A DNA stretch of 64,000 bases from Selaginella moellendorffii. Its lineage: Eukaryota > Plantae > Lycopodiophyta. Location: assembly GCF_000143415.4 (NCBI RefSeq), contig NW_003314354.1, forward strand, positions 224,575-288,574, read 5' to 3'. Of the stretch, positions 1 through 64,000 are shown one piece after another (positions within the stretch are counted from its first letter, which is position 1; each line of letters starts with the position of its first letter). Both the position numbers and the translations under genes were made by a program. Below the pieces are notes generated by a model. That model did no database searches. It was not told the DNA's origin and saw nothing but the letters and a program-made list of their open reading frames with translations.

Positions 1-1574
1 CGAAGGAAATCAAGCTCCTGAGGCAGCAGAAACAATACAGCCTGGCAACGGGCACCCTCTCCGCGAGCGGTCCGGCCAACTCGGTGAATATATTCCTGTG
101 AAGAAAGAAGGCAAGCTTTCATCAGCAAAAACAAGGAAAATAGGCCAACCTTATGGTCGTACTGGATAATCCAGTCCTGAAGGAACAAAGAACTCAGAAA
201 ACCATTGCCACAATCCCACTCTTCCATAACATATTGCAAAAACAATGCTTACCACGGCAGGAATGTCCAGAACTCGGGCCACAACATCGGTACAGAGGAG
301 GAACCCAGATTCCGCTGCACAAAACTACGTAAACCTCGTCGACTGCTTCATCTTCTTAACAGGCGAAACAGTTCGAAGTGGAACTTGACGGACTTACAAG
401 AAGAGAAGAAGACCATCACCTGGAACACTTGTTCTTAAGTTCCGAGCAACTAGAGATGCCTGTTTTCTTTGCTTTTTACCTTCTTTTTGTTGTTCTTCTA
501 CAGGAATGTGTCATGAGAAGCAAGAGCCGCTTCTCGGTGGGCACCACACAGTAGCCTTGCTCCAGGCCTTATACAGTAGACTAAATCCACAATCAGCTCA
601 AACCTGACAGAGTTTTACTGGTTATGTTGCTGCAGAAGGCAGATCGACAAACTGTGATGTTTTCTGCAACTCAAACACAGAAGGCGAGCTTAAAATTTTT
701 CGCTTCTCCTTATGCTGCCTCCAAGCCTGCCAATCTGTTCAGGCATGGAAAAGCATTCGCATCGCTTACAAAACATTTGCTATGCTTACCGCAGGTTTCT
801 CCTTATACGCGTTTTCGGTGATCAATAGGTGGAAGATCATGCAAAACTGACGCTCAAGGATCCAGTCTATATCGAGGTCGTATCTAATCAGGTAGGAGAA
901 TGAGAACTGCCTGAAGTATTTTAGACTTCACACATTGCCTCATTTCCTCCTCAAATCCGATGTCAAGCAGCCGGTCCGCTTCGTCGATTATCAAGTACTG
1001 AAAACAGTGCGCAAAGGAATAGAAACTTCAAACCATATATGAAAGAATCACCTTCAAGTTGTGATAGATCCATCCTCCACGTCCACTGTCAGCAGTGCTC
1101 CTGAGATGATCCAGGAGCTTTCCAGGAGTAGCAACGAGGAGATTCACTCCTTCGGCCTCGGCTTTACGATTCGAGCCTCCGATGATCACCATATGCGTCT
1201 GGGTGTGCGCTGACATAAGTTTCCTTGCAATTCCATGGATCTGTGGCTTTAGAAGATTAAGAGAAAGCAAGAAGAAAAAAAAGAAAAGAAACACTAACCT
1301 GGCTTGCCAATTCTCTTGTGGGAGAGAGAATAAGAAAGTTGATTTGTGCTCGGTTGAGAAACTCCAACGCGGGCACCAGGAATGCCAAAGTCTTTCCGGT
1401 GCCAGTGCAGGATGCTCCCAGCACGTCGCAACCAACCAGCAACTTTGGAATGGACCGCGCTTGAATCTGGATAGAGCTCTGCTCGTAATGGAACCCTAAA
1501 AATCCCGAATGTCTATGGCGGCAAGAAGAAATGTTAGACAAGATTCTATCTTTCCTCGACATTCCTGATCTCAA
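1..1574 (-). pseudogene. DEAD-box RNA helicase, HAS1/DDX18 (plant RH27/RH51)-like, disrupted, with an internal inversion
   Basis: Minus-strand exons give [33 protein letters not shown] (Q motif/motif I), [90 protein letters not shown] and EYIHRVGRTARG. There are in-frame stops (STV*GLEQ; RFT*FC). The motif III exons lie on the opposite strand (636-890). Confidence 0.85.
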
Positions 1575-2922
1575 AAGCCTTGCGCGCGTCTTTTGGGCGA
1601 TCTCCTGGATTCACTGGTGTCCCCCGGACGATCCACCTCCACCTCCGTGAAGCCCATACGGCCAGTGGAGCCATTGGCTCCCCGCGTCCTCATGTAGAAG
1701 AGAACTCGATAATGATTTCGCTCAATCCTGGGGACGCACAAAGGTACCATCATTTTTGATCTCGCAAACGGCCGTCTGGCTGCAGCAGACGTATCACGAG
1801 CTCGGGATCACGCTCCCACCGGAGGTGAATCGCAAAGCGAGCACCAGGCTGGCATCAATGCTCGAGGACGGGAAAGACATTGTCTTGGTGATCAGCTTGC
1901 AAGCGATCGCGCTGGTGGAGACACGGATCGTGGATGGGTTCGAAGGTGGCCAGAGCCAAAGAGAATGGGCATCGCATGTCTACTCTGGGGATGATCTCTG
2001 CAACTTCATCCTTGCTCGTTGACACAAGACTGTAGACAGTAAACTTTACTGCCATGGGAGCACAGAATGGGGTTGGGAAAGCTAGCGCATGCGGGTAATG
2101 GAAGTCGCACCTGTCGAGCCATCGTCAAGATCAGGAGATAGCAATCTTTGCACTCTTCCCGTTCCGAATCTGGTCCTGGTTCGCTCTGTCAGGCTGAAGC
2201 ACTGCATCCTGAGCACCTCAACTTCCAAGCCTTCCAGATGAAGAGTACGAAGCAAGGGTGGAAATTGCTGGAAATTGCTAGGGGTGGCTGCCACTCCAAG
2301 TTGAGGGAGGGCGGAAAGGTGGTGAACGCGCTCCAGTGGAGGTGCTCAAGATCGATAATGGCTGGTTTTTCTTCAGCCGTGGATCTCGGCTCATGCACTG
2401 GTGTACATTGATGCTGCTTGGCAGAGAAACCATCACCGGTGGCCTCGATGGTCATGGAGAACATCATGTGTATTATAAGGTTAGCCTCTTTGTTTTCCTC
2501 TCTCCCTGATCTAGAGCTTATTTGCACAATCCTAGAGATTATCTCCTCGCATCAATCTAGAAGAAAAGTGTAGTCATTCCAGACGGGTGGGTGGATTCAA
2601 GGCAGAACAAGCCATGGCGAAGCAAGCCACAAAGTACGAAGCTCTCTGTATGTTCTCGAACTTCCAGGGCGTTACAGGTTTGGTATTCGGTCCAAAACTT
2701 GTCTCGCTAGCTACCACTAACTCGAGCTTCAGATCTTGGAGAAACATCGCCCCTGTCTACAAATATAATCCTTCCTGTGTCCTCAGTATTGATTGTATAT
2801 TTTGGGTCCATAGAATAGATCTTGTCTTGCGCCCGGGTCGAAGATATGAGTAGCTCGGAAACTGCTGCCTCTTTTGTATTTTCTTTGGCGCGATTTAGAA
2901 TATTCTAAAAAGTTAAACGGGA

Positions 2923-2936
2923 CTAGGGTTTAGGGC
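2923..2936. promoter_or_regulatory. Telo-box-like motif upstream of the AlaRS gene; similar motifs precede RPL23A (about 46665-46710), RRP36 and NRPD2
   Basis: ctagggtttagggc just 5' of the ATG. Telo-boxes (AAACCCTA) are typical of plant translation and ribosome-biogenesis gene promoters. Confidence 0.45.
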
Positions 2937-2946
2937 TTTGTTGGCA

Positions 2947-6907
<3,961 letters not shown>

Positions 6908-7024
6908 CGCGAGGTTGAAAGGTTTGATCATGCTTTGGAACCGCTCGAGCTCAAAGTCAATGTTAGTCAATGACGTCAAAATCTTTAGAATTAAGGTTGG
7001 AGGAAGGAACAGGCTGGCAGCAAG

Positions 7025-7138
7025 ATTGAGTTTTGCAGCAACAAGGATGCGCGATACGGCTTTCTGTCCAACTTCTACAGATCTCCCATCGCGCTCGACG
7101 GCAAGGTGTGGCCGACAACAGAGCACTACTTCCAGGCA
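7025..7138 (+). pseudogene. NADAR/YbiA-like N-glycosidase domain, single N-terminal exon fragment
   Basis: Translates IEFCSNKDARYGFLSNFYRSPIALDGKVWPTTEHYFQA, matching the NADAR signature YGxFSNF...PIxxDGxxWPTxEHYFQA. I found no downstream part of the domain. Confidence 0.7.
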
Positions 7139-7213
7139 CATACATGTTTTGCGTCAGTCATGTTTATGCTTAGACATTTTAAATTTACCTGGTATAAAAC
7201 CCAAGAAAATGCT

Positions 7214-7395
7214 CAAATTCTTCTGAGAAATGGCAGTGTTCTTGTCAGCTGTGGTTCTCCGTTCCTTGTGTTTGTTGTCAGCTCATGCTAATCTTCCCAT
7301 AAAGTGCAGTTCCACCACAGTCGAGGAGAGCAGCTTGTACGTCACTGACAAGGCATTATTGACATCCAAGGATATGGCATCAACATCGCACACAC
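7214..7395 (+). repeat. Deleted copy of the 5' end of the PEBP-like pseudogene at 56153-56358
   Basis: Shared blocks agaaatggcagtgttcttgtcagctgtg, ttccaccacagtcgaggaga and tattgacatccaaggatatg, with small deletions relative to the 56 kb copy. Confidence 0.85.
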
Positions 7396-7483
7396 TGAAT
7401 TCCAAAAATTGCAAAAACACCACCACTTTAATTCAACCACTATGTATAAAAGCCCTAAACTTCGCGCGTTTTGCGGAAGAACC

Positions 7484-10400
7484 CTAATTCTTGTCTTCCC
7501 TCCCGCGGAGCGAGGCGCTGGAATGGGTGACGAGGCGGAGGTCGATTCCCATGCTGTTGAGCTCCTGCACCAGCAGCTTGCAGCTGTAGGGGATCTCCAG
7601 CCTCGCGAAGCCCGGGAACTTGTCCTTGCAGAAGCGGCAGCTGGGCGCCCGCGACCGCCCAATGCTGGCCATGCGGTCGCAGCGCGTGCAAACCTCCACC
7701 TGGTGGGGATCACTGAGGTGGAACATCCGCTCCTGGATCGACGCCGCCGCGCCGTGCGCCACCAGGCTGCTGCGCTCCATCTGCGAGAACTTGATCCCGC
7801 CATACTTCTGCCGGTCCTTGATGGGCTGCCGCGTGATGCTGTCATGCCGCCCGATCCTCCTCCACTTGATCTTGTCGTCCGCCATTTGCATCAGCTTTTG
7901 GTAGAAGCAAACGCCGACGAAGATCTCCGCCTTGATCATGGAGCCATAGAGGCCGCTGTAGAACCGCTCGTTCCCAGACTTTTGGAAGCCACACCTTGAC
8001 AAAACCAAGAACATCGATAGGATCGTAGAACAAAGCGAAAGAAAAGAACTTAGATACCTGTGGAGAGCAGCACCAAGTTGATCCGGCGAGGCGCTGCTAA
8101 ATGGAGTGGTATTCACCCTCACTCCCATCGCGGCGGCCTTCCCTGCGATGCTCTCGAGCATCTGGCCCAGAGTCTGGCGAGTCGGGAAGGCGTGGGGATT
8201 GATGATCACGTCCGGGACGATCCCCTGGCGAGTGAAGGGAAGGTCCTCCTGGCTCAAGCAGCAGCCGATCACGCCCTTCTGCCCGTGCATGCTGCTAAAC
8301 TTGTCGCCAGCCTGCGGAGCTCTCGTGCTCGCGATCTTAACTTTGACGCCGCCGTGCGGAAAACTCGCGCTCGCGGTTTTAAAGTTGACGTCGTGCGATC
8401 CCTGGGCGATTTTCGGGAGCCGCACCACCTCTTTCACGGACCCCTCCTCGAAGTTCTTGAGGAAGATGCTGCTGTTGCTCACTGTCCCTTCTTTCAGCTT
8501 CCGGGTCTTGCCGATCACTGCCTGCGACGACTGGAGACGCGCACCGATCTCTGGGAAGCCATCCTCGTCCAAGTGCTGATACCGCTGCTGCGGAGAACCG
8601 TCCTCCTCCACAGGCCTTCCAAAGCTCTCCTCGGAGCTCTGCAGATTGATGTTGTAGCGGTGAGTCCTCTCGTGGATGGAACGGAATAAACCACGGTCGA
8701 TGGCCGCCTGGTTGAAGATAAGTGAGTCCTCCTGGTTATAGCCGTCGTAGCACGCCACGGCGACGACGCAGCTCTGGCCGTGCATCAACTTCTCCGGCCA
8801 TCCCCGCATCATCGCGGAGTCGTTTGGTGAGAGAAGCCGACACATGCTAGTCGACACCAGCTGCTTCTGCGGATAGAAAAGGCTGTCCGACGTCGTGTCA
8901 AAGCGTTTGCTCGGGTTGCACGAGTAGTATCCGATTGCATGCTTCGAGTGTTTCTGAGCTTGGTAGGTGACGCGGGTGCTGAGGTTGTGCTGAGCGAACG
9001 GAATGGTGGACGCTGTAATGGACAGCATCGCTGCCGGATGCAGCTCCATGTGTGTGTAGCAAATCCCTGACCTCAGATCGCTGTACCTTGAAGCTATCAC
9101 GCATTGCTCTTCTTCCTCGGGCCCCAGCAGCTCCACCAGTCCTTCCTGGAGCAAAAAGCGGACCTTTTCCTCCCCGTTGCTCAGTTCACGGAGCTCAGAC
9201 ACATTGTCGTCTGTCAGTAGCCACTCGTTGTTTTCCACGATGAAGACAGGCCTCAAAACTCGCCCTCCGTCAGTAAAGATTTGCAGCTCGCCATGCTTGT
9301 TTGGTGCTATCTCCACCTGAGAAGAAAATAATCTCTTCAGCTTTACAAAAGCCGGAAACGTCAAAACTCATACCTCCGAATGGATGGCACCTCGGCGTCG
9401 CCTGTTGCGAAGGTGCAGGACAGCAGCCTTAGCTTCATCCCGTGTTGACAGCCCGAGCAGTCGTCCATTGAGAAATACCTTGTCAAAGACATGGAGCTGC
9501 TGGAGGGGAACTTCATCGACATCTTGTAAGTAGCCGCTGAGGTTGTCGAGCACATCGGTTTCATCGCGATAAGAGGAAATCATCGCAAACAGCGCCAGAG
9601 TCTTGAGGTGGCCACAATTTTCCCCTTCAGGAGTTTCGACCGGGCAGAACCTTCCAGTGTGAGACTTGTTTCTGCAGAAAGAAAAGAGCTATAGCATGAT
9701 TGACACAAAGAGTTTCACTTACGGGTATCTGCTGTCATTAACTTTGCCCGAGTACTGAGATGGAGTTCTTACGTGCCGGAGATGAGCCAGTGTACAAGTG
9801 ACGTTTTGCCGTTTTAGCGCTTCCACCACCCCGCTGCCATACGTCTGTGGCTCAGCCCAAACTCCCCTCTTGAACGCGTCTCTAAAGTCACAAGTGACGA
9901 TCTTATCGTTGAAGATCCCGTCGGTGACGCTCTTCATCAGCAGCATTTTCTTGCAAGTCTCCCTCATGAAACGAGTCATAGCCTTGGTCAGCAGTAGCGC
10001 CAGAAGCTCGTTCACGCCCAGGATCCTTTTATTGACGAGGCTGTTCTTTCGAGGCTGCCGGCGACCAAGATACGATGTGCAAAGGAACTCCACCATGTAG
10101 CCGAGGTATATCACCTTGCTCTTGGGAGAATCGAGAGCGGAAAACAGAGCGTCGACAAAACTTCCTTTGAGCTTCCTGGACTTGGAAGCTAAGAACTCCT
10201 GGTTGGCGGCACAATCCCGGTGATTGACGTCTTCGTCCCCGAAGAAGTCGGAAACCTGGTCGGCGGCCTCGCGCAACGAAGGTAGGATCATGTTGGCGAG
10301 CTCGGGATCATTTGTGGCGTGTATCACGTCCAGGACACTCTTGTCCGTCGCCAATCCCAGAGCACGAAGCGCTACGACGACAGGGACTGGATCGGCTCCC

Positions 10401-11161
10401 GTGATAGACAACTCCAGGTTGATGATTCCTTTGTCCTCCTTGAGAAGAACTCTCGTGAAAGTGTTCCGGAAAGACAATCCTTTGTTGGGATAAACAACGT
10501 AGCTCTTCCAGCAGCCCTTCCGAGAGATGGAGCATCTCGCCCCAAAGTTCGAGTCTTGAGGCACCACAACCTGGAAAGTTGTAGAAAGTCATTCCAGCAA
10601 ACCAAGAGGTGAAAAGCCCAAACCTTCTCAGCTCCCTCGACGATGAAGTAGGCTCCAGGATCAAGAGGACAATCGATTTTTCCATCGGCATGGGCGTTTG
10701 AGAGCTTGGAGCCGATCATACACGGAATCTCTCCGACAAAAACTTCGTCATTTCGGAAGGACTCGTCGACCTTCTCGTTAGAGAGCTGAGAAGAAAAGAA
10801 AGAAACCTCAGTCAAGCAAAAGAAGAATGAAACACACTCCTCTTTCCTCTCTAGCTTCACAGGCAACGAAATGTATATCATCAAAGCCCTTCTTTCTCAC
10901 CCTGACATGGATGTCCGCGAACAATCTTGCCGAGTAGCTCTGATCCCCGAGGCGCGCCTCCCAGGGATATTTCACCACGGGCGGCCGGAGCGACGCATTC
11001 AGGAGCTTGATGGACGCTGTGCTGCCCTCCTTCTCCATCGAAATCTCCTCCGTCTGCTGGAAGAGCGACGGCAGCGCCTCACAGAAATCGTCGAAGGAGT
11101 CGATGAGATGCGCGACAGGACTCCTCCCTCGCAGGAACGCCGCAAGCACATCCTCTGCCAT
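7484..11161 (-). CDS. NRPD2: Second-largest subunit of RNA polymerase IV/V (NRPD2/NRPE2-like), about 6 exons, divergent
   Basis: GDKFSSMHGQKGV (NRPD2 type; RPB2 has ASRHGQKG), GYNQEDSLIFN, INPHAFPTRQTLGQ, CPVETPEGENCG, DCPLDPGAYFIVEGAEKV and a C-terminal CxxC...CxxC zinc ribbon. The frame stays open across the inferred GT-AG introns. Confidence 0.9.
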
Positions 11162-11559
11162 GATCGCTCGCTCGATCGCTTGATTTCTTGCTAAAACCCT
11201 AGAATGCAGGCTAGAAAGCTAGCTAGAACTAGAACATAAAACCCCTCCTCTCCATTAGTCCCTAAAATCTAATTTGTTCTATTGCCTGGTTTGTTTTAAC
11301 TTAATCTAATCCATCGTCAACTTCTTCTCGGCATCAGTAGACAAGGTAAGCATCTGGGACTCTAGTTAGGTGCAAACTTACATTACTTCCATAAACACTC
11401 CTATCTATTGAACAGAGTGTCTTCTAACTTTCTTTTTTTTTATGGTCGTTCGACCTGCTGCTCGTTAGCACGGACAACCATCAGCTGCTAGATGCTTCGC
11501 CCAGGGAGAAGATGGAGGGAGCATCGTCTTATGAGTGTGTAACCAAGCGAGAAATGGCC

Positions 11560-13000
11560 TTGTATGCTGAAATCTGCCCTTGTGTACAATGCCCACTGTG
11601 GAGTCGGAAGAGCTTGCAACACAAATTTTAGATGCTGATCCACGAAAGTTGGATTATCTGTGGACGTTCCACAGTTTTGGTTGATGTCTAAGGCCCCAGT
11701 GTGAGCTTTCTGGAATTTCCATGGGTGAAATCCCTTTTTGTAAACAACATTAATTTGAGATTTCAGAAAAGTAATGTAGCTAGAACTACCACCCTGGTAC
11801 GGTGGGACAAGTATGACCGACAGAGCATGATGTAAGTGCTTCAACAAATCCAGCAGAAACACATTGAGCCCTATCCGGTATTCCTCGCAAAAGGGTTTGA
11901 AACTCCATTTCTTAGCTGTTTCTTCAGCACGCTTTAGATCACCCTATAAATCCAATAAAATCCAGGTTAAAAACTAAGTACTTCGTATTGTGACGTCCAC
12001 TCCTGAATATTGTCCCACAAGACTTGCCAATAGACGCTCCAAAGCCCACCATTTTCTGGATCAGCATTCTGTTATAACTCTCGCGTTGCTCGTCTGAAGT
12101 AGCCAACAGCACCAGGGTACCCAAATACCGTGAGAGGCAAGTCCTTTTGTGGCGAAGAAGGTAAAAGAAAGCATGGTAGAGTCACTCCCTCCACCTACAA
12201 AACAAATGTTTTAGTAAATTGAAATTAGAAGAAGCACCCCATACTTTAAGAAGCGCTATGTCAGGTCCAAATTCAGGGCACTCTTTCCTGGTACTGTAAA
12301 TAGAGGTGGCATTTCCTTGAACTGTGCAGCGAAAACCAAATTCACGAACTTTTTGAATGGGCACAAATTCCCCTGTTCAGAAACTTTAGTCAAGTTATGG
12401 TATCCAATCTGGTGGTGGTGTACTTACCTGCATAAACTAGCACCTCCTTCAATTGCCACTTCATGTTCTTCCCCTAGCTGTCAGAAGCATATGCTGTGAA
12501 CCTGCAAAAGCAGTGCCGTTAAACCTCAAATTTAGAATAGAGAGAAATAAAAAACTAAACCACTCACCAATGTGATTTTGATTGAAAGAACTCTGTGTGT
12601 ACTTTTCATGTTTTCAATCCCAACGTATATTTGTTGCTTCATCTTTGTAATGGGACTGCAATCAGGACTCAAAGGGATCTGTTTTGGGAGCTCTCTTGCT
12701 GGTTTCCAATAACAAGCATAAAAACGGGAGAACTTACTTAGATGTGAGAATCTTTGCTATAAAGATTAGAAACAGCAGCTGCTACTATGTTGCCTTCTGG
12801 ATCATTAGTCTGTGGAGTTTCATCATCCAGATCCTCAACATCCCCAGCATCATCTTCTGTGCCCACATCCACGTCCGCATTATCTAGTGTGACTCCACCA
12901 CAACGGGCTGTTCTCCAGAGGTTCATTTCATCTGCTTGACGATCGATGAGAGAAGGCTATCTTGGCTTGAATAGTTTCTGTGCAGTTTGCAGAACCCACT
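11560..13000 (-). pseudogene. Degenerate multi-exon trypsin-like serine peptidase relic
   Basis: Spliced fragments PDIALLK|VEGVTLPCFLLP...LTVFGYPG, AQCVSAGFVEALTSCSVGHTCPTVPG and PWKFQKAHTG...TDNPTFV. Frameshifts and stops are present, and the Ser-containing motif expected after PG is missing. Confidence 0.45.
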
Positions 13001-13149
13001 TGGATGCCTTGGGGCTTGCACTTGTTGCCGACCAAAGGTGTACCAAAGATGACAAAGAAAATCTCTCTGTACCTGAAGCAACTAAGGAATCGGGCAAGGA
13101 GCAAGATCAAGAAACTAAGAATCCAAGAGGGAAATCGAAAGAACACCCT

Positions 13150-13585
13150 GCTGTGTTGAACCCTAAGCGCTGCCAAACCACCGTTAAGGCAAAAAAGTAC
13201 TAAGAATGGGTTGATGGAGTATTTACCAATGGCCTGGTCGTAAATTTTCTTTACGATTGAGACGAAGGCTAACAAGTGAGAAGCCCTGTTCCTGTGCGAA
13301 GCTCCATCATTTAGCTTCGTCGCTTCTCCTAATTGCCTAAGATCCAAAAAGCCGAAAGACGCTCAGCCATGGAGCTGCACTTGGAGTCTCCGAGTCATCG
13401 AAAATGTCTTTGTGTGACAAGTCGCACCAAGCACCAAGCCAGACACAATGCCTGCATTCCCCAATCGTTAGAACAAAGATGGAAAGAAGTTTGAACCATT
13501 GTGGAAGCAAAGTTTTGCAGCAGCACCACCTCAAATAAATCTGATCCCAGAAAATGTCAAATCTCAGCCAACTTCGGAATAAGCG
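13150..13585 (-). pseudogene. Inverted, deletion-riddled copy of the CFAP119-like gene 5' half and its upstream region (parent about 27905-28575)
   Basis: The reverse complement shares gacttgtcacacaaaga, gatgactcggagac, cagctccatggctgagc, ttaggagaagcga, gcacaggaacagggcttctc and gccattggtaaat with the parent. Confidence 0.85.
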
Positions 13586-13586
13586 A

Positions 13587-13770
13587 CCAGCTCCACCAGA
13601 CCAAGACCATTCTAGAATCGATCGATGAAGAAAAGCTCTCGAGGTTGCGGGAAAATGGGGCTAGAGCAGCGAAGCATATGGAGTGGCTCTCGCCTCCACA
13701 GCCGGAGGACATGGTCTTGTACCAGTATGGTGGCAGCGCCACGTCACTCGCTACGTGGATTGAATCTAGC
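13587..13770 (+). pseudogene. Inverted copy of the exostosin 3' end (parent 24430-24628)
   Basis: DQLHQTKTILESIDEEKLSRLRENGARAAKHMEWLSPPQPED is nearly identical to the parent, with internal deletions. Confidence 0.9.
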
Positions 13771-13812
13771 GTTAGGAGGGCTGAGCTGGCACTTCGGCCG
13801 AAGTGGTTTGCC

Positions 13813-15474
13813 ATGGCGGAGGCGAGGAGGGTGACGAGCCGGGATTCCTGTAGAGCAAGTTCTGTTCCAAAGTTTGGAGGATGGAAGTTCCCGCAGCGCG
13901 CCATAGATCCTTGGTCCAAGCCTGGGATCGAAATGCAACTGGAGAGTGTGGATGGGATTGGATTGCTTTCTCCGCGATTTGTTCCGTATCGCCCAGTTGG
14001 TATACTTAAGCCGAGGTTGATATCGACTTCTTTTGTTTTCGTCTTTGTTTTCCAGGTGTCCCGGATTTAGTACGAGATAGATCGCTGCTGCCAAAGTGTT
14101 ATAGATTCTACAAAGGAGGCTACCAGGAAACGAAGAAACCGACGTTGTTTGACGTTGTTGAGGACGAAGGGAATCATGTGGTTCTCCCGCTGAGAATCAA
14201 AGGATGCCAATGGAATGGGGAACGATGGTGTGCTACCAGCTTTTCCGCTAGTGAAGCCCGCGGCTCAAATGGTTCCAACATTCTCCAGAGCGAGCTTTCC
14301 AAGTCCGAGCAGCGGCTGAAGCGAAGCCGGTGATTGTTTTCGATTTTTGTGCTGCCGTTTTGAAGTGTTTTCCAACAGGAACCACACAGAGTGGGAGATT
14401 ATTTCTTGCGTGAGACTTGGACTCCTCCCAAGCACGAGAAGACGAAAAAGAAAACGCCAGTTCCCCCTTTGGCTGTGAGTCTGATTCCAATGTTTAACGA
14501 GTCTGAAGAAGAAGCAAAGAACTCTGCCTTGATCAACGAGTACCGGATGGAAGCCAGGCGCGTGGCATATGAAAAGTACGTGTTTTCAACTTCACTGAAC
14601 TTTGTGGTTGATGTTTCCCTGTTTGGAATGCATCTAGATCCAAAGGTGAAGACGCTCAACCCAAGCCAGGTGTGGAGCCGACCGTCACGGGCATGCCACC
14701 CAAAGCTCTTGAGGACTACAGCCTCCAGCAGCTGGGCTCCATACTTGGGAAAGAGATGAAGTTCTCAGCTTTGCAACACAAATTCAACAAGCAGCTGTAC
14801 GAGTTTTGCGACTCGTCCGACACATTACGTCCATTTACATTCCGCCGGAAGTACGCTGCTCTCAAGGTAAAGTTTTTCTCGCAGATTCTTTTCTTTCTCA
14901 GCTGGTATCTCCTTCTCCGGACAGGCTCTCCATGACAAAGAGGCTGCAAAGGACATCAATCCGGCCGCCAGCATGGACCAAGCCGAAGTGTTCCTCAAAG
15001 GAATGGATCAGCATCCGTGGTACAAGGAGCTTGCAAAGCTCATATTTTCGGGTGATAAATGTGGCTCCAGGGGAGAGTGGCTCATCCTTAACATCCTCCG
15101 CCTGGCCGTGGAGGTACGCTTGCAAAGTTCTAGATAGATGCGCAACGCTATTCATCCGTTCTTGGTTCCAGGGAGGAGGCAGATTCTCCAGAAAGGACTT
15201 CGTCCCATTGCTCTACTTCCTGGACAACGAGGGAGTGAATCTCAGCGAGCCAGGCACAGTGAAAGCTCTCGGATTGATCAGGATGGCACTCAAAGTTCCC
15301 AACGAAGCTTTGGAAGAATTCGTGGAGTCTTGCGATGTCGTCCCGGAGTGGCTTCTCAGCCTCTATCATCCCAGGTATGGAAGGCTCATCTCGTTTCGCA
15401 GGCCTACGCCGCTCCAGCTCAAAGCCTCGCGCTACTTCAGTCGCTTTAGAAGCATGCAGTTCTCCTTCGTGTAA
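13813..15474 (+). CDS. Uncharacterised multi-exon gene ('gene X'); most complete of three local copies, may carry a frameshift near 14330
   Basis: GT-AG-bounded exons read MAEARRVTSRD..., ESEEEAKNSALINEYRMEARRVAYE, HKFNKQLYEFCD, MDQHPWYKELAKL and DFVPLLYFLDNEG...FSFV*. I recognised no family and could not join exons 2 and 3 in frame. Confidence 0.5.
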
Positions 15475-15961
15475 ACCAGTTGCCGACGTGGCACATTTCA
15501 AATTAGAACCACCCGCGTCAGCAAAGCCCTAGCCACGTGGTGCCCAAATGACGTGGACAAGATGTGGCGCCATGCATGCGTTACGGACTGCCGCGTCAGG
15601 AATAGGGTTTATGCAGCTGGGAAGGGAAACATCGATCAGATCCGGCAGCGCTAGCGTCGATCTCGTCGAATCCATGGCAAATTCTAGCGGCGGCAGCCGT
15701 GGCGCCTGCATTTCTGGAATGTAAGTGGATTTTGGGGGGATTTGTTGCTCCTTCTTTCTTTACCAGCACCATAGTCTTCTCTTAGACGAATAATCTCTGT
15801 CACACACACACGAACAGATCTGCGCAGATGATTGCGTCGCACTAGATGTTGTTGATCCCCTGATCGTCGTCGTTTCCACTCGAGTCCCATGAGATGATCC
15901 TCCTCCCTGGTGTGCCGCTGTGATAATCTCAAGAGCGAGTGCCCTCTCCTCCAAGCATCGG

Positions 15962-17456
15962 ATGGCCCCAAACCCATCAGCATTGCTACTGGCTCCCGTC
16001 CCAAACTCCTCCTCTTCTAGGAAGCGCCACGCAGAGGACGGTGGTAGTGGAATTTCCATTGGAGCCGGCCCTGCGACCAAACGGGCTGTCAAAACGCCTG
16101 ATGTTTTGTTTCGCCTCCTTGTCCCTGCAGGGAAGATCGGCAAGGTGATCGGCAAGAAAGGATCGCAGATAAAGAAGCTGAGAGACGAGACTGGCGCTCA
16201 CATCAAAATCGCGGATCCCATGAACGTATGTAAAGTTCTCTCTTTTCGTTACTTCCTTGGGTTGTTTAAGATCTTGGCTAACGTGTTTGATGCATTTGAT
16301 TCCAGACTACCGAGGATCGAGCGGTACTGATATCTTCCAAAAACGAGGGTGTCTCGGACAGAAGTTGTGCCGAGCTTGCTCTCCTTGAAGTCGTCACGAT
16401 CTTACTAAAGGTGACATTTTTTTGATCGCGAATATGTCACTCGTCGCTCTGAACATTTCTCATTTTCTAGGACGGAGATGGTGCGACGCCTTCTGCGGCA
16501 ATTGGTCCTCAGCACCAAGGCTCTCCCAATTTGACCAGGCTGCTCATCGCCGGCTCCCAAGCCGGGAGCTTGATCGGCAAAGCCGGGGCCAACATAAAAA
16601 ACATTCGAGGCTCATCCTCGGCCAGCGTCCGAGTTTTGCCTTCGGACCAGCTCCCGCTTTGCTCGGCAGCTTGTGAGACAGATCGGCTAGTCCAGGTATC
16701 TCTTATTTCTCTTTCCTTTTTGTTCCTCGTCTCAGCTTAGAAGCGCTTCCAGATCTCGGGCGAAGTGGCCGCGGTACAAATGGCCATCGAGCTCGTAGCT
16801 GCCAACTTAAGGTAGTATTTTTTGGGGGTGGGGTGGTGTTGCTTTGCGGCAGACGATAATTTTACTGCTGCGCTCGCAGAGATAATCCACCAAAGGAAAC
16901 TGTGCCTACAAATCCAGAAGCCAAGACGGCATACTTTCTAGGAATCGATGGAAACACCGGACAGCAAGTACTACTCCCGCATTCTTCCGTGGCTGCTGTC
17001 TACGGGCATTCTCCTTCCTCCATGGCTCTCTACGGCCTCCAACCGCATCCTCTCGCAGGTCCAGCATACGCTGGCGGGGTTTTGGCCCAAGCTCCGCCGC
17101 TCTACGCAAATCCTGCCGCTCGACTACCACCGATGCTACCAAAAGTCTCGGCGGAGATGAGCGTTCCCAGCTCGGTCATGGGAGGCCTCATTGGAAAAGG
17201 CGGCTTTCATATCTCCCACATGAGGAGTGTTTCCGGTGCTACCATCAAGGTACGTTTTTTTTCGTTTTTAGCTCCGCTCGATCGATCGGGAAGATCTAAG
17301 TTTTTGTTTCTCGGTTTTGTGAAGGTCAATGGAAGCAAAGAAAGCTCCGTGGAAAGAACCATATTGTTTGAAGGGACTCAAGAGCAAGTAAATGCCGCGC
17401 AAAGTTTGGTTCATGCGTTTCTTAACGGGCAATCGGCCCTTCCTTCGTCGACGTGA
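15962..17456 (+). CDS. Three-KH-domain RNA-binding protein (PCBP/FLK/PEPPER-like)
   Basis: Three KH GxxG loops: KIGKVIGKKGSQIKKLR, AGSLIGKAGANIKNIR and MGGLIGKGGFHISHMRSVSGATIKV. GT-AG introns. Confidence 0.88.
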
Positions 17457-18365
17457 CGATGGATTAGATTAAGGTAAAACAAACTAGGCAATAAAACAAA
17501 TTAGATTTAAAGGGAGGGGTTTTATGTTCTAGTTCTAGCTAGCTTTCTAGCCTGCAAAGGTTTTAGCAAGAAATCAAGCGATCGAGCGAGCCATCATGGC
17601 AGAGGATGTGCTTGCGGGCATCTCATCTACTCCTTTGACGATTTCTGGGAGGCGCTGCCGTCGCTCCTCCAGAGATTTCGGTGGAGAAACTGCGTCCATC
17701 AAGCTCCTGAATGCGTCGCTCCGGCCGCCCGTGGTGAAATATCCCTGCAGAGCTATTCGGCAAGATTGTTCGCGGGCATCCATGTCAGGGTAAGAAAGAG
17801 GGCTTTGATGATATACATTTCGTTGCCTGTGAAGCTAGAGAGGAAAGAGGAGTGTGTTTCATTCTTCTTTTGCTTGACTGAGGTTTCTTTCTTTTCTTCT
17901 CAGCTCTCTAACGAGAAGGTCGACGAGTCCTTCCGAAATGACGGAGTTTTTGTCGGAGAGATTCCGTGTATGATCGGCTCCAAGCTCTCAAACGCCCATG
18001 CCGATGGAAAAATCGATTGTCCTCTTGATCCTGGAGCCTATGTCATCGTCGAGGGAGCTGAGAAGGTTTGGGCTTTCCACCTCTTGGTTTGCTGGAATGA
18101 CTTTCTACAACTTTCCAGGTTGTGATGCCTCAAGACTTGAACTTTGGGCGAGATGCTCCAATCTCTCGGAAGGGCTGCTGGAAGAGCTACGTTGTTTATC
18201 CCAACGAAGGCTTGTCTTTCCGGAACACTTTCACGAGAGTTCTTCTCAAGGAGGACAAAGGAATCATCAACCTGGAGTTGTCTATCATGGGAGCCGATCC
18301 AGTCTGGATCGTCGTAACGCTTCGTGCTCTGGGATTGGCGACGAACAAGAGTGTCCTGGACGTGC
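17455..18365 (+). pseudogene. Inverted, truncated copy of the NRPD2 upstream region and exons 1-3 (parent about 10325-11319)
   Basis: Near-identical sequence including introns (e.g. GEIPCMIGSKLSNAHADGKIDCPLDPG). Exon 1 carries several deletions and frameshifts, and the copy breaks off after SVLDV. Confidence 0.92.
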
Positions 18366-18489
18366 AGAGAGCAGAGAGTAGAGAGCTCATTTGAAGCCTC
18401 AAATAAGAACGTGTACCTCGTTATTGTAGTAAAAAGCATTAACTCATCAATCTTTTAAAAGGATTTTCTCAAAGGAGATTATTTGTCAA

Positions 18490-19345
18490 AAAGTCAATAT
18501 CTTTTCCGTTTTTTCAACTTTAGAAGAATTTGCCTTTCGATGTTTTCTTTCACTTGTTCATTCAAAACACATTTCCAGAATTCAATAGAAATTTCCAACA
18601 GTGAAGCTCCAATCAACAAGTCAACCTCCCCTTCAAGATACTTCAAGTGAAATTCCTTGTTATCCCTCATATCCTCCAGAATCGTCAGACGGTCCTCCAA
18701 CTTCTGTGGGTTGACTTTAGACACCTCTACAAGGTGCAGAGGAGGTTCCACCTGAAGCACCTGTGCAGAAGGGTTGCTAAGCTGCTTTGCCTCCTCCGTC
18801 CGTATTCATCGAACAAGTTGGTCACCTGTTCGTCCTCAATCCCATTGAGGCCTCGCTCAACTTCCCAGCCAAAGTTTCGGTTCAAGAGGCACCTATAAAA
18901 ATGGGCCACGCCATTTTGTTCCGCCCAGCTGTTGCAGTCCCTGAACGCAGTTCCTGTCTGAGCTCGCATTGACTCAAAACAGCCAGGTCATTGGCTGTCT
19001 TGAGGGTGGAGATTAGAAATCCAACCTCCGCAACAGTCAACAGCGCCTCTAGCCAGTCTTCAGTGATGTCACCAGTCGTCTTCCTGCAGGAAGAAAAATG
19101 TCCGCTCTTGATTTTCCGTGACTTCCTCTGGTCCTTCTTCATGCCCTGCTTTTCCCTCGCCCACCAAAAACTCGTATGTGATGCAATCCATGCTGGACTC
19201 TGAAGCTCCACAGGCTGTCCCAATGGCTCCCATGATGATGTTTTCCTCCTTGTGAGACTCCACAATGAATCGCTGAACAGCTACTTTCAACCTGTGAGAC
19301 AGACAGTCAATGCTCGTCTGTAGCAGATCAAACAACACAAAGGTA
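18490..19345 (-). mobile_element. Possible degenerate hAT-like transposase remnant
   Basis: Broken ORF fragments including DCLSHRLKVAVQRF, which resembles the hAT CxxHxLxLxVQ motif. No TIRs identified. Confidence 0.25.
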
Positions 19346-19394
19346 TTGTGTTGTTGATCAGATATGCTTATAATTTCGAATTGTGTCTTCGCTT

Positions 19395-20929
19395 TGCTTC
19401 CTGGACAACGAGGGAGTGAATCTCAGCGAGCCCGGCACAGTGAAAGCTCTTGGATTGATCAGGATGGCACTCAAAGTTCCCGACGAAGCTCTGGAAGAAT
19501 TCGTAGAGTCTTGCGATATCGTCCCGGAGTGGTTTCTCAGCCTCTATCATCCCAGGTAAGGTTCATCTCGTTTTGCAGGCCAACCAGCTCAAAGCCTCGC
19601 GCTACTTCAGTCGCTTTCGAAGCATGCAGTTCTCCTTGTGTGAACAAATTACCGACGTGGCACATTGCATCCTCCAATTAGAACCGCCCAGCCCTCATTC
19701 CTTTTATTAGAGCGAGACACGTAAGCGTGTGCCCTGTATATAGAGTATCATCCTTTTGGTACCTCCACGGCCAGACGGAGGATGTTAAGGATGAGCCACT
19801 CTCCCCTGGAGCCACACTTATCACCCGAAAAGATGAGCTTTGCAAGCTCCTTGTACCACGGATGCTGATCCATTCCTTTGAGGAACACTTCGGCTTGGTC
19901 CATGCTGGCGGCCGGATTGATATCCTTTGCAGCCTCTTTGTCATGGAGAGCCTGTCCAGAGAAGGAGATACCAGCTGAGAAAGAAAAGAATCTGTGAGGA
20001 AAATTTTACCTTGAGAGCAGCGTACTTCCGGCGGAATGTAAATGGACGTAATGTGTCGGACGAGTCGCAAAACTCGTACAGCTGCTTGTTGAATTTGTGT
20101 TGCAAAGCTGAGAACTTCATCTCTTTCCCAAGTATGGAGCCCAGCTGCTGGAGGCTGTAGTCCTCAAGAGCTTTGGGTGGCATGCCCGTGACGGTCGGCT
20201 CCACACCTGGCTTGGGTTGGGCGTCTTCACCTTTGGATCTAGATGCATTCCAAACAGGGAAACATCAACCACAAAGTTCAGTGAAGTTGAAAACACGTAC
20301 TTTTCACATACCACGCGCCTGGCTTCTATCCGGTACTCGTTGATCAAGGCAGAGTTCTTTGCTTCTTCTTCAGACTCGTTAAACATTGGAATCAGACTCA
20401 CAGCCAAAGGGGGAACTGGCGTTTTCTTTTTCGTCTTCTCGTGCTTGGGAGGAGTTAGCGGAAAAGCTGGTAGCACACCATCGTTCCCCATTCCATTGGC
20501 ATCCTTTGATTCTCAGCGGGAGAACCACATGATTCCCTTCGTCCTCAACAACGTCAAACAACGTCGGTTTCTTCGTTTCCTGGTAGCCTCCTTTGTAGAC
20601 TCTATAACACTTTGGCAGCAGCGATCTATCTCGTACTAAATCCGGGACACCTGGAAAACAAAGACGAAAACGAAAGAAGTCGATATCAACCTCGGCTTAA
20701 GTATACCAACTGGGCGATACGGAACAAATCGCGGAGAAAGCAATCCAATCCCATCCACACTCTCCAGTTGCATTTCGATCCCAGGCTTGGACCAAGGATC
20801 TATGGTGTGCTGTGGCAACTTCCATCATCCAAACTTTGGAACAGACCTTGCTCTACAGGAATCCCGGCTCGTCACCCTCCTCGCCTCCGCCATGGCAAAC
20901 CACTTCGGCCGAAGTGCCGCCTCAGCCCT
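19395..20929. pseudogene. Second copy of gene X: 5' part on minus (19758-20929), 3' end flipped onto plus (19395-19680)
   Basis: Near-identical ORF translations (e.g. 14672..14935+ versus 19941..20204-). 19395-19680 matches 15215-15505 in direct orientation. Confidence 0.9.
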
Positions 20930-21642
20930 TCTGTGGTTTAGGGTACGTGGTTTACGTGGTACCCTAAACCACGTACCACATATGGTTTAGTGTGTTGTGT
21001 CGCAACGCAGTCTCCACTAAAGACCCACCAGGAAACCACCGTTCAGAGCCTGAACACGACATTGCTTCTATAGCTGGAATGGAGAGAAGTATAAAAGCCT
21101 ACCTCTTCTTCGGCCGATACAGCTCCTCGGGTACACAGCTCACCGCCTAGAAACGATCAGGGAGAAAGTTATAGCCAGCGAGAAGCGAACGGAATGTAAC
21201 TTACACGTCAAGCTGTGATCGTAGTAGACCGGGAGGTCGTAGCGGCCGAGCCAGAGACGCGCGTGAGCGCTGGCATTGACAATCGTGTAGTAGTGCGGGA
21301 GTGTTGAGTGTGGCGGCCGGTGCAGCAGCAGCGAGCGTAGGAGCTGGTTGGACCGGATCCCGCGCAGCAGCAGCCTGGCCTCGCTCACACGTAATGGAGA
21401 AGTGGTAACTTCGTCGCATGGGTACGCTGGTGGCACTTCGGGCAAGGCGTTCCTGTGTGAGTACTCCTCCTCCACTATGTCTCCTAGCCGTCTGTAAGTG
21501 GCAACAGCAGCCCAGTTCCATCCCAGGTTCGTCACTGGCAAATAGAAAAAGTAGTCACTCTCCGTCAGCTTGGAGAGAACATCATCCAGTCCAACGGCTA
21601 GACTCGCTCCTGATCCCTTCCCTGTTACTAAGTAACAACAAA

Positions 21643-21859
21643 ATGCGTTAGCACTGCACTCGGGTCAAAACTTACGTACGGCCACCATGCAGCTCCTGCC
21701 ATCCTGGAATGGGTTAGCACAGCACTCGGCTCAAAACTTACGTACCGCCACCATGCCCCTCCTTCCTGCCATTCTGGAATGCGTAAGCACAGGCACTCTG
21801 GGTCAAAATTTACGTACCGCCACCACGCCGCGAGCTGCATCCTTTCTGCCGCTCTGGAA
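21643..21859 (-). repeat. Three tandem units of about 66-80 bp, each a mini-exon plus short intron
   Basis: Plus-strand unit: t(t/a)agcac...gcactc..g.tcaaaa.ttacgtac.gccacca...tgcc..ctggaa. On minus each unit has a GTACGT donor and a GCTAAC/GCTTAC branch-like site, and each exon is preceded by TTCCAG. Confidence 0.8.
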
Positions 21860-23139
21860 AAACACGAATCATCCATAGAGGAAAGAAATCAAAGGAAGAA
21901 AAACCATGATACCAAAGTAGAGGGGCTCCAGGGAGGGCCGCACAGGCTCGAGGGGGGCGGTCCTCCATGACAAGTTGGCCCGGTCGATGAGGAGCAGCGG
22001 CATCCATGCGCACGCGCACGCCTTTGCTGCCACAAAAGCGCTCCCAAAACATCTGCAGCGGCTTCCCAACCTCGTCATCTCCATCGCAAGCACGAAAGTC
22101 GTGGCCCAGCAGCTCCCCAGCAAACTCCACCACAAGATCACACGCAACCTGAGAAGTCGGCGGAAGGGATTTTCGGAGCCCTTCACGCTCCTCAGGGGGC
22201 AGGCTTCCCAGGTAGAGGATTGACACGAAGGAGAAGAGGGTGTGGTCGTTAGCAGGCGGATAGAAGAGGTAGCCCAGGATGTGCGCATGCGCGCTTGGCT
22301 TCGAGGAAGCCAGTGGGAGCGATCCTCCAGACACTATATGGTAATGTCATTTACTTTCTCATTCATTCGATCAAAATGCATTCCTGGTTTAGGCCTGTGA
22401 AGCTACTAAGCTCTTCAAGTTCCTACTAAGCGCGTCAAGTTCCTACTAGGAATCGTTCCCTGGCAGAATTTTGCCACTAGTTTTGCTGCGGGACCAAACA
22501 AATATATCCTTTTGCTGAGCTTTTCCTCTCGAAGATGAGAGAAGAAGGACCCTCGGTTGGCTCGGTTCTATCTTCGAAAGATTGAATGACACAAGATGGG
22601 CTGGACATTTCGAATGATGTTTTCGCGGGAAAATGCTGACGTGGTCTTAGCTTGAAGTCCTTACAAACAAGCTTGGCTATCGTTTGTCCCCATTCCACGC
22701 CAGGAGCATATCCGCGTCGAATCCATTCTGCTCGCCACTGGAGATAGATCGCTGCGCTGCGTTTGCTCCGACTATAAATGTTGTGAGACGCCTCTTGAGT
22801 TGCGCCTTCGTCTTCTCCACCATTCTTCGTCCTTCCCCGTAACGCCTCTAGTCTCTTTCTCGGGCTTTTCTCCGCACAACTCGCGAGATGTGACTTCGAG
22901 AGCTTGGGTGTGTTGAGCTTCCTCCTGTGCCTGTGCCCACCAGTCCTCCACAGCTTGAAGATAACTCCCCACACGCCACCTCTGCCAGAGGAATCGCTTA
23001 CGAGCATTGCCTCCATACCTGAGGTAGCCGCTTTAAAGGCTCGCGATCTGTCGTCCACCACCGCTTGTCGAGGCGTAAGCTCCAAGTCTCCGCTTCCCGG
23101 CCGTGCTTTTGCCTAGCAGCGATAGCGATAGCAACAACA

Positions 23140-23575
23140 ATGCCTTCTCCGGTAGAAGCAGCAGCAGCTTGTCCGACTCCTCCTCTTGCTCGGACAACGA
23201 ATCTCTCTGCTCCTACCGTCGCCTCAGGAGCGCCATGCGCCCTTCCTCTTCCTCCACCTCCAGCTCCTGCGCGAGGGATCGCTCCAGCAGCAATCGCGAG
23301 CTCGCGGCTAGGAGGAGCGGCGTCATTTCTCTCGGCCTCGTTCACCACGGCGGACTCATCTGCGGTGGCAGGGAAGTGTGGAGACAGTCGGATCCTTGTC
23401 ACGTTGAGGAGCAAGCTTCGCGCCGCTGCTTGTGGCTGGAGACAAGCTCTTTGAACAGCACTCGGGACAAGAAGATCCGAGTGTGGCGGCTATCCAAATC
23501 CAACCACATGCAGCACACTCTCGTCGTCGCAACGCTTCTGACTCTCAAGGACCTGGTAGCAGAATTTGACAGAGT
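23140..23575 (+). pseudogene. Fragment of a JINGUBANG-like WD40 protein gene
   Basis: RDKKIRVWRLSKSNHMQHTLVVATLLTLKD resembles the HQDxKIRVW...HKxxxTLPTLKD segment of this plant WD40 family. Ser-rich N-terminus; truncated. Confidence 0.55.
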
Positions 23576-23614
23576 CAACGTCGTGGTCGAGGTGAGAACA
23601 AACATAGTGAGCTG

Positions 23615-24435
23615 TGTACTTCCGGCGGAATGTAAATGGAGTCGCAAAACTCGTACAGCTGCTTGTTGAATTTGTGTTGCAAAGCCGAGAGCTTCATCTC
23701 TTTCCCAAGTATGGAGCCCAGGCTGCAGTCCTGGCATGCCCGTGACAGTCGACTCCACACCTGGCCTGGGTTGAGCGTCTTCACCTTTGGATCTAGATAC
23801 ATTCCAAACAGGGAAACATCAACCACAAAGCTCTGAATCAGTGAAATTGAAAACACGTACTTTTCATATGCCACGCGCCTGGCTTCCATCCGGTACTCGT
23901 TGATCAAGGCAGTGTTCTTTGCTTCTTCTTCAGACTCGTTAAACTTTGGAATCAGACTCACAGGCAGACGGGGGACTGGCGGTTTCCAAGTCTCACGCAA
24001 GAAATAATCTCCCACTCTGCGTTGTTCCTGTTGGAAAACACTTTAAAAGGCAGCACAAAAATCGTTGGAGCCGTGACTAGCGGAGAAGCTGGTAGCACAC
24101 CATCGTTCCCCATTCCATTGACATAGCGAGAGAATCACAAGGTCAACTCTATAAATCTCGTACTAAATCCGGGAAACCTGGAAACCAAAGAAGAAAAAGA
24201 AAGAAAATGATCACAACCTCGACTGAAAGAAAGTTCACGCTTACCAACAGGCAAATCGCACGCTCTCCAGTTGCATTTCGATCCCAGGCTTGGACCAAGG
24301 ATCTATGGCGCACTACGGCAACTTCCATCCTCCAAACTTTGGAACAGACCTCGCTCTACAGGAATCCCGGCTCGTCACCCTCCTAGCCTCCACTACTTCG
24401 GCCGAAGTGCCACCTCAGCCCTCCTAACGCTAGAT
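23615..24435 (-). pseudogene. Third, most deleted copy of gene X, directly downstream of the exostosin gene
   Basis: GDYFLRETW...ESEEEAKNTALINEYRMEARRVAYEK...HKFNKQLYEFCDS with multiple deletions. Confidence 0.88.
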
Positions 24436-25548
24436 TCAATCCACATAGCGACTGACGTGGCGCCGGCGCCATAGCTGGTACAAGACCATGTAGAACGCGT
24501 CCTCCGGCTGTGGCGGCGAGTGCCACTCCATATGCTTCGCTGCTCTAGCCCCATTTTCCTGCAACCTCGAGAGCTTTTCTTCATCGATCGATTCTAGAAT
24601 GGCCTTGGTCTGGTGGAGCTGGTCGCGGCTGAGGACGATCGCGAAGCTATTCCAGTCCAGAATGTCCTGGAACGGCAGATCGGACAGCTTCCCCGCGGAG
24701 AAGATGACCGGAATGCATCCCGATCGGACGGCCGGGATGACGAGGTGCCGATCGCTGGAGCCAAGGCTGAGACAAAACCTTGTTGTCACTAGCAGCTGTA
24801 GATCCATTTTCACTGCGCCAGCGACGAAGCTCTCGTCGGATTTCCAAGACGCTGGAACATCACTCGCCGCGTAGCCCTGGGAGCTGGAATCGTACACCGC
24901 GAGATTCCACCGACGGCGCTGGGGAGGATCGATCGATCCTCCTGCGGGCGGCATTGTGATGTCCTTGTGCGCGAGGAATTCCTGCGCTCCATGCCTGGCC
25001 AGTGGAAAGCAGGCGATCTGGATCGCGTTCTTCTTGAGCTCAAGAACATTCCTGGACCAGTCGCTCGTAATATCGTGGCACGAGACGAAGAAGTGATCCG
25101 CCCCGAGCGATCGCTGCCAATACGGGTAGAGATCTCGCAGCTGCTGGATGTAAGACTTGAGGGAGTGAGCGATCCCTTTCGGATCGGGCCTCTTCTTCCA
25201 GATCGCCGAGATCGACGCTGGCAGGAGAAACAAGTCCGCCGCCTCCGGATCATCCGTCACAAACCCTGAGGCCAGCAGCGAATCCACAAAGACTCGATCT
25301 ATCGAACCTGGCCGTGCTGCCTTCCCATCTCGCAAATCTGGAGCGCTGGCGTTCTGGATCATCGGGTAGACGTAGACCTTGAAGCGATCTAGAAACTCCT
25401 GGTAGTCCCGTGCAAGAAACGCTGGAGAATGGTAGAGACTGCGATCAAGATCGCTAGCTCCCTCGAAATCCAGCAAGAACGCGAGAGAAATCGAAGCATC
25501 GATGAGGAAAAAGAGAAAGAACAAGGATGATCCGCCATTGCCAGCCAT
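24436..25548 (-). CDS. Exostosin-family glycosyltransferase (GT47), intronless
   Basis: N-terminal hydrophobic anchor, FKVYVY, DPEAADLFLLP, YPYWQRSLGADHFFVSCHD, RFCL, GCIPV, LPFQDILDWNSFA and DAFYMVLYQLWRRR. Confidence 0.92.
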   Translation of the reverse strand: MAGNGGSSLFFLFFLIDASISLAFLLDFEGASDLDRSLYHSPAFLARDYQEFLDRFKVYVYPMIQNASAPDLRDGKAARPGSIDRVFVDSLLASGFVTDDPEAADLFLLPASISAIWKKRPDPKGIAHSLKSYIQQLRDLYPYWQRSLGADHFFVSCHDITSDWSRNVLELKKNAIQIACFPLARHGAQEFLAHKDITMPPAGGSIDPPQRRRWNLAVYDSSSQGYAASDVPASWKSDESFVAGAVKMDLQLLVTTRFCLSLGSSDRHLVIPAVRSGCIPVIFSAGKLSDLPFQDILDWNSFAIVLSRDQLHQTKAILESIDEEKLSRLQENGARAAKHMEWHSPPQPEDAFYMVLYQLWRRRHVSRYVD

Positions 25549-25776
25549 AGCCGGAGCTCGACTTTCCTTGCTGGAAATATTCTCTTCAAACAAAGCCTGG
25601 CATTGACACGGCAATGTATTATTTGCCTTTGATTGATCGTTGGAGTGATGGCTTAGGAGGAATCGAGCCTTGGATCATTTGTATGAGATATTTCCAGGGT
25701 ATATCCACGGACGAAGATCCAGTCCCGCCTTATGGCTCGTCTATGAGCCCTAGTTTGATGCTGCGTCTTCGCGGCG

Positions 25777-27823
25777 ATGCTTTCTAGCTTGATTTCCAGC
25801 TCCAGAGCCAGGGTTTGTCGATGCGCGCAGCGCTGCCGCGGATTACCGGGCCGGAGCTTGCTGGGTGAGGAATGCGGCGAGGTATTTGGGATCCGGCGCA
25901 GCGTTCTTGTGTCGTGCTACAGGAAGGAGGCTGATTTGCGGAAGAGCGACGGCCGTGAGGAGAATTCCAATGCCAGGCCGCCCCTGACGTACTTCATCGC
26001 GAAATATTCTCGGGGATCATTCCGATTCGAGCAGCGACGATGTAAGTTCCAGCATTGCCCGTATTTTGCCAGTATCGGCATTTTGCGCTACTTAATATGT
26101 GCTTGTGTGTAGTTCACAACTCCGGCACGTCTCATCGAGGAGAAGAAGAAGAACAAGAGAGCGATCCACAACCCGCCGTAGTTCATGGCCATAGGTGAAG
26201 TTACAAACTTTCCTTTCTCTTATAGTTCTTCACGTATATTGTTTTGCGTGGCAGTGAAAGGGCTGTAGTGACTGCGCTTTGGTGCAATTTTCTAGTTCTG
26301 TCTCTAAAGTGTGGCGTCTGGTTTATGACTGGAAGCCATGTTATGCTCGCGGAAGCAGTACATTCTCTAGCGGATCTAGCGAACCAGGTCTCGTGAATTT
26401 TCTGATAGCAGCCTTTTGCTTATCCAGAATGATTTTTCTTTCCAGGGGTTGCTTGCGTATGGTCTCGTCAGCTCAAAGCGTGCTCCAGATGCCCTTCATC
26501 CGTGAGTGTTAGTTCCACTTGCCATTCCAATTTTCATTTATACTGACGGTTGTTCTTTTGTTCGCTTTTCAGGTATGGTTACTCCAAAGAACGCTTCGTT
26601 TGGTCGCTGATATCAGCTGTCGGGATATTTTGTCTGGGCTCTGGCGCAACAATTGTCCACGGAATTTCCAACTTATGGCAAGCTGAGGTATCTTTGTTCT
26701 ATTTTTCAGGCTTTGCACGTAACGTCCTTTTTTTATTGTGTGTGTAGCCTATCGACAACATCTTTTCTGCTGCCATTGTCATTGGTGGTTCAATGTTAAT
26801 GGAAGGTAATGACGAAATGTATGCGCGGATTATTACGGTGCTCCTTGCAGGAGCTTCACTCTACGTGGCTGTGAACGCTGTGCGGCAAGGAGCTGCGTCG
26901 GAAGGAATGAAGTTTCAAGAGTACATTTGGCGTGGTCACGATCCAACATCCGTGGCTGTCATGATGGAGGTACTTCATAATACAATTCATTTCTAGAGTT
27001 TTACCTTCGAATCATTTTCAGGATGGTGCTGCGGTCACTGGCTTGTTTATAGCTGCTATGTCGCTGACTGCTGTGCATTTAACGGGCAATCCAATCTGGG
27101 ACCCTCTTGGATCTATACTCGTGGGAAATCTTCTCGGAATGGTAAGATTGTGTTAGTCAAGACATGAACATAACCCGTGCCCACACGCGAACAGGTGGCA
27201 GTTTTTCTGATTCAACGAAATCGCCATGCTCTCCTTGGTCGCTCAATGGAACCCAAGGATGTGCAACGCGTGTTGGACTTGCTTGCATCAGATCCTGTAA
27301 GTTAGCTATCTATAGACCTTCAAGCCTCAAATAAGCGAAAATGCAGGTTGTTGATGCGGTCTATGACTGTAAGAGCGAGGTGATCGGGCCAGGATCGTAC
27401 AGATTCAAGGCAGAAATCGGTAACGTCTGTTGATCTCGTCGAACTGCGCTAAGATTGTCCATTCGCAGATTTTGACGGTGTAGTAGTTGTACATAATTAC
27501 TTGCAACGGACGGGGCGAGAAGCCTGGATAAAGGAGGTCTGTTCGTGACTTGGCCCTCTTTCACTTTTTATCAATCTTCGTTCTCCTTGTTTAGTTTCAG
27601 AATGCTGCGAAAGACCCTGCTGCTTTGGAGACCGCACTTGCAAACTACGGTAATGCAAATTTTATTTTCTCCAGTCTGTTCTTATGGTTTTCTTGCAGGA
27701 GAAGAAGTGGTGGCTGCTCTGGGCTCCGAAGTGGACAGACTAGAGAAAGACATCCAGAAGATCGTTCCTGGCGTTCGGCATGTAGATATCGAGGCTCACA
27801 ATCCCAAAGGTCCACTTCCATAA
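25777..27823 (+). CDS. MTP7: Metal tolerance protein 7 / MTPC4 (CDF family, ZnT9-like)
   Basis: SERAVVTALWCNF, SHVMLAEAVHSLADLANQ, HPYGYSKERFVWSLISAVGIFCLGSG, GHDPTSVAVMMEDGAAVTG, DCKSEVIGPG and RHVDIEAHNP. Confidence 0.93.
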
Positions 27824-28021
27824 AAGGGATTTTGCTAATACTTTTCTTGTGAAACTAACGACCTTTGACTGGAGTTCGCGGGGAAAAAAAGTATGAAACA
27901 AAGAAGCTATGATTCGGCCGAAGTTGGGATGAGCGGCTGAGATTTCTCTTCACTAACTGACATTTCTGGAATCAGATTTAGGTTTCTCCGGTTTCAGGTG
28001 GTGCAAAACTTTGCTTCCACG

Positions 28022-29214
28022 ATGGTGAGTGTTCTTCAAATTTCTTTCATTCTTTTGTTCTAACGAGTGGATAATGCAGGCCGAGTGTCTGGCTTGGCGC
28101 GACTTGTCACACAAAGAGCTGGCTCACATTTTTGATGACTCGGAGACCCCAAGTGACGTGCGGAGGTAAGCAAACAGCTCCATGGCTGAGCTTCTTTCTC
28201 CCTTCATGGCTTTCTGGATCTTAGGCATTTAGGAGAAGCGATGAAGCTGAATGATGGAAGCATTTGTTCCGAGATACTGCTTGACTTGCACTACGGCTCC
28301 CTCTAGTAGGATTTTCTACATGTCTTTCTCACTCACTGGCTTCTCGAATCCTTGTCAAGCTTTGCACAGGAACAGGGCTTCTCCCTTGAGAAGATGTCAG
28401 CCTTCGTCTCAATAGTCAAGGCAATTCACGACCAAGCCATTGGTAAATCCTCCATCAACCATTCTTAAGTGTCCACGTACTAATTTCTTTCACTTTTTGC
28501 CTTAAAGGCATGCGTTTAACAGTAGAAAGAAGCTGGGAAACAGCAAAGAACCTCTTTCTCTTGCACAGCGTCCAGCGACCACCATTCTCAATCGGCTTGT
28601 TTACATTTGGAGATCTCCAAGAGATAACGAGATACGTCCTCAACACGTAAAACAATCTTCCCAGCTTCAAAGCTTCTACTCGATGAGTCCAGCTCCTATG
28701 CTCTTTCCTCTCACAGATACTACAGACACTTCAAGCTCTACCAATACGCGTTCTGCCCGACTTACTACCTCAACATGGACACTTGGGAGTATAATCTCGT
28801 AGAGCTAGCCCCGGAGCTAAAGTCGCTAGATCTCGCAATAACACAGGAGGAATACGACGTCCAACAGGAAGCTCTCAGGAAACAGCAAGAGGTGGGCGAC
28901 GAGTTTCACAAGCTTTACGAGCAAAATCTTCTCCTGCGCAGGAGGAACAAGCAAAAAGGCTCGAAGACAAGCGGCTGGCTGAAGAAGCCGAGAGGCAAGC
29001 CAGGATCGAGGCACAGTATCGAGGTAGAGGCTACTTACTTGGGCTTGGATCTCCAATGCTAAGCTGGTTCTCGCCGCTTCCAGCGTCCATCCCGGATGAG
29101 ATCACAAGAAAAGTCAACCAGGTTGTTTCGCGCTACATGGATGAGATGCGGGCCGAGTTTGACGCCAAGCTGGAACAAAAACTCGCCGAGCTGGGGGCTG
29201 GAGCTGCAAAATAG
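28022..29214 (+). CDS. Flagellar central-pair C1a-32/CLAMP-domain protein (CFAP119/CCDC189-like)
   Basis: Spliced MAECLAWRDL...ILLDLHY...FAQEQGFSLEKMSAFVSIVKAIH...LFLLHSVQRPPFSIGLFT...YVLNTYYRHFKLYQYAF, followed by a coiled-coil tail. Confidence 0.75.
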
Positions 29215-29253
29215 TACTTAAAAGTTCATCTTTGGCGTGTGTACCTCATCAGC

Positions 29254-31075
29254 TCAGTGCCTCCAGCTAGTCCATTTTATACAGGTTGGATTGCAAGGAT
29301 ACGGACAGTCGATGCTTTTCCACGAAGAGCCGCCTCTTGCGAAGTACCAGTCTCCGAAGGCTTCTCTTATCGTCTGCGCAAAACCAAAAGTGTGAGCATT
29401 CTACGTGAAATGAGAATATCGACAGACCTTGTTTCCTATCGTGTTTGTGTTCCAAGTTAACCCTTCAAGCTGACAGTGACTGAAGCACGAATCTATGAAG
29501 AGACCACTCTGATCCACACCTCGCACGTATTCCACGGCCTTTAGAAACTCCGTCCTGAAACCTGGGAGCCCATGGATTTATGCATCGAAAAAGATACGTG
29601 ATTGATTGATACCTTGCAAAACGCTGAGCTGATCCTGGGAACAGACGTACGGGTTATACTTGCAAGTAGTCCACTTCCTGTCAGGGTCGGCTGCGTCTGG
29701 AATGAAAATGTTCTGGATCTGAGGATTCACACGAATTTGTCACTTCCTTGGAACAAGCATTAGCTTTTGCGCTTACTTGCCAAACATCATACGCTGGATT
29801 GACAAAGAAAATGGGGACGTGGATGTGAGGAGCGACGTACTGAGGAAAGAAACACTGAACAAGCGACGTAAGAGCTACGTAGAAAAGGAGTTGTGAAATA
29901 CCTGTGCATCGTGTTCTGCAACGCAGGCTTCTGGCAGGTTCTCTCGGGCATTCTGCGACGATGCATGAGTGTGGAAACAAGAATGCTGAAACGAAACACT
30001 TACATGGATATCCACCACGTCCTTGAAAAAGGAACGAAACGAGAAGTTGCCTGCTATATCTTTCCTGTCAAAGAGCTTGGAAACATCAGAAACAGCTGCT
30101 TTAAACGAAACCGAACTTCACGTACGCATCCAAGAAATATCCTCCATCGCTGACGCATTTGACGTATGTCGTCCGTGGCAAAAGCTCCTTAAAGCTCGAG
30201 CAATGAAGAGTAGCCGCTAGACCTCCAGCCGAACATCCACCTAGAAGTGCCTACATAATTGGAATCGATAAGAACTACCAAAAGTAAAGAAAAAATCCGG
30301 ACTAACCATCTCAGCGTTGCTCATACCCTTGCTCAAAAGATCCGAGACAACCGCCTTCCATATCTTCTCTCCTCTATACATGAGACCCAAGGCCTGCTGG
30401 CTATCGCTGTCGAAGGCCACCGTCACCGTGGTATTCACATTTCCTGCGAAGGATGCTCCATCACAGTACTTGACTTTCACCCGGTTCCAATTGTAAAAAT
30501 CTAAACCTCCAGTAGCAAAATCAATCCACATTGCTGGAAAGAAAAACCACTCACCTGGATTTTCTTGAGCCGAATTGCTGAGAATCCCGAGAAACAGCGT
30601 CTGTCTATCCATGAGATCGGAGGAGCCGAAGGAGGTTCGAGCGCGCTGTGCACAAGATGCGTGATCGGAACACCATGCTCCACCCTGAAAGAATCTGTCA
30701 AATAAAATAAAATCTCTCGAGCTAAAGCTCACCTCCAAGAACACGATCCAGTTCCTGGAACCAGATCCAGTGCCTGGATGCCAGTGATACGCAGGCGGAC
30801 TGCCATCCAGACACACTGCGCAAGAGAAAGACGATCAATCCAGAATGCCAAGAAAGATCGATCGGTCTTTTACCAGCGCCACCGTGAACAGCCGCCTGGA
30901 GGACCGTAATATCCACCCACAGCTCAGCGTCAGCGTACGAAGTGTAGTGCTTCCAGATGCGCAGCAAGAATTCCATCTTCAAGATCGCGGCGAGGACGAT
31001 CCCGACGGCGAATGCGGCCCCGGCGAGCTCCATCCAGCCCCATTTCTTCCCCCACACTAGCATTCTCTTCCCCAT
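29254..31075 (-). CDS. Pectin acetylesterase (PAE/Notum family)
   Basis: [40 protein letters not shown] catalytic motif, [16 protein letters not shown] and C-terminal [11 protein letters not shown]. Confidence 0.93.
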
Positions 31076-31479
31076 AAACCCTATTGAAATCCATTGGTCA
31101 TAAGGGGCTAAAGTATGGAGACAAAATAAATCATCCGCGGGAATTTCAAAGTATCAGGGATATTCCGGCAATCTGTGAGTAGCATATTCCGGCGGGGTTC
31201 TAGATCGATCTTGGCATTTGTATAGAACATTTACATCATGAAGAAGATGTCCTTGTAACACTTAGCAACTTTGCCAAGTGCTTTTATCCTCTGTTGCCAC
31301 TGGCTTCCTTTTGTACTTGTTCCCTGGGATCAGACACCGGAAGAAGATGAACAATGTGGAAAAATTATTGCCATTTTGAAGTCAAAAGAAAATGCAATAG
31401 TAACCATTCTGTCAGTCCACCTAATAAACCTTAGGTCTAGCAATATTAGATGACACTCCTAAACCCTAAAGAAACCAAG

Positions 31480-33990
31480 ATCGGCAAGAAAAGAATAACT
31501 TTAGAACATTTTTACATTTTTGGTTTGCTTAAACTAAGGATGGTAGTGAATATGCTTAGAATATGTTTGGATATTTTACTATTTAACGGTTGTTATTCAT
31601 TTAAATCAATCTTGTATTTATAATTTATAAACATGTTTATAATATATAAACTTTCTTAAACCCTTTCTACTATATTCCTCTTTTATAAAACATCTCATTT
31701 CATGTCTAATGAGAAAACGTTAATACTTTTTAGTCAAATGGTAAGTTATCCTTCTAGATAAATTAGATTAAATTGCTTTCTTCCTTATATATAAAAAAGG
31801 TAGTTTAATATTTCTACAAACTTTTGAGTTTGAATATATATTTTTTTAAATTAAAATAATAATTTTTAAGTATTTCTCTTTCCAAAAACCTTTAAAAATC
31901 ACATTTTGAGATTCAAAAACTAGTTTAAAGCTTTTATATTCTTTAAATATGTATTTATTATATAGTAACTTTTACTTTTATATTTATAATTTATAAAAAC
32001 AAATTTTTATTTTCAAAAAAAAAAGAAAGTAAAATTATGGAAGAGACAAAAGAGAACAACCATTGCGATGTAACCACATTTTTGTCAAAATAATATTAAT
32101 TTGAAAAGAAATCATATAAAATTATTAATTTTTATTGGTATTGAAATCTAATTTTTCTAAATTAGAAAATTTAGAAATTTATCATAGTACTTATATTATA
32201 AAACTTATAAAACTTATTTAATACAAGTTATTAAATATATGTCCACTATAATTTTTTCATTTTTTCCTACAACACTATGAATTTGTTACTTTTTTATCCT
32301 TCAATAATTTTCTTAATTATTAAAAATAAACAATTACATAAATATCTAATTGTGACTTTTATACTTAATCTTATTTTGTAAAAAATGTTATTATAATGAT
32401 CTCAATAAATCACTAAAAATATACAAACCAGGGCTAATTTCAACTTAATTTCATAATTTAAATACACTACTACTACAATGAGCATAGTGTATTCAAAGAA
32501 TTATTTTTATATATCAAACATCATAATGATGTAATTAAAAAAAGAAAATTTTTGATAATATCTTTACTTGTGTGTGGGACTATTATTCTTTGTTCATTTT
32601 TTTAGTTCACTTATAAATTTGAGATATGGTAAGTTATATGGTCAATTATAACATTCAAAATATAATTTTCCATATAATTTAGAATAATAGTCATATAATT
32701 TTTCTTATAATTTTATATGTATTCTGATTTGATTTAACTATTTATCCATATACTAAATAAGCATAATTAGCATATAGAAATATATTATATGTGATAAATA
32801 TATATTTACCTATATATTAGAATGTATTTCAATATATCTTATCAAATCTTTTAACCTCTTAAATGGTCAATATACTTTTGTTTCAAATATTTGTTATAAA
32901 TACTTCCAAAGATATTACCAAATGTTTAATCTATTACAAATTATTTTGTTTTGGTTTTCTTCCACTATATAACTTATCTTCAATTTTTCAAACCCTTTGA
33001 TGTTTTGAAGGGTATATTTCTTTCTCCTAAATAACTTTATAATGCCTTTTAGTATATTTATTTGTAATTTTTTAACTTTAGCCTCCTATACAAAATTCAA
33101 TTAATCATACACATAACTGCTGAAATGAAAATTAAGATAGTTATTTGATCTTTTAAAGAGTATTTAGGTTTATTTAGTGATGTGGTTTTCACCCTTCACT
33201 CTATTTTAGGATAACTATGGCTAAGGGCAATTATGTAATACACTTAAATTTTGAGTTGAACTCCAAACTTATTACATTACAAAGCAAATATGCTGAAATT
33301 ATGCAAACCTTGATACTTATAAAGGATTTTGAATGTATACTAAACTTCAATGGCAATGCAAAGAGGTGAGTACCTCACTGATTAGAGCAACATGGAATTT
33401 GGACTTTAACCTAAGTTGAATACACATAACTATGTTTTTATAATTATTATATATTTACAATTAGACACTTTTCCCTTATATGAAAACACATTTTGGGCTT
33501 TTTCCTTAATCCCAAGATTTATCTTGAAAACTTATTATAGCATTAAATGTAGGTTTACTTCTAAACATTTACAATAAATAGTATATAGGACTTAAATTGA
33601 ACCAACAGATAAAGTATGATAACAAGTGATACAATAACCTATCATGTAGCAATATTAAGGAATTAAACTCAATATTATAAAGTTCTTGATAGTAACAAGT
33701 GCAAATTAATAATATGAATCTCTTATATCAAGTTGAGTATGCTCAACAAACAATATATAGGAATTCCTACTTTATGTTTATCCAATCAAAGTGCACATCA
33801 TTGATGGTTTGTTAGTTGATATTAAAAATATTTTTCAGCCAAGTCTTTTTAGACATTAGTAGGAAGTTAGTACTTTTTAGTTTTCTTAATAATTTCAACT
33901 TACTGATCACATACAAGTTTATAAGTTAATATAAAGCACACTTTATAAAAAATACACCAACTTGAGGAAAATACTTTTCTTTTATGTCAA
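31480..33990. other. Roughly 2.5 kb very AT-rich, CpG-poor non-coding island
   Basis: No ORF of 60 aa or more in the track. Visibly around three-quarters or more A+T, against roughly half in the flanks. Confidence 0.8.
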
Positions 33991-34387
33991 AAGACGCATG
34001 CAGAGATATAGAGATGGATTGGCATTTGTAATGTAAATGTTCTCATAACACTCATTAACTTTGCCAAGTGCTTTCATCCTCTACCGCTGGCTCCCTCTTG
34101 CGCTTGTTCCCCTCGCCACCCTTGGGATCAGGAGTGGTGGTGCTCTCTTGACGATCCCGGACAGGTCCTCTGCAACCGCGCCTAGGGCTGGACATGATCA
34201 AGGAAGCTCAAGGAGAATATGCTGCCCGTAGCCTGTGTGCGTCCAAGATTTAAAGAGTTTTTGTCCGTTTTTTTTTACATTTGTAATTAAAATAAACTCC
34301 TTTTTCTCCATCTTTTTCTTGAAGCTGGGTGCCTTTTTCTGCAAAACAAATCCTTTAGGTTTTCCTAACCATTCATTTTTTCGAGCG

Positions 34388-35389
34388 ATGGCAGACTATG
34401 TGTGGGCGAGTGACGCGAGGTTGCTAGGCGCTGGAGCGGATGGAGAGGTGAGGGTTGGGTTCCACCGAGAGACTGGAGACAAAGTAGCCATGAAGAAGAT
34501 GTACGAGCACGAGTACCTTTACGATGCCATCATCAACGAGTCGGAGATCCTGGAAGAGGTAGCGCACGACAACGTTGTCAATCTCCTTGGGTTGACCTGC
34601 AACAACCAGGGTACGTTCATGGTGATGGAGCTCATGGACGGGAGTTTGAGCGATGTGATCTCGTCACGCAAGCTTGGGGAGCACGACATCAGGGCCGTGA
34701 TGCGCCAGATCCTCGAGGGCCTGGCGTGGATTCACGCGCACAGAATCGTTCACCAAGACGTCAAGACGAGCAACGTTCTCGTCAAAAGGGATGGAGAGAA
34801 GAATAAGTTTGTGGTGAAGCTGGCGGACTTCGCTACCGCGAGGAGGCTGCGGACACGCCCCTGGTCGAACAAGGTCGGGACCTTAACGTTCAACGCTCCG
34901 GAGCTTCTCAAGGGTGCCACCAGCTTTGGCACCGCAATCGACGTGTGGGGCGCCGGGTGTGTATTCGCGGAGATGCTCCTGGGTAGCAATCCCTTTGACG
35001 TGCCCGACGAGGAGGATGGGGACTCGCTCGACTATTTTGTGGCTGATTTCGCCAAGAAGCTGGACATCGATGGCTGTGGCATGGGCTATCAAGACAGGCG
35101 CCGAGAGCGAGCACGCGAGAGGATCTTGGAGAAGATGGCGTGGTGGAAAGCCGAGGACGTGAGAAGCGGAATTAAAGACCCCGAGGCGGTGGAGCTGCTC
35201 AAGAGGATGCTGGCGATTGATCCGGCGAGGAGGATCTCGGCACAAAACGCCTTGAAGATGCCATATTTCCAAGAGAAGGCCGAGGACACAGCCAGGCCAG
35301 TGCTCCCGACAATGACGACTGCGAGTGGAAATTTTAGACCAGCTTGGGTTAAAATCAACAACGCAGCCCCATCAATAGCTACAATGTAA
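34388..35389 (+). CDS. Intronless Ser/Thr kinase, CDK/MAPK (CMGC)-like, non-RD
   Basis: LGAGADGEV, VAMKK, HQDVKTSNVL, KLADFA, VGTLTFNAPELL, IDVWGAGCVFAEML and DPARRISAQNAL. Confidence 0.88.
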   Translation: MADYVWASDARLLGAGADGEVRVGFHRETGDKVAMKKMYEHEYLYDAIINESEILEEVAHDNVVNLLGLTCNNQGTFMVMELMDGSLSDVISSRKLGEHDIRAVMRQILEGLAWIHAHRIVHQDVKTSNVLVKRDGEKNKFVVKLADFATARRLRTRPWSNKVGTLTFNAPELLKGATSFGTAIDVWGAGCVFAEMLLGSNPFDVPDEEDGDSLDYFVADFAKKLDIDGCGMGYQDRRRERARERILEKMAWWKAEDVRSGIKDPEAVELLKRMLAIDPARRISAQNALKMPYFQEKAEDTARPVLPTMTTASGNFRPAWVKINNAAPSIATM

Positions 35390-35569
35390 ACAATGTGAAT
35401 GTATACATTCAAAGTTTTTGCAAAATATTTTATCTTTTTCTCTAAGTAGATCATGTAAAAGCTTAATCATGCCCAAGCAATGCTAAATTCATTCAAAGTT
35501 TTTGTATTCCTTTTTCTTGGCTAAAAGAATATTCAAGAAAAAAAGATTGTAAACAATGAACCACTTGTG

Positions 35570-38500
35570 TTACTGTTGGTGGTGGTGGTGACCCTGGCGG
35601 TGGTGGTAACGATGCTCGTGCACTCTAGAAGGCAAGAAGTAAGTTCCCCGCTGATTCTTCATAAGCTGGCCACGCAGAAGTAGCTCATGGACAGCATCTT
35701 TCATCTCTTGAGAAAGCGAATCATGCGACACCTACAATCCAAGGACACGTCAAACAGATAAAGATCTACCAAGCGAATACCTTGAGATTCACAAGTAAGC
35801 ACGTTGTTAAGGAATGATAAACACCAGAGGGACTATCAAATAACCTGTCAGACTATTGTAAACTTCAAGACACACAGCTTACGATTGTACACTCCGACAA
35901 TTGGCAAAAATGATAGTGAAATCGATCGTCTGCAGCCTGTGGATGAAGTACTCACTTAGCCTGCTCGCGCAATCAGTGTCCGCAAGCCAATTTAAAATTT
36001 CCGCCATAAGTCCTAGCTGCTTATCGGACAAGCGGATTATCCAATCTCATAATTCATCACCAAGATCTGGGAAACTATAGCACAGTGCCCCTGGTAACAC
36101 CCCTGCACTCGTTTCGAAGTTTCCATAAGAGCAAGTCACGGCCAAATGCAGCCTGGGCTTCATCAACTATAAGAAGCCTATTCGGACCAGCGAGGCCAAG
36201 GAGATCCGTCACCTCAACACCTGTAGCACTGGGAATTAATTCAAAGCGAAGTGCAGACGCTACACTGACCATATGTATGCTTGAGAAGCTGCTCAGAAGT
36301 AATGGTGTCACAGACAGCAGCAAGATTTATAAAATAGACAACTTCCGAGTCTCGTGCTTGATACGAATATGCTGGCATATCATATTCTCCAGAGCTCTCT
36401 GTGTTTTCCTTTGTAGCCTCTTGTGATGAACGAGACCCTCTTCATCCTTATCATGGTATCGGAGCACTCAAAGACGTTTTGGAAGTTTTTTACGGCAGAG
36501 ATTTTTAAGGTTGCAGCCGAGAAAGAGTGGAACATACAAAACACTCAATCTCCCACCGAAGTGGACCTTGTCACGGTGTTTCTCAAGGGCATTCCAACAG
36601 CGTTTCAACTTGCTGCCGCTGGACATGTGGCCACCAAACTTTGATGAGGTCGTTAACGAGATGTTAGCACTGGAAACCTTGTTAGGAGGATCTCAGTTTC
36701 TCGAAGAAATTCCTTGCGATTTGGCTGTGTTTGCTGGTTCTAAGGCCAAGGCCTCAATCTAGGGCCGCTGCTGCCAAAGAACGCAAACAAGAAGGTCAAA
36801 ACGAGCGAAAGAGAAACAAGAAGAAAAAAAATAAGTATCTGTAGGATATGACTCACCTCCAAAGCCTTTTCTCGCATTTAGGAGAAGTTCCAGACGGGAA
36901 GCGAATTTACCTCGGCGATGACTTTAAGGTTCGACTTGCCACAGGACAGGTTGTAGCAGTCAGTGGAGTCTACTACGTTCCTGGTGTTAAGAAGACACTC
37001 TTCTCCGTTGGAAAAATCACAGATCGTGATTGCGAACTTCTCTTTTCCAAGACGCAGTGTGCTGTAATGCGAGGCGAGACAGTTATAGTCAGTGGGAGGC
37101 GTTATGCTGGCCTTTACCGGTTAAATACAGAGGTGGAGTATCCAGTCAAGCCTAGCGAGCAGCTTCTTTTTGCAGGTCCTCAGCATGCGGTTGACCTCCA
37201 GACATGGCATCGCCGGCTTGGTCACATGAATTACCAGGATATTAAACAACTCGCGAGTTCAGGCATGGTTGACGGTCTTCACATCACTTCTTTGAAGCTG
37301 AGGTTTTGTGAGCCGTGCATTCTCGCAAAGCAGCACAGATTTCGTTTCAAGGCTGGTGCTGCTACAAGAGCTACCGAGATGTTAGAGCTCGTCCACTCTG
37401 ACATGTGTACAATGCCAGTACTTTCTCGAGGGGAGAAGCTCTATTTTGTGACCTTGTAGACGATTATTCCAGGATGAGCGATGGTATGGCAGAAAACCGG
37501 ATCTCAGTCATCTTCGAATTTTTGGATAAGGAAGCATCGCACTAAGCTTGAAGATTGGCTACAGTGATCACATGAAGGCCTACAAGCTCTTCAGTTTGTC
37601 CTCGTCCAAGATCTTCCACAGTCGTGATGTGATCTTCGATGAAACACGGATGTATGCAACCAGAAATCTCCATCCTCCAGTCAACCGTCAACGGTTTATG
37701 GTTCTTGACAGTGACGAGGAAGAAGACCCTAGCGCCCTTATAGCCGCAGCGGCAAGTGATGCTGAAGCGAGTACTCCAGCAAGTGGCGGCAACGAGGCGG
37801 TATTTTTGGCATGGGTGGGAGCGACAGTTTAGACTGGCTGGGAACTCCCACTTAAGCCAATCTCTCCACCGACTGGAGGAGACGTTCCATGCTGGCCTAG
37901 TCGCACACTCACAGAAGCAGGGGCACAATTTCAAGAACAGCTTGACTTTCAGGCTGCCCGCCGAGCTTCTCGGCAGCAAGCTCAAGCTAGGGAGCGTGCC
38001 CAGACAGCTCCAAGTGGTTCCAACACGTAGCAGCTCCTCCAGAAATGCATCAGGCGTTTCTGGAATTACCTTCTCCAGTTTTCCAGTTGCTATTTTGTCA
38101 AGGCCGAGATATCTTGGTTCCCAAGAATTTGCGTGAGGCACTCTCCAGTCATGAGCGCGAGCAGTGGCAAGCAGCAGCAAATTCTGAGTATTCATCTCTC
38201 ATGGAGAATGAGACATGAGACCTGGTCGACCTACCTCCTGGAAGGAAACCGATCAAGACTATGTGGCTTTTTCGAATCAAGACTGGAGCTGATAGAAACT
38301 TCTCAAGTACAAGGCAAGACTTGTAGCAAAGGGATACTCACAATGAAACGTTTTCTCCTGTCGCGAATATGGTCTCTATCCGCTTGCTACTCAATCTTGC
38401 AGCCCAGCAGAATTTAGAAGCGGAGCAGCTCGACGTAACCACAGCGTTTCTCCATGGCGATCTTGACGAGGAGGTTTATGTCCTATATGAAGGTGTGCAA

Positions 38501-39880
38501 GCTTAAGAAGGCTTTATATCAGTCTCCATGGCAGTGGTATGATAAGATGAACAGCTATCTACTCTCCACCGGTTTTGTGAGTATTTCAGCAGATTCTAAC
38601 GTTTATCTTCGCAAGTCAGGTATGACATATATTTATCTTGCACTCTATGTAGACGATTGTCTACTAGTCGGTTCAACTCGCATAGCTTTGCAGCAGCTCA
38701 AGCGTGAGCTACAGGCACGATTTAAGATGGTGGATCTTGGATCAGTGAAATATTGTTTCGGGATCGAGATTATACGCGACAGGCAGGCAGAAGTATGTTG
38801 ACGATATCTTGGAGAGGTTTCATCTTGCTGACCTGAATGAAGCGTCAACTCCTATGGAAGCCGGCCTCCATCTCAGCAAAGATCAAGTCCCACAAACAGT
38901 CGAGGAATGCGAGAAGATGAAGCAGATACCGTACCGCAGATGGTTGGCAGCTTAGTCTACCTGATGGGCTGCATGCGGCCAGCCAGGTTTGGCTTTTTCA
39001 GCGGGAGCAGTGTCCCCAGTTTCTCGAGACTCCAGGATTTCCTCATTGGTTGGCAGTCAAACGCATCTTTCGCTACTTGAAGGGGACCAGACATTATCGC
39101 ACTCACCAAGAATCCCAGGTACCATGGGTGTACCAAACATATCCAGGTGCAGTTCCATTATATTCGAGATCAAGTGAACCAGCGTGTTTTGGAGCTCATC
39201 CATTGTGGAACAACAGAACAGGTTGCAGATATTTTTACCAAGGCGTTACCTCTAGCTTTGTTCCAGCGACACGTACAAGCACTTGGCGTGAGAGAGCTCC
39301 TTGAGCGAGCACCTTGGAGTGATACGAATATGCTGGCATAGCATATTCTCCAGAGCTCTCTAGAGGCGCGGTAGGCAGTTAGGGGAGTGTTTTCCTTTGT
39401 AGCCTCTTGTGATGAATGAGACCCCTGTTCATCCTAATGCCCGATATGCTAACTGTGATTGATTCAGAATACAAACCATGCCAAGACTAAAATCAAGCCA
39501 TATAAGCTATGAAAAACATTACCATTGTAACAACTTCTCTATTGCTGAGTTCCTCGGCGTGTAACGCTCCTCTTCTAAGCCCTCTTTTAGTAAGCCCAGA
39601 CTTTGAAACACGCTGGGTGAAGTGTCTAACGAAACGATATCAGTAAAAGAATCACTCAGAATGCAGCCATACCACCCAAATCAAAATCAAGGCACTGGAA
39701 ACTGAAAAACCATGCACATACCTGGCTGTTTGAGGAGCGGCTGCAGCGTCTTAGCAGCAAAGAGAGGCACTTTGACGCCAATCACTTCCTCGTATGTGAG
39801 CTGCTCCAACTCTCCGACATATTCGTAGCCCTGTGCTTCCAGAATTTGCACAGACGTATCAATCACGCCCATTTCCATTC
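35570..39880 (-). pseudogene. SAM-like header plus P-loop NTPase gene relic (Crinkler/CR-NTPase-like), interrupted by the copia element
   Basis: 5' exons VQILEAQGYEYVGELEQLTYEEV and ERYTPRNSAIEKLLQ (39520-39880). 3' exons VVYFINL...RLLIVDEAQAAF..LLW (Walker B-like) and HELLLRGQL...YFLPSRVH (35570-36358). No Walker A found; stops present. Confidence 0.45.
36359..39440 (+). mobile_element. Degenerate Ty1/copia LTR retrotransposon (about 3.1 kb) with very short LTRs
   Basis: LTR-like direct repeats at 36359-36453 and 39320-~39437. PBS tggtatcggagc (tRNA-iMet type) at 36454. WHRRLGH/CxxC pre-integrase, LELVHSD integrase, QLDVTTAFLHGDL and LYVDD RT, and ADIFTKAL RNase H, in copia order with many frameshifts. 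Confidence 0.92.
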
Positions 39881-40489
39881 CTAAATCCTAAAGGCCACAA
39901 GAGTTTACAACTACGGAGTTAACTCTTCATGAGAGGAGAAAGAACTAGCACGGTATCCTCGGGGTGCTCAAGAAGCGAGCTCGAGCCTTTCATGCAAGGC
40001 ATCGCACAATAGGCTGACCAGTGCCTCTACTCGGCCAGGAGCGAGAGGTTGAGAAGACGTTTGGCACCGGAAGATCATTTCGAGTCCGCCGAATGCAATC
40101 GCTCGACTGGATCACGCTGCCGAAGGATTGAGTTATTTTCACCAGAAATGCTCGTCAGCGCTCGTGCCAGTTGAGAGAAGTTTTCGCTTTGCCTTGCTAA
40201 GGATATCAAATCTTATCACGCGTTTTCTTCGTAGCAGATCACAGTAAGTTTTCTCTTGCTTGGCTGACAAAAGAACTAATCTTTACTCGCCTACTTCCGA
40301 GCAAGATCCAGGTACAAACACAAACTTACAAACTTCGTTCTAGTTTTATCGCTCAAACTTCTTTGTTTGTTTGGTCCAGTTCTCTTCCACTTTCAGCTCA
40401 CTTTGCCAAAGAACGATGACACTTGAGCAAGATCGTGGACGTCGAGGATGAGCGAGCGAGTAGCGGAGATGGCTACCAACGATCAATGG

Positions 40490-41635
40490 ATGTCATCGAT
40501 CGTGAGTGGAAACCAACGAACACGAAAAGATCTCAAAGCCCCGGCAGCGGGAAGAACAAAAGGTGGTTGAATCGAAACTCCACTGCTCGAGCTCGAAGAA
40601 CCGTGTCCGCCGGCTGCTGCTCCCTCTTGCGCTTGTGCCCCTCCACCCTTTCTCAAGCGCCAGAGCTCCTTCCACGCCAGTAACAAGTCACACCCAACAC
40701 GCTCCATCTGCAAGTTTTCTTCCTCCTCCCAAAATTTAGTTTTTACTTCCGTTGAGAGTTAGATTTGAACACACGCCTTGTGGACTAGACATCTCAACTT
40801 AGCAGATAATTAGGAAATCCATTGGAGCACCACTGGCTCTTGGATTCTCTATCTGAATAACTGACAGTAGAGAACTACAAATCCAGGAGCATATGTTATA
40901 ACTTGTACTTTATTCTCTTGGAATACGTACTAGTATCCTGACAAGTCAGCTGTGAATGATACTACATTAGCTAGTTACTGATACTAGGCTGTTGTGGTTC
41001 CTAAGTTTTTCATGCTTGCAAGTTTGTTCTCGTCACTTATGTGAGCTTTAACCATCTGGCAACACCCTTGAACACGTTGCAACGGATTGCATATAGTATC
41101 AAAATGTTCGCAAAGTTTGATTGGATCCAAGACGGTATGAAGAGCCTCGTCCTAACTCGAGCAAGACGTAGAGAAAGAAAACGGTACAGTTTGATCGCCT
41201 GGCTTGGGCATACGCCGCAATGCGCTCGCCCTGGCACTCGAGCGCTATGGAGCCGTCAATGTAGAGACCCGTCTGGTCCAAGACACTGCTCGCAACCTCT
41301 CGGCACAGGCCAGCGCCATCCACGCTCCACACCTTGTACGTGATGCCGTTATCGTTGAAGACAGCAATTACGCACGCCATGTAGCGCTCTCCACAGAGGA
41401 AGATGCGTACCAGAAGATCATACCCAACAATCGCTCTAGTTCATCCGCGGGAAAAGGTGAAAAACGTATTTACAAGCCTTTTTCTTGTGATCACTCTATC
41501 GTCTGCGTCGACTCGTAGATCTCGCAGCTCTGGTGCACCCATGCACTGATCACCCGGAGTCTCCCACGGTCCCAGCATCAATTCGGCAGCGCTTGATTCG
41601 GCCACCAGGTAAAAACTTGCCGTGCGTTTCCCATT
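40490..41635 (-). pseudogene. Two condensed relics of the adjacent F-box + GH43 locus (40490-40681; 41205-41635)
   Basis: Blocks shared with 42050-42135, 42330-42510, 43140-43275 and 43416-43700, e.g. atcgatcgtgagtggaa, agccccggcagcgg, aagatgcgtacca and gagtctcccacgg. Confidence 0.85.
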
Positions 41636-41970
41636 GCGCGTGAGACTGCCTGTGAGAGAATTTCGCCTGGCACTTGAAAGAAAGCTGAGAGACTCGACGA
41701 CTTCTTCTTCTTTTGCAGATCCAGGCAGCGCTCATTGATTTTGGAAGTATGAGTACGGCTACGACGTCAAGAGCCAACGACAGAGTTTTTCTAGTTGGTC
41801 ATCAAACTGGAATTTTTTTTTTCACTGTCAGCCTCTCCATCTCCTCCTCTGCTAGATAGATTTCCCAGTCCCTGCGTTCTCTAAGCAGCGCAGTAAACTC
41901 GATTGTAGCTTTGAGCCCTCGATTTAGATGGCAGTCACAGCAGCTCGAAGGCATGAGCTCCAGAATACTC

Positions 41971-43179
41971 TTACATCATGAAGAAGATGTCCTCAAACAC
42001 TTCAGCCTCCACGCTGCCGAGTGCTTTCGCCCTGCATTGCCGGATCCTGCGAACCGTGTCTAGCGGCTGCTGCTCCTCCTTGCGCTTGTGCCCCTCGCCA
42101 CCCTCGGGATCAAGCGCCACAGCTCCTTCCACGCCAGAGGGCTTGACAAGCGAGGGGCGGTAAACCACCGCCCGCCGGTACTGCACACCCTCGCCGCTCT
42201 TGGCACGGACGTACATCCACTCGTCGCGATCCAAGTCGTAGACCACGGGTGGCAAAGGCTCGCCACCTTCGTCAGCCCACTTCTCACCGTAACGATCGCG
42301 GCACTGGCCGGCCAGGCACACGAGATTGCCCTCAGCCTGGCACTCGAGCGCCATGGAGCAGTCAATGTCGAGACCCGTCTCGTCCAAATCACTGCTCCCA
42401 ACCCCAAGCCACTGACCAGCGCCATCCATGGAGTCGAAGTAGAGGTCCAAGACATCGTTCGCAACCCCTCGCCACTGGCCTGTCCACACCCACACCTTGT
42501 ACGTGATATTGGTATCAGCGATTGCGCACGCCCGGTAGCGCACTCCCTTGTGCTCCCACACGAAAGGGAGACACCCCAGCGTATCTGTCCTAGCGTTGAG
42601 TTCGCCTGTGTCGGCGATGTCAGGCAAGCTCAGGATCGGGCCCCAGGCCCGCGAGCTTGATTCGTAGACACGCCTGTTATGGGTGTCTAGCAGCTTGAAC
42701 TCCCCACTCGCCGGGTCGGCAGTCATGCTGTAGATTCGACCGGCTTGCTGCTGATCCAGGCGTGGGATCCTGACCCACTCGTTGGTTGCCGGATTGCCCA
42801 CCGTGAACTCCACCCCGGGCGTCTCGCGGTCGGGCCAAGACGGCTGGCGGATGAGCACCAGGCCTGCCGAGGAGGCGACGATGTCGAAGAAGGATCCGGG
42901 CGGGAGCGGGAGCTTCATCCACGCCGGGAGCGGAGAGACGACGCGTGACTTGGGGCTCCAGGCGCAGACGTGGAGTGGTCGAGGGTGATGCTGCCAGTGG
43001 GAGGTGTAAGCCGTGAGGAGGACACAGTCTTCGTCGCTCGAACGCGGCCGCCACAGCGCCCTAAACTCGGCGGATTTGATGATGGCTCTCCACTCCTTGC
43101 AGACGCGGCGGGCTTGCAGCAGTGATTCCCAGCCGATCGAGAGAAAGATGCGTACCAATAGATCATACCCAAGTGCCAT
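41971..43179 (-). CDS. Intronless F-box protein (beta-propeller/FBA-like C-terminus)
   Basis: LGYDLLVRIFLSIGWESLLQARRVCKEWRAII (F-box), VASSAGLVL, VGNPATNEWVRIP and VVYDLDRDEW. Confidence 0.88.
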   Translation of the reverse strand: MALGYDLLVRIFLSIGWESLLQARRVCKEWRAIIKSAEFRALWRPRSSDEDCVLLTAYTSHWQHHPRPLHVCAWSPKSRVVSPLPAWMKLPLPPGSFFDIVASSAGLVLIRQPSWPDRETPGVEFTVGNPATNEWVRIPRLDQQQAGRIYSMTADPASGEFKLLDTHNRRVYESSSRAWGPILSLPDIADTGELNARTDTLGCLPFVWEHKGVRYRACAIADTNITYKVWVWTGQWRGVANDVLDLYFDSMDGAGQWLGVGSSDLDETGLDIDCSMALECQAEGNLVCLAGQCRDRYGEKWADEGGEPLPPVVYDLDRDEWMYVRAKSGEGVQYRRAVVYRPSLVKPSGVEGAVALDPEGGEGHKRKEEQQPLDTVRRIRQCRAKALGSVEAEVFEDIFFMM

Positions 43180-43269
43180 TTGCAAAGCAAGCGCTTCCCG
43201 CGAACAAGAAATTCGAACAAAGCCGTGAAAAACCCTAATTTCTATCGATTAAAATATAACAAAAAGTAT

Positions 43270-45181
43270 TTACAAGGAAATTTCACCTTCGTCGTCGTCA
43301 AGGCTCGCGTTCTTCCAATGTTCCGGGAGCTTCCATTTCCTGTGCCACCGCACAGACACACGAGACCACATTGGGAACTCGAAGCTATCGTCTTCCGGGG
43401 GGCCGTCGAGACGCCCATCGATCGTGAGTGGAAGCCACACGTATCTCGAGTCACTCAGATTCCCCGGGTTCCAGCGATCGGCGACGAACACGAATAGATC
43501 TCGCAGCCCCGGCAGCGGAAGAACAAACGCGACCTGGGAGAAGAAGGTGGTGAGCCGAAACTCGTCCGAGGCACCCACGCACGGATCGCCCAGAGTCTCC
43601 CACGGCCCCAGCATCGATTCGGCCGCGTGGAGCAGCGCTTGATTCGGCCACCACCCCGTGCACCCCGACGTGATCATGTAGAAGAAGTTGCCGTGCTTGA
43701 AGACGGCCGGAGCTTCCCTGTGCTGGTTGACGAGCGCGCGCGAGACTGCTGGAGAGAGGCCCAGGTAGTCGGGAGTGAGCTGGGAGATGTGGAGCTCGCT
43801 GTTGGATTGCGACGAGTAGACGAGGAAGGCGGAGCCATCGTCCTCGTCCTTGAAGATGGTCATGTCCCTGCTATCGAAGCCGTGTGGTTTCGTGCTGCCC
43901 AGGTACGTGAAGGGGCCGAGGGGAGACGAGCTCGTCGCGATCCCGACGCTGGCCTTGGAATAGTTTGCGTTGTCGATGTGCAAGTACATGACGAACTGCC
44001 GGGTGTGATCGTTGAAGATGACTTTGGGACGCTCGGCGACGTTGCTGGTGTGGAGATCGCTGCTGGTGTTGGTGGTGTCGGCTTTGAGAACCAGGCCCTC
44101 GTTCTTCCAGCGCCACAGGTCTTGCGAGGAGTAGCAGCTGATGCCTATCAGATCCACCTGTGGACAGTTTAAAATTACAGTGGTGAGAGAAAGCGAAAGA
44201 AAAATACAACTACTGGAGTTCTAGACGACAAAAGCGAATAGCGAAACACTATTGATCGATCGTGAAGGATCGATTTTGTCAAGAACGACACAGTCCGCGA
44301 GAATCTTTTGTAAAGCTTGCAAGAGTACGTCACGTTGAAATGAACAATACAAAGTCATGAAAAGCACATGTCCCAGAGATCTATTTCACGGAAACTATGA
44401 AAGCAAGACGATCATAACAAGCACCAAAAAATAGAGAAAAGAACGACCAGCCCGAGAGATGCAAACAACGAAAGACGATCATGACAGGCACCAAGGAAAA
44501 AAAAAACACAATAGAGAAAAGAACGAACAAACGATCAATGCCTGAGAGAAATCGTGATGCAAACAACGCGAGGGAGAAAGAAAGTGAACGCGAAGCAAAG
44601 TAAACGAAACTTACCCGAGCGCTGGATTTTTTGTGGAGGCGATAAGTCGGTCCTTGCTTGTTCTCTCCATACCAATAGAATGTCCTCGTCTCGGGAATGT
44701 AGAGAATCCCACCCCCGTGTGCTTGTATCGGCAATCCATCCACATCCCTCCACTCTCTCCCTGGAAAGAAAATATCCCTTTCCTCCTCGCTGCTGCTGCT
44801 CGGATCCACGGCGGCCAGATTTCGATCCGGGAAGTAGAACAGGCGCCTGTCCGGCGACAGCTCGCTCAAAGGATCGTCGGAAATGGCCGATTTGGCGGAT
44901 TTGGAAGATTTCTTGTGCTTCTTGCCACTGCTGCTCCTGACCGAGAACACCGGAATTTCCTCAATCTCTTCCAGCTCCGAGTAGCGGAGGAGATCGCTCA
45001 GCCTGGCGACCGGATTATCCCTATCCTTACGGCGATTGCTCCGCGCAGTGGCGGCAGAGGGCGAGGAGATCCAACCTGTGAAGAAGTGGAGCGCGACGAG
45101 CCAGGCGACGAGGATCCAGACGAGTGTGGGCAGCGCCAGGGATGTGAATGCCATCGCGCCGCCACGAGCGCGAGCATTCAT
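43270..45181 (-). CDS. Glycoside hydrolase family 43 (plant GH43A/B-like beta-1,3-galactosidase), two exons
   Basis: N-terminal TM anchor, PIQAHGGGIL, FYWYGENK, ERPKVIFN, SRDMTIF, REAPAVFK, ITSGCTGWWPN, TFFSQ and SRYVWLP. Confidence 0.93.
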
Positions 45182-45352
45182 CGGCGACACATCGCAATCC
45201 AAAGTCACTGGAATGTTATTTTTAGGGCCCAATGTTTTTAACCCGAATTTCTTTGGCCAAATACGCAAGAATGTAGCTGCCGACGTGGCAGAGTGTTGTC
45301 CGTCCGATCTTTGAAACGTTTAGAGGTTTTTAGGGTTCTTCGTTGCTACCAA

Positions 45353-46597
45353 ATGTCAGGGGAAGAGGACGATGAGGCGCTGGCAGCGAGCGCATCGGAG
45401 GAGGAGGAAGAAGAAGAAGATCAAGTAGCTGGAGATCGAGGCGACGAGGGCGATGGATCGTTATCGGGATCAGAGGGGTCGGAAGAGGTGAGTACGCGGG
45501 ATTCTTCTTTTTTTCCAAAATGAAGTAGGGCTCAGTGTTTGGATTCCAGGAAGAAATGTTGCGGTGTGCGGTCGCGGATGTTCCATTCGAGCTTCTCCAG
45601 AAGGCAAAAGCCGAGGGGCATTCAAAGATTGCTCGGGGCAAAACAAAGGCAGACTTGAAACGCTTGAATAAGAACAGGTATCCCGTGGTTCTGTGCTTCA
45701 ATAGAAAATGATAAATTGGAGGTTTTTGCTCCAGGCCGATGGAAATCTCGAGTAAGAAGCCGGTTGGCAGATTCAGGGACGTGATGCAGACATCAAAACG
45801 AGTAAGACTTTATTTTTTTTCTTCTGGAGACTTGATGAGTTCTTTTTTTTTTCTTTTTTTCTTCTTTCTTACAGGTGATACGTGATCCTCGATTCGAATC
45901 GCTGTGCGGAGACTACGATGAATCGCGGTAGTGGTTTGCGTGCACCTGTGAAATTTTCTACTGATGAAACTTTACAGGTTTAAAAAGGCATACAATTTTA
46001 TTTACGACGAACAGCTCCCAGCTGAACGACAAGTGAGTTAGTTCCTTCAAGAAAATCACAGTTACGGATATATATCGTTGTCCTTAGGAACTCTTCAAGT
46101 CATTGAAGAAAGCGAAAGATCCCGAGCTGATTTCCGAGAAGAAAAACGAAATCTCTTTGATGGTAAAGTCCTGAATTGTGTGGCGATTTCTAGTGTAGTC
46201 TTTGAATCGCAGGAAAGGCAGCTGCAATCTGAGAGGGACAGAAGAAAGCATGCCGAAAAAGCAGCCGAGCAAAAAAGGATGGAACGAGAACTAGTCAAGC
46301 AGGGAAAGAAGCCATTCTACATGAAGAAATGTAAGCTCGAAACCAATCACCCTCACACTCTTTTGTCTAAATCGTCTCATTTTTCTTCGTGCAGCTGACA
46401 AACGACGAGCTGCTCTGATCGAAAAGTACAAAGAATTAAAGGTGAGAGTAGACATTCTCCTTTCTTTCTCCCAGGTTTTTCATCTTCTGGCAAAAAAATT
46501 TGGGCTGCAGACCTGCGGAAAGCTCGAAAATTTCCTCGCGAAGAGGAGGCAAAAGAACGCTGCGAAGGACCATAGATATGTGCCTTACAGGCGATAG
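45353..46597 (+). CDS. RRP36: rRNA biogenesis protein RRP36 (DUF947)
   Basis: Acidic N-terminus, NKNRPMEISSKKPV, RDPRFESLCG, FKKAYNFIYD, GKKPFYMKK and KRRQKNAAKDHRYVPYRR*. Confidence 0.9.
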
Positions 46598-46723
46598 CAT
46601 CTGCTTAATAAACTCTGTTTTACTATAACTATAACCGCGTTTAAGCTAAAACAAATATATTGGTTTAGGGCTATTGTTCTAGGGTTTGGCGCCGCCGGGG
46701 ATAGGGTTTAGAGGCGACGAGCG

Positions 46724-47400
46724 ATGGCGCCTCCGACAGCCAAAGGTAATCGCCGCATTCTCTCTCGATTTCGTCCATACCGAATCGCCGCTGTGTTCTA
46801 GGCAAGGATGCCAAATCCAAGGCCGCCAAGGCAGCGAAGGCGGTGAAGAATCCGGCCCCCAAGATCCGGCGGAGGAGGGTCCGGACCTCGGTGACGTTCC
46901 ACAGGCCCAAGACCCTGAAGCAGGCGAGAGCGCCCAAGTATCCCCGCCTCAGCGCCCCAAATCGCGAGAAGCTGGATCACTACAAGGTGCTCAAGTACCC
47001 GCTCACCACCGAGTCGGCCATGAAGAAGATCGAGGATAACAACACCCTGGTCTTCATCGTCGACATCCGGGCCGACAAGAAGAAGATCAAGAACGCCGTG
47101 AAGATGATGTACGATATCCAGACCAAGAAGGTGAACACGCTGATCAGGTAATCTTTCTTTCTTTCTTTCCTCGGTGGTAGTCTAGTGTGTCTTTTCGATT
47201 CACTTCTTCGTGTGTGGGCTTACCATTTCTTGGTTCGTTTGTCTGATTGATTTTTGGCTTTCCAGCTTCTCATTGTTTTCATTCATGGGCTTACCACTTT
47301 CGTTTTTTTTTCCAGACCTGATGGGCTGAAGAAGGCGTACGTGAGGCTTACAGCAGACATCGACGCTTTGGATGTGGCGAACAAGATTGGCATCATCTAA
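46724..47400 (+). CDS. RPL23A: 60S ribosomal protein L23a (uL23)
   Basis: [36 protein letters not shown] and KVNTLIR|[11 protein letters not shown]...DVANKIGII*. Confidence 0.97.
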
Positions 47401-48034
47401 GCTAAGCTTTCCCGAGTCTGGTTTTTATGTACTGCTCGCGCTGCTCGTTAATGCAAAGTTTTGATTTTGATCTTACATACCGTGTCTGTTGTGCCTTGAA
47501 GCCAGCGCTGTCATGCCTATGGACTACTTCTGTTTTCTTGAGCCACTTCAACACTTAGTGAACGTCCGAATGTTGCCGAGGCGTTGAGGATCCCAATCTA
47601 CGGCTGTGTTGCTGGTTCTTAAAGACCACCCAAGGCAATTCATTCGATGTTCTCAAGCACGAATTCACGAAAAGCTTCAGTTTTCTTTCTAGCCTGTAAG
47701 AGAGAGGCTCTAAACGCTTGCGCAAACTTTCCTCCATGCCGGATGCACTGGTCTTTCTGATCCAGCAAAAGATTGATCACCTTTCAAACAGAAAACAAGC
47801 CATAATAGTGCGTCTCCCTGGAGTCGTTTGTCATGGCGAAATATTCAAACAAGATACCGGGGATGGGCATATGCAAACGCAAGCTCGCTCCAAAGTTTGT
47901 CTTTCTTGTAGATTTTTCGTTCTCATCGGTCATAATATCAAGATCACCTCTGCATGCACAGGATCTTCTCTGAAGCTATACCATACTTTCCGATCAAAAT
48001 CGCCCTCGAGATCAAATCATCTGGTCTGATCCTG

Positions 48035-48730
48035 ACAGCCTTGTCGTGGTATGCTTCTTTTCTTTCTATTCCTATGTTCCTGTTGTGACTGCCTATGTCG
48101 TGGTTTAGACGCAGCTCAAAACCTCAGCAAGTAAGCAAAAGAGCTTCGCGATGAGTTTAAGTCACCTGGTTCTCTTCTGGAGATTTTGGCAAGAAGTTTA
48201 AAAAGCTCGAGTCTGGTTTTTTAAATTTTTTTTAATTGACAATCTTGGAGCCCTCTTGGAGCGCGAGAGAGAAGCGCAGACACGCTTTGAAGTTGCAAGC
48301 GCTTGGGCTCCGGGACGCCCTGACCAGGACCAACGGAGAGTTTCGAGAAACCTCTCGGTTTGCAGCAAGCGCACCAGCAAAAGCAGGGAGAAAGAACTCT
48401 CGAGCGGCTCCAGTTGCTGCAGTGCGAAGCAGAGCAGAATGGATGGGCCTGTTCAATCTCAGAGGTAGAAAAATGCAGAGAACCGATAGAGAGACTTGTT
48501 ATTTGATCCTCGAGCTCTGTTACAGTCGGCGGCTCTGGCACGGTCTGGAAGTGGCTGTCAAATGCATCCGATCAGTAGAACAAAAAACAGTCTTTCAAAT
48601 GAAGAAGTCCACTTACGAATGCTTGTTCTGCGGCAGGAAAGAGGTTGAGCTCCTTCCCTTTCAGGTTAGGACATATATCACCTCAGCCGTATGATGGACC
48701 GATAGCTCATTCTGTGGCCTACGAAGATCC
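48035..48730 (+). pseudogene. Condensed copy of the Raf-like kinase gene (parent 50226-51750)
   Basis: Collinear blocks covering the promoter, first exons, LERERE and WHGLEVAVKCI, and gagccgtatgatgga-like sequence. About 1.5 kb of parent is represented in about 0.7 kb. Confidence 0.88.
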
Positions 48731-49129
48731 GCTAGCCGGAAGAGGCTTGCTGTCAATGCGCCTCCTACAAACACTGATCCGGAAACTGAGAGATCAAACG
48801 CTTTGTCGAGGCTGGCCTCTTAAAAGTATGTTACATTCTTCCATTTAGCAGTAAACTTTCTTCCAGCTTCTCTATGCCGGGTCTTCCAAGATGTTGCCAG
48901 TACTATTAATCCAAACAAACTCGCCAAGCTCTATCTCTTTTTCTTTTTCCAATGTGGCGGATTGGAGCGCGCCAGGTTATCTAAGGAGCGAGCTCGAACG
49001 GTGATTAAACCAGCAAGATCTTTCACGCAGACTGGTCACCTTTCTTAAACTTTTGAAACACTAAAACTCCACTTTCGCAGGAATAGTGAGGATACATCTC
49101 CGACTGAATGGTTGGGATATAGAGTAAGA

Positions 49130-49670
49130 TCCCAGTTATTCATCACAAATCCGCATTGAGTTTTTTCTTCTGGATTTTTGTGTTTGCCCTGGAGTCGTTT
49201 GTCATGGCATCTACCATCTCGAGCAAGATACCGGGGACGGGCATATGTAAACACCACCGCGTTCCACGAGAGGCTATCTTGCTTTGGGATCTTCCTAGGA
49301 TGGATCTTGATGTATTGAGTTTTCCACGCATTTCATAGCAATGCGTGGAAATTCTTAGGACACAATGCTGCCCCCTGCCATCTCCAGAAACAGTTGCTGC
49401 ATCGGTTTAGATTCCCTCTCAGGGCATCTTGCTGATCCAGCGCTGCAGCGCATGGAGACCATCTGCCGAGTCCTCTCTCATTCTGCCGAATGAGCAGCGG
49501 ATTGAAATAGACGACGGGAACGGTCGCCATTCCGATGCTACTTTTGCTCACACACTCAAACATTAGTCTCGCACGAATTCTAGAATATGTGGTCAAGTAG
49601 AGCATGCTCGCATCTGCTTTGGCATCGATGACTGAGAGTACTCTCTGGGCAATATAAGCTGCCCTCACTC
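49130..49670 (-). pseudogene. Highly decayed PPR fragments; part also duplicated at about 47815-47880
   Basis: IPKQDSLSWNAVVFTYAR and QLFLEM-like fragments. cctggagtcgtttgtcatggc...caagataccgggga.gggcatatg occurs at both 47817 and 49188. Confidence 0.4.
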
Positions 49671-49964
49671 GTTTCCTTTTTCATTCTGGGTTTTGTTGCA
49701 CTTCGGATGTCTGCTTACTATTTTGTTTGTGTTTTGTGGAGATGGTGCCTTTGATCAACACTACCTCTACCGTCATTTTAAACAATACAATGAGGTAATA
49801 TTGAACAAAGCCACCATCTCTGCAGAAGACAAACAAAATAGCGGGCTCAATCCAAAAGGTTCATTCCAGTGTGATACTTCTCGCAGCACAAGATGGGCAT
49901 CGCGGCCTTTGGTCTTTCTTGGTTCTTTGTTCTGTCAGAAAGAAGTTTTTTTCTTTCTCGTTTG

Positions 49965-50220
49965 TTTTGCTTTCCAGCTTCTCATTCCACTAGTTTTGGC
50001 TTACCATTTTCCTTGGTTGCTCTTTTGTTTTGATCTCTCTTTGCTTGGATAATGTTTTTTCTTCGTTTTCCAGACCTGATGGGCTGAAGAAGAGGCTTAC
50101 GGAAGACGAACAAGTTAAGCTAAGCTAAGCTTTCGTGGTTTTATGTACTGCGCTCGCTGCTCGTTAATGCAAAGCTTTGAAAATTTTGATCTTAGTATGC
50201 CGCGGCTATCGTGCCTTCCA
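49965..50220 (+). pseudogene. Condensed copy of the RPL23A last intron, last exon and 3' UTR
   Basis: tttccagacctgatgggctgaagaag, gaggcttac, taagctaagcttt and ggttttatgtactgc...gctgctcgttaatgcaaag are shared with 47260-47500. Confidence 0.85.
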
Positions 50221-50277
50221 ATGCCACAGCCTTGTCGTGGTATGCTCCAAATTCTTTTCTTTGTTCCTGTTGTGACC

Positions 50278-51924
<1,647 letters not shown>

Positions 51925-52066
51925 GACGTAGAAAGTCAAGACGTGGAATCGTCTTGAAGCATATCCAGATATGCTCGATACAGTCTAGAGCGATGTGCTC
52001 TAGACTATCATTTTCTCTAGAGTTCCCAATTGCCTGGGGATGCAAAGAAAAGGTTAACGAGCAGCT

Positions 52067-54742
52067 ATGGAAATTGAGGAAATAGAAGGAATGGAAGTGG
52101 ATTACGGGGTACCTTTACACAAAACGGGTGTTGCGTTGGTCCCTGATGCTCGCTCTGGGGTAGTGCTGAAGTGGACGCTAGAAAATGCAGTAGAGAGGAA
52201 CGGGGAGCTTCTTCTGTTCCATGTCCGATCTGTTGTCCGAACAATTACAACTCCTGGTAAGTCACTCTTTAGAAACATCACTTGCATCTAACAAATTGTG
52301 TAAGTTGGGAGAGTACCTGTCTCGCAAGTTTCGAAGGAAAAACTTGCAGCGTATATGGCAACCAAGGAGGCCAAGACAGCGGACTTCTCTCAGGAGCTGC
52401 AAAATGTCTGCAGACGTTATGAGGTCCGATCGGCTTGCTGAAAACTCAAAGGAAACACTTGACTTACAGGTGAAAGCAGAATTCGTTCTCGTAGAGAGCG
52501 ACGATGTTGGTAAGTCTTTGGTGGAGCAAATTGAGAAGTACCAAGTGACAACATTCGTTCTTGGAGAGTCCCGAACAAACCTTCTGTAAGTAAGCAAGCT
52601 TGTTTCCTGCAATGTGACACACGGTTTTAGTTCCTTTCATCAGGAGATTGAGGTCGGGAGTTTCAGACTACGTTCGGAAACATGCTCCAGATTACTGTAC
52701 TGTGCAGTGCATATCGAAATCCTCGAAATTGGCGTCATTCAGGAATGCTTCACCACCGCACTCATTCCCTCGTACAAATTCATCTCCTGCTCGTCCGAGT
52801 GTGGCGGACAAATTCATTTTCCCCTTATCTCCGTCTCCATCCTCTAGCTGGCTGGAAGCTGACGCTTTGAATCGCGAAATTCTCATGGTATCGACCTCTC
52901 CGCTGAAAAGTCACCTATCAATGCGAAGCAGTGACAGTAAGGATGAGATCGCTGAAGGAAGCTACCAACCTCAAACGCCGGAACTAAAAGTTGTGCCACC
53001 AGCCTTTCGCACTGAAGAAGAATTCGCAGAGTCTTCGCCCAGTAGTATCATCAGCGAGCCCCTGCCTGCGGATCCCAAGGTTAGATTTACAAGAACAGCA
53101 TTTTGTTCTGACTCTCTCGTGCAGGCTGGAGATCTGGAGCAAATAAACATGCTCAAGCAGCAGTTACAAAATGCCATCGTGGCTGCAAACAAAGCAAAAG
53201 AATCTGCCGACGCTGAAACACTACGGAGCCAGGAAGCTCGCGAGAACGCTGATTGGGCTTTAAAACGGGTAAACTGGAGATGCTATCGTCAAAAGTCTTA
53301 CGATTTCATGGCATTCCAGGCGGAAATATTGATGCGAGCGGTCGAGGAGGACAATCAGCGAGAGTATAACGCAGCAAAGAAATTAGATGAGGAATCGCAG
53401 AAGCGTGCTGAAGCTCTCACGCTTGTCAACTCGATGAAAAAAGCACTGGTGGACGAAATCCGGAGAAGGAAGGAAATGGAAAACAGGATAGAGCTCCAAT
53501 GTAAAGCAGAAGCTGAGAGAGAGGCCAACAGGCAACAACTGCTCAAGTACACACAATTCACGTTTGAGGAACTCCGAGACATCACAGACAACTTTTCTGA
53601 GAACAACAAAATAGGAGAGGGATCATACGGTCACGTCTACAAAGGCACTCTCCACAGGACCAACGTAGCAGTCAAGGTTCTAAGACATGATAGTTGGCAA
53701 GGACCACAAGAGTTCGAACAAGAGGTACGTAAACTCACTCGAATTTCTAAAATCTCTAACAAGCATGGGAAAATAAAGGTGGAAGTGCTGAGCCGACTAC
53801 ACCATCCTCACATCGTTCTACTGCTAGGCGGAAATCCGGAAAAGAAATGCCTTGTCTACGAGTACCTGGAAAACGGGAGCTTGGAAGATCGACTGTTCTG
53901 CAAGGACGACTCGCCGCCAATCTCATGCCTCACGAGGTACCAGATTGCGGTGGAAGTCGGCACAGCGCTCCTCTTCCTCCACAAGGCAAAGCCACAGCCG
54001 ATCGTGCTCCGGGACCTCAAGCCTTCCAACATCCTGCTAGACAAAAACTACAACAGTAAGATCAGCGACGTTGGGTTGGCAAGATTCATGCCAGGCGACG
54101 CGACAAGCGTGAGGAGCACATCACCTGTGGGAACGTTCGCGTACATCGATCCGGAGTACCAGCGGGAAGGCAGCTTCAATGCAAAGTCGGACGTGTTTGC
54201 GTTTGGGATCATCCTGCTCCAGCTCCTCACCGCGACGAGCCCGGTTGGAATCATCCACAAAGTTTCCACTGCCGTGGATCAGGGACACCTGATGGAGATC
54301 CTCGACACTAGCGCTGGAGAGTGGCCGCTGGCAGCCGCGACGCAGCTGGCTTGCATTGGTCTAAACTGCGCCGAGGTCCAGAGGAAGAACAGGCCGGAGC
54401 TGGAAAACGTGTTGCAGATGCTCGAGACGATGAATCATCTGTTTCGCAGCGAGGAGCGACCGAAATCCGCGGCTCCAACGCTCTTCCTGTGCCCGATTCT
54501 CCAGGTAATCATCCTGGAATTCCTCCATCCTCTTGAAATATTTCTTCGTCTTCCAGGAGGTGATGGAATACCCTGTGATCGCGTCGGACGGATACACGTA
54601 CGAGTATGACGCGATCATTCGCTGGCTCCAGAAGAGCGATGCGTCGCCGATGACGAACTTGCGGCTGGAGAACAAGAACTTGACACCGAATCGCGTCGTG
54701 AGGTCGGCGATCTGCGAGTGGAGAGCGCCAAAACTACCCTAG
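52067..54742 (+). CDS. U-box domain protein kinase (USP-like, coiled coil, kinase, U-box; PUB33/34/35/52 class)
   Basis: USP-like VLKWTLEN...LLLFHV; KIGEGSYGHVYKG; [11 protein letters not shown]; SDVGLAR; GTFAYIDPEY; U-box FLCPILQEVMEYPVIASDGYTYE...SPMTNLRL. Confidence 0.93.
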
Positions 54743-55111
54743 GATCATAGAACCCTAATCTACCTGGATTCACGCGCATTTCTTGAATTTCTTGCATCCC
54801 TCGTGTGATCAATCTACAAAAAGATAAATGGACCTTGTAAACATGCTGATGAACCGCCAAAAGGAGTACCATAGCCCACACCCTTATCAACATTCCCAAA
54901 AAGAAAACTGCATGGATCGAGCCTCGGATGCCACAGCAAACGTGTGTGGACTATTCTCTGTTAAGACTTGTAAGTCTTTTACCTCTTTTTACCTCTCCTT
55001 GATGGATGCCATTCTGACACTCTGCATTATGCTTATGGCATCCTTAAGCTATTGCTTAATATTCAAAATTTGATTATGAAAGAAGATTATATTTTCGAAT
55101 ATCTAACATTT

Positions 55112-55502
55112 NNNNNNNNNNNNNNNNNNNNNNNNNNNNNNNNNNNNNNNNNNNNNNNNNNNNNNNNNNNNNNNNNNNNNNNNNNNNNNNNNNNNNNNNN
55201 NNNNNNNNNNNNNNNNNNNNNNNNNNNNNNNNNNNNNNNNNNNNNNNNNNNNNNNNNNNNNNNNNNNNNNNNNNNNNNNNNNNNNNNNNNNNNNNNNNNN
55301 NNNNNNNNNNNNNNNNNNNNNNNNNNNNNNNNNNNNNNNNNNNNNNNNNNNNNNNNNNNNNNNNNNNNNNNNNNNNNNNNNNNNNNNNNNNNNNNNNNNN
55401 NNNNNNNNNNNNNNNNNNNNNNNNNNNNNNNNNNNNNNNNNNNNNNNNNNNNNNNNNNNNNNNNNNNNNNNNNNNNNNNNNNNNNNNNNNNNNNNNNNNN
55501 NN
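55112..55502. other. Assembly gap (run of N)
   Basis: Ns from 55112 to 55502. Confidence 1.
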
Positions 55503-55854
55503 TGAGGAAAAGGGGCACGGACACCACCATCAGCAGCCAGTCTATGGCTATCCCCAGCAAGGTAAGCTCTCCCCAAGGATCAATCTCTCTTTGGTCTCTT
55601 CTAGTTCTTCTAGATTGAATTAAGTTCTATTCTCCACAGGTTACTATCCACCGCCACAAAACTACAAGCAAAAGAAGCGGTCAGGGGGGTTTCTCAGAGG
55701 CTGGTGAGTGGTAGTTTCTATCTTAATAGCTTGTAATTTTTGCTGAGTTTTCTCATGGTGAGTTTTTCCTTACAGCTTGGCTGCGCTTTGTTGCTGCTGC
55801 CTGCTTGATCAATGCTGCTGCTGCTGCGATCCAACCATACTTTGTGGCTGCTAA
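55503..55854 (+). CDS. CYSTM cysteine-rich tail-anchored protein (5' end lost in the gap)
   Basis: Spliced QQPVYGYPQQ|GYYPPPQ...GGFLRG|CLAALCCCCLLDQCCCCCDPTILCGC*. Confidence 0.85.
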
Positions 55855-56167
55855 AGAAAATTCATATTTTTATTCATCGGGGATGTAGATATTTCGTTAG
55901 TAGACAGCATGTAACTCTTATCCGAAGATTGAAATCTGCTCAATTTAATTTATTTTTTTCAAGTAGAGCTACATGGTTTAGCAACTTATTCTCGCATGGG
56001 GTGTAGAATTTAGTATACCTTGAATTGACCATGGTAATCTTGACACCCAGATTTTTATAGAAATCTGGGATCATTTGGATCAAGGGATGGATGAATTTAG
56101 TCAACTGGCCCGAGAAAATGTCATAGATAAAAGCATCAATCCATTGATTCGTCAATTCTTCTAAGAA

Positions 56168-56720
56168 ATGGCAGTGTTCTTGTCAGCTGTGATTCTCCTC
56201 TCTTTGTGTTCGTTGTCAGCTAATGCTAATCTTCTCATAAAAGTATGGTTCCACCACAGTCGAGGAGAACAGCTTCCTCCCCTTGCACATCACTGACAGG
56301 GCTCCCACTATTGACATCCAAGGATATGACGACCGCCGCGGCATCAACATCACACATCCTTCATACTTTTCAGTGGTGATGTTCACCTGGTTGGACATGA
56401 TTGGATTCCAATTCTTTGAGTCCTATATCACCTACTGGGTTGCAAACATTCCAGCAGGCAGCTTTGGTAAGCAAGCTTGACCACATTTGATTTTGTAAAA
56501 GAGTTTTTGGGTGGATTGGACTCTCTGATTGTGATGGATTTGTCTTTGCAGGACCTGGGAAGGGCAACGTTGTCTTGCCTTAGATGTCTCCTCTAGCCAC
56601 CAACAAGTTTTTGCAATTCAGTGAACAGAACAACTCGTACTCTTTTGCGCTTGTTCCACAGGGAAGTAACTTGGTGGGGCAGATCGTGGACAACCGCATA
56701 AACCAAAGACGCTCCAGCAT
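56168..56720 (+). pseudogene. Secreted PEBP-like gene with a frameshift and a premature stop
   Basis: Signal peptide MAVFLSAVILLSLCSLSANA. After a 1-nt shift: YGSTTVEENSFLPLHITDRAPTIDIQG...YFSVVMF...ITYWVANIPAGS|GNVVLP*MSP...SYSFALVPQ, in PEBP motif order. Confidence 0.55.
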
Positions 56721-57006
56721 TACAACTGCACTGGAGAGTTTATTGAGATCATCGACTTCACCACCTCCACATCTCAAAACTAAATTGTTGTTAATTCATT
56801 TGATTATTAATAATGTTTTCAACTTCAAAAAATCACACACACTAGGGACCCATTAGATCGACAAGTTTCTTGAGAGGTCGGCCCAGTGATTCCACCTCTC
56901 CATTCAATCTAAAGATGATTTCCTCGTCTTGATGATATGAAGAAGGGCGCCTTGTTTGCCACCGGTCACAATGGTGAACTTGATTACTAACAAAAATAAA
57001 AAACGG

Positions 57007-58302
57007 CTATCTCAACCACTTTGCATACTCCCACAACTTCGCGTAAGGAAGATACTGGTCTTCGTCTGAATCACTGTCCTTTTTGGTGTTGTAAGCTTGT
57101 CTTGATCCCATGAGAACAAAGCTGACAACCTGTGCCGCAGTACAAAGTTTAGGAAAAACCATGAAAAGGCAGACGAGGGCGGATCAAACCTGTTCTAGCA
57201 ACAGTGGCCTCAGCTTGTGCTCCTGGAAGTTTTTCTTGCTGCACTGGTTGGCAAATGTTTGCAAGCAAAGCTCCGATGACCAAAACGTTGCCTTGCAAGT
57301 CAAGCACTGGGCCCTTGTGAAGAGATACAAAAGCTTTGGCGAACCTGGAAAGCAAAAATATATAATAGTTAGACACAAGAAAAGCACTAAACGAAACAAC
57401 TCACGGAGAACTGCGATCTCGAAAGCCTTCTTCCAGCAGCCTATTTTTTGGATCGAAACATCCTTGACTCTCAGAGGAGTACTGGAATCATCATCACCCA
57501 GCTCAAAACCAGCGAGCTGCAAAACTCTAGTAGGATCAAAACTCGTGTTCTCAAGAACAACCGTGAAAAGCTTCTGCCAGAGGTTTGCGTCTTTGTACTC
57601 TGAATTCCAAGACCTTCACAAAACAAGATGAAACCTGTCACATTTGTTGGAGAAGAAATCGAGATTAAAATCAAAACCTGCATACGCAGCCAGCAGTAGC
57701 CAGTGATATGGGATCCAGGAAGCTGAAAACGTGAACAAGAACATCCACCGGAAGCTGGCAGGATTCTTCACGAGAAAAAAATAGAAAACATAGTCAGAAA
57801 GACGAAGAAGAACAGTCTTACAAAACCATACCGTCTAGCTCGCTTTGATTCTTGGAGCTCCTTTGCAAGGAAATGGCAGCCTTTCTAAACTCCCCAGCCG
57901 CCAAGCCCTTCTTGTGCTTCGGCAAGACGGAGTCAGAAGCTTGGAGCAAAGCACTGGCAGCGGAGAAATCACCAGCCGAGCACCATGGATGACTAGAGAA
58001 AAAAACACAAAGAACAAAGGAAAAAAAATGAGAGAAATCACGAAAGCTTTCAAAGAAGAGATTCTTACTCCTGGAGGATGCGAAACGCGGCGAGAAGATC
58101 CTGGAAGAGAGCCGCCTGGAGAGACTTGGGGGCAATTCCATAAGCCTGTTTGAGCAGCACGGCAAGCTCCTTGCAAGCTCGGGCATAGTCGCACCTAGAC
58201 AAGCAAATCGATGGAGTAAATCGAGAATGTAAGCTAGTGCTAGTCTTAGTACCTCCTGTTAAGAGCCTCTCCCAGCCTTAGAGAAGAATATCGCGCCTCC
58301 AT
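57007..58302 (-). CDS. F-box protein of the At5g52880 type
   Basis: RYSSLRLGEAL...ACKELAVLLKQAY..PKSLQAALFQDLLAAFR; LLQASDSVLPKHKKGLAAGEFRKA; central F-box LPVDVLVHVFSFLD; CWKKAF; acidic tail with KLW. Confidence 0.8.
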
Positions 58303-58416
58303 GGCCTGGCATGGCTTGCTAGAAATGGTCGCCCTACATCACTCTCTCGAATATGCGTTTAGGGGGTCCCGGGTTCGACATCTCTTTCACCCCGCTGGAA
58401 AGAAAGAGGCTCTTGT

Positions 58417-60183
58417 TTAATTCACACCGGCCAAGTCGATGAGCTTTTTCGAGTGTAAATTCGAGATGGATTCAGCGATGACACCAGCACTGCTTCTCAT
58501 GTATCCTCCTGGAACAAATTAAAAAGGAAAACGAATCACTGTTCTAGCAGGTGGAATGGAAGAAGATTAAAAGATGTTTACCAGACGTGAGCATGACAAT
58601 TGGGATGTTTCTCTGGCGAGCGAAGCTGAAAACAATCTCGTCACGCTCTTTCACTCCTTCCGGTGAAACCTGCAAGGACGAGACTGAGACAACGCTCGAG
58701 AAAGTTGAAGCAAACCTCCAATCGGCCGAGAGGATCTCCTTCCAATATGTCTGTGCCGGCGTTGTAGACCAAAAGATCTGGAGCAAAGGCTTGGAACGCC
58801 TCCTGCAACTTACGAAGTTGCTAAAAAGATGCTACAAAGAGAAAAACAAGTATACAAAAGAGAACCTCAAGCTCTTGCTTTAAACGCGTCAGGTAAGAGT
58901 CAGTCCGTGTTCCACTCTACGTGTAAGATAACACGCTTTGTTGAGAAACAATAAACAAAAACTGCTTACGGAAATTTCAACTCGCCGATCAATCCAGCGT
59001 TTTGCTTCATAATCCTGCAAAGCAGTGTACATGAACATGACGAAGAATCTTACAAGTTCATACCAGTGGATATATATCTCGATTATACATGTCAAAGATA
59101 AACACTCGATCTGCAAGGAGTTCGCGACGATTAAGTCAAGTGGCAAACAGGAAAAGGAGCTCTACAAGTGAAAAGTACCAGAAAGAGTTACCATCATCTG
59201 CAAAATCCCTTTCATGACCATTGCCTTGGTGAGCATCAAGATCGACAATCATCGCCCTGCAACCGTTTCATGAAAACGAAAGCTCTGAAAATATGATCTC
59301 TTAAAAGCACATACCGGCTGATATTGAGATTTGCGAAAGCGAAGTGAATGCAGAGTGTTATGTCTGCATACACACAAAAACCACCGCCTCTATAGCCACA
59401 ACAATGGTGAAATCCCCCTCCAACATTTATAGCCCATCCCCGTTCATAAGCAACTTTGCCTGCTAGAACAGACCCTCCCACCTTGAAAACAACGCAAAAG
59501 AACATAAACAAGGGAAACTACCTGTTTCCAAACTACCTGTTTCCGAAATGGGACTAAAACTTTAGAACGAATGATGCAATAAGGCAGCAAAGCCACAGGG
59601 GGAACCTGTTTGATCGAGCTCAAGAAAGAGATATAAACACAAAGATTGAATTTTTCTACCTCCAATATGGAGGCAGCAACATAACTCCGCTTTAAGCTCT
59701 CCAAATATTCCGGTGTGTGTACCTGAAAATGGAAAAAAGAAGGAAACCAAGAGAATTAATCTCCGCTTGAAGTTAAATAGTCGAGAACATACCACGAGAA
59801 GATCTTCTTTTGTAGCTTCTCCAGGCTCCATAATTCTACGTGACTCCAGCTCGCCTTTCTGGATCAGCAGCTCACACACTCTTCCCCACTTGGAAGAGTC
59901 AAATGGATGGCTGGGAGTTGAGAGACGCTCTTTAGATTCAATGCGAAAGAAAGAGCCAATCTATTTACAGTTTCTCCAATCCCAGGAACGCGATATTATA
60001 CACTGCGGAGTATACGACTGGAACCTAGGCCGGAAGAACAGAAAATTGGAATTGAAATTGGCAACGGCGGGCGCCTACCTTGCCAGGAGATGCATTGGAA
60101 TCGTAGAGCTTGCTCGCTTTGATCCTCGCCAAGCGCTGGGCGTCGTAAACAGCACCGCCACTGCTGCTAGCTTGCTTCGCCAT
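58417..60183 (-). CDS. HDA2: Class IV histone deacetylase (HDA2/HDAC11-like)
   Basis: HPFDSSKWGR, AINVGGGFHHC, GGGFCVYADI, IVDLDAHQGNGHE, YNAGTDILEGDPLG and IPIVMLTSGGY. Confidence 0.93.
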
Positions 60184-60276
60184 GCCACAAACCCTACATT
60201 TTCAGTCAAACAAGATGACACGTGTTTATCCATCTTTTACCCCTAATTGTTTATGTGACACGTCAGCCCGCGCCCT

Positions 60277-60323
60277 ATCCCATATGCCGTGGCACAGGCT
60301 TGGGGCCTGCCCACAGTATATAA
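60277..60323 (+). promoter_or_regulatory. snRNA promoter: USE-like element and TATA box
   Basis: atcccatatgc at about -73 (compare plant USE RTCCCACATCG) and tatataa at about -33 relative to the U2 start. Confidence 0.65.
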
Positions 60324-60349
60324 GGAGAGGGCTGGGCCATGAAATTTTT

Positions 60350-60545
60350 ATACCTTTCTCGGCCTTTTGGCTAAGATCAAGTGTAGTATCTGTTCTTATC
60401 AGTTTAATAGCTGATATGGGACCACGTGTCCCAACGCTATTAACCTAATTTTTTGTGGGAGGGGGGCCACCGGTAGCTTGCTGCCCGGCTTTCCACGTGT
60501 CGCTTTGGCCTTACACTACCGCCTTAGCCTGGCACAACCCCCCAA
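60350..60545 (+). ncRNA. U2: U2 spliceosomal snRNA
   Basis: ATACCTTTCTCGGCCTTTTGGCTAAGATCAAGTGTAGTATCTGTTCTTATCAG 5' end with the branch-point pairing GTAGTA, Sm site AATTTTTTG, and stems III and IV. Confidence 0.96.
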
Positions 60546-60690
60546 CCCCCCCAAATATTAAATCTAAGAAGTATTAAAATAAACGATATTAAAACTGATG
60601 CTAACTAAACTCCTTTAAATGTTTGAATGGTCCTGGGTTCAAAATAAAAAACATTAAAGCCTGGGGTTTTAGGGTTTGTAGTAAGGAAAG

Positions 60691-61847
60691 ATGGAGGAAG
60701 CGAAGATCATCCACCTGGTAAGACACGCAGAAGCCTTTCACAATGTCGATGGCGATGTGAGCCTCCATCGCCTCTTCTTCCGGGGCGAATGGCGCCATCT
60801 CTCTCCGCGCCTCCTCATTCGCGTGTTGCGGCCATTCTGGCGCCACTTCCAAGCGTGGCTGCTCTCCTTCTTCATTGGCAAGGCCTCTCTCAAGCATGCC
60901 CGCGCTCGCGACCAGAACTTCTTTGATCCCAAGCTCACTTCCAATGGCTGGGAACAGGTAAGAGCTCTCATTCTCTATCACTCGCGTTTTCTTCTCATAT
61001 CGCAATGCTCGAATCAGATTGGAAGGCTCCGCAAGATCGTGGGAGAGAGTGGGATTGATCGTCGCGTTCAGCTGGTTGTGGTTTCTCCCTTGACTCGGTG
61101 AGAGTTTTTTTTCTATTTCTTCTTCTTGTTCATCGTTCAGTTTTTGTAGAACTTTGCAAACGGCAGTCGGTGTGTTTGGAAGCGGAGAGATCGGCAGTCC
61201 GCCTTTTGTTGCACAGGAGCTGTGTAGAGAACGGATGGTATGTTTTTCTTCTCGTCCTTTTTTCTTCTTGATCTCGTCTCGTTTACGTGTTCTTTTTCTT
61301 TTTTGGTGCAATCCACTTAGAGCGTTCGATCGTCTGACAAGAGACGGGCCATTAGCAACTATGCGCCAATGTTTACAACAGTCGATTTTTCGCAGGTGTG
61401 TGTGTGTGTGTGTGTTTTTCATGAGATGCAAGGTGTGCAACATTCATTGTGTTTGTTCTCTTAGATCGAAGACGATGACGATAAAATGTGGAATCCAGAC
61501 ACTCCCGAGACAATGAAAGAGCTGCAAGAACGGATCACTCTTTTTCTGCAATGGTAAAGTAAAAAAAACAGAAGCTCTCCAGTTTTTTGTTTCCACAAGT
61601 ATTGAATGGTGGCTTTCTTAACGAACCAGGCTTTGGGATCGCAAAGAGACGGAGATCGCTGTGGTTTCGCACAGCAGCTTTTTGCGCAACATGCTCAAGC
61701 GCGCAAATCTATTGTAAGCCTTACAAACTTTCCATCTTCCATAATTTTTCTGAACTGGGAATGGATTTGTACAGGCTCCCGAACTGTCAACTCACGACAG
61801 TCCGACTGACAAGATCAGGATGCGATTTCAGATTTTCCGACGCTTGA
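60691..61847 (+). CDS. Phosphoglycerate mutase-like histidine phosphatase
   Basis: KIIHLVRHAEAFHNV, DPKLTSNGWEQ, VVVSPLTRTLQTAVGVFG, ELCRER and EIAVVSHSSFL. Confidence 0.88.
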
Positions 61848-61903
61848 ATCTGTGTCAGCCACCGCAAACGTTTTGATACAAGGTAATTTTCAATTCCAGG
61901 AGA

Positions 61904-64000
61904 TTACGCTTTCTTGTCAGCCTCGCCCAAGAGCGTGACAACTTGTCGAGCAACAGCGTTGAGAGGATCGAGCTCGAGGATTCTCTCAGCTGCCAGTCTC
62001 TCTCGATTCACATCACCGTGCCTGCGACACCATCCCAGCAAGCTCAGCCACATCGCACCTCGAAACTCCATCGCCATCTTGGAAATGATCCTCTCCGCTT
62101 CTCCCAGCTTTCCTTGTCGTCCCAAGATCTCTACCACGCCTCGAAGGTGCTCCACGCCAGGAACCAAGCCATGATCGCATCGCATCGATTCAATCCAGCG
62201 ATAAACTTCGGTCGCTTCCACGGAACAGTTTATAACGCTCGCAAAGGTGGTGGCGTTTGGCTTGCTACCATCCTGCTGCATCTCCCACAGAAATACAACA
62301 GTCTCTTCTCCACGGCCGTGCTGAGCGAACGCCGAAACAAGAGAATTCCAAGAAACCAAGCTCTTCACTGGAACTGCACGCAGGATCTGGCGAGCGGTTG
62401 CTAAGTTTCCGAGCTTTCCATACATGTCCCCCAGGGAGGTCTTGACGAACGCGTCCTCGAAGAGTCCACACTCTTCGCAAGCGCTGTGGACGAGATGGCC
62501 GAGCCGAGAAGTGGACTCCATGCGGCAGGCCGCAAGCACGGTGATGAAGCTCACTTTGTTTGGAGCGATCCCTTCGAGCAGCATCCGGCGAAACATTGTC
62601 ACCGCCGTGGCGTGCTGGCCGTGCTGGATGCAAGCTCCGATGAAGTTGTTCCACGAGACGACGAGAACTTTGGGATGATCTTCGAGCCGATGTTCTTGCT
62701 CGATGGACGTGAGCATCTTGTACGCGGTCACCAGGTTTCCACACCGTGCGTACATTGCTACCAGCGAGCTCGCCACCGCCGAGTCCGATTCCAGACCACT
62801 CTCCAGAACTTGAGAGTGGATCTTCTTGCCTTGGTCCGAGTTGAGAGCTCCGGCACAGGCACCGAGCATCGCAGCAAACGCAACTCCATCCGGCCTCACG
62901 CCCTCCACTCTCATCACCGGGAGGAACTTAAGAGCTTCTTCGTGCAAGCCCTTGTCCACCAACCCTGTGATGATCGACGTCCATGCCACAACGTTGTTAT
63001 GCTTGTGGAGGATCACTCTCTCCAAAGCTTGCTCCACGAATCCACTCCTGGCGAGCATGCTCACGAGTGCGTTTGAGACCTGAGCGTCCGATCCCCAGCC
63101 CGACTCCATAACCAAGCTTTCCACCATCGCTCTACACGGCTCGTCCTCACACGCAGCCAAGACTCTAGACAAAGTTACCGAGTTTGGCGACGCCGCGGCC
63201 TCCAGCAGCATCATCCGGAAGCTCTGCATGGCCTCGTAAAAGCAGCCATTGTCTACGTACGATCTGATCAACTCGTTCCACAGCACTACGTCACACGAAC
63301 TGTTCGTCCTGGTGATCGTGTCGTCGAAGATCTCTCCAGCTCGAGCTGGACATCCACACTTTGCGAACATATTCAGCATGGCGATGCCGAGAAGAGAGTC
63401 GTGTTGCAGCTGCAACTTCAACTCCGTGTTGATCCACTCCAGGATTTTCGTCCCCAGTGACAAGCACCGGCAAGCGTCCAGGAGTGAGGTCAGTGTAAAC
63501 TTATCCGCCGCAAATCCTTGGAGCTGCATCTTTCGGAAGAGCAGCACGGCGCTATCGGCACAGTCGTTCTGGACGCAGGCTGAGATGATAGAGTTCCACG
63601 ACAGAAGGTTTGGACGATCCAGCCGCTGGAAAACCTCGCTGGCTTTCTCCACTTCCCTGCTTCTCGAGTAGAAAGTTATCAAAGCATTGGACACGGCAGC
63701 ATCGGCGTCGAATCCACCCTCCTCGACGCAGCCACGGACGAGACTCGAGAACTTCTCCCCGCAAACGCAGCTAAGAACACCACCCGCGAAGGAATTCCCA
63801 TTCGGAGAAACTCCTTCCAGCAGCATCCGACAGAAAAACGCGATAGCTTCTTCACTGCAGCCGTTCTGAGCGTACGAAGCAACCACCGCATTCCAGGAGC
63901 TCAAGTCTCTCACCGCCATTGTTTCAAACACTTCCATCGCGCGCTCCACCTCGCCAAGCTTCCCGTAAGTTTTCACCAGCGCGTTTCCAATCGAGACATC
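61904..64000 (-). CDS. PLS-class PPR protein with E-like C-terminus (5' end outside the window)
   Basis: Repeated SWN(A/S)xxxA.AQ.G, P(N/D)xxTFxxxLxAC and NALxxMYxxxG motifs; E-like VEILGRQGKLGEAE...WLSLLGWCRRHGD...ILELDP. Confidence 0.93.
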   Translation of the reverse strand, partial: DVSIGNALVKTYGKLGEVERAMEVFETMAVRDLSSWNAVVASYAQNGCSEEAIAFFCRMLLEGVSPNGNSFAGGVLSCVCGEKFSSLVRGCVEEGGFDADAAVSNALITFYSRSREVEKASEVFQRLDRPNLLSWNSIISACVQNDCADSAVLLFRKMQLQGFAADKFTLTSLLDACRCLSLGTKILEWINTELKLQLQHDSLLGIAMLNMFAKCGCPARAGEIFDDTITRTNSSCDVVLWNELIRSYVDNGCFYEAMQSFRMMLLEAAASPNSVTLSRVLAACEDEPCRAMVESLVMESGWGSDAQVSNALVSMLARSGFVEQALERVILHKHNNVVAWTSIITGLVDKGLHEEALKFLPVMRVEGVRPDGVAFAAMLGACAGALNSDQGKKIHSQVLESGLESDSAVASSLVAMYARCGNLVTAYKMLTSIEQEHRLEDHPKVLVVSWNNFIGACIQHGQHATAVTMFRRMLLEGIAPNKVSFITVLAACRMESTSRLGHLVHSACEECGLFEDAFVKTSLGDMYGKLGNLATARQILRAVPVKSLVSWNSLVSAFAQHGRGEETVVFLWEMQQDGSKPNATTFASVINCSVEATEVYRWIESMRCDHGLVPGVEHLRGVVEILGRQGKLGEAERIISKMAMEFRGAMWLSLLGWCRRHGDVNRERLAAERILELDPLNAVARQVVTLLGEADKKA

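What the first reader, a model, noticed from the sequence alone, without database searches (positions are those of the whole stretch)
7484..28600. Inversion with duplicated breakpoints and reciprocal gene loss (DUP-INV-DUP or inverted-triplication-like)
The central block 13.15-18.37 kb reads CFAP119 relic, exostosin relic, gene X, KH, NRPD2 relic. Its right end is an inverted copy of the left flank (NRPD2, 10.3-11.3 kb). Its left end is an inverted copy of the right flank (23.6-28.6 kb), missing about 3.3 kb that includes MTP7. This reconstructs an ancestral order NRPD2-KH-X-exostosin-MTP7-CFAP119. Each gene keeps one best copy, split between segments: NRPD2 on the left, X and KH in the centre, and exostosin, MTP7 and CFAP119 on the right.
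Basis: partly seen in the sequence, partly recalled or inferred. Interest (0 to 1): 0.75.

Follow-up and report, generated by a model that had tools for sequence, protein, structure and literature searches.

The report
Nested inverted gene-fragment duplications in spikemoss
A 21-kb stretch of the spikemoss Selaginella moellendorffii genome really is a small inverted block with upside-down partial copies of the neighbouring genes at both ends. It was built in at least two rounds rather than one, and it is an ordinary, if tidy, example of a known kind of complex rearrangement.

Summary
10325-11319 (NRPD2 5' end) recurs inverted at 17454-18364. 23602-24626 and 27912-28500 (5' part of gene X with the exostosin 3' end; CFAP119 5' end) recur inverted at 13583-14868 and 13175-13568. 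A clean 3285-nt gap in the inverted copy removes most of exostosin and the whole MTP gene.

It also missed that both novel junctions carry kb-sized spacers, one of which (J3) may hold a gene.

Gene X is an intact, apparently unannotated six-exon, 455-codon gene. I found homologues only in Ginkgo, Ceratopteris and six short (86-160 aa) unnamed ENA proteins.

Divergence falls into two classes:
- about 2-3% for NRPD2 a/a' and X c'/c2;
- about 6-10% for c'/c3, d/d2 and b/b'.

The difference between the classes gives p <= 0.003, so a one-step DUP-INV-DUP is not enough.

A fused gene model from the other haplotype shares the old exostosin - X-relic - spacer junction. It then runs into 113 residues that are absent from this window, next to the young copies.

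Best reading:
- an old inversion with an inverted duplication at one breakpoint, followed by a deletion and decay;
- then a young, possibly haplotype-specific, templated insertion.

This scan has already noted several inverted duplications elsewhere in this genome.

The parts
7484..11161 (-). NRPD2-like gene (second-largest subunit of Pol IV/V), the intact copy. ATG at 11161, stop at 7484-7486.
   Evidence: Rpb2 domains 1, 2, 4, 5, 6 and 7 in successive ORFs. An Rpb2_3-like motif lies in ORF 9371-9688. Best PDB matches are 8hil_B and 7eu0_B, Pol IV/V subunit 2. Exon 1 reading and ATG.
10325..11319 (-). Segment a: NRPD2 exons 1-3 plus 158 nt upstream. It is the source or partner of a'.
11320..13174 (.). 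Spacer J1 at the first novel junction. Origin unknown.
   Evidence: No DNA or translated match elsewhere in the window. No Pfam hit on its ORFs.
13175..13568 (-). b': decayed inverted copy of the CFAP119 promoter and first exons.
   Evidence: Inverted match to 27912-28500, JC 0.10, 17 indels. Frameshifted CFAP119 exon remnants.
13583..13773 (+). e': relic of the last ~63 codons of exostosin, contiguous with the start of X.
   Evidence: tblastn of exostosin residues 309-358 maps to 13585-13725 at 88%. The alignment to 24436-24626 is continuous.
13813..15474 (+). Gene X, intact. Six exons: 13813-13999, 14056-14329, 14390-14575, 14638-14866, 14925-15113, 15172-15474. 455 codons. It spans segments c' (13774-15117) and d (15205-15514).
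   Evidence: All introns are GT-AG and 56-62 nt long, phases are consistent and there is no internal stop. It is colinear with Ginkgo Gb_37424 and Ceratopteris KP509_05G095100.
15962..17456 (+). KH gene (three KH domains), single copy.
   Evidence: KH_1 hits in ORFs 15893-16327, 16471-16737 and 16860-17453. ATG and TGA.
17454..18364 (+). a': NRPD2 5' pseudogene fragment. It starts at the KH stop codon and ends inside NRPD2 exon 3.
   Evidence: Inverted match to 10325-11319, JC 0.027. Deletions of 19, 10, 10 and 28 nt break exon 1.
18365..19385 (.). Spacer J2a. Origin unknown.
   Evidence: No match in the window. No Pfam family in the fused model that reads through it.
19386..19689 (+). d2: fragment of X exon 6 plus about 40 nt of 3' flank, in the same orientation as the intact X.
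   Evidence: Direct match to 15205-15514, JC 0.081. tblastn with P0064 and P0066 shows an in-frame stop.
19759..20932 (-). c2: inverted copy of X exons 1-5. It lacks 170 nt (14251-14420: end of exon 2, intron 2, start of exon 3).
   Evidence: 98% to 13774-15117. It is the sister of c' in the three-way site patterns, 63:9:5. Lesion mapped.
20933..23601 (-). Spacer J3, shared with the other haplotype. It holds ORF 21143-21664 (candidate gene Y), a 66-nt tandem repeat and a 43-nt palindrome at its left edge.
   Evidence: The other-haplotype model P0074 maps through 23438-20976. Allelic identity is 83-94% in blocks, with 83 identical residues in a row. Weak CFAP68 match, E 0.015. Tandem repeat.
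23602..24435 (-). c3: decayed relic of X exons 1-4, directly downstream of exostosin.
   Evidence: Inverted match to c', JC 0.061. It has 13 deletions touching X exons, one of which removes the ATG. The same relic-specific changes are present in the other haplotype's model.
24436..25548 (-). Exostosin (GT47) gene, intact, single exon, 370 aa.
   Evidence: Pfam PF03016. Identical to database protein P0001 and 98% to its allele XP_024544526.1.
26000..27830 (+). Cation-efflux (CDF/MTP) gene, only copy. Limits are approximate. It lies wholly inside the stretch missing from the inverted copy.
   Evidence: PF01545 hit on exon ORF 26547-26744. CDF-like exon ORFs from 26226 to 27820.
27912..28500 (+). 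Segment b: CFAP119 promoter and first exons. Partner of b'.
28074..29214 (+). CFAP119 (FAP119 / C1a-32) gene, intact copy. Limits are approximate.
   Evidence: CLAMP domain and the FAP119 chain of 7n6g. Putative ATG and terminal ORF.

Best explanation
This is a real, multi-step local rearrangement of a gene-dense Selaginella moellendorffii locus.

Step 1 (old, present in both haplotypes). The segment carrying KH and most of X was inverted. The breakpoints were staggered, or the replication fork switched templates. As a result a ~4.9-kb piece was kept in both orientations: X exons 1-4, exostosin, MTP and the CFAP119 5' end. This gave each copy one native and one novel junction. X stayed whole in the inverted block. 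Exostosin, MTP and CFAP119 stayed whole on the right.

A 3285-nt deletion then removed the redundant exostosin and MTP from the inverted copy. The truncated leftovers (b', e', c3) decayed by many small deletions.

Step 2 (young, about as old as the difference between the two haplotypes, and possibly specific to this one). A templated insertion was laid down between the KH stop codon and spacer J3. It consists of an inverted 0.9-kb copy of the NRPD2 5' end (a'), about 1 kb of unknown DNA, and an inverted 1.2-kb copy of X exons 1-5 (c2). It looks like repair by short-range template switching.

Shown: the copies, their orientations, boundaries, lesions and two divergence classes, and the shared old junction in the other haplotype.

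Inferred: the order and mechanism of events, and that step 2 is haplotype-specific.

The old fragment d2 is not explained.
For: Copies, orientation and boundaries.

One native and one novel junction per old copy:
- e'-c' is continuous with intact X, while b' stops at 13175.
- c3-e is continuous with intact exostosin, MTP and CFAP119, while c3 stops at 23602.

Two divergence classes:
- young: a/a' 0.027 and c'/c2 0.020, mutually homogeneous (p 0.35);
- old: c'/c3 0.061, d/d2 0.081 and b/b' 0.100, mutually homogeneous (p 0.11-0.58);
- between the classes p is 0.003 or lower.

c2 is the sister of c', with c3 outside them (63:9:5 site patterns; nine deletions private to c3).

Relics are truly dead:
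- NRPD2 exon 1 is frameshifted in a'.
- The ATG and 12 further exon-touching deletions in c3, and a 170-nt deletion in c2.

Other haplotype:
- Fused model EFJ15302 (P0074) runs from exostosin into a relic carrying c3-specific changes, then through J3. The c3|J3 junction is therefore old and independently assembled.
- Left of window position 20976 it continues into 113 residues found nowhere in this window. That point is within 44 nt of the c2 boundary.

No N run lies in 1-55111.

Precedent: a dupINVdup with partly duplicated genes at both flanks and an internal deletion in Chlamydomonas CC-503 (PMC9940879). Replicative or multi-break origin is discussed for human CNV-flanked inversions (PMC5338099).
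Against: - No outgroup or second-haplotype DNA was available, so neither the polarity of the inversion nor the haplotype-specificity of step 2 is shown.
- P0074 leaves the window at a predicted splice donor, so the structural difference could begin further left than c2.
- d2 lies between the two young copies yet is old (JC 0.081; p 3e-5 against c'/c2).
- Divergence rises steadily with arm spacing: 4.6, 6.1, 8.8 and 14.4 kb give 2.0, 2.7, 6.1 and 10%. Distance-dependent gene conversion after a single event would give the same trend.
- The a/a' homology begins exactly at the KH stop codon. That fits an ancestral NRPD2-KH adjacency as well as it fits a chance insertion point.
- Kb-sized spacers at both old junctions are not typical of simple two-junction events.
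Confidence: 0.5

Rival explanations
1. One two-sided dupINVdup event inverted KH-X and duplicated both flanks (NRPD2 5' end; X 5' part through CFAP119 5' end) at the same moment. The ancestral order would be NRPD2-KH-X-exostosin-MTP-CFAP119. Later gene conversion between the closer inverted arms lowered a/a' divergence. The X copy d2+c2 arose separately or was also homogenised.
For: - The A C' B' A' C topology is exact.
- KH's stop codon abuts a' with no spacer.
- Divergence increases steadily with the distance between arms.
- The upstream, indel-rich part of a/a' (10891-11319) is 4.9% diverged, close to the old class.
- The same combination of dupINVdup and internal deletion is documented in Chlamydomonas.
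Against: - a/a' differs from c'/c3 and from b/b' at p 0.003 and 0.0003.
- Differences along a/a' and c'/c2 show no clear conversion tracts. The left and right halves of a/a' give p 0.09, and the longest identical run is unremarkable.
- a' keeps six deletions that conversion should have erased.
- 1.9 and 5.2 kb of foreign DNA sit at the two junctions.
- J3 at junction 2 is shared by both haplotypes and may carry a gene.
Confidence: 0.2
2. No inversion ever happened. CFAP119-MTP-exostosin-X-KH always lay in the orientation of the central block. The right flank is an inverted segmental duplicate that took over exostosin, MTP and CFAP119 while the central copies were deleted. a' and c2 are unrelated later insertions.
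For: X and KH are intact only in the central block. Exostosin's 3' end lies in its native position upstream of X there.
Against: - A plain copy should have two novel junctions and the original none. Here each copy has one of each.
- J1 shows no trace of the rest of CFAP119, although b' is only about 10% diverged.
- This route needs more deletions and more steps than the inversion model.
Confidence: 0.1
3. Part of the structure is an assembly artefact of the two-haplotype Sanger assembly. Candidates are the young segment 17454-20932, or the orientation of the 4.6 kb between the 98%-identical arms c' and c2. The cause would be allelic reads joined wrongly, or a spacer flipped between repeats longer than a read.
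For: - The young copies differ from their partners by 2-3%, about the allelic level seen here: exostosin alleles are 98% identical and J3 translations 83-94%.
- The arms (1.2-1.3 kb) exceed Sanger read length.
- The other haplotype's model differs just beyond c2.
Against: - The sequence is continuous, with no N in 1-55111.
- a' and c2 are broken pseudogene fragments with private deletions, not plausible alleles of NRPD2 or X.
- In the assembled orientation X is a perfect six-exon gene.
- The old c3|J3 junction was assembled independently in both haplotypes.
Confidence: 0.08

Closest known systems
dupINVdup / paired-duplication inversions (Brand et al. 2015; Collins et al. 2017, PMC5338099). 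In the green lineage: the chromosome-16 dupINVdup plus internal deletion of Chlamydomonas CC-503 (PMC9940879).
   Same: - An inverted unique middle.
- Both flanks are present a second time, inverted, at the opposite ends.
- Genes are cut and partly duplicated at the breakpoints.
- A deletion lies inside the rearranged block.
   Different: - The two flank duplications differ about 2-4-fold in divergence.
- Both junctions hold kb-sized extra DNA.
- There is a third, rearranged copy of one flank piece.
- The event or events are old enough for the relics to have decayed, and are at least partly fixed rather than de novo.
DUP-TRP/INV-DUP rearrangements (Carvalho et al. 2011; cited from my own knowledge).
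   Same: One segment (X exons 1-4) is present three times, in mixed orientation, next to duplicated segments. Template switching is the favoured mechanism.
   Different: - The order here is inverted-direct-direct, not direct-inverted-direct.
- The three copies differ in age.
- No pre-existing inverted repeat at a junction could be shown.
Other inverted duplications noted by this scan in the same genome (s1-424074, s1-398881, s1-351366).
   Same: Young inverted copies of gene fragments next to their source genes in S. moellendorffii. According to those notes, some differ between the two haplotypes.
   Different: This locus combines two age classes with an inversion-type exchange of flanks involving six or seven genes. 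Those notes were not re-tested here.

Membership tests
dupINVdup (inversion flanked by inverted duplications) | Order A C' B' A' C: an inverted copy of each flank at the far end of the middle block. | tested here: met
   a/a' and (c3..b)/(b'..c') are both inverted and placed crosswise.
dupINVdup (inversion flanked by inverted duplications) | Single event: both duplications are of equal age and there are only two novel junctions. | tested here: not met
   - JC 0.027 against 0.061-0.100, p <= 0.003.
- Spacers of 1.9 and 5.2 kb.
- Extra copy d2+c2.
dupINVdup (inversion flanked by inverted duplications) | The middle segment is inverted relative to an unrearranged reference allele. | not testable with these tools
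No Selaginella DNA other than this window could be fetched.
DUP-TRP/INV-DUP | A triplicated segment whose middle copy is inverted, flanked by duplications. | tested here: not met
   The X 5' copies lie in the order inverted (c'), direct (c2), direct (c3).
Reciprocal gene loss after segmental duplication | Both copies were once complete, and complementary genes were lost later. | tested here: inconclusive
   - Met for exostosin and MTP: there is a clean 3285-nt gap with homology on both sides.
- Not met for NRPD2, CFAP119 and the X relic c3. These end at segment boundaries, so they were incomplete from the start.
NRPD2/NRPE2 (Pol IV/V second-largest subunit) | Rpb2 domain set, and closer to NRPD2 than to the Pol II, I or III paralogues. 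| tested here: met
   Pfam Rpb2 domains. PDB ranking: Pol IV/V subunit 2 at 403 and 402 bits, above RPB2 at 371 bits. No phylogeny was made.
CFAP119 / FAP119 (C1a-32) | CLAMP domain and similarity to a flagellar central-apparatus FAP119. | tested here: met
   PF14769 partial hit, E 0.0011, below the gathering score on one exon. Chlamydomonas FAP119 in 7n6g, E 1.5e-6.
MTP7 orthologue | Orthology to Arabidopsis MTP7 within the CDF family. | not tested
   Only family-level evidence: PF01545 on one exon, E 0.0022, plus CDF-like exon ORFs.

The most novel reading that the evidence does not exclude
The inverted arms work as built-in hairpin sources. Read-through from X/KH across a' and into c2 would join sense and antisense X exons (1.2-kb arms, 98% identical). 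The a/a' pair would do the same for NRPD2, the polymerase subunit that makes siRNA precursors. The locus would then feed back on X and on the RdDM machinery itself. A milder variant: X, the J3 ORF (weakly CFAP68-like) and CFAP119 form a small cluster of sperm-flagellum genes that this rearrangement reshuffled.
Probability: 0.06. Interest if true: 0.65.

Novelty: new member of a known kind. Interest (0 to 1): 0.3.

Why it matters
The locus is a compact, fully readable fossil of a complex inversion-with-duplication in a lycophyte. The breakpoints fall inside known genes. The relics record which copy survived, and two age classes allow the steps to be ordered. If the allelic scaffold confirms that the young part is haplotype-specific, the locus would show such rearrangements still arising in S. 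moellendorffii, and it would give exact junction sequences for inferring mechanism. It also corrects the annotation: the 1522-aa and 1068-aa 'exostosin' models are read-through artefacts, and an intact conserved gene (X) appears to be unannotated. None of this would surprise a specialist in structural variation.

Tried and rejected
- **Other haplotype and own locus.** It was not tried again.
- **Word search with the X exon-6 ORF.** It gave no hit. With hindsight, the 455-aa product lies just outside the length window.
- **Word search with the Ginkgo homologue.** It found only itself.
- **Exhaustive search with the exon-6 ORF.** It found only Ginkgo, Ceratopteris, a short ENA protein (P0065, which represents a cluster of six) and one spurious repeat protein. 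It found no annotated S. moellendorffii X.
- **Joined X model.** Exons were handled one by one, by reference.
- **Family of X.** Pfam found nothing even at E 10. A PDB profile search found nothing. The atlas gave only a sub-threshold CCDC60 lead (0.86), which I do not accept.
- **The 113 'G' residues.** These are the residues of P0074 that are absent from the window. They have no sub-range reference, so they were not searched alone. Scans of the whole protein against Pfam and PDB, and the atlas on residues 940-1068, gave nothing.
- **Spacers J1, J2a and J3.** They have no DNA or translated similarity elsewhere in the window. Rfam found nothing in 6-31 kb. A transposon origin is therefore neither shown nor excluded.
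- **c2 as a retrocopy.** Rejected, because it keeps introns 1, 3 and 4. Its 170-nt gap is not an intron, as it ends in ...CTTGG and removes 110 coding nt.
- **Scan-notes look-ups.** Look-ups by sequence, relatives and words found no note on the allelic region.

Full report
**Source and setting.** The window is from Selaginella moellendorffii. Its exostosin ORF is identical to a database protein on a 741,856-bp scaffold. It is 98% identical to XP_024544526.1 on a 1,266,795-bp scaffold, which is evidently the other haplotype of the two-haplotype assembly. The only N run is 55112-55502, so the whole region of interest is one uninterrupted contig.

**Observation.** Seeded repeat finding and self-BLAST give these pairs:
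- a 10325-11319 / a' 18364-17454, inverted;
- b 27912-28500 / b' 13568-13175, inverted;
- c3 23602-24626 / c' 14868-13583, inverted;
- c2 19759-20932 / c' 15117-13774, inverted, 98%. This pair is not in the finding.
- d 15205-15514 / d2 19386-19689, direct. This pair is also not in the finding.

In the inverted copy b' and c' lie 14-24 nt apart. Their partners lie 3285 nt apart (24627-27911).

**Genes.**
- NRPD2 lies on the minus strand, 7484-11161. It has Rpb2 domains, and its best solved relatives are Pol IV/V subunit 2.
- Exostosin GT47 is a 370-aa single exon at 24436-25548, minus strand.
- A CDF/MTP gene lies at about 26.0-27.8 kb, plus strand.
- CFAP119 lies at about 28.07-29.2 kb, plus strand.
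- KH, with three KH domains, lies at 15962-17456, plus strand.

**Gene X.** It has six exons (13813-13999, 14056-14329, 14390-14575, 14638-14866, 14925-15113, 15172-15474). All introns are GT-AG and 56-62 nt long, the phases are consistent, and there are 455 codons with no internal stop.

X is colinear over its whole length with Ginkgo Gb_37424 (472 aa) and Ceratopteris KP509_05G095100. It has no Pfam family and no solved relative. No annotated S. moellendorffii protein containing its last exon turned up in the exhaustive search. I checked the exons one by one.

**State of the copies.**
- a' is a dead NRPD2 fragment. It keeps the ATG, but deletions of 19, 10, 10 and 28 nt frameshift exon 1, and it stops inside exon 3.
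- b' is a frameshifted remnant of the first CFAP119 exons.
- e' is the last ~63 codons of exostosin.
- c3 is a relic of X exons 1-4. It has 13 deletions touching exons, one of which removes the start codon.
- c2 is X exons 1-5 with a single 170-nt deletion that removes 110 coding nt.
- d2 is part of X exon 6. It lies in the opposite orientation to c2 and is separated from it by 69 unrelated nt. Copy 3 is therefore rearranged around intron 5.

Only exostosin and MTP were lost by a later deletion. The other relics end at segment boundaries.

**Ages.** I counted only alignment columns at least 8 nt from any gap. The JC distances are:

| pair | JC distance | mismatches / sites |
|---|---|---|
| c'/c2 | 0.020 | 23/1158 |
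| a/a' | 0.027 | 20/750 |
| c'/c3 | 0.061 | 44/752 |
| c2/c3 | 0.078 | 40/542 |
| d/d2 | 0.081 | 18/234 |
| b/b' | 0.100 | 15/160 |

The two young pairs are mutually homogeneous (p 0.35). The three old pairs (c'/c3, d/d2, b/b') are also homogeneous (p 0.11-0.58). Every cross-class comparison tested gives p <= 0.003, and all six pairs together give chi-square p 7e-10.

Three-way site patterns make c2 the sister of c', with c3 outside them (63:9:5). c3 has nine private deletions. I saw no clear gene-conversion tracts.

**The other haplotype.** Two old JGI read-through models help instead.
- EFJ09884 (1522 aa, this scaffold) strings together exostosin, c3, J3, c2 and J2a.
- EFJ15302 (1068 aa, allelic scaffold) strings together exostosin, a relic and J3 down to window position 20976. 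The relic carries c3-specific changes: the 9- and 14-nt deletions, NTA for NSA and K for M. It lacks this haplotype's private 17-nt deletion.
- EFJ15302 then continues for 113 residues that match nothing in the 64-kb window.

Two conclusions follow. The exostosin-c3-J3 arrangement is older than the haplotype split and was assembled twice independently. And the haplotypes differ somewhere left of 20976, where this haplotype has c2, which ends at 20932. The model leaves the window at a predicted GTACGT donor, so the exact point of divergence is not fixed.

J3 is probably not junk. ORF 21143-21664 is identical over 83 consecutive residues between haplotypes. It also has a weak match to the microtubule inner protein CFAP68 (E 0.015).

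**Interpretation.** Each old copy has one native and one novel junction. b'-e'-c' runs on into intact X but is cut off inside CFAP119. c3-e runs on into intact exostosin, MTP and CFAP119 but is cut off inside X. A copy-and-paste duplication cannot give this pattern. An inversion with a duplicated breakpoint can, whether by staggered breaks or by template switching.

The left-hand duplication (a/a') is significantly younger, as is c2. Both lie in the interval 17454-20932, which borders the point where the other haplotype's model departs.

I therefore favour two rounds:
- an old one-sided inversion-duplication, followed by the 3.3-kb deletion and decay;
- a young templated insertion carrying inverted pieces of NRPD2 and X.

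The one-step two-sided dupINVdup remains possible if gene conversion lowered a/a' divergence. The steady rise of divergence with arm spacing fits that idea, and so does the seamless KH-a' junction.

Unexplained: d2 is old but sits between the young pieces, and the origins of J1 and J2a are unknown.

**Comparison with what is known.** CNV-flanked inversions, dupINVdup included, are a described class in humans. They are attributed to MMBIR/FoSTeS or to synchronous repair of several breaks (PMC5338099). A dupINVdup with partly duplicated genes at both flanks and an internal deletion is described in Chlamydomonas CC-503 (PMC9940879). This scan has also noted several inverted duplications elsewhere in this genome. 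The locus is a new, older and compound member of that kind.

**Verdict.** The feature is real and ordinary in kind. Interest is 0.3.

Noticed in passing
window 13813-15474 (+): Gene X is an intact 455-codon, six-exon gene. I found homologues only in Ginkgo (Gb_37424), Ceratopteris (KP509_05G095100) and a cluster of six short (86-160 aa) unnamed ENA proteins. It has no Pfam family, and no annotated S. moellendorffii protein matched its last exon. All named hosts have swimming sperm, and the gene sits near CFAP119. The atlas lead to CCDC60 (0.86) was not confirmed by Pfam or PDB.
   Followed up: partly
window 21143-21664 (-), inside spacer J3: This ORF has 83 consecutive residues identical between the two haplotypes. 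It has a weak match to the microtubule inner protein CFAP68 (E 0.015; motif PHY..(I/L)(V/I)NA..HA..W). In the other haplotype's model it continues into 113 residues that are absent from this window, so the gene may be truncated here.
   Followed up: partly
window 20933-20975: A 43-nt palindrome containing the telomere-like unit TTTAGGG/CCCTAAA lies exactly at the c2|J3 junction.
   Followed up: no
window 17454-17456 and 11317-11319: The a/a' homology begins exactly at the TGA stop codon of the KH gene. One rearrangement breakpoint therefore lies at the first base after KH's coding sequence.
   Followed up: partly
window 18497-25548 (-): The database models EFJ09884 (1522 aa) and, on the allelic scaffold, EFJ15302 (1068 aa) are read-through artefacts. 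They fuse exostosin with X relics and spacer ORFs. The newer 370-aa RefSeq model is the correct exostosin.
   Followed up: yes
window 21642-21829: A 66-nt tandem repeat (2.7 copies, 83% matches) lies inside J3.
   Followed up: no
window 7216-7376 and 56154-56328: A 160-175-nt dispersed direct repeat (83%). One copy lies just beyond the NRPD2 3' end. It may be a small mobile element.
   Followed up: no
window 32001-34000: A very AT-rich stretch (GC 0.23, against about 0.48 around it).
   Followed up: no

Follow-up and report, generated by a model that had tools for sequence, protein, structure and literature searches.

Partial local copies of neighboring genes and their erosion by deletions in a 64-kb window of the Selaginella moellendorffii genome

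The window that we analyzed, 64,000 nt of Selaginella moellendorffii DNA (GCF_000143415.4, NW_003314354.1:224,575-288,574, forward strand), holds about ten local partial copies of neighboring genes, direct or inverted, which most likely reflect ordinary local duplication followed by deletion-biased pseudogene decay, with no dedicated condensing mechanism. They were sought by BLASTN self-comparison and a repeat search, with positions 13,150-50,220 as the focus, and the parents were named from Pfam profile matches, for which exons were taken singly. The copied items are the 5′ end of NRPD2, CFAP119/CLAMP, the tail of an exostosin gene, a segment that we call X (three copies), an F-box gene, a GH43 gene, a Raf-like kinase gene and RPL23A. 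The collinear self-matches have E values from 1e-11 to 0, and divergence between copy and parent is 2-14% (3-14% for all pairs except one). The copies are also 8-54% shorter than their parents (0.46-0.92 of the parent length), the exception being a small segment, Y, that is 2% shorter (0.98). In a TBLASTX self-comparison aimed at older relics, everything added to the BLASTN pairs was noise. The window displays, event by event, how partial gene copies produced by local duplication are disposed of in a very compact plant genome.

A first-pass annotation of this DNA had described these spacers as miniatures of nearby genes that are not retrocopies, and that description is borne out: the self-matches are collinear and the copies keep introns and upstream DNA, which makes them non-processed duplicates. 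Processed pseudogenes (retrocopies) were considered and rejected because introns are present and the copies adjoin their parents. Coding capacity is broken in relics of coding genes: NRPD2 exon 1 is frameshifted, RPL23A is truncated and the kinase copy lacks most of the kinase domain. Known non-processed pseudogenes share these traits: they are DNA-level copies adjacent to their parent gene, with introns and upstream sequence preserved and reading frames disrupted, and in tandem units the loss is reciprocal. What sets the present copies apart is their very high density, with about ten fragments packed into 37 kb of a compact genome, and that most were partial from the outset, since the duplicated blocks cut through genes.

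The NRPD2/RPB2-like parent was recognized from its RNA_pol_Rpb2 domains (numbers 1, 2, 4, 5, 6 and 7, matched in Pfam by ORFs spanning 7487-11161) and from alignment. Its duplicated 5′ region (10325-11336, minus strand) comprises ~175 nt of upstream DNA, exon 1 (ATG at 11161, donor at ~10900), intron 1, exon 2, intron 2 and part of exon 3. The inverted partial copy (17439-18364, plus strand; BLASTN and alignment) retains both introns and the ~175 nt upstream of the ATG. Within exon 1, coding deletions of 28, 10, 10 and 19 nt (67 nt in total) shift the frame, and the deleted region matches RNA_pol_Rpb2_1 in the parent; upstream there are further deletions of 16, 12 and 4 nt. From intron 1 to exon 3 identity is 97-98% with 1-nt indels only, and the copy is accordingly a mosaic in which all larger deletions sit in the more diverged 5′ part. 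The well-preserved part bears on the idea that the miniatures are functional, for example as inverted repeats giving putative small RNAs against the parent, here a Pol IV/V subunit gene. The inverted orientation of this copy, its distance of ~6 kb from the parent and the 97-98% identity across 570 nt, in which a 110-nt intron is entirely unchanged, would suit such a role. However, high identity that extends into introns is better explained by recent gene conversion or re-copying than by selection, the frame of exon 1 is lost, X has no codon-position bias and every other relic decays in proportion to its age; we consider function very improbable.

The 5′ part of a CFAP119/CLAMP-like gene (27938-28480, plus strand; from alignment, with CLAMP, PF14769, matched by the downstream ORF at 28628-29059) recurs as an inverted relic at 13196-13577 (minus strand) of 0.70 of the parent length. 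The alignment of this relic spans exon-intron borders and contains deletions of 9, 9, 9, 8, 9, 11, 13, 19 and 100 nt, together with a single 7-nt tandem duplication. The nearby exostosin (GT47) parent is a single-exon gene of 370 aa (24436-25548, minus strand; Pfam), whose ORF is identical to a catalogued protein with a 98% allele on another contig. Its relic (13583-13770, plus strand; BLASTN and repeat search) had been called a collinear miniature. The match is real, but it is confined to the final ~190 nt of the gene and is fused to the CFAP119 relic: a 5-nt filler (13578-13582) joins the two, the parental interval has lost 3.3 kb, and a 9-nt string is common to both parental sides of the junction. 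Together, the exostosin tail and X at 23609-24626 match 13583-14861 in inverted orientation.

Segment X occurs as copy A, the longest (13774-15117, plus strand), copy B, inverted and 98% identical to A (19759-20932, minus strand), and copy C, downstream of the exostosin gene (23609-24430, minus strand); A and C were delimited with BLASTN. B differs from A by one 170-nt deletion, private to B and polarized in part by C. Between A and C the divergence is ~6% (K 0.062) and the length ratio 0.80; of the gaps, whose polarity is uncertain, 14 fall in C and 4 in A. The proposal that X, too, is the miniature of a gene stands insofar as there are three related copies, but no coding capacity was recognized: seven ORFs had no Pfam match, one large protein search returned no homologues and there is no third-position bias. 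Because X carries no coding signal, there is no basis for calling any one copy the parent. Segment Y, found by both repeat search and BLASTN, lies at 15210-15514 and again, adjoining X copy B, at 19391-19689 (both plus strand; direct orientation, K ~0.065). A palindrome is located exactly at the edge of the inverted copy B.

The A/B pair is also where false local copies, made by haplotypes or mis-joined reads in the assembly, would be suspected: the reference assembly contains two haplotypes, and the identity of A and B equals that of the exostosin allele on the other contig. Yet all pairs but one are 3-14% diverged with many indels, far above allelic difference, the copies have distinct flanks, and the region contains no Ns (the sole N run is at 55112-55502). 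We give an assembly artifact hardly any credence.

Farther along, adjacent F-box (ORF 41974-43248) and GH43 (ORF 43273-44220) parents, identified with Pfam at 41971-44220 (minus strand), are accompanied by a heavily eroded tandem relic at 40516-41607 (minus strand; BLASTN), with K ~0.14 and a length ratio of 0.63. Here 42051-43653 matches 40598-41607, and an additional GH43 piece lies at 40516-40560. Two further copies of the F-box 3′ end (34037-34130 and 31231-31324, both minus strand; BLASTN) have a 26-nt gap in common, besides which the latter has private gaps. The 5′ half of the Raf-like kinase gene (50226-51748, plus strand; Pfam PK_Tyr_Ser-Thr on 50931-51269) has a relic at 48035-48729 (plus strand; BLASTN and alignment) reduced to 0.46 of the parent length by deletions that include 20, 426 and 196 nt, the 426 nt being kinase-domain sequence in the parent. 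Directly upstream of the intact kinase sits a relic of the last exon of RPL23A (50066-50217, plus strand; BLASTN against 47308-47497). The RPL23A gene itself (46750-47497, plus strand; Pfam) has a last exon that ends in KIGII and then a stop; the relic begins in the intron preceding that exon, and a 9-nt deletion has taken away its AYV codons; part of the C-terminus is missing as well.

Such intergenic gene fragments with intron pieces are also what Pack-MULEs and Helitrons yield, and a copia-type element is present in the window, so that capture and movement of the fragments by Pack-MULE-like or Helitron-like elements had to be weighed. In contrast to such captures, a search for terminal inverted repeats around four relic blocks found none, and the fragments are local and collinear: they adjoin their parents and keep the order and spacing of several genes (RPL23A-kinase, F-box-GH43 and CFAP119-exostosin tail-X). 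Transposon capture is in our judgment extremely improbable.

The length differences lie overwhelmingly on one side. Well-anchored gaps number 29 in the shorter copy versus 5 in the longer (binomial p=4e-5), and 44 versus 9 under a looser filter. Several cut out codons that are conserved in the parent (in NRPD2, RPL23A and the kinase) and are for that reason deletions; overall, deletions outnumber insertions by ~5-6 to 1 in the unconstrained copies. The earlier impression that deletions are frequent relative to substitutions was also correct, with 0.2-0.7 gaps per substitution (about one indel per 2-5 substitutions) in all pairs save the youngest (0.04), and with 3-17 nt lost per substitution in all pairs but the small segment Y. 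The median deletion is 10 nt and the mode 9-10 nt; 12 of the 29 well-anchored deletions are 8-12 nt long, 1-nt deletions make up only ~15%, and the size spectrum is incompatible with a power law (P<=0.001). Gaps of 8-12 nt exceed those of 3-7 nt by 12 to 5 in the strict set and 15 to 8 in the loose one, an excess that, for this window alone, falls short of significance when a flat null is assumed (P=0.07-0.10). An aligner artifact was rejected as the origin of the 8-12 nt mode: in simulations at 8% divergence, recovery was 93-96% at each deletion size from 1 to 30 nt.

Deletion-biased loss of neutral DNA was reportedly described by Petrov and colleagues for dead-on-arrival elements of Drosophila, and deletion-biased DNA loss is known in small plant genomes such as that of Arabidopsis. 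Our relics agree with these cases in the ~5-6 to 1 excess of deletions, in its growth with divergence and in the loss of several nucleotides per substitution; they differ in a spectrum in which events of 1-3 nt do not predominate. A tentative and rather doubtful explanation of that difference is that S. moellendorffii has a distinctive, frequent deletion process that removes 8-12 nt (about one helical turn), rejoins the ends without microhomology and acts fast enough to erase duplicates and hold genome size down. It might stem from double cuts that are closely spaced or staggered, or from a particular route of end processing, and the size mode would then be the signature of a specific enzyme activity rather than of generic end joining. 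Should a microhomology-free mode at 8-12 nt hold genome-wide, it would open to concrete tests the repair pathway by which the rate of DNA loss, and genome size, are set in lycophytes. In the literature we found nothing specific on a deletion spectrum or deletion bias in Selaginella, and nothing directly usable on repair and genome size.

The deletions accrued singly after duplication. Three observations lead to this conclusion: gap density rises with substitution divergence K (rho=0.86, p=0.0065, 8 pairs), the youngest pair (X copies A and B, K=0.02) differs by one deletion only, and sister copies have some gaps in common and others private. Against a simple clock the youngest pair has a Poisson P of 0.006, or 0.14 once a substitution cluster is removed; having fewer indels per substitution, it indicates that accumulation was not perfectly clock-like, and K of the old pairs is probably underestimated. 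This shortfall is one of the points in favor of a different history, in which each relic was written, already condensed, in one multi-template-switch event (MMBIR/FoSTeS-like or MMEJ-coupled) and its deletions date from the duplication itself. The complex architecture at 10-29 kb, with its nested inverted duplications, the 3.3-kb skip with filler and the shared 9-nt string, fits such an event, as do the palindrome beside X copy B and 3-4 nt of microhomology at two large kinase deletions. But gap density that follows divergence, the lone deletion in a 98%-identical copy, the mixture of common and private gaps and an overall level of microhomology at chance all speak against the creation of all breakpoints in a single event, and we regard it as quite improbable. 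The duplication step of the inverted copies may well be due to template switching, but the many small deletions are not explained by it.

Junction microhomology was scored by gap sliding, and the null was obtained by placing deletions of the same sizes at random 5000 times. Mean microhomology was 0.83 nt for 24 well-anchored deletions versus 0.72 under the null (P=0.32), and for 35 deletions under looser criteria it was 0.89 versus 0.72 (P=0.20). In the strict set the share with at least 2 nt was 0.21 versus 0.17 (P=0.38) and that with at least 3 nt was 0.04 versus 0.06, the looser set being alike; only the share with at least 1 nt was slightly high (0.60 versus 0.44, P=0.04 uncorrected). Two of the four microhomologies singled out in the first-pass annotation are exact (AAG at 50971/50991 and TGGA at 51518/51714), but the others (AGCT at 51001/51429 and AAGC at 28258/28358) shrink to 1 nt under strict scoring. 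The MMEJ reading advanced there fails, then, by the very outcome that it had named as refuting it, microhomology at chance. The relics do share with MMEJ/polymerase-theta scars deletions of ~5-50 nt, a few junctions with 3-4 nt of homology and the one 5-nt filler, which with the 7-nt tandem duplication in the CFAP119 relic makes up the only two candidates for templated junction inserts, a very small number; unlike in such scars, microhomology of at least 2 nt is no commoner than under random placement. Ku-type end joining accounts for the junctions at least as well, and polymerase-theta joining with 1-nt priming could still lie behind the junctions.

The broader proposal of one duplicate-then-delete process survives in part: the copies are DNA-level and were shortened mainly by deletions, but a single coupled mechanism, such as MMEJ or template switching, is not supported. 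In the history that we favor, local segmental duplications, tandem and inverted, each covered parts of one to three neighboring genes and left partial copies in the spacers (the RPL23A 3′ end with the kinase 5′ half; F-box with GH43; CFAP119 with the exostosin tail and X). The unconstrained fragments then decay through the background mutation of the genome, with its strong excess of deletions over insertions. These deletions arise singly over time, typically at 8-30 nt and occasionally at 100-430 nt, and the joining, with little or no microhomology, would be most simply understood as an end-joining scar after breaks. Tandem units decay reciprocally, leaving one intact gene per unit. That relic decay contributes to genome compactness is plausible, judging from this one window.

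In annotation, relics of this kind give rise to false exons and chimeric gene models. A 'PEBP-like' relic had also been listed, and we found neither a Pfam match for it nor a PEBP signature anywhere in the window; the item meant may be a 77-nt piece at 47816-47892 (plus strand), which is repeated with 80% identity at 49187-49266.

Comparing the window with itself by repeat search and BLASTN gave collinear matches between intergenic segments and nearby genes, with E-values from 1e-11 to 0. For the genes, Pfam searches of individual exons identified an NRPD2/RPB2-like gene (7487-11161, minus strand), a KH-domain ORF (16860-17453, plus strand), a single-exon exostosin GT47 gene (24439-25548, minus strand), a CFAP119/CLAMP-like gene (about 27.9-29.2 kb, plus strand), a pectin acetylesterase, a kinase (34232-35386), a copia-type element (36.4-39.4 kb), an F-box gene (41974-43248, minus strand), a GH43 gene (43273-44220, minus strand), RPL23A (46750-47400, plus strand) and a Raf-like kinase (from about 50.2 kb, plus strand); a second kinase ORF (52618-54606) was recognized from kinase-domain motifs in its translation. 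The window is nuclear DNA, and its exostosin ORF is identical to a catalogued 370-residue protein, of which a 98% allele, named S. moellendorffii, sits on another contig.

The copies lie in both orientations. Inverted matches join the NRPD2 5′ region to 17439-18364, the CFAP119 5′ region to 13196-13577, and the exostosin tail plus segment X (together 23609-24626; X has no recognized gene) to 13583-14861; the X copies A (13774-15117) and B (19759-20932) are inverted relative to one another and 98% identical. A small segment, Y (15210-15514), matches 19391-19689 in direct orientation, and F-box plus GH43 match 40516-41607 in tandem. The kinase pair (50226-51748 and 48035-48729) and the RPL23A last-exon pair (47308-47497 and 50066-50217) are one tandem duplication, whose first unit retains RPL23A and whose second retains the kinase. 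The shorter copy has 0.46-0.92 of the length of its parent, except for Y (0.98). As the first-pass annotation had proposed, these relics are DNA-level copies of neighboring genes; they are not retrocopies, because introns and upstream DNA are retained (in the NRPD2 copy, introns 1 and 2 and ~175 nt upstream of the ATG). The exostosin “miniature” of that annotation covers only the terminal ~190 nt of the gene, and neither Pfam nor signature scans of the window found the PEBP-like gene or relic it had listed. No coding signal was detected in X, and therefore its “parent” cannot be named. Apart, at most, from A/B, the pairs are 3-14% diverged and carry many indels in N-free sequence, which argues against an assembly artefact.

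The difference in length reflects gaps that fall predominantly in the shorter copy. We used global alignments with cheap gap extension and, in a strict set, kept gaps flanked on either side by 15 ungapped columns at no less than 80% identity. Of the 34 gaps retained, the shorter copy carries 29 and the longer one 5 (binomial p = 4e-5), and a looser filter gave 44 and 9; in X, gaps may be of either polarity. Several others can be called deletions with certainty, since what they take out is conserved coding sequence whose parent is still intact. NRPD2 exon 1, which matches RNA_pol_Rpb2_1, has four such gaps in its copy (28, 10, 10 and 19 nt); one in the RPL23A relic takes out the AYV codons of a conserved motif, and one in the kinase relic takes out 426 nt of the kinase domain. 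There is no sign that the relics have a maintained function: their frames are broken and codon-position bias is absent.

The first-pass annotation had attributed this condensation to microhomology-mediated end joining (MMEJ) or template switching, a cause that our analysis does not support. Microhomology proved no commoner than expected by chance placement; judged by the criterion that the annotation had set for itself, the MMEJ proposal fails. As a measure of microhomology we took how far each gap can be shifted along the parental sequence, and we compared it with a null in which deletions of equal size were placed at random in those sequences. The 24 well-anchored deletions that span 4 nt or more had a mean of 0.83 nt (null 0.72 ± 0.23, P = 0.32), and the shares with at least 2 and at least 3 nt equaled the null. 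A looser set of 35 deletions gave 0.89 versus 0.72 (P = 0.20), with only the share having at least 1 nt slightly high (0.60 versus 0.44, P = 0.04, uncorrected). Among the four microhomologies originally quoted, AAG and TGGA are exact; AGCT and AAGC hold only with an additional change and count as 1 nt.

Were all deletions made in a single template-switching event at duplication, relics would be condensed from birth; several observations together lead us to favor stepwise erosion after duplication. Gap density in well-aligned blocks rises with substitution divergence, K (Spearman 0.86, p = 0.0065, eight pairs), and copies A and B of X, the youngest pair (K = 0.02), differ over 1.2 kb by one 170-nt deletion alone. 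The copy of NRPD2 is mosaic: all seven larger deletions lie in its more diverged 5′ part, whereas a 570-nt tract spanning intron 1 to exon 3 (10325-10900 and 17790-18364) has 97-98% identity and no indels longer than 1 nt. Within that tract, the 110-nt intron 1 shows no change from the parent and exon 3 carries −1 and +1 indels that compensate each other 14 nt apart, which suggests recent gene conversion between inverted repeats ~7 kb apart, or re-copying, rather than selection. At the F-box 3′ end, present in four copies, two sister copies have a 26-nt gap in common and each has private gaps, so some deletions preceded re-duplication and others followed it. The ratio of gaps to substitutions is 0.04 for the youngest pair and 0.2-0.7 for the rest; accumulation was therefore not strictly clock-like, although part of the rise probably reflects old pairs in which K is underestimated and the alignment uncertain.

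The duplicates are real and the mechanism of their shortening is ordinary. In the classical picture, non-processed pseudogene fragments undergo deletion-biased neutral decay, as in Drosophila dead-on-arrival elements and small plant genomes, and the relics here fit that description. Unlike the classical picture, the deletion spectrum here is centered near 9-10 nt, without microhomology, a less usual and modestly interesting feature of which a literature search found no description for Selaginella. The median is 10 nt, 1-nt events make up only ~15%, and a tail extends over 71-426 nt; there are 12 (strict) or 15 (loose) gaps in the 8-12 nt range, against 5 or 8 of 3-7 nt. Simulated deletions of 1-30 nt at 8% divergence were recovered at 93-96% in each size class, so the shortage of 2-7 nt events is not an alignment artefact. 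The 8-12 nt excess is strong against power-law spectra (P ≤ 0.001) and, in this window alone, not significant against a flat spectrum (P = 0.07-0.10).

Fold-back or template switching may well have played a part in the duplication step itself, above all where inverted copies are nested (10-29 kb). At its outer edge, copy B homology ends at 20932, directly beside a near-perfect palindrome (20934-20973, 14-nt arms) with the plant telomere-like motif TTTAGGG/CCCTAAA, which could be a fold-back priming site for this inverted duplication. Where the CFAP119 relic meets the exostosin tail, 3.3 kb are skipped and the junction carries a 5-nt filler, AATAA (13578-13582); the same 9-nt string, CTCAGCCGC, occurs on both parental sides (near 27950 and 24640), a few bases from the breakpoints. 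The palindrome, and the filler with its 9-nt string, are single observations each. Capture of gene fragments by a transposon would be another route to such copies; against it, a search for terminal inverted repeats around the relic blocks found none, and two or three neighboring parental genes are represented in the relics in their original order and spacing.

Other features of the window were recorded alongside. The NRPD2 copy begins immediately after the KH-domain ORF, and from the sequence a chimeric transcript is conceivable. The copia-type element (36359-39438; gag-pre-integrase 36845-37456, RVT_2 38439-38798) has very short, LTR-like ends of ~94 and 119 nt that differ by a 25-nt gap and ~5% substitutions; with an interior of only ~2.9 kb, it looks eroded itself. 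Between the kinase and RPL23A relics lies a 124-nt hairpin (49718-49841; 50-nt arms, 84% complementary, 24-nt loop), which may represent a MITE-like or hairpin-RNA-like element. Low-complexity, very AT-rich sequence (~31600-33900; GC 0.23 in 32-34 kb) contains small palindromes as well as tandem repeats that are short and degenerate, and is bordered on either side by F-box 3′-end copies (31231-31324 and 34037-34130). Three tandem units of ~66-72 nt, 73-88% identical, occupy 21642-21859. A direct repeat of 160-175 nt (7216-7376 and 56154-56328, 83-91% identical, 49 kb apart), one copy of which lies just past the NRPD2 3′ end, may be a small dispersed repeat. The sole assembly gap is a run of 391 N (55112-55502). 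Downstream lie a full-length U2 spliceosomal snRNA gene (60350-60542, plus strand; Rfam RF00004, 162 bits) and a long ORF (61907-64000, minus strand, 698 codons) that runs off the window and contains protein-level repeats in a TBLASTX self-comparison.
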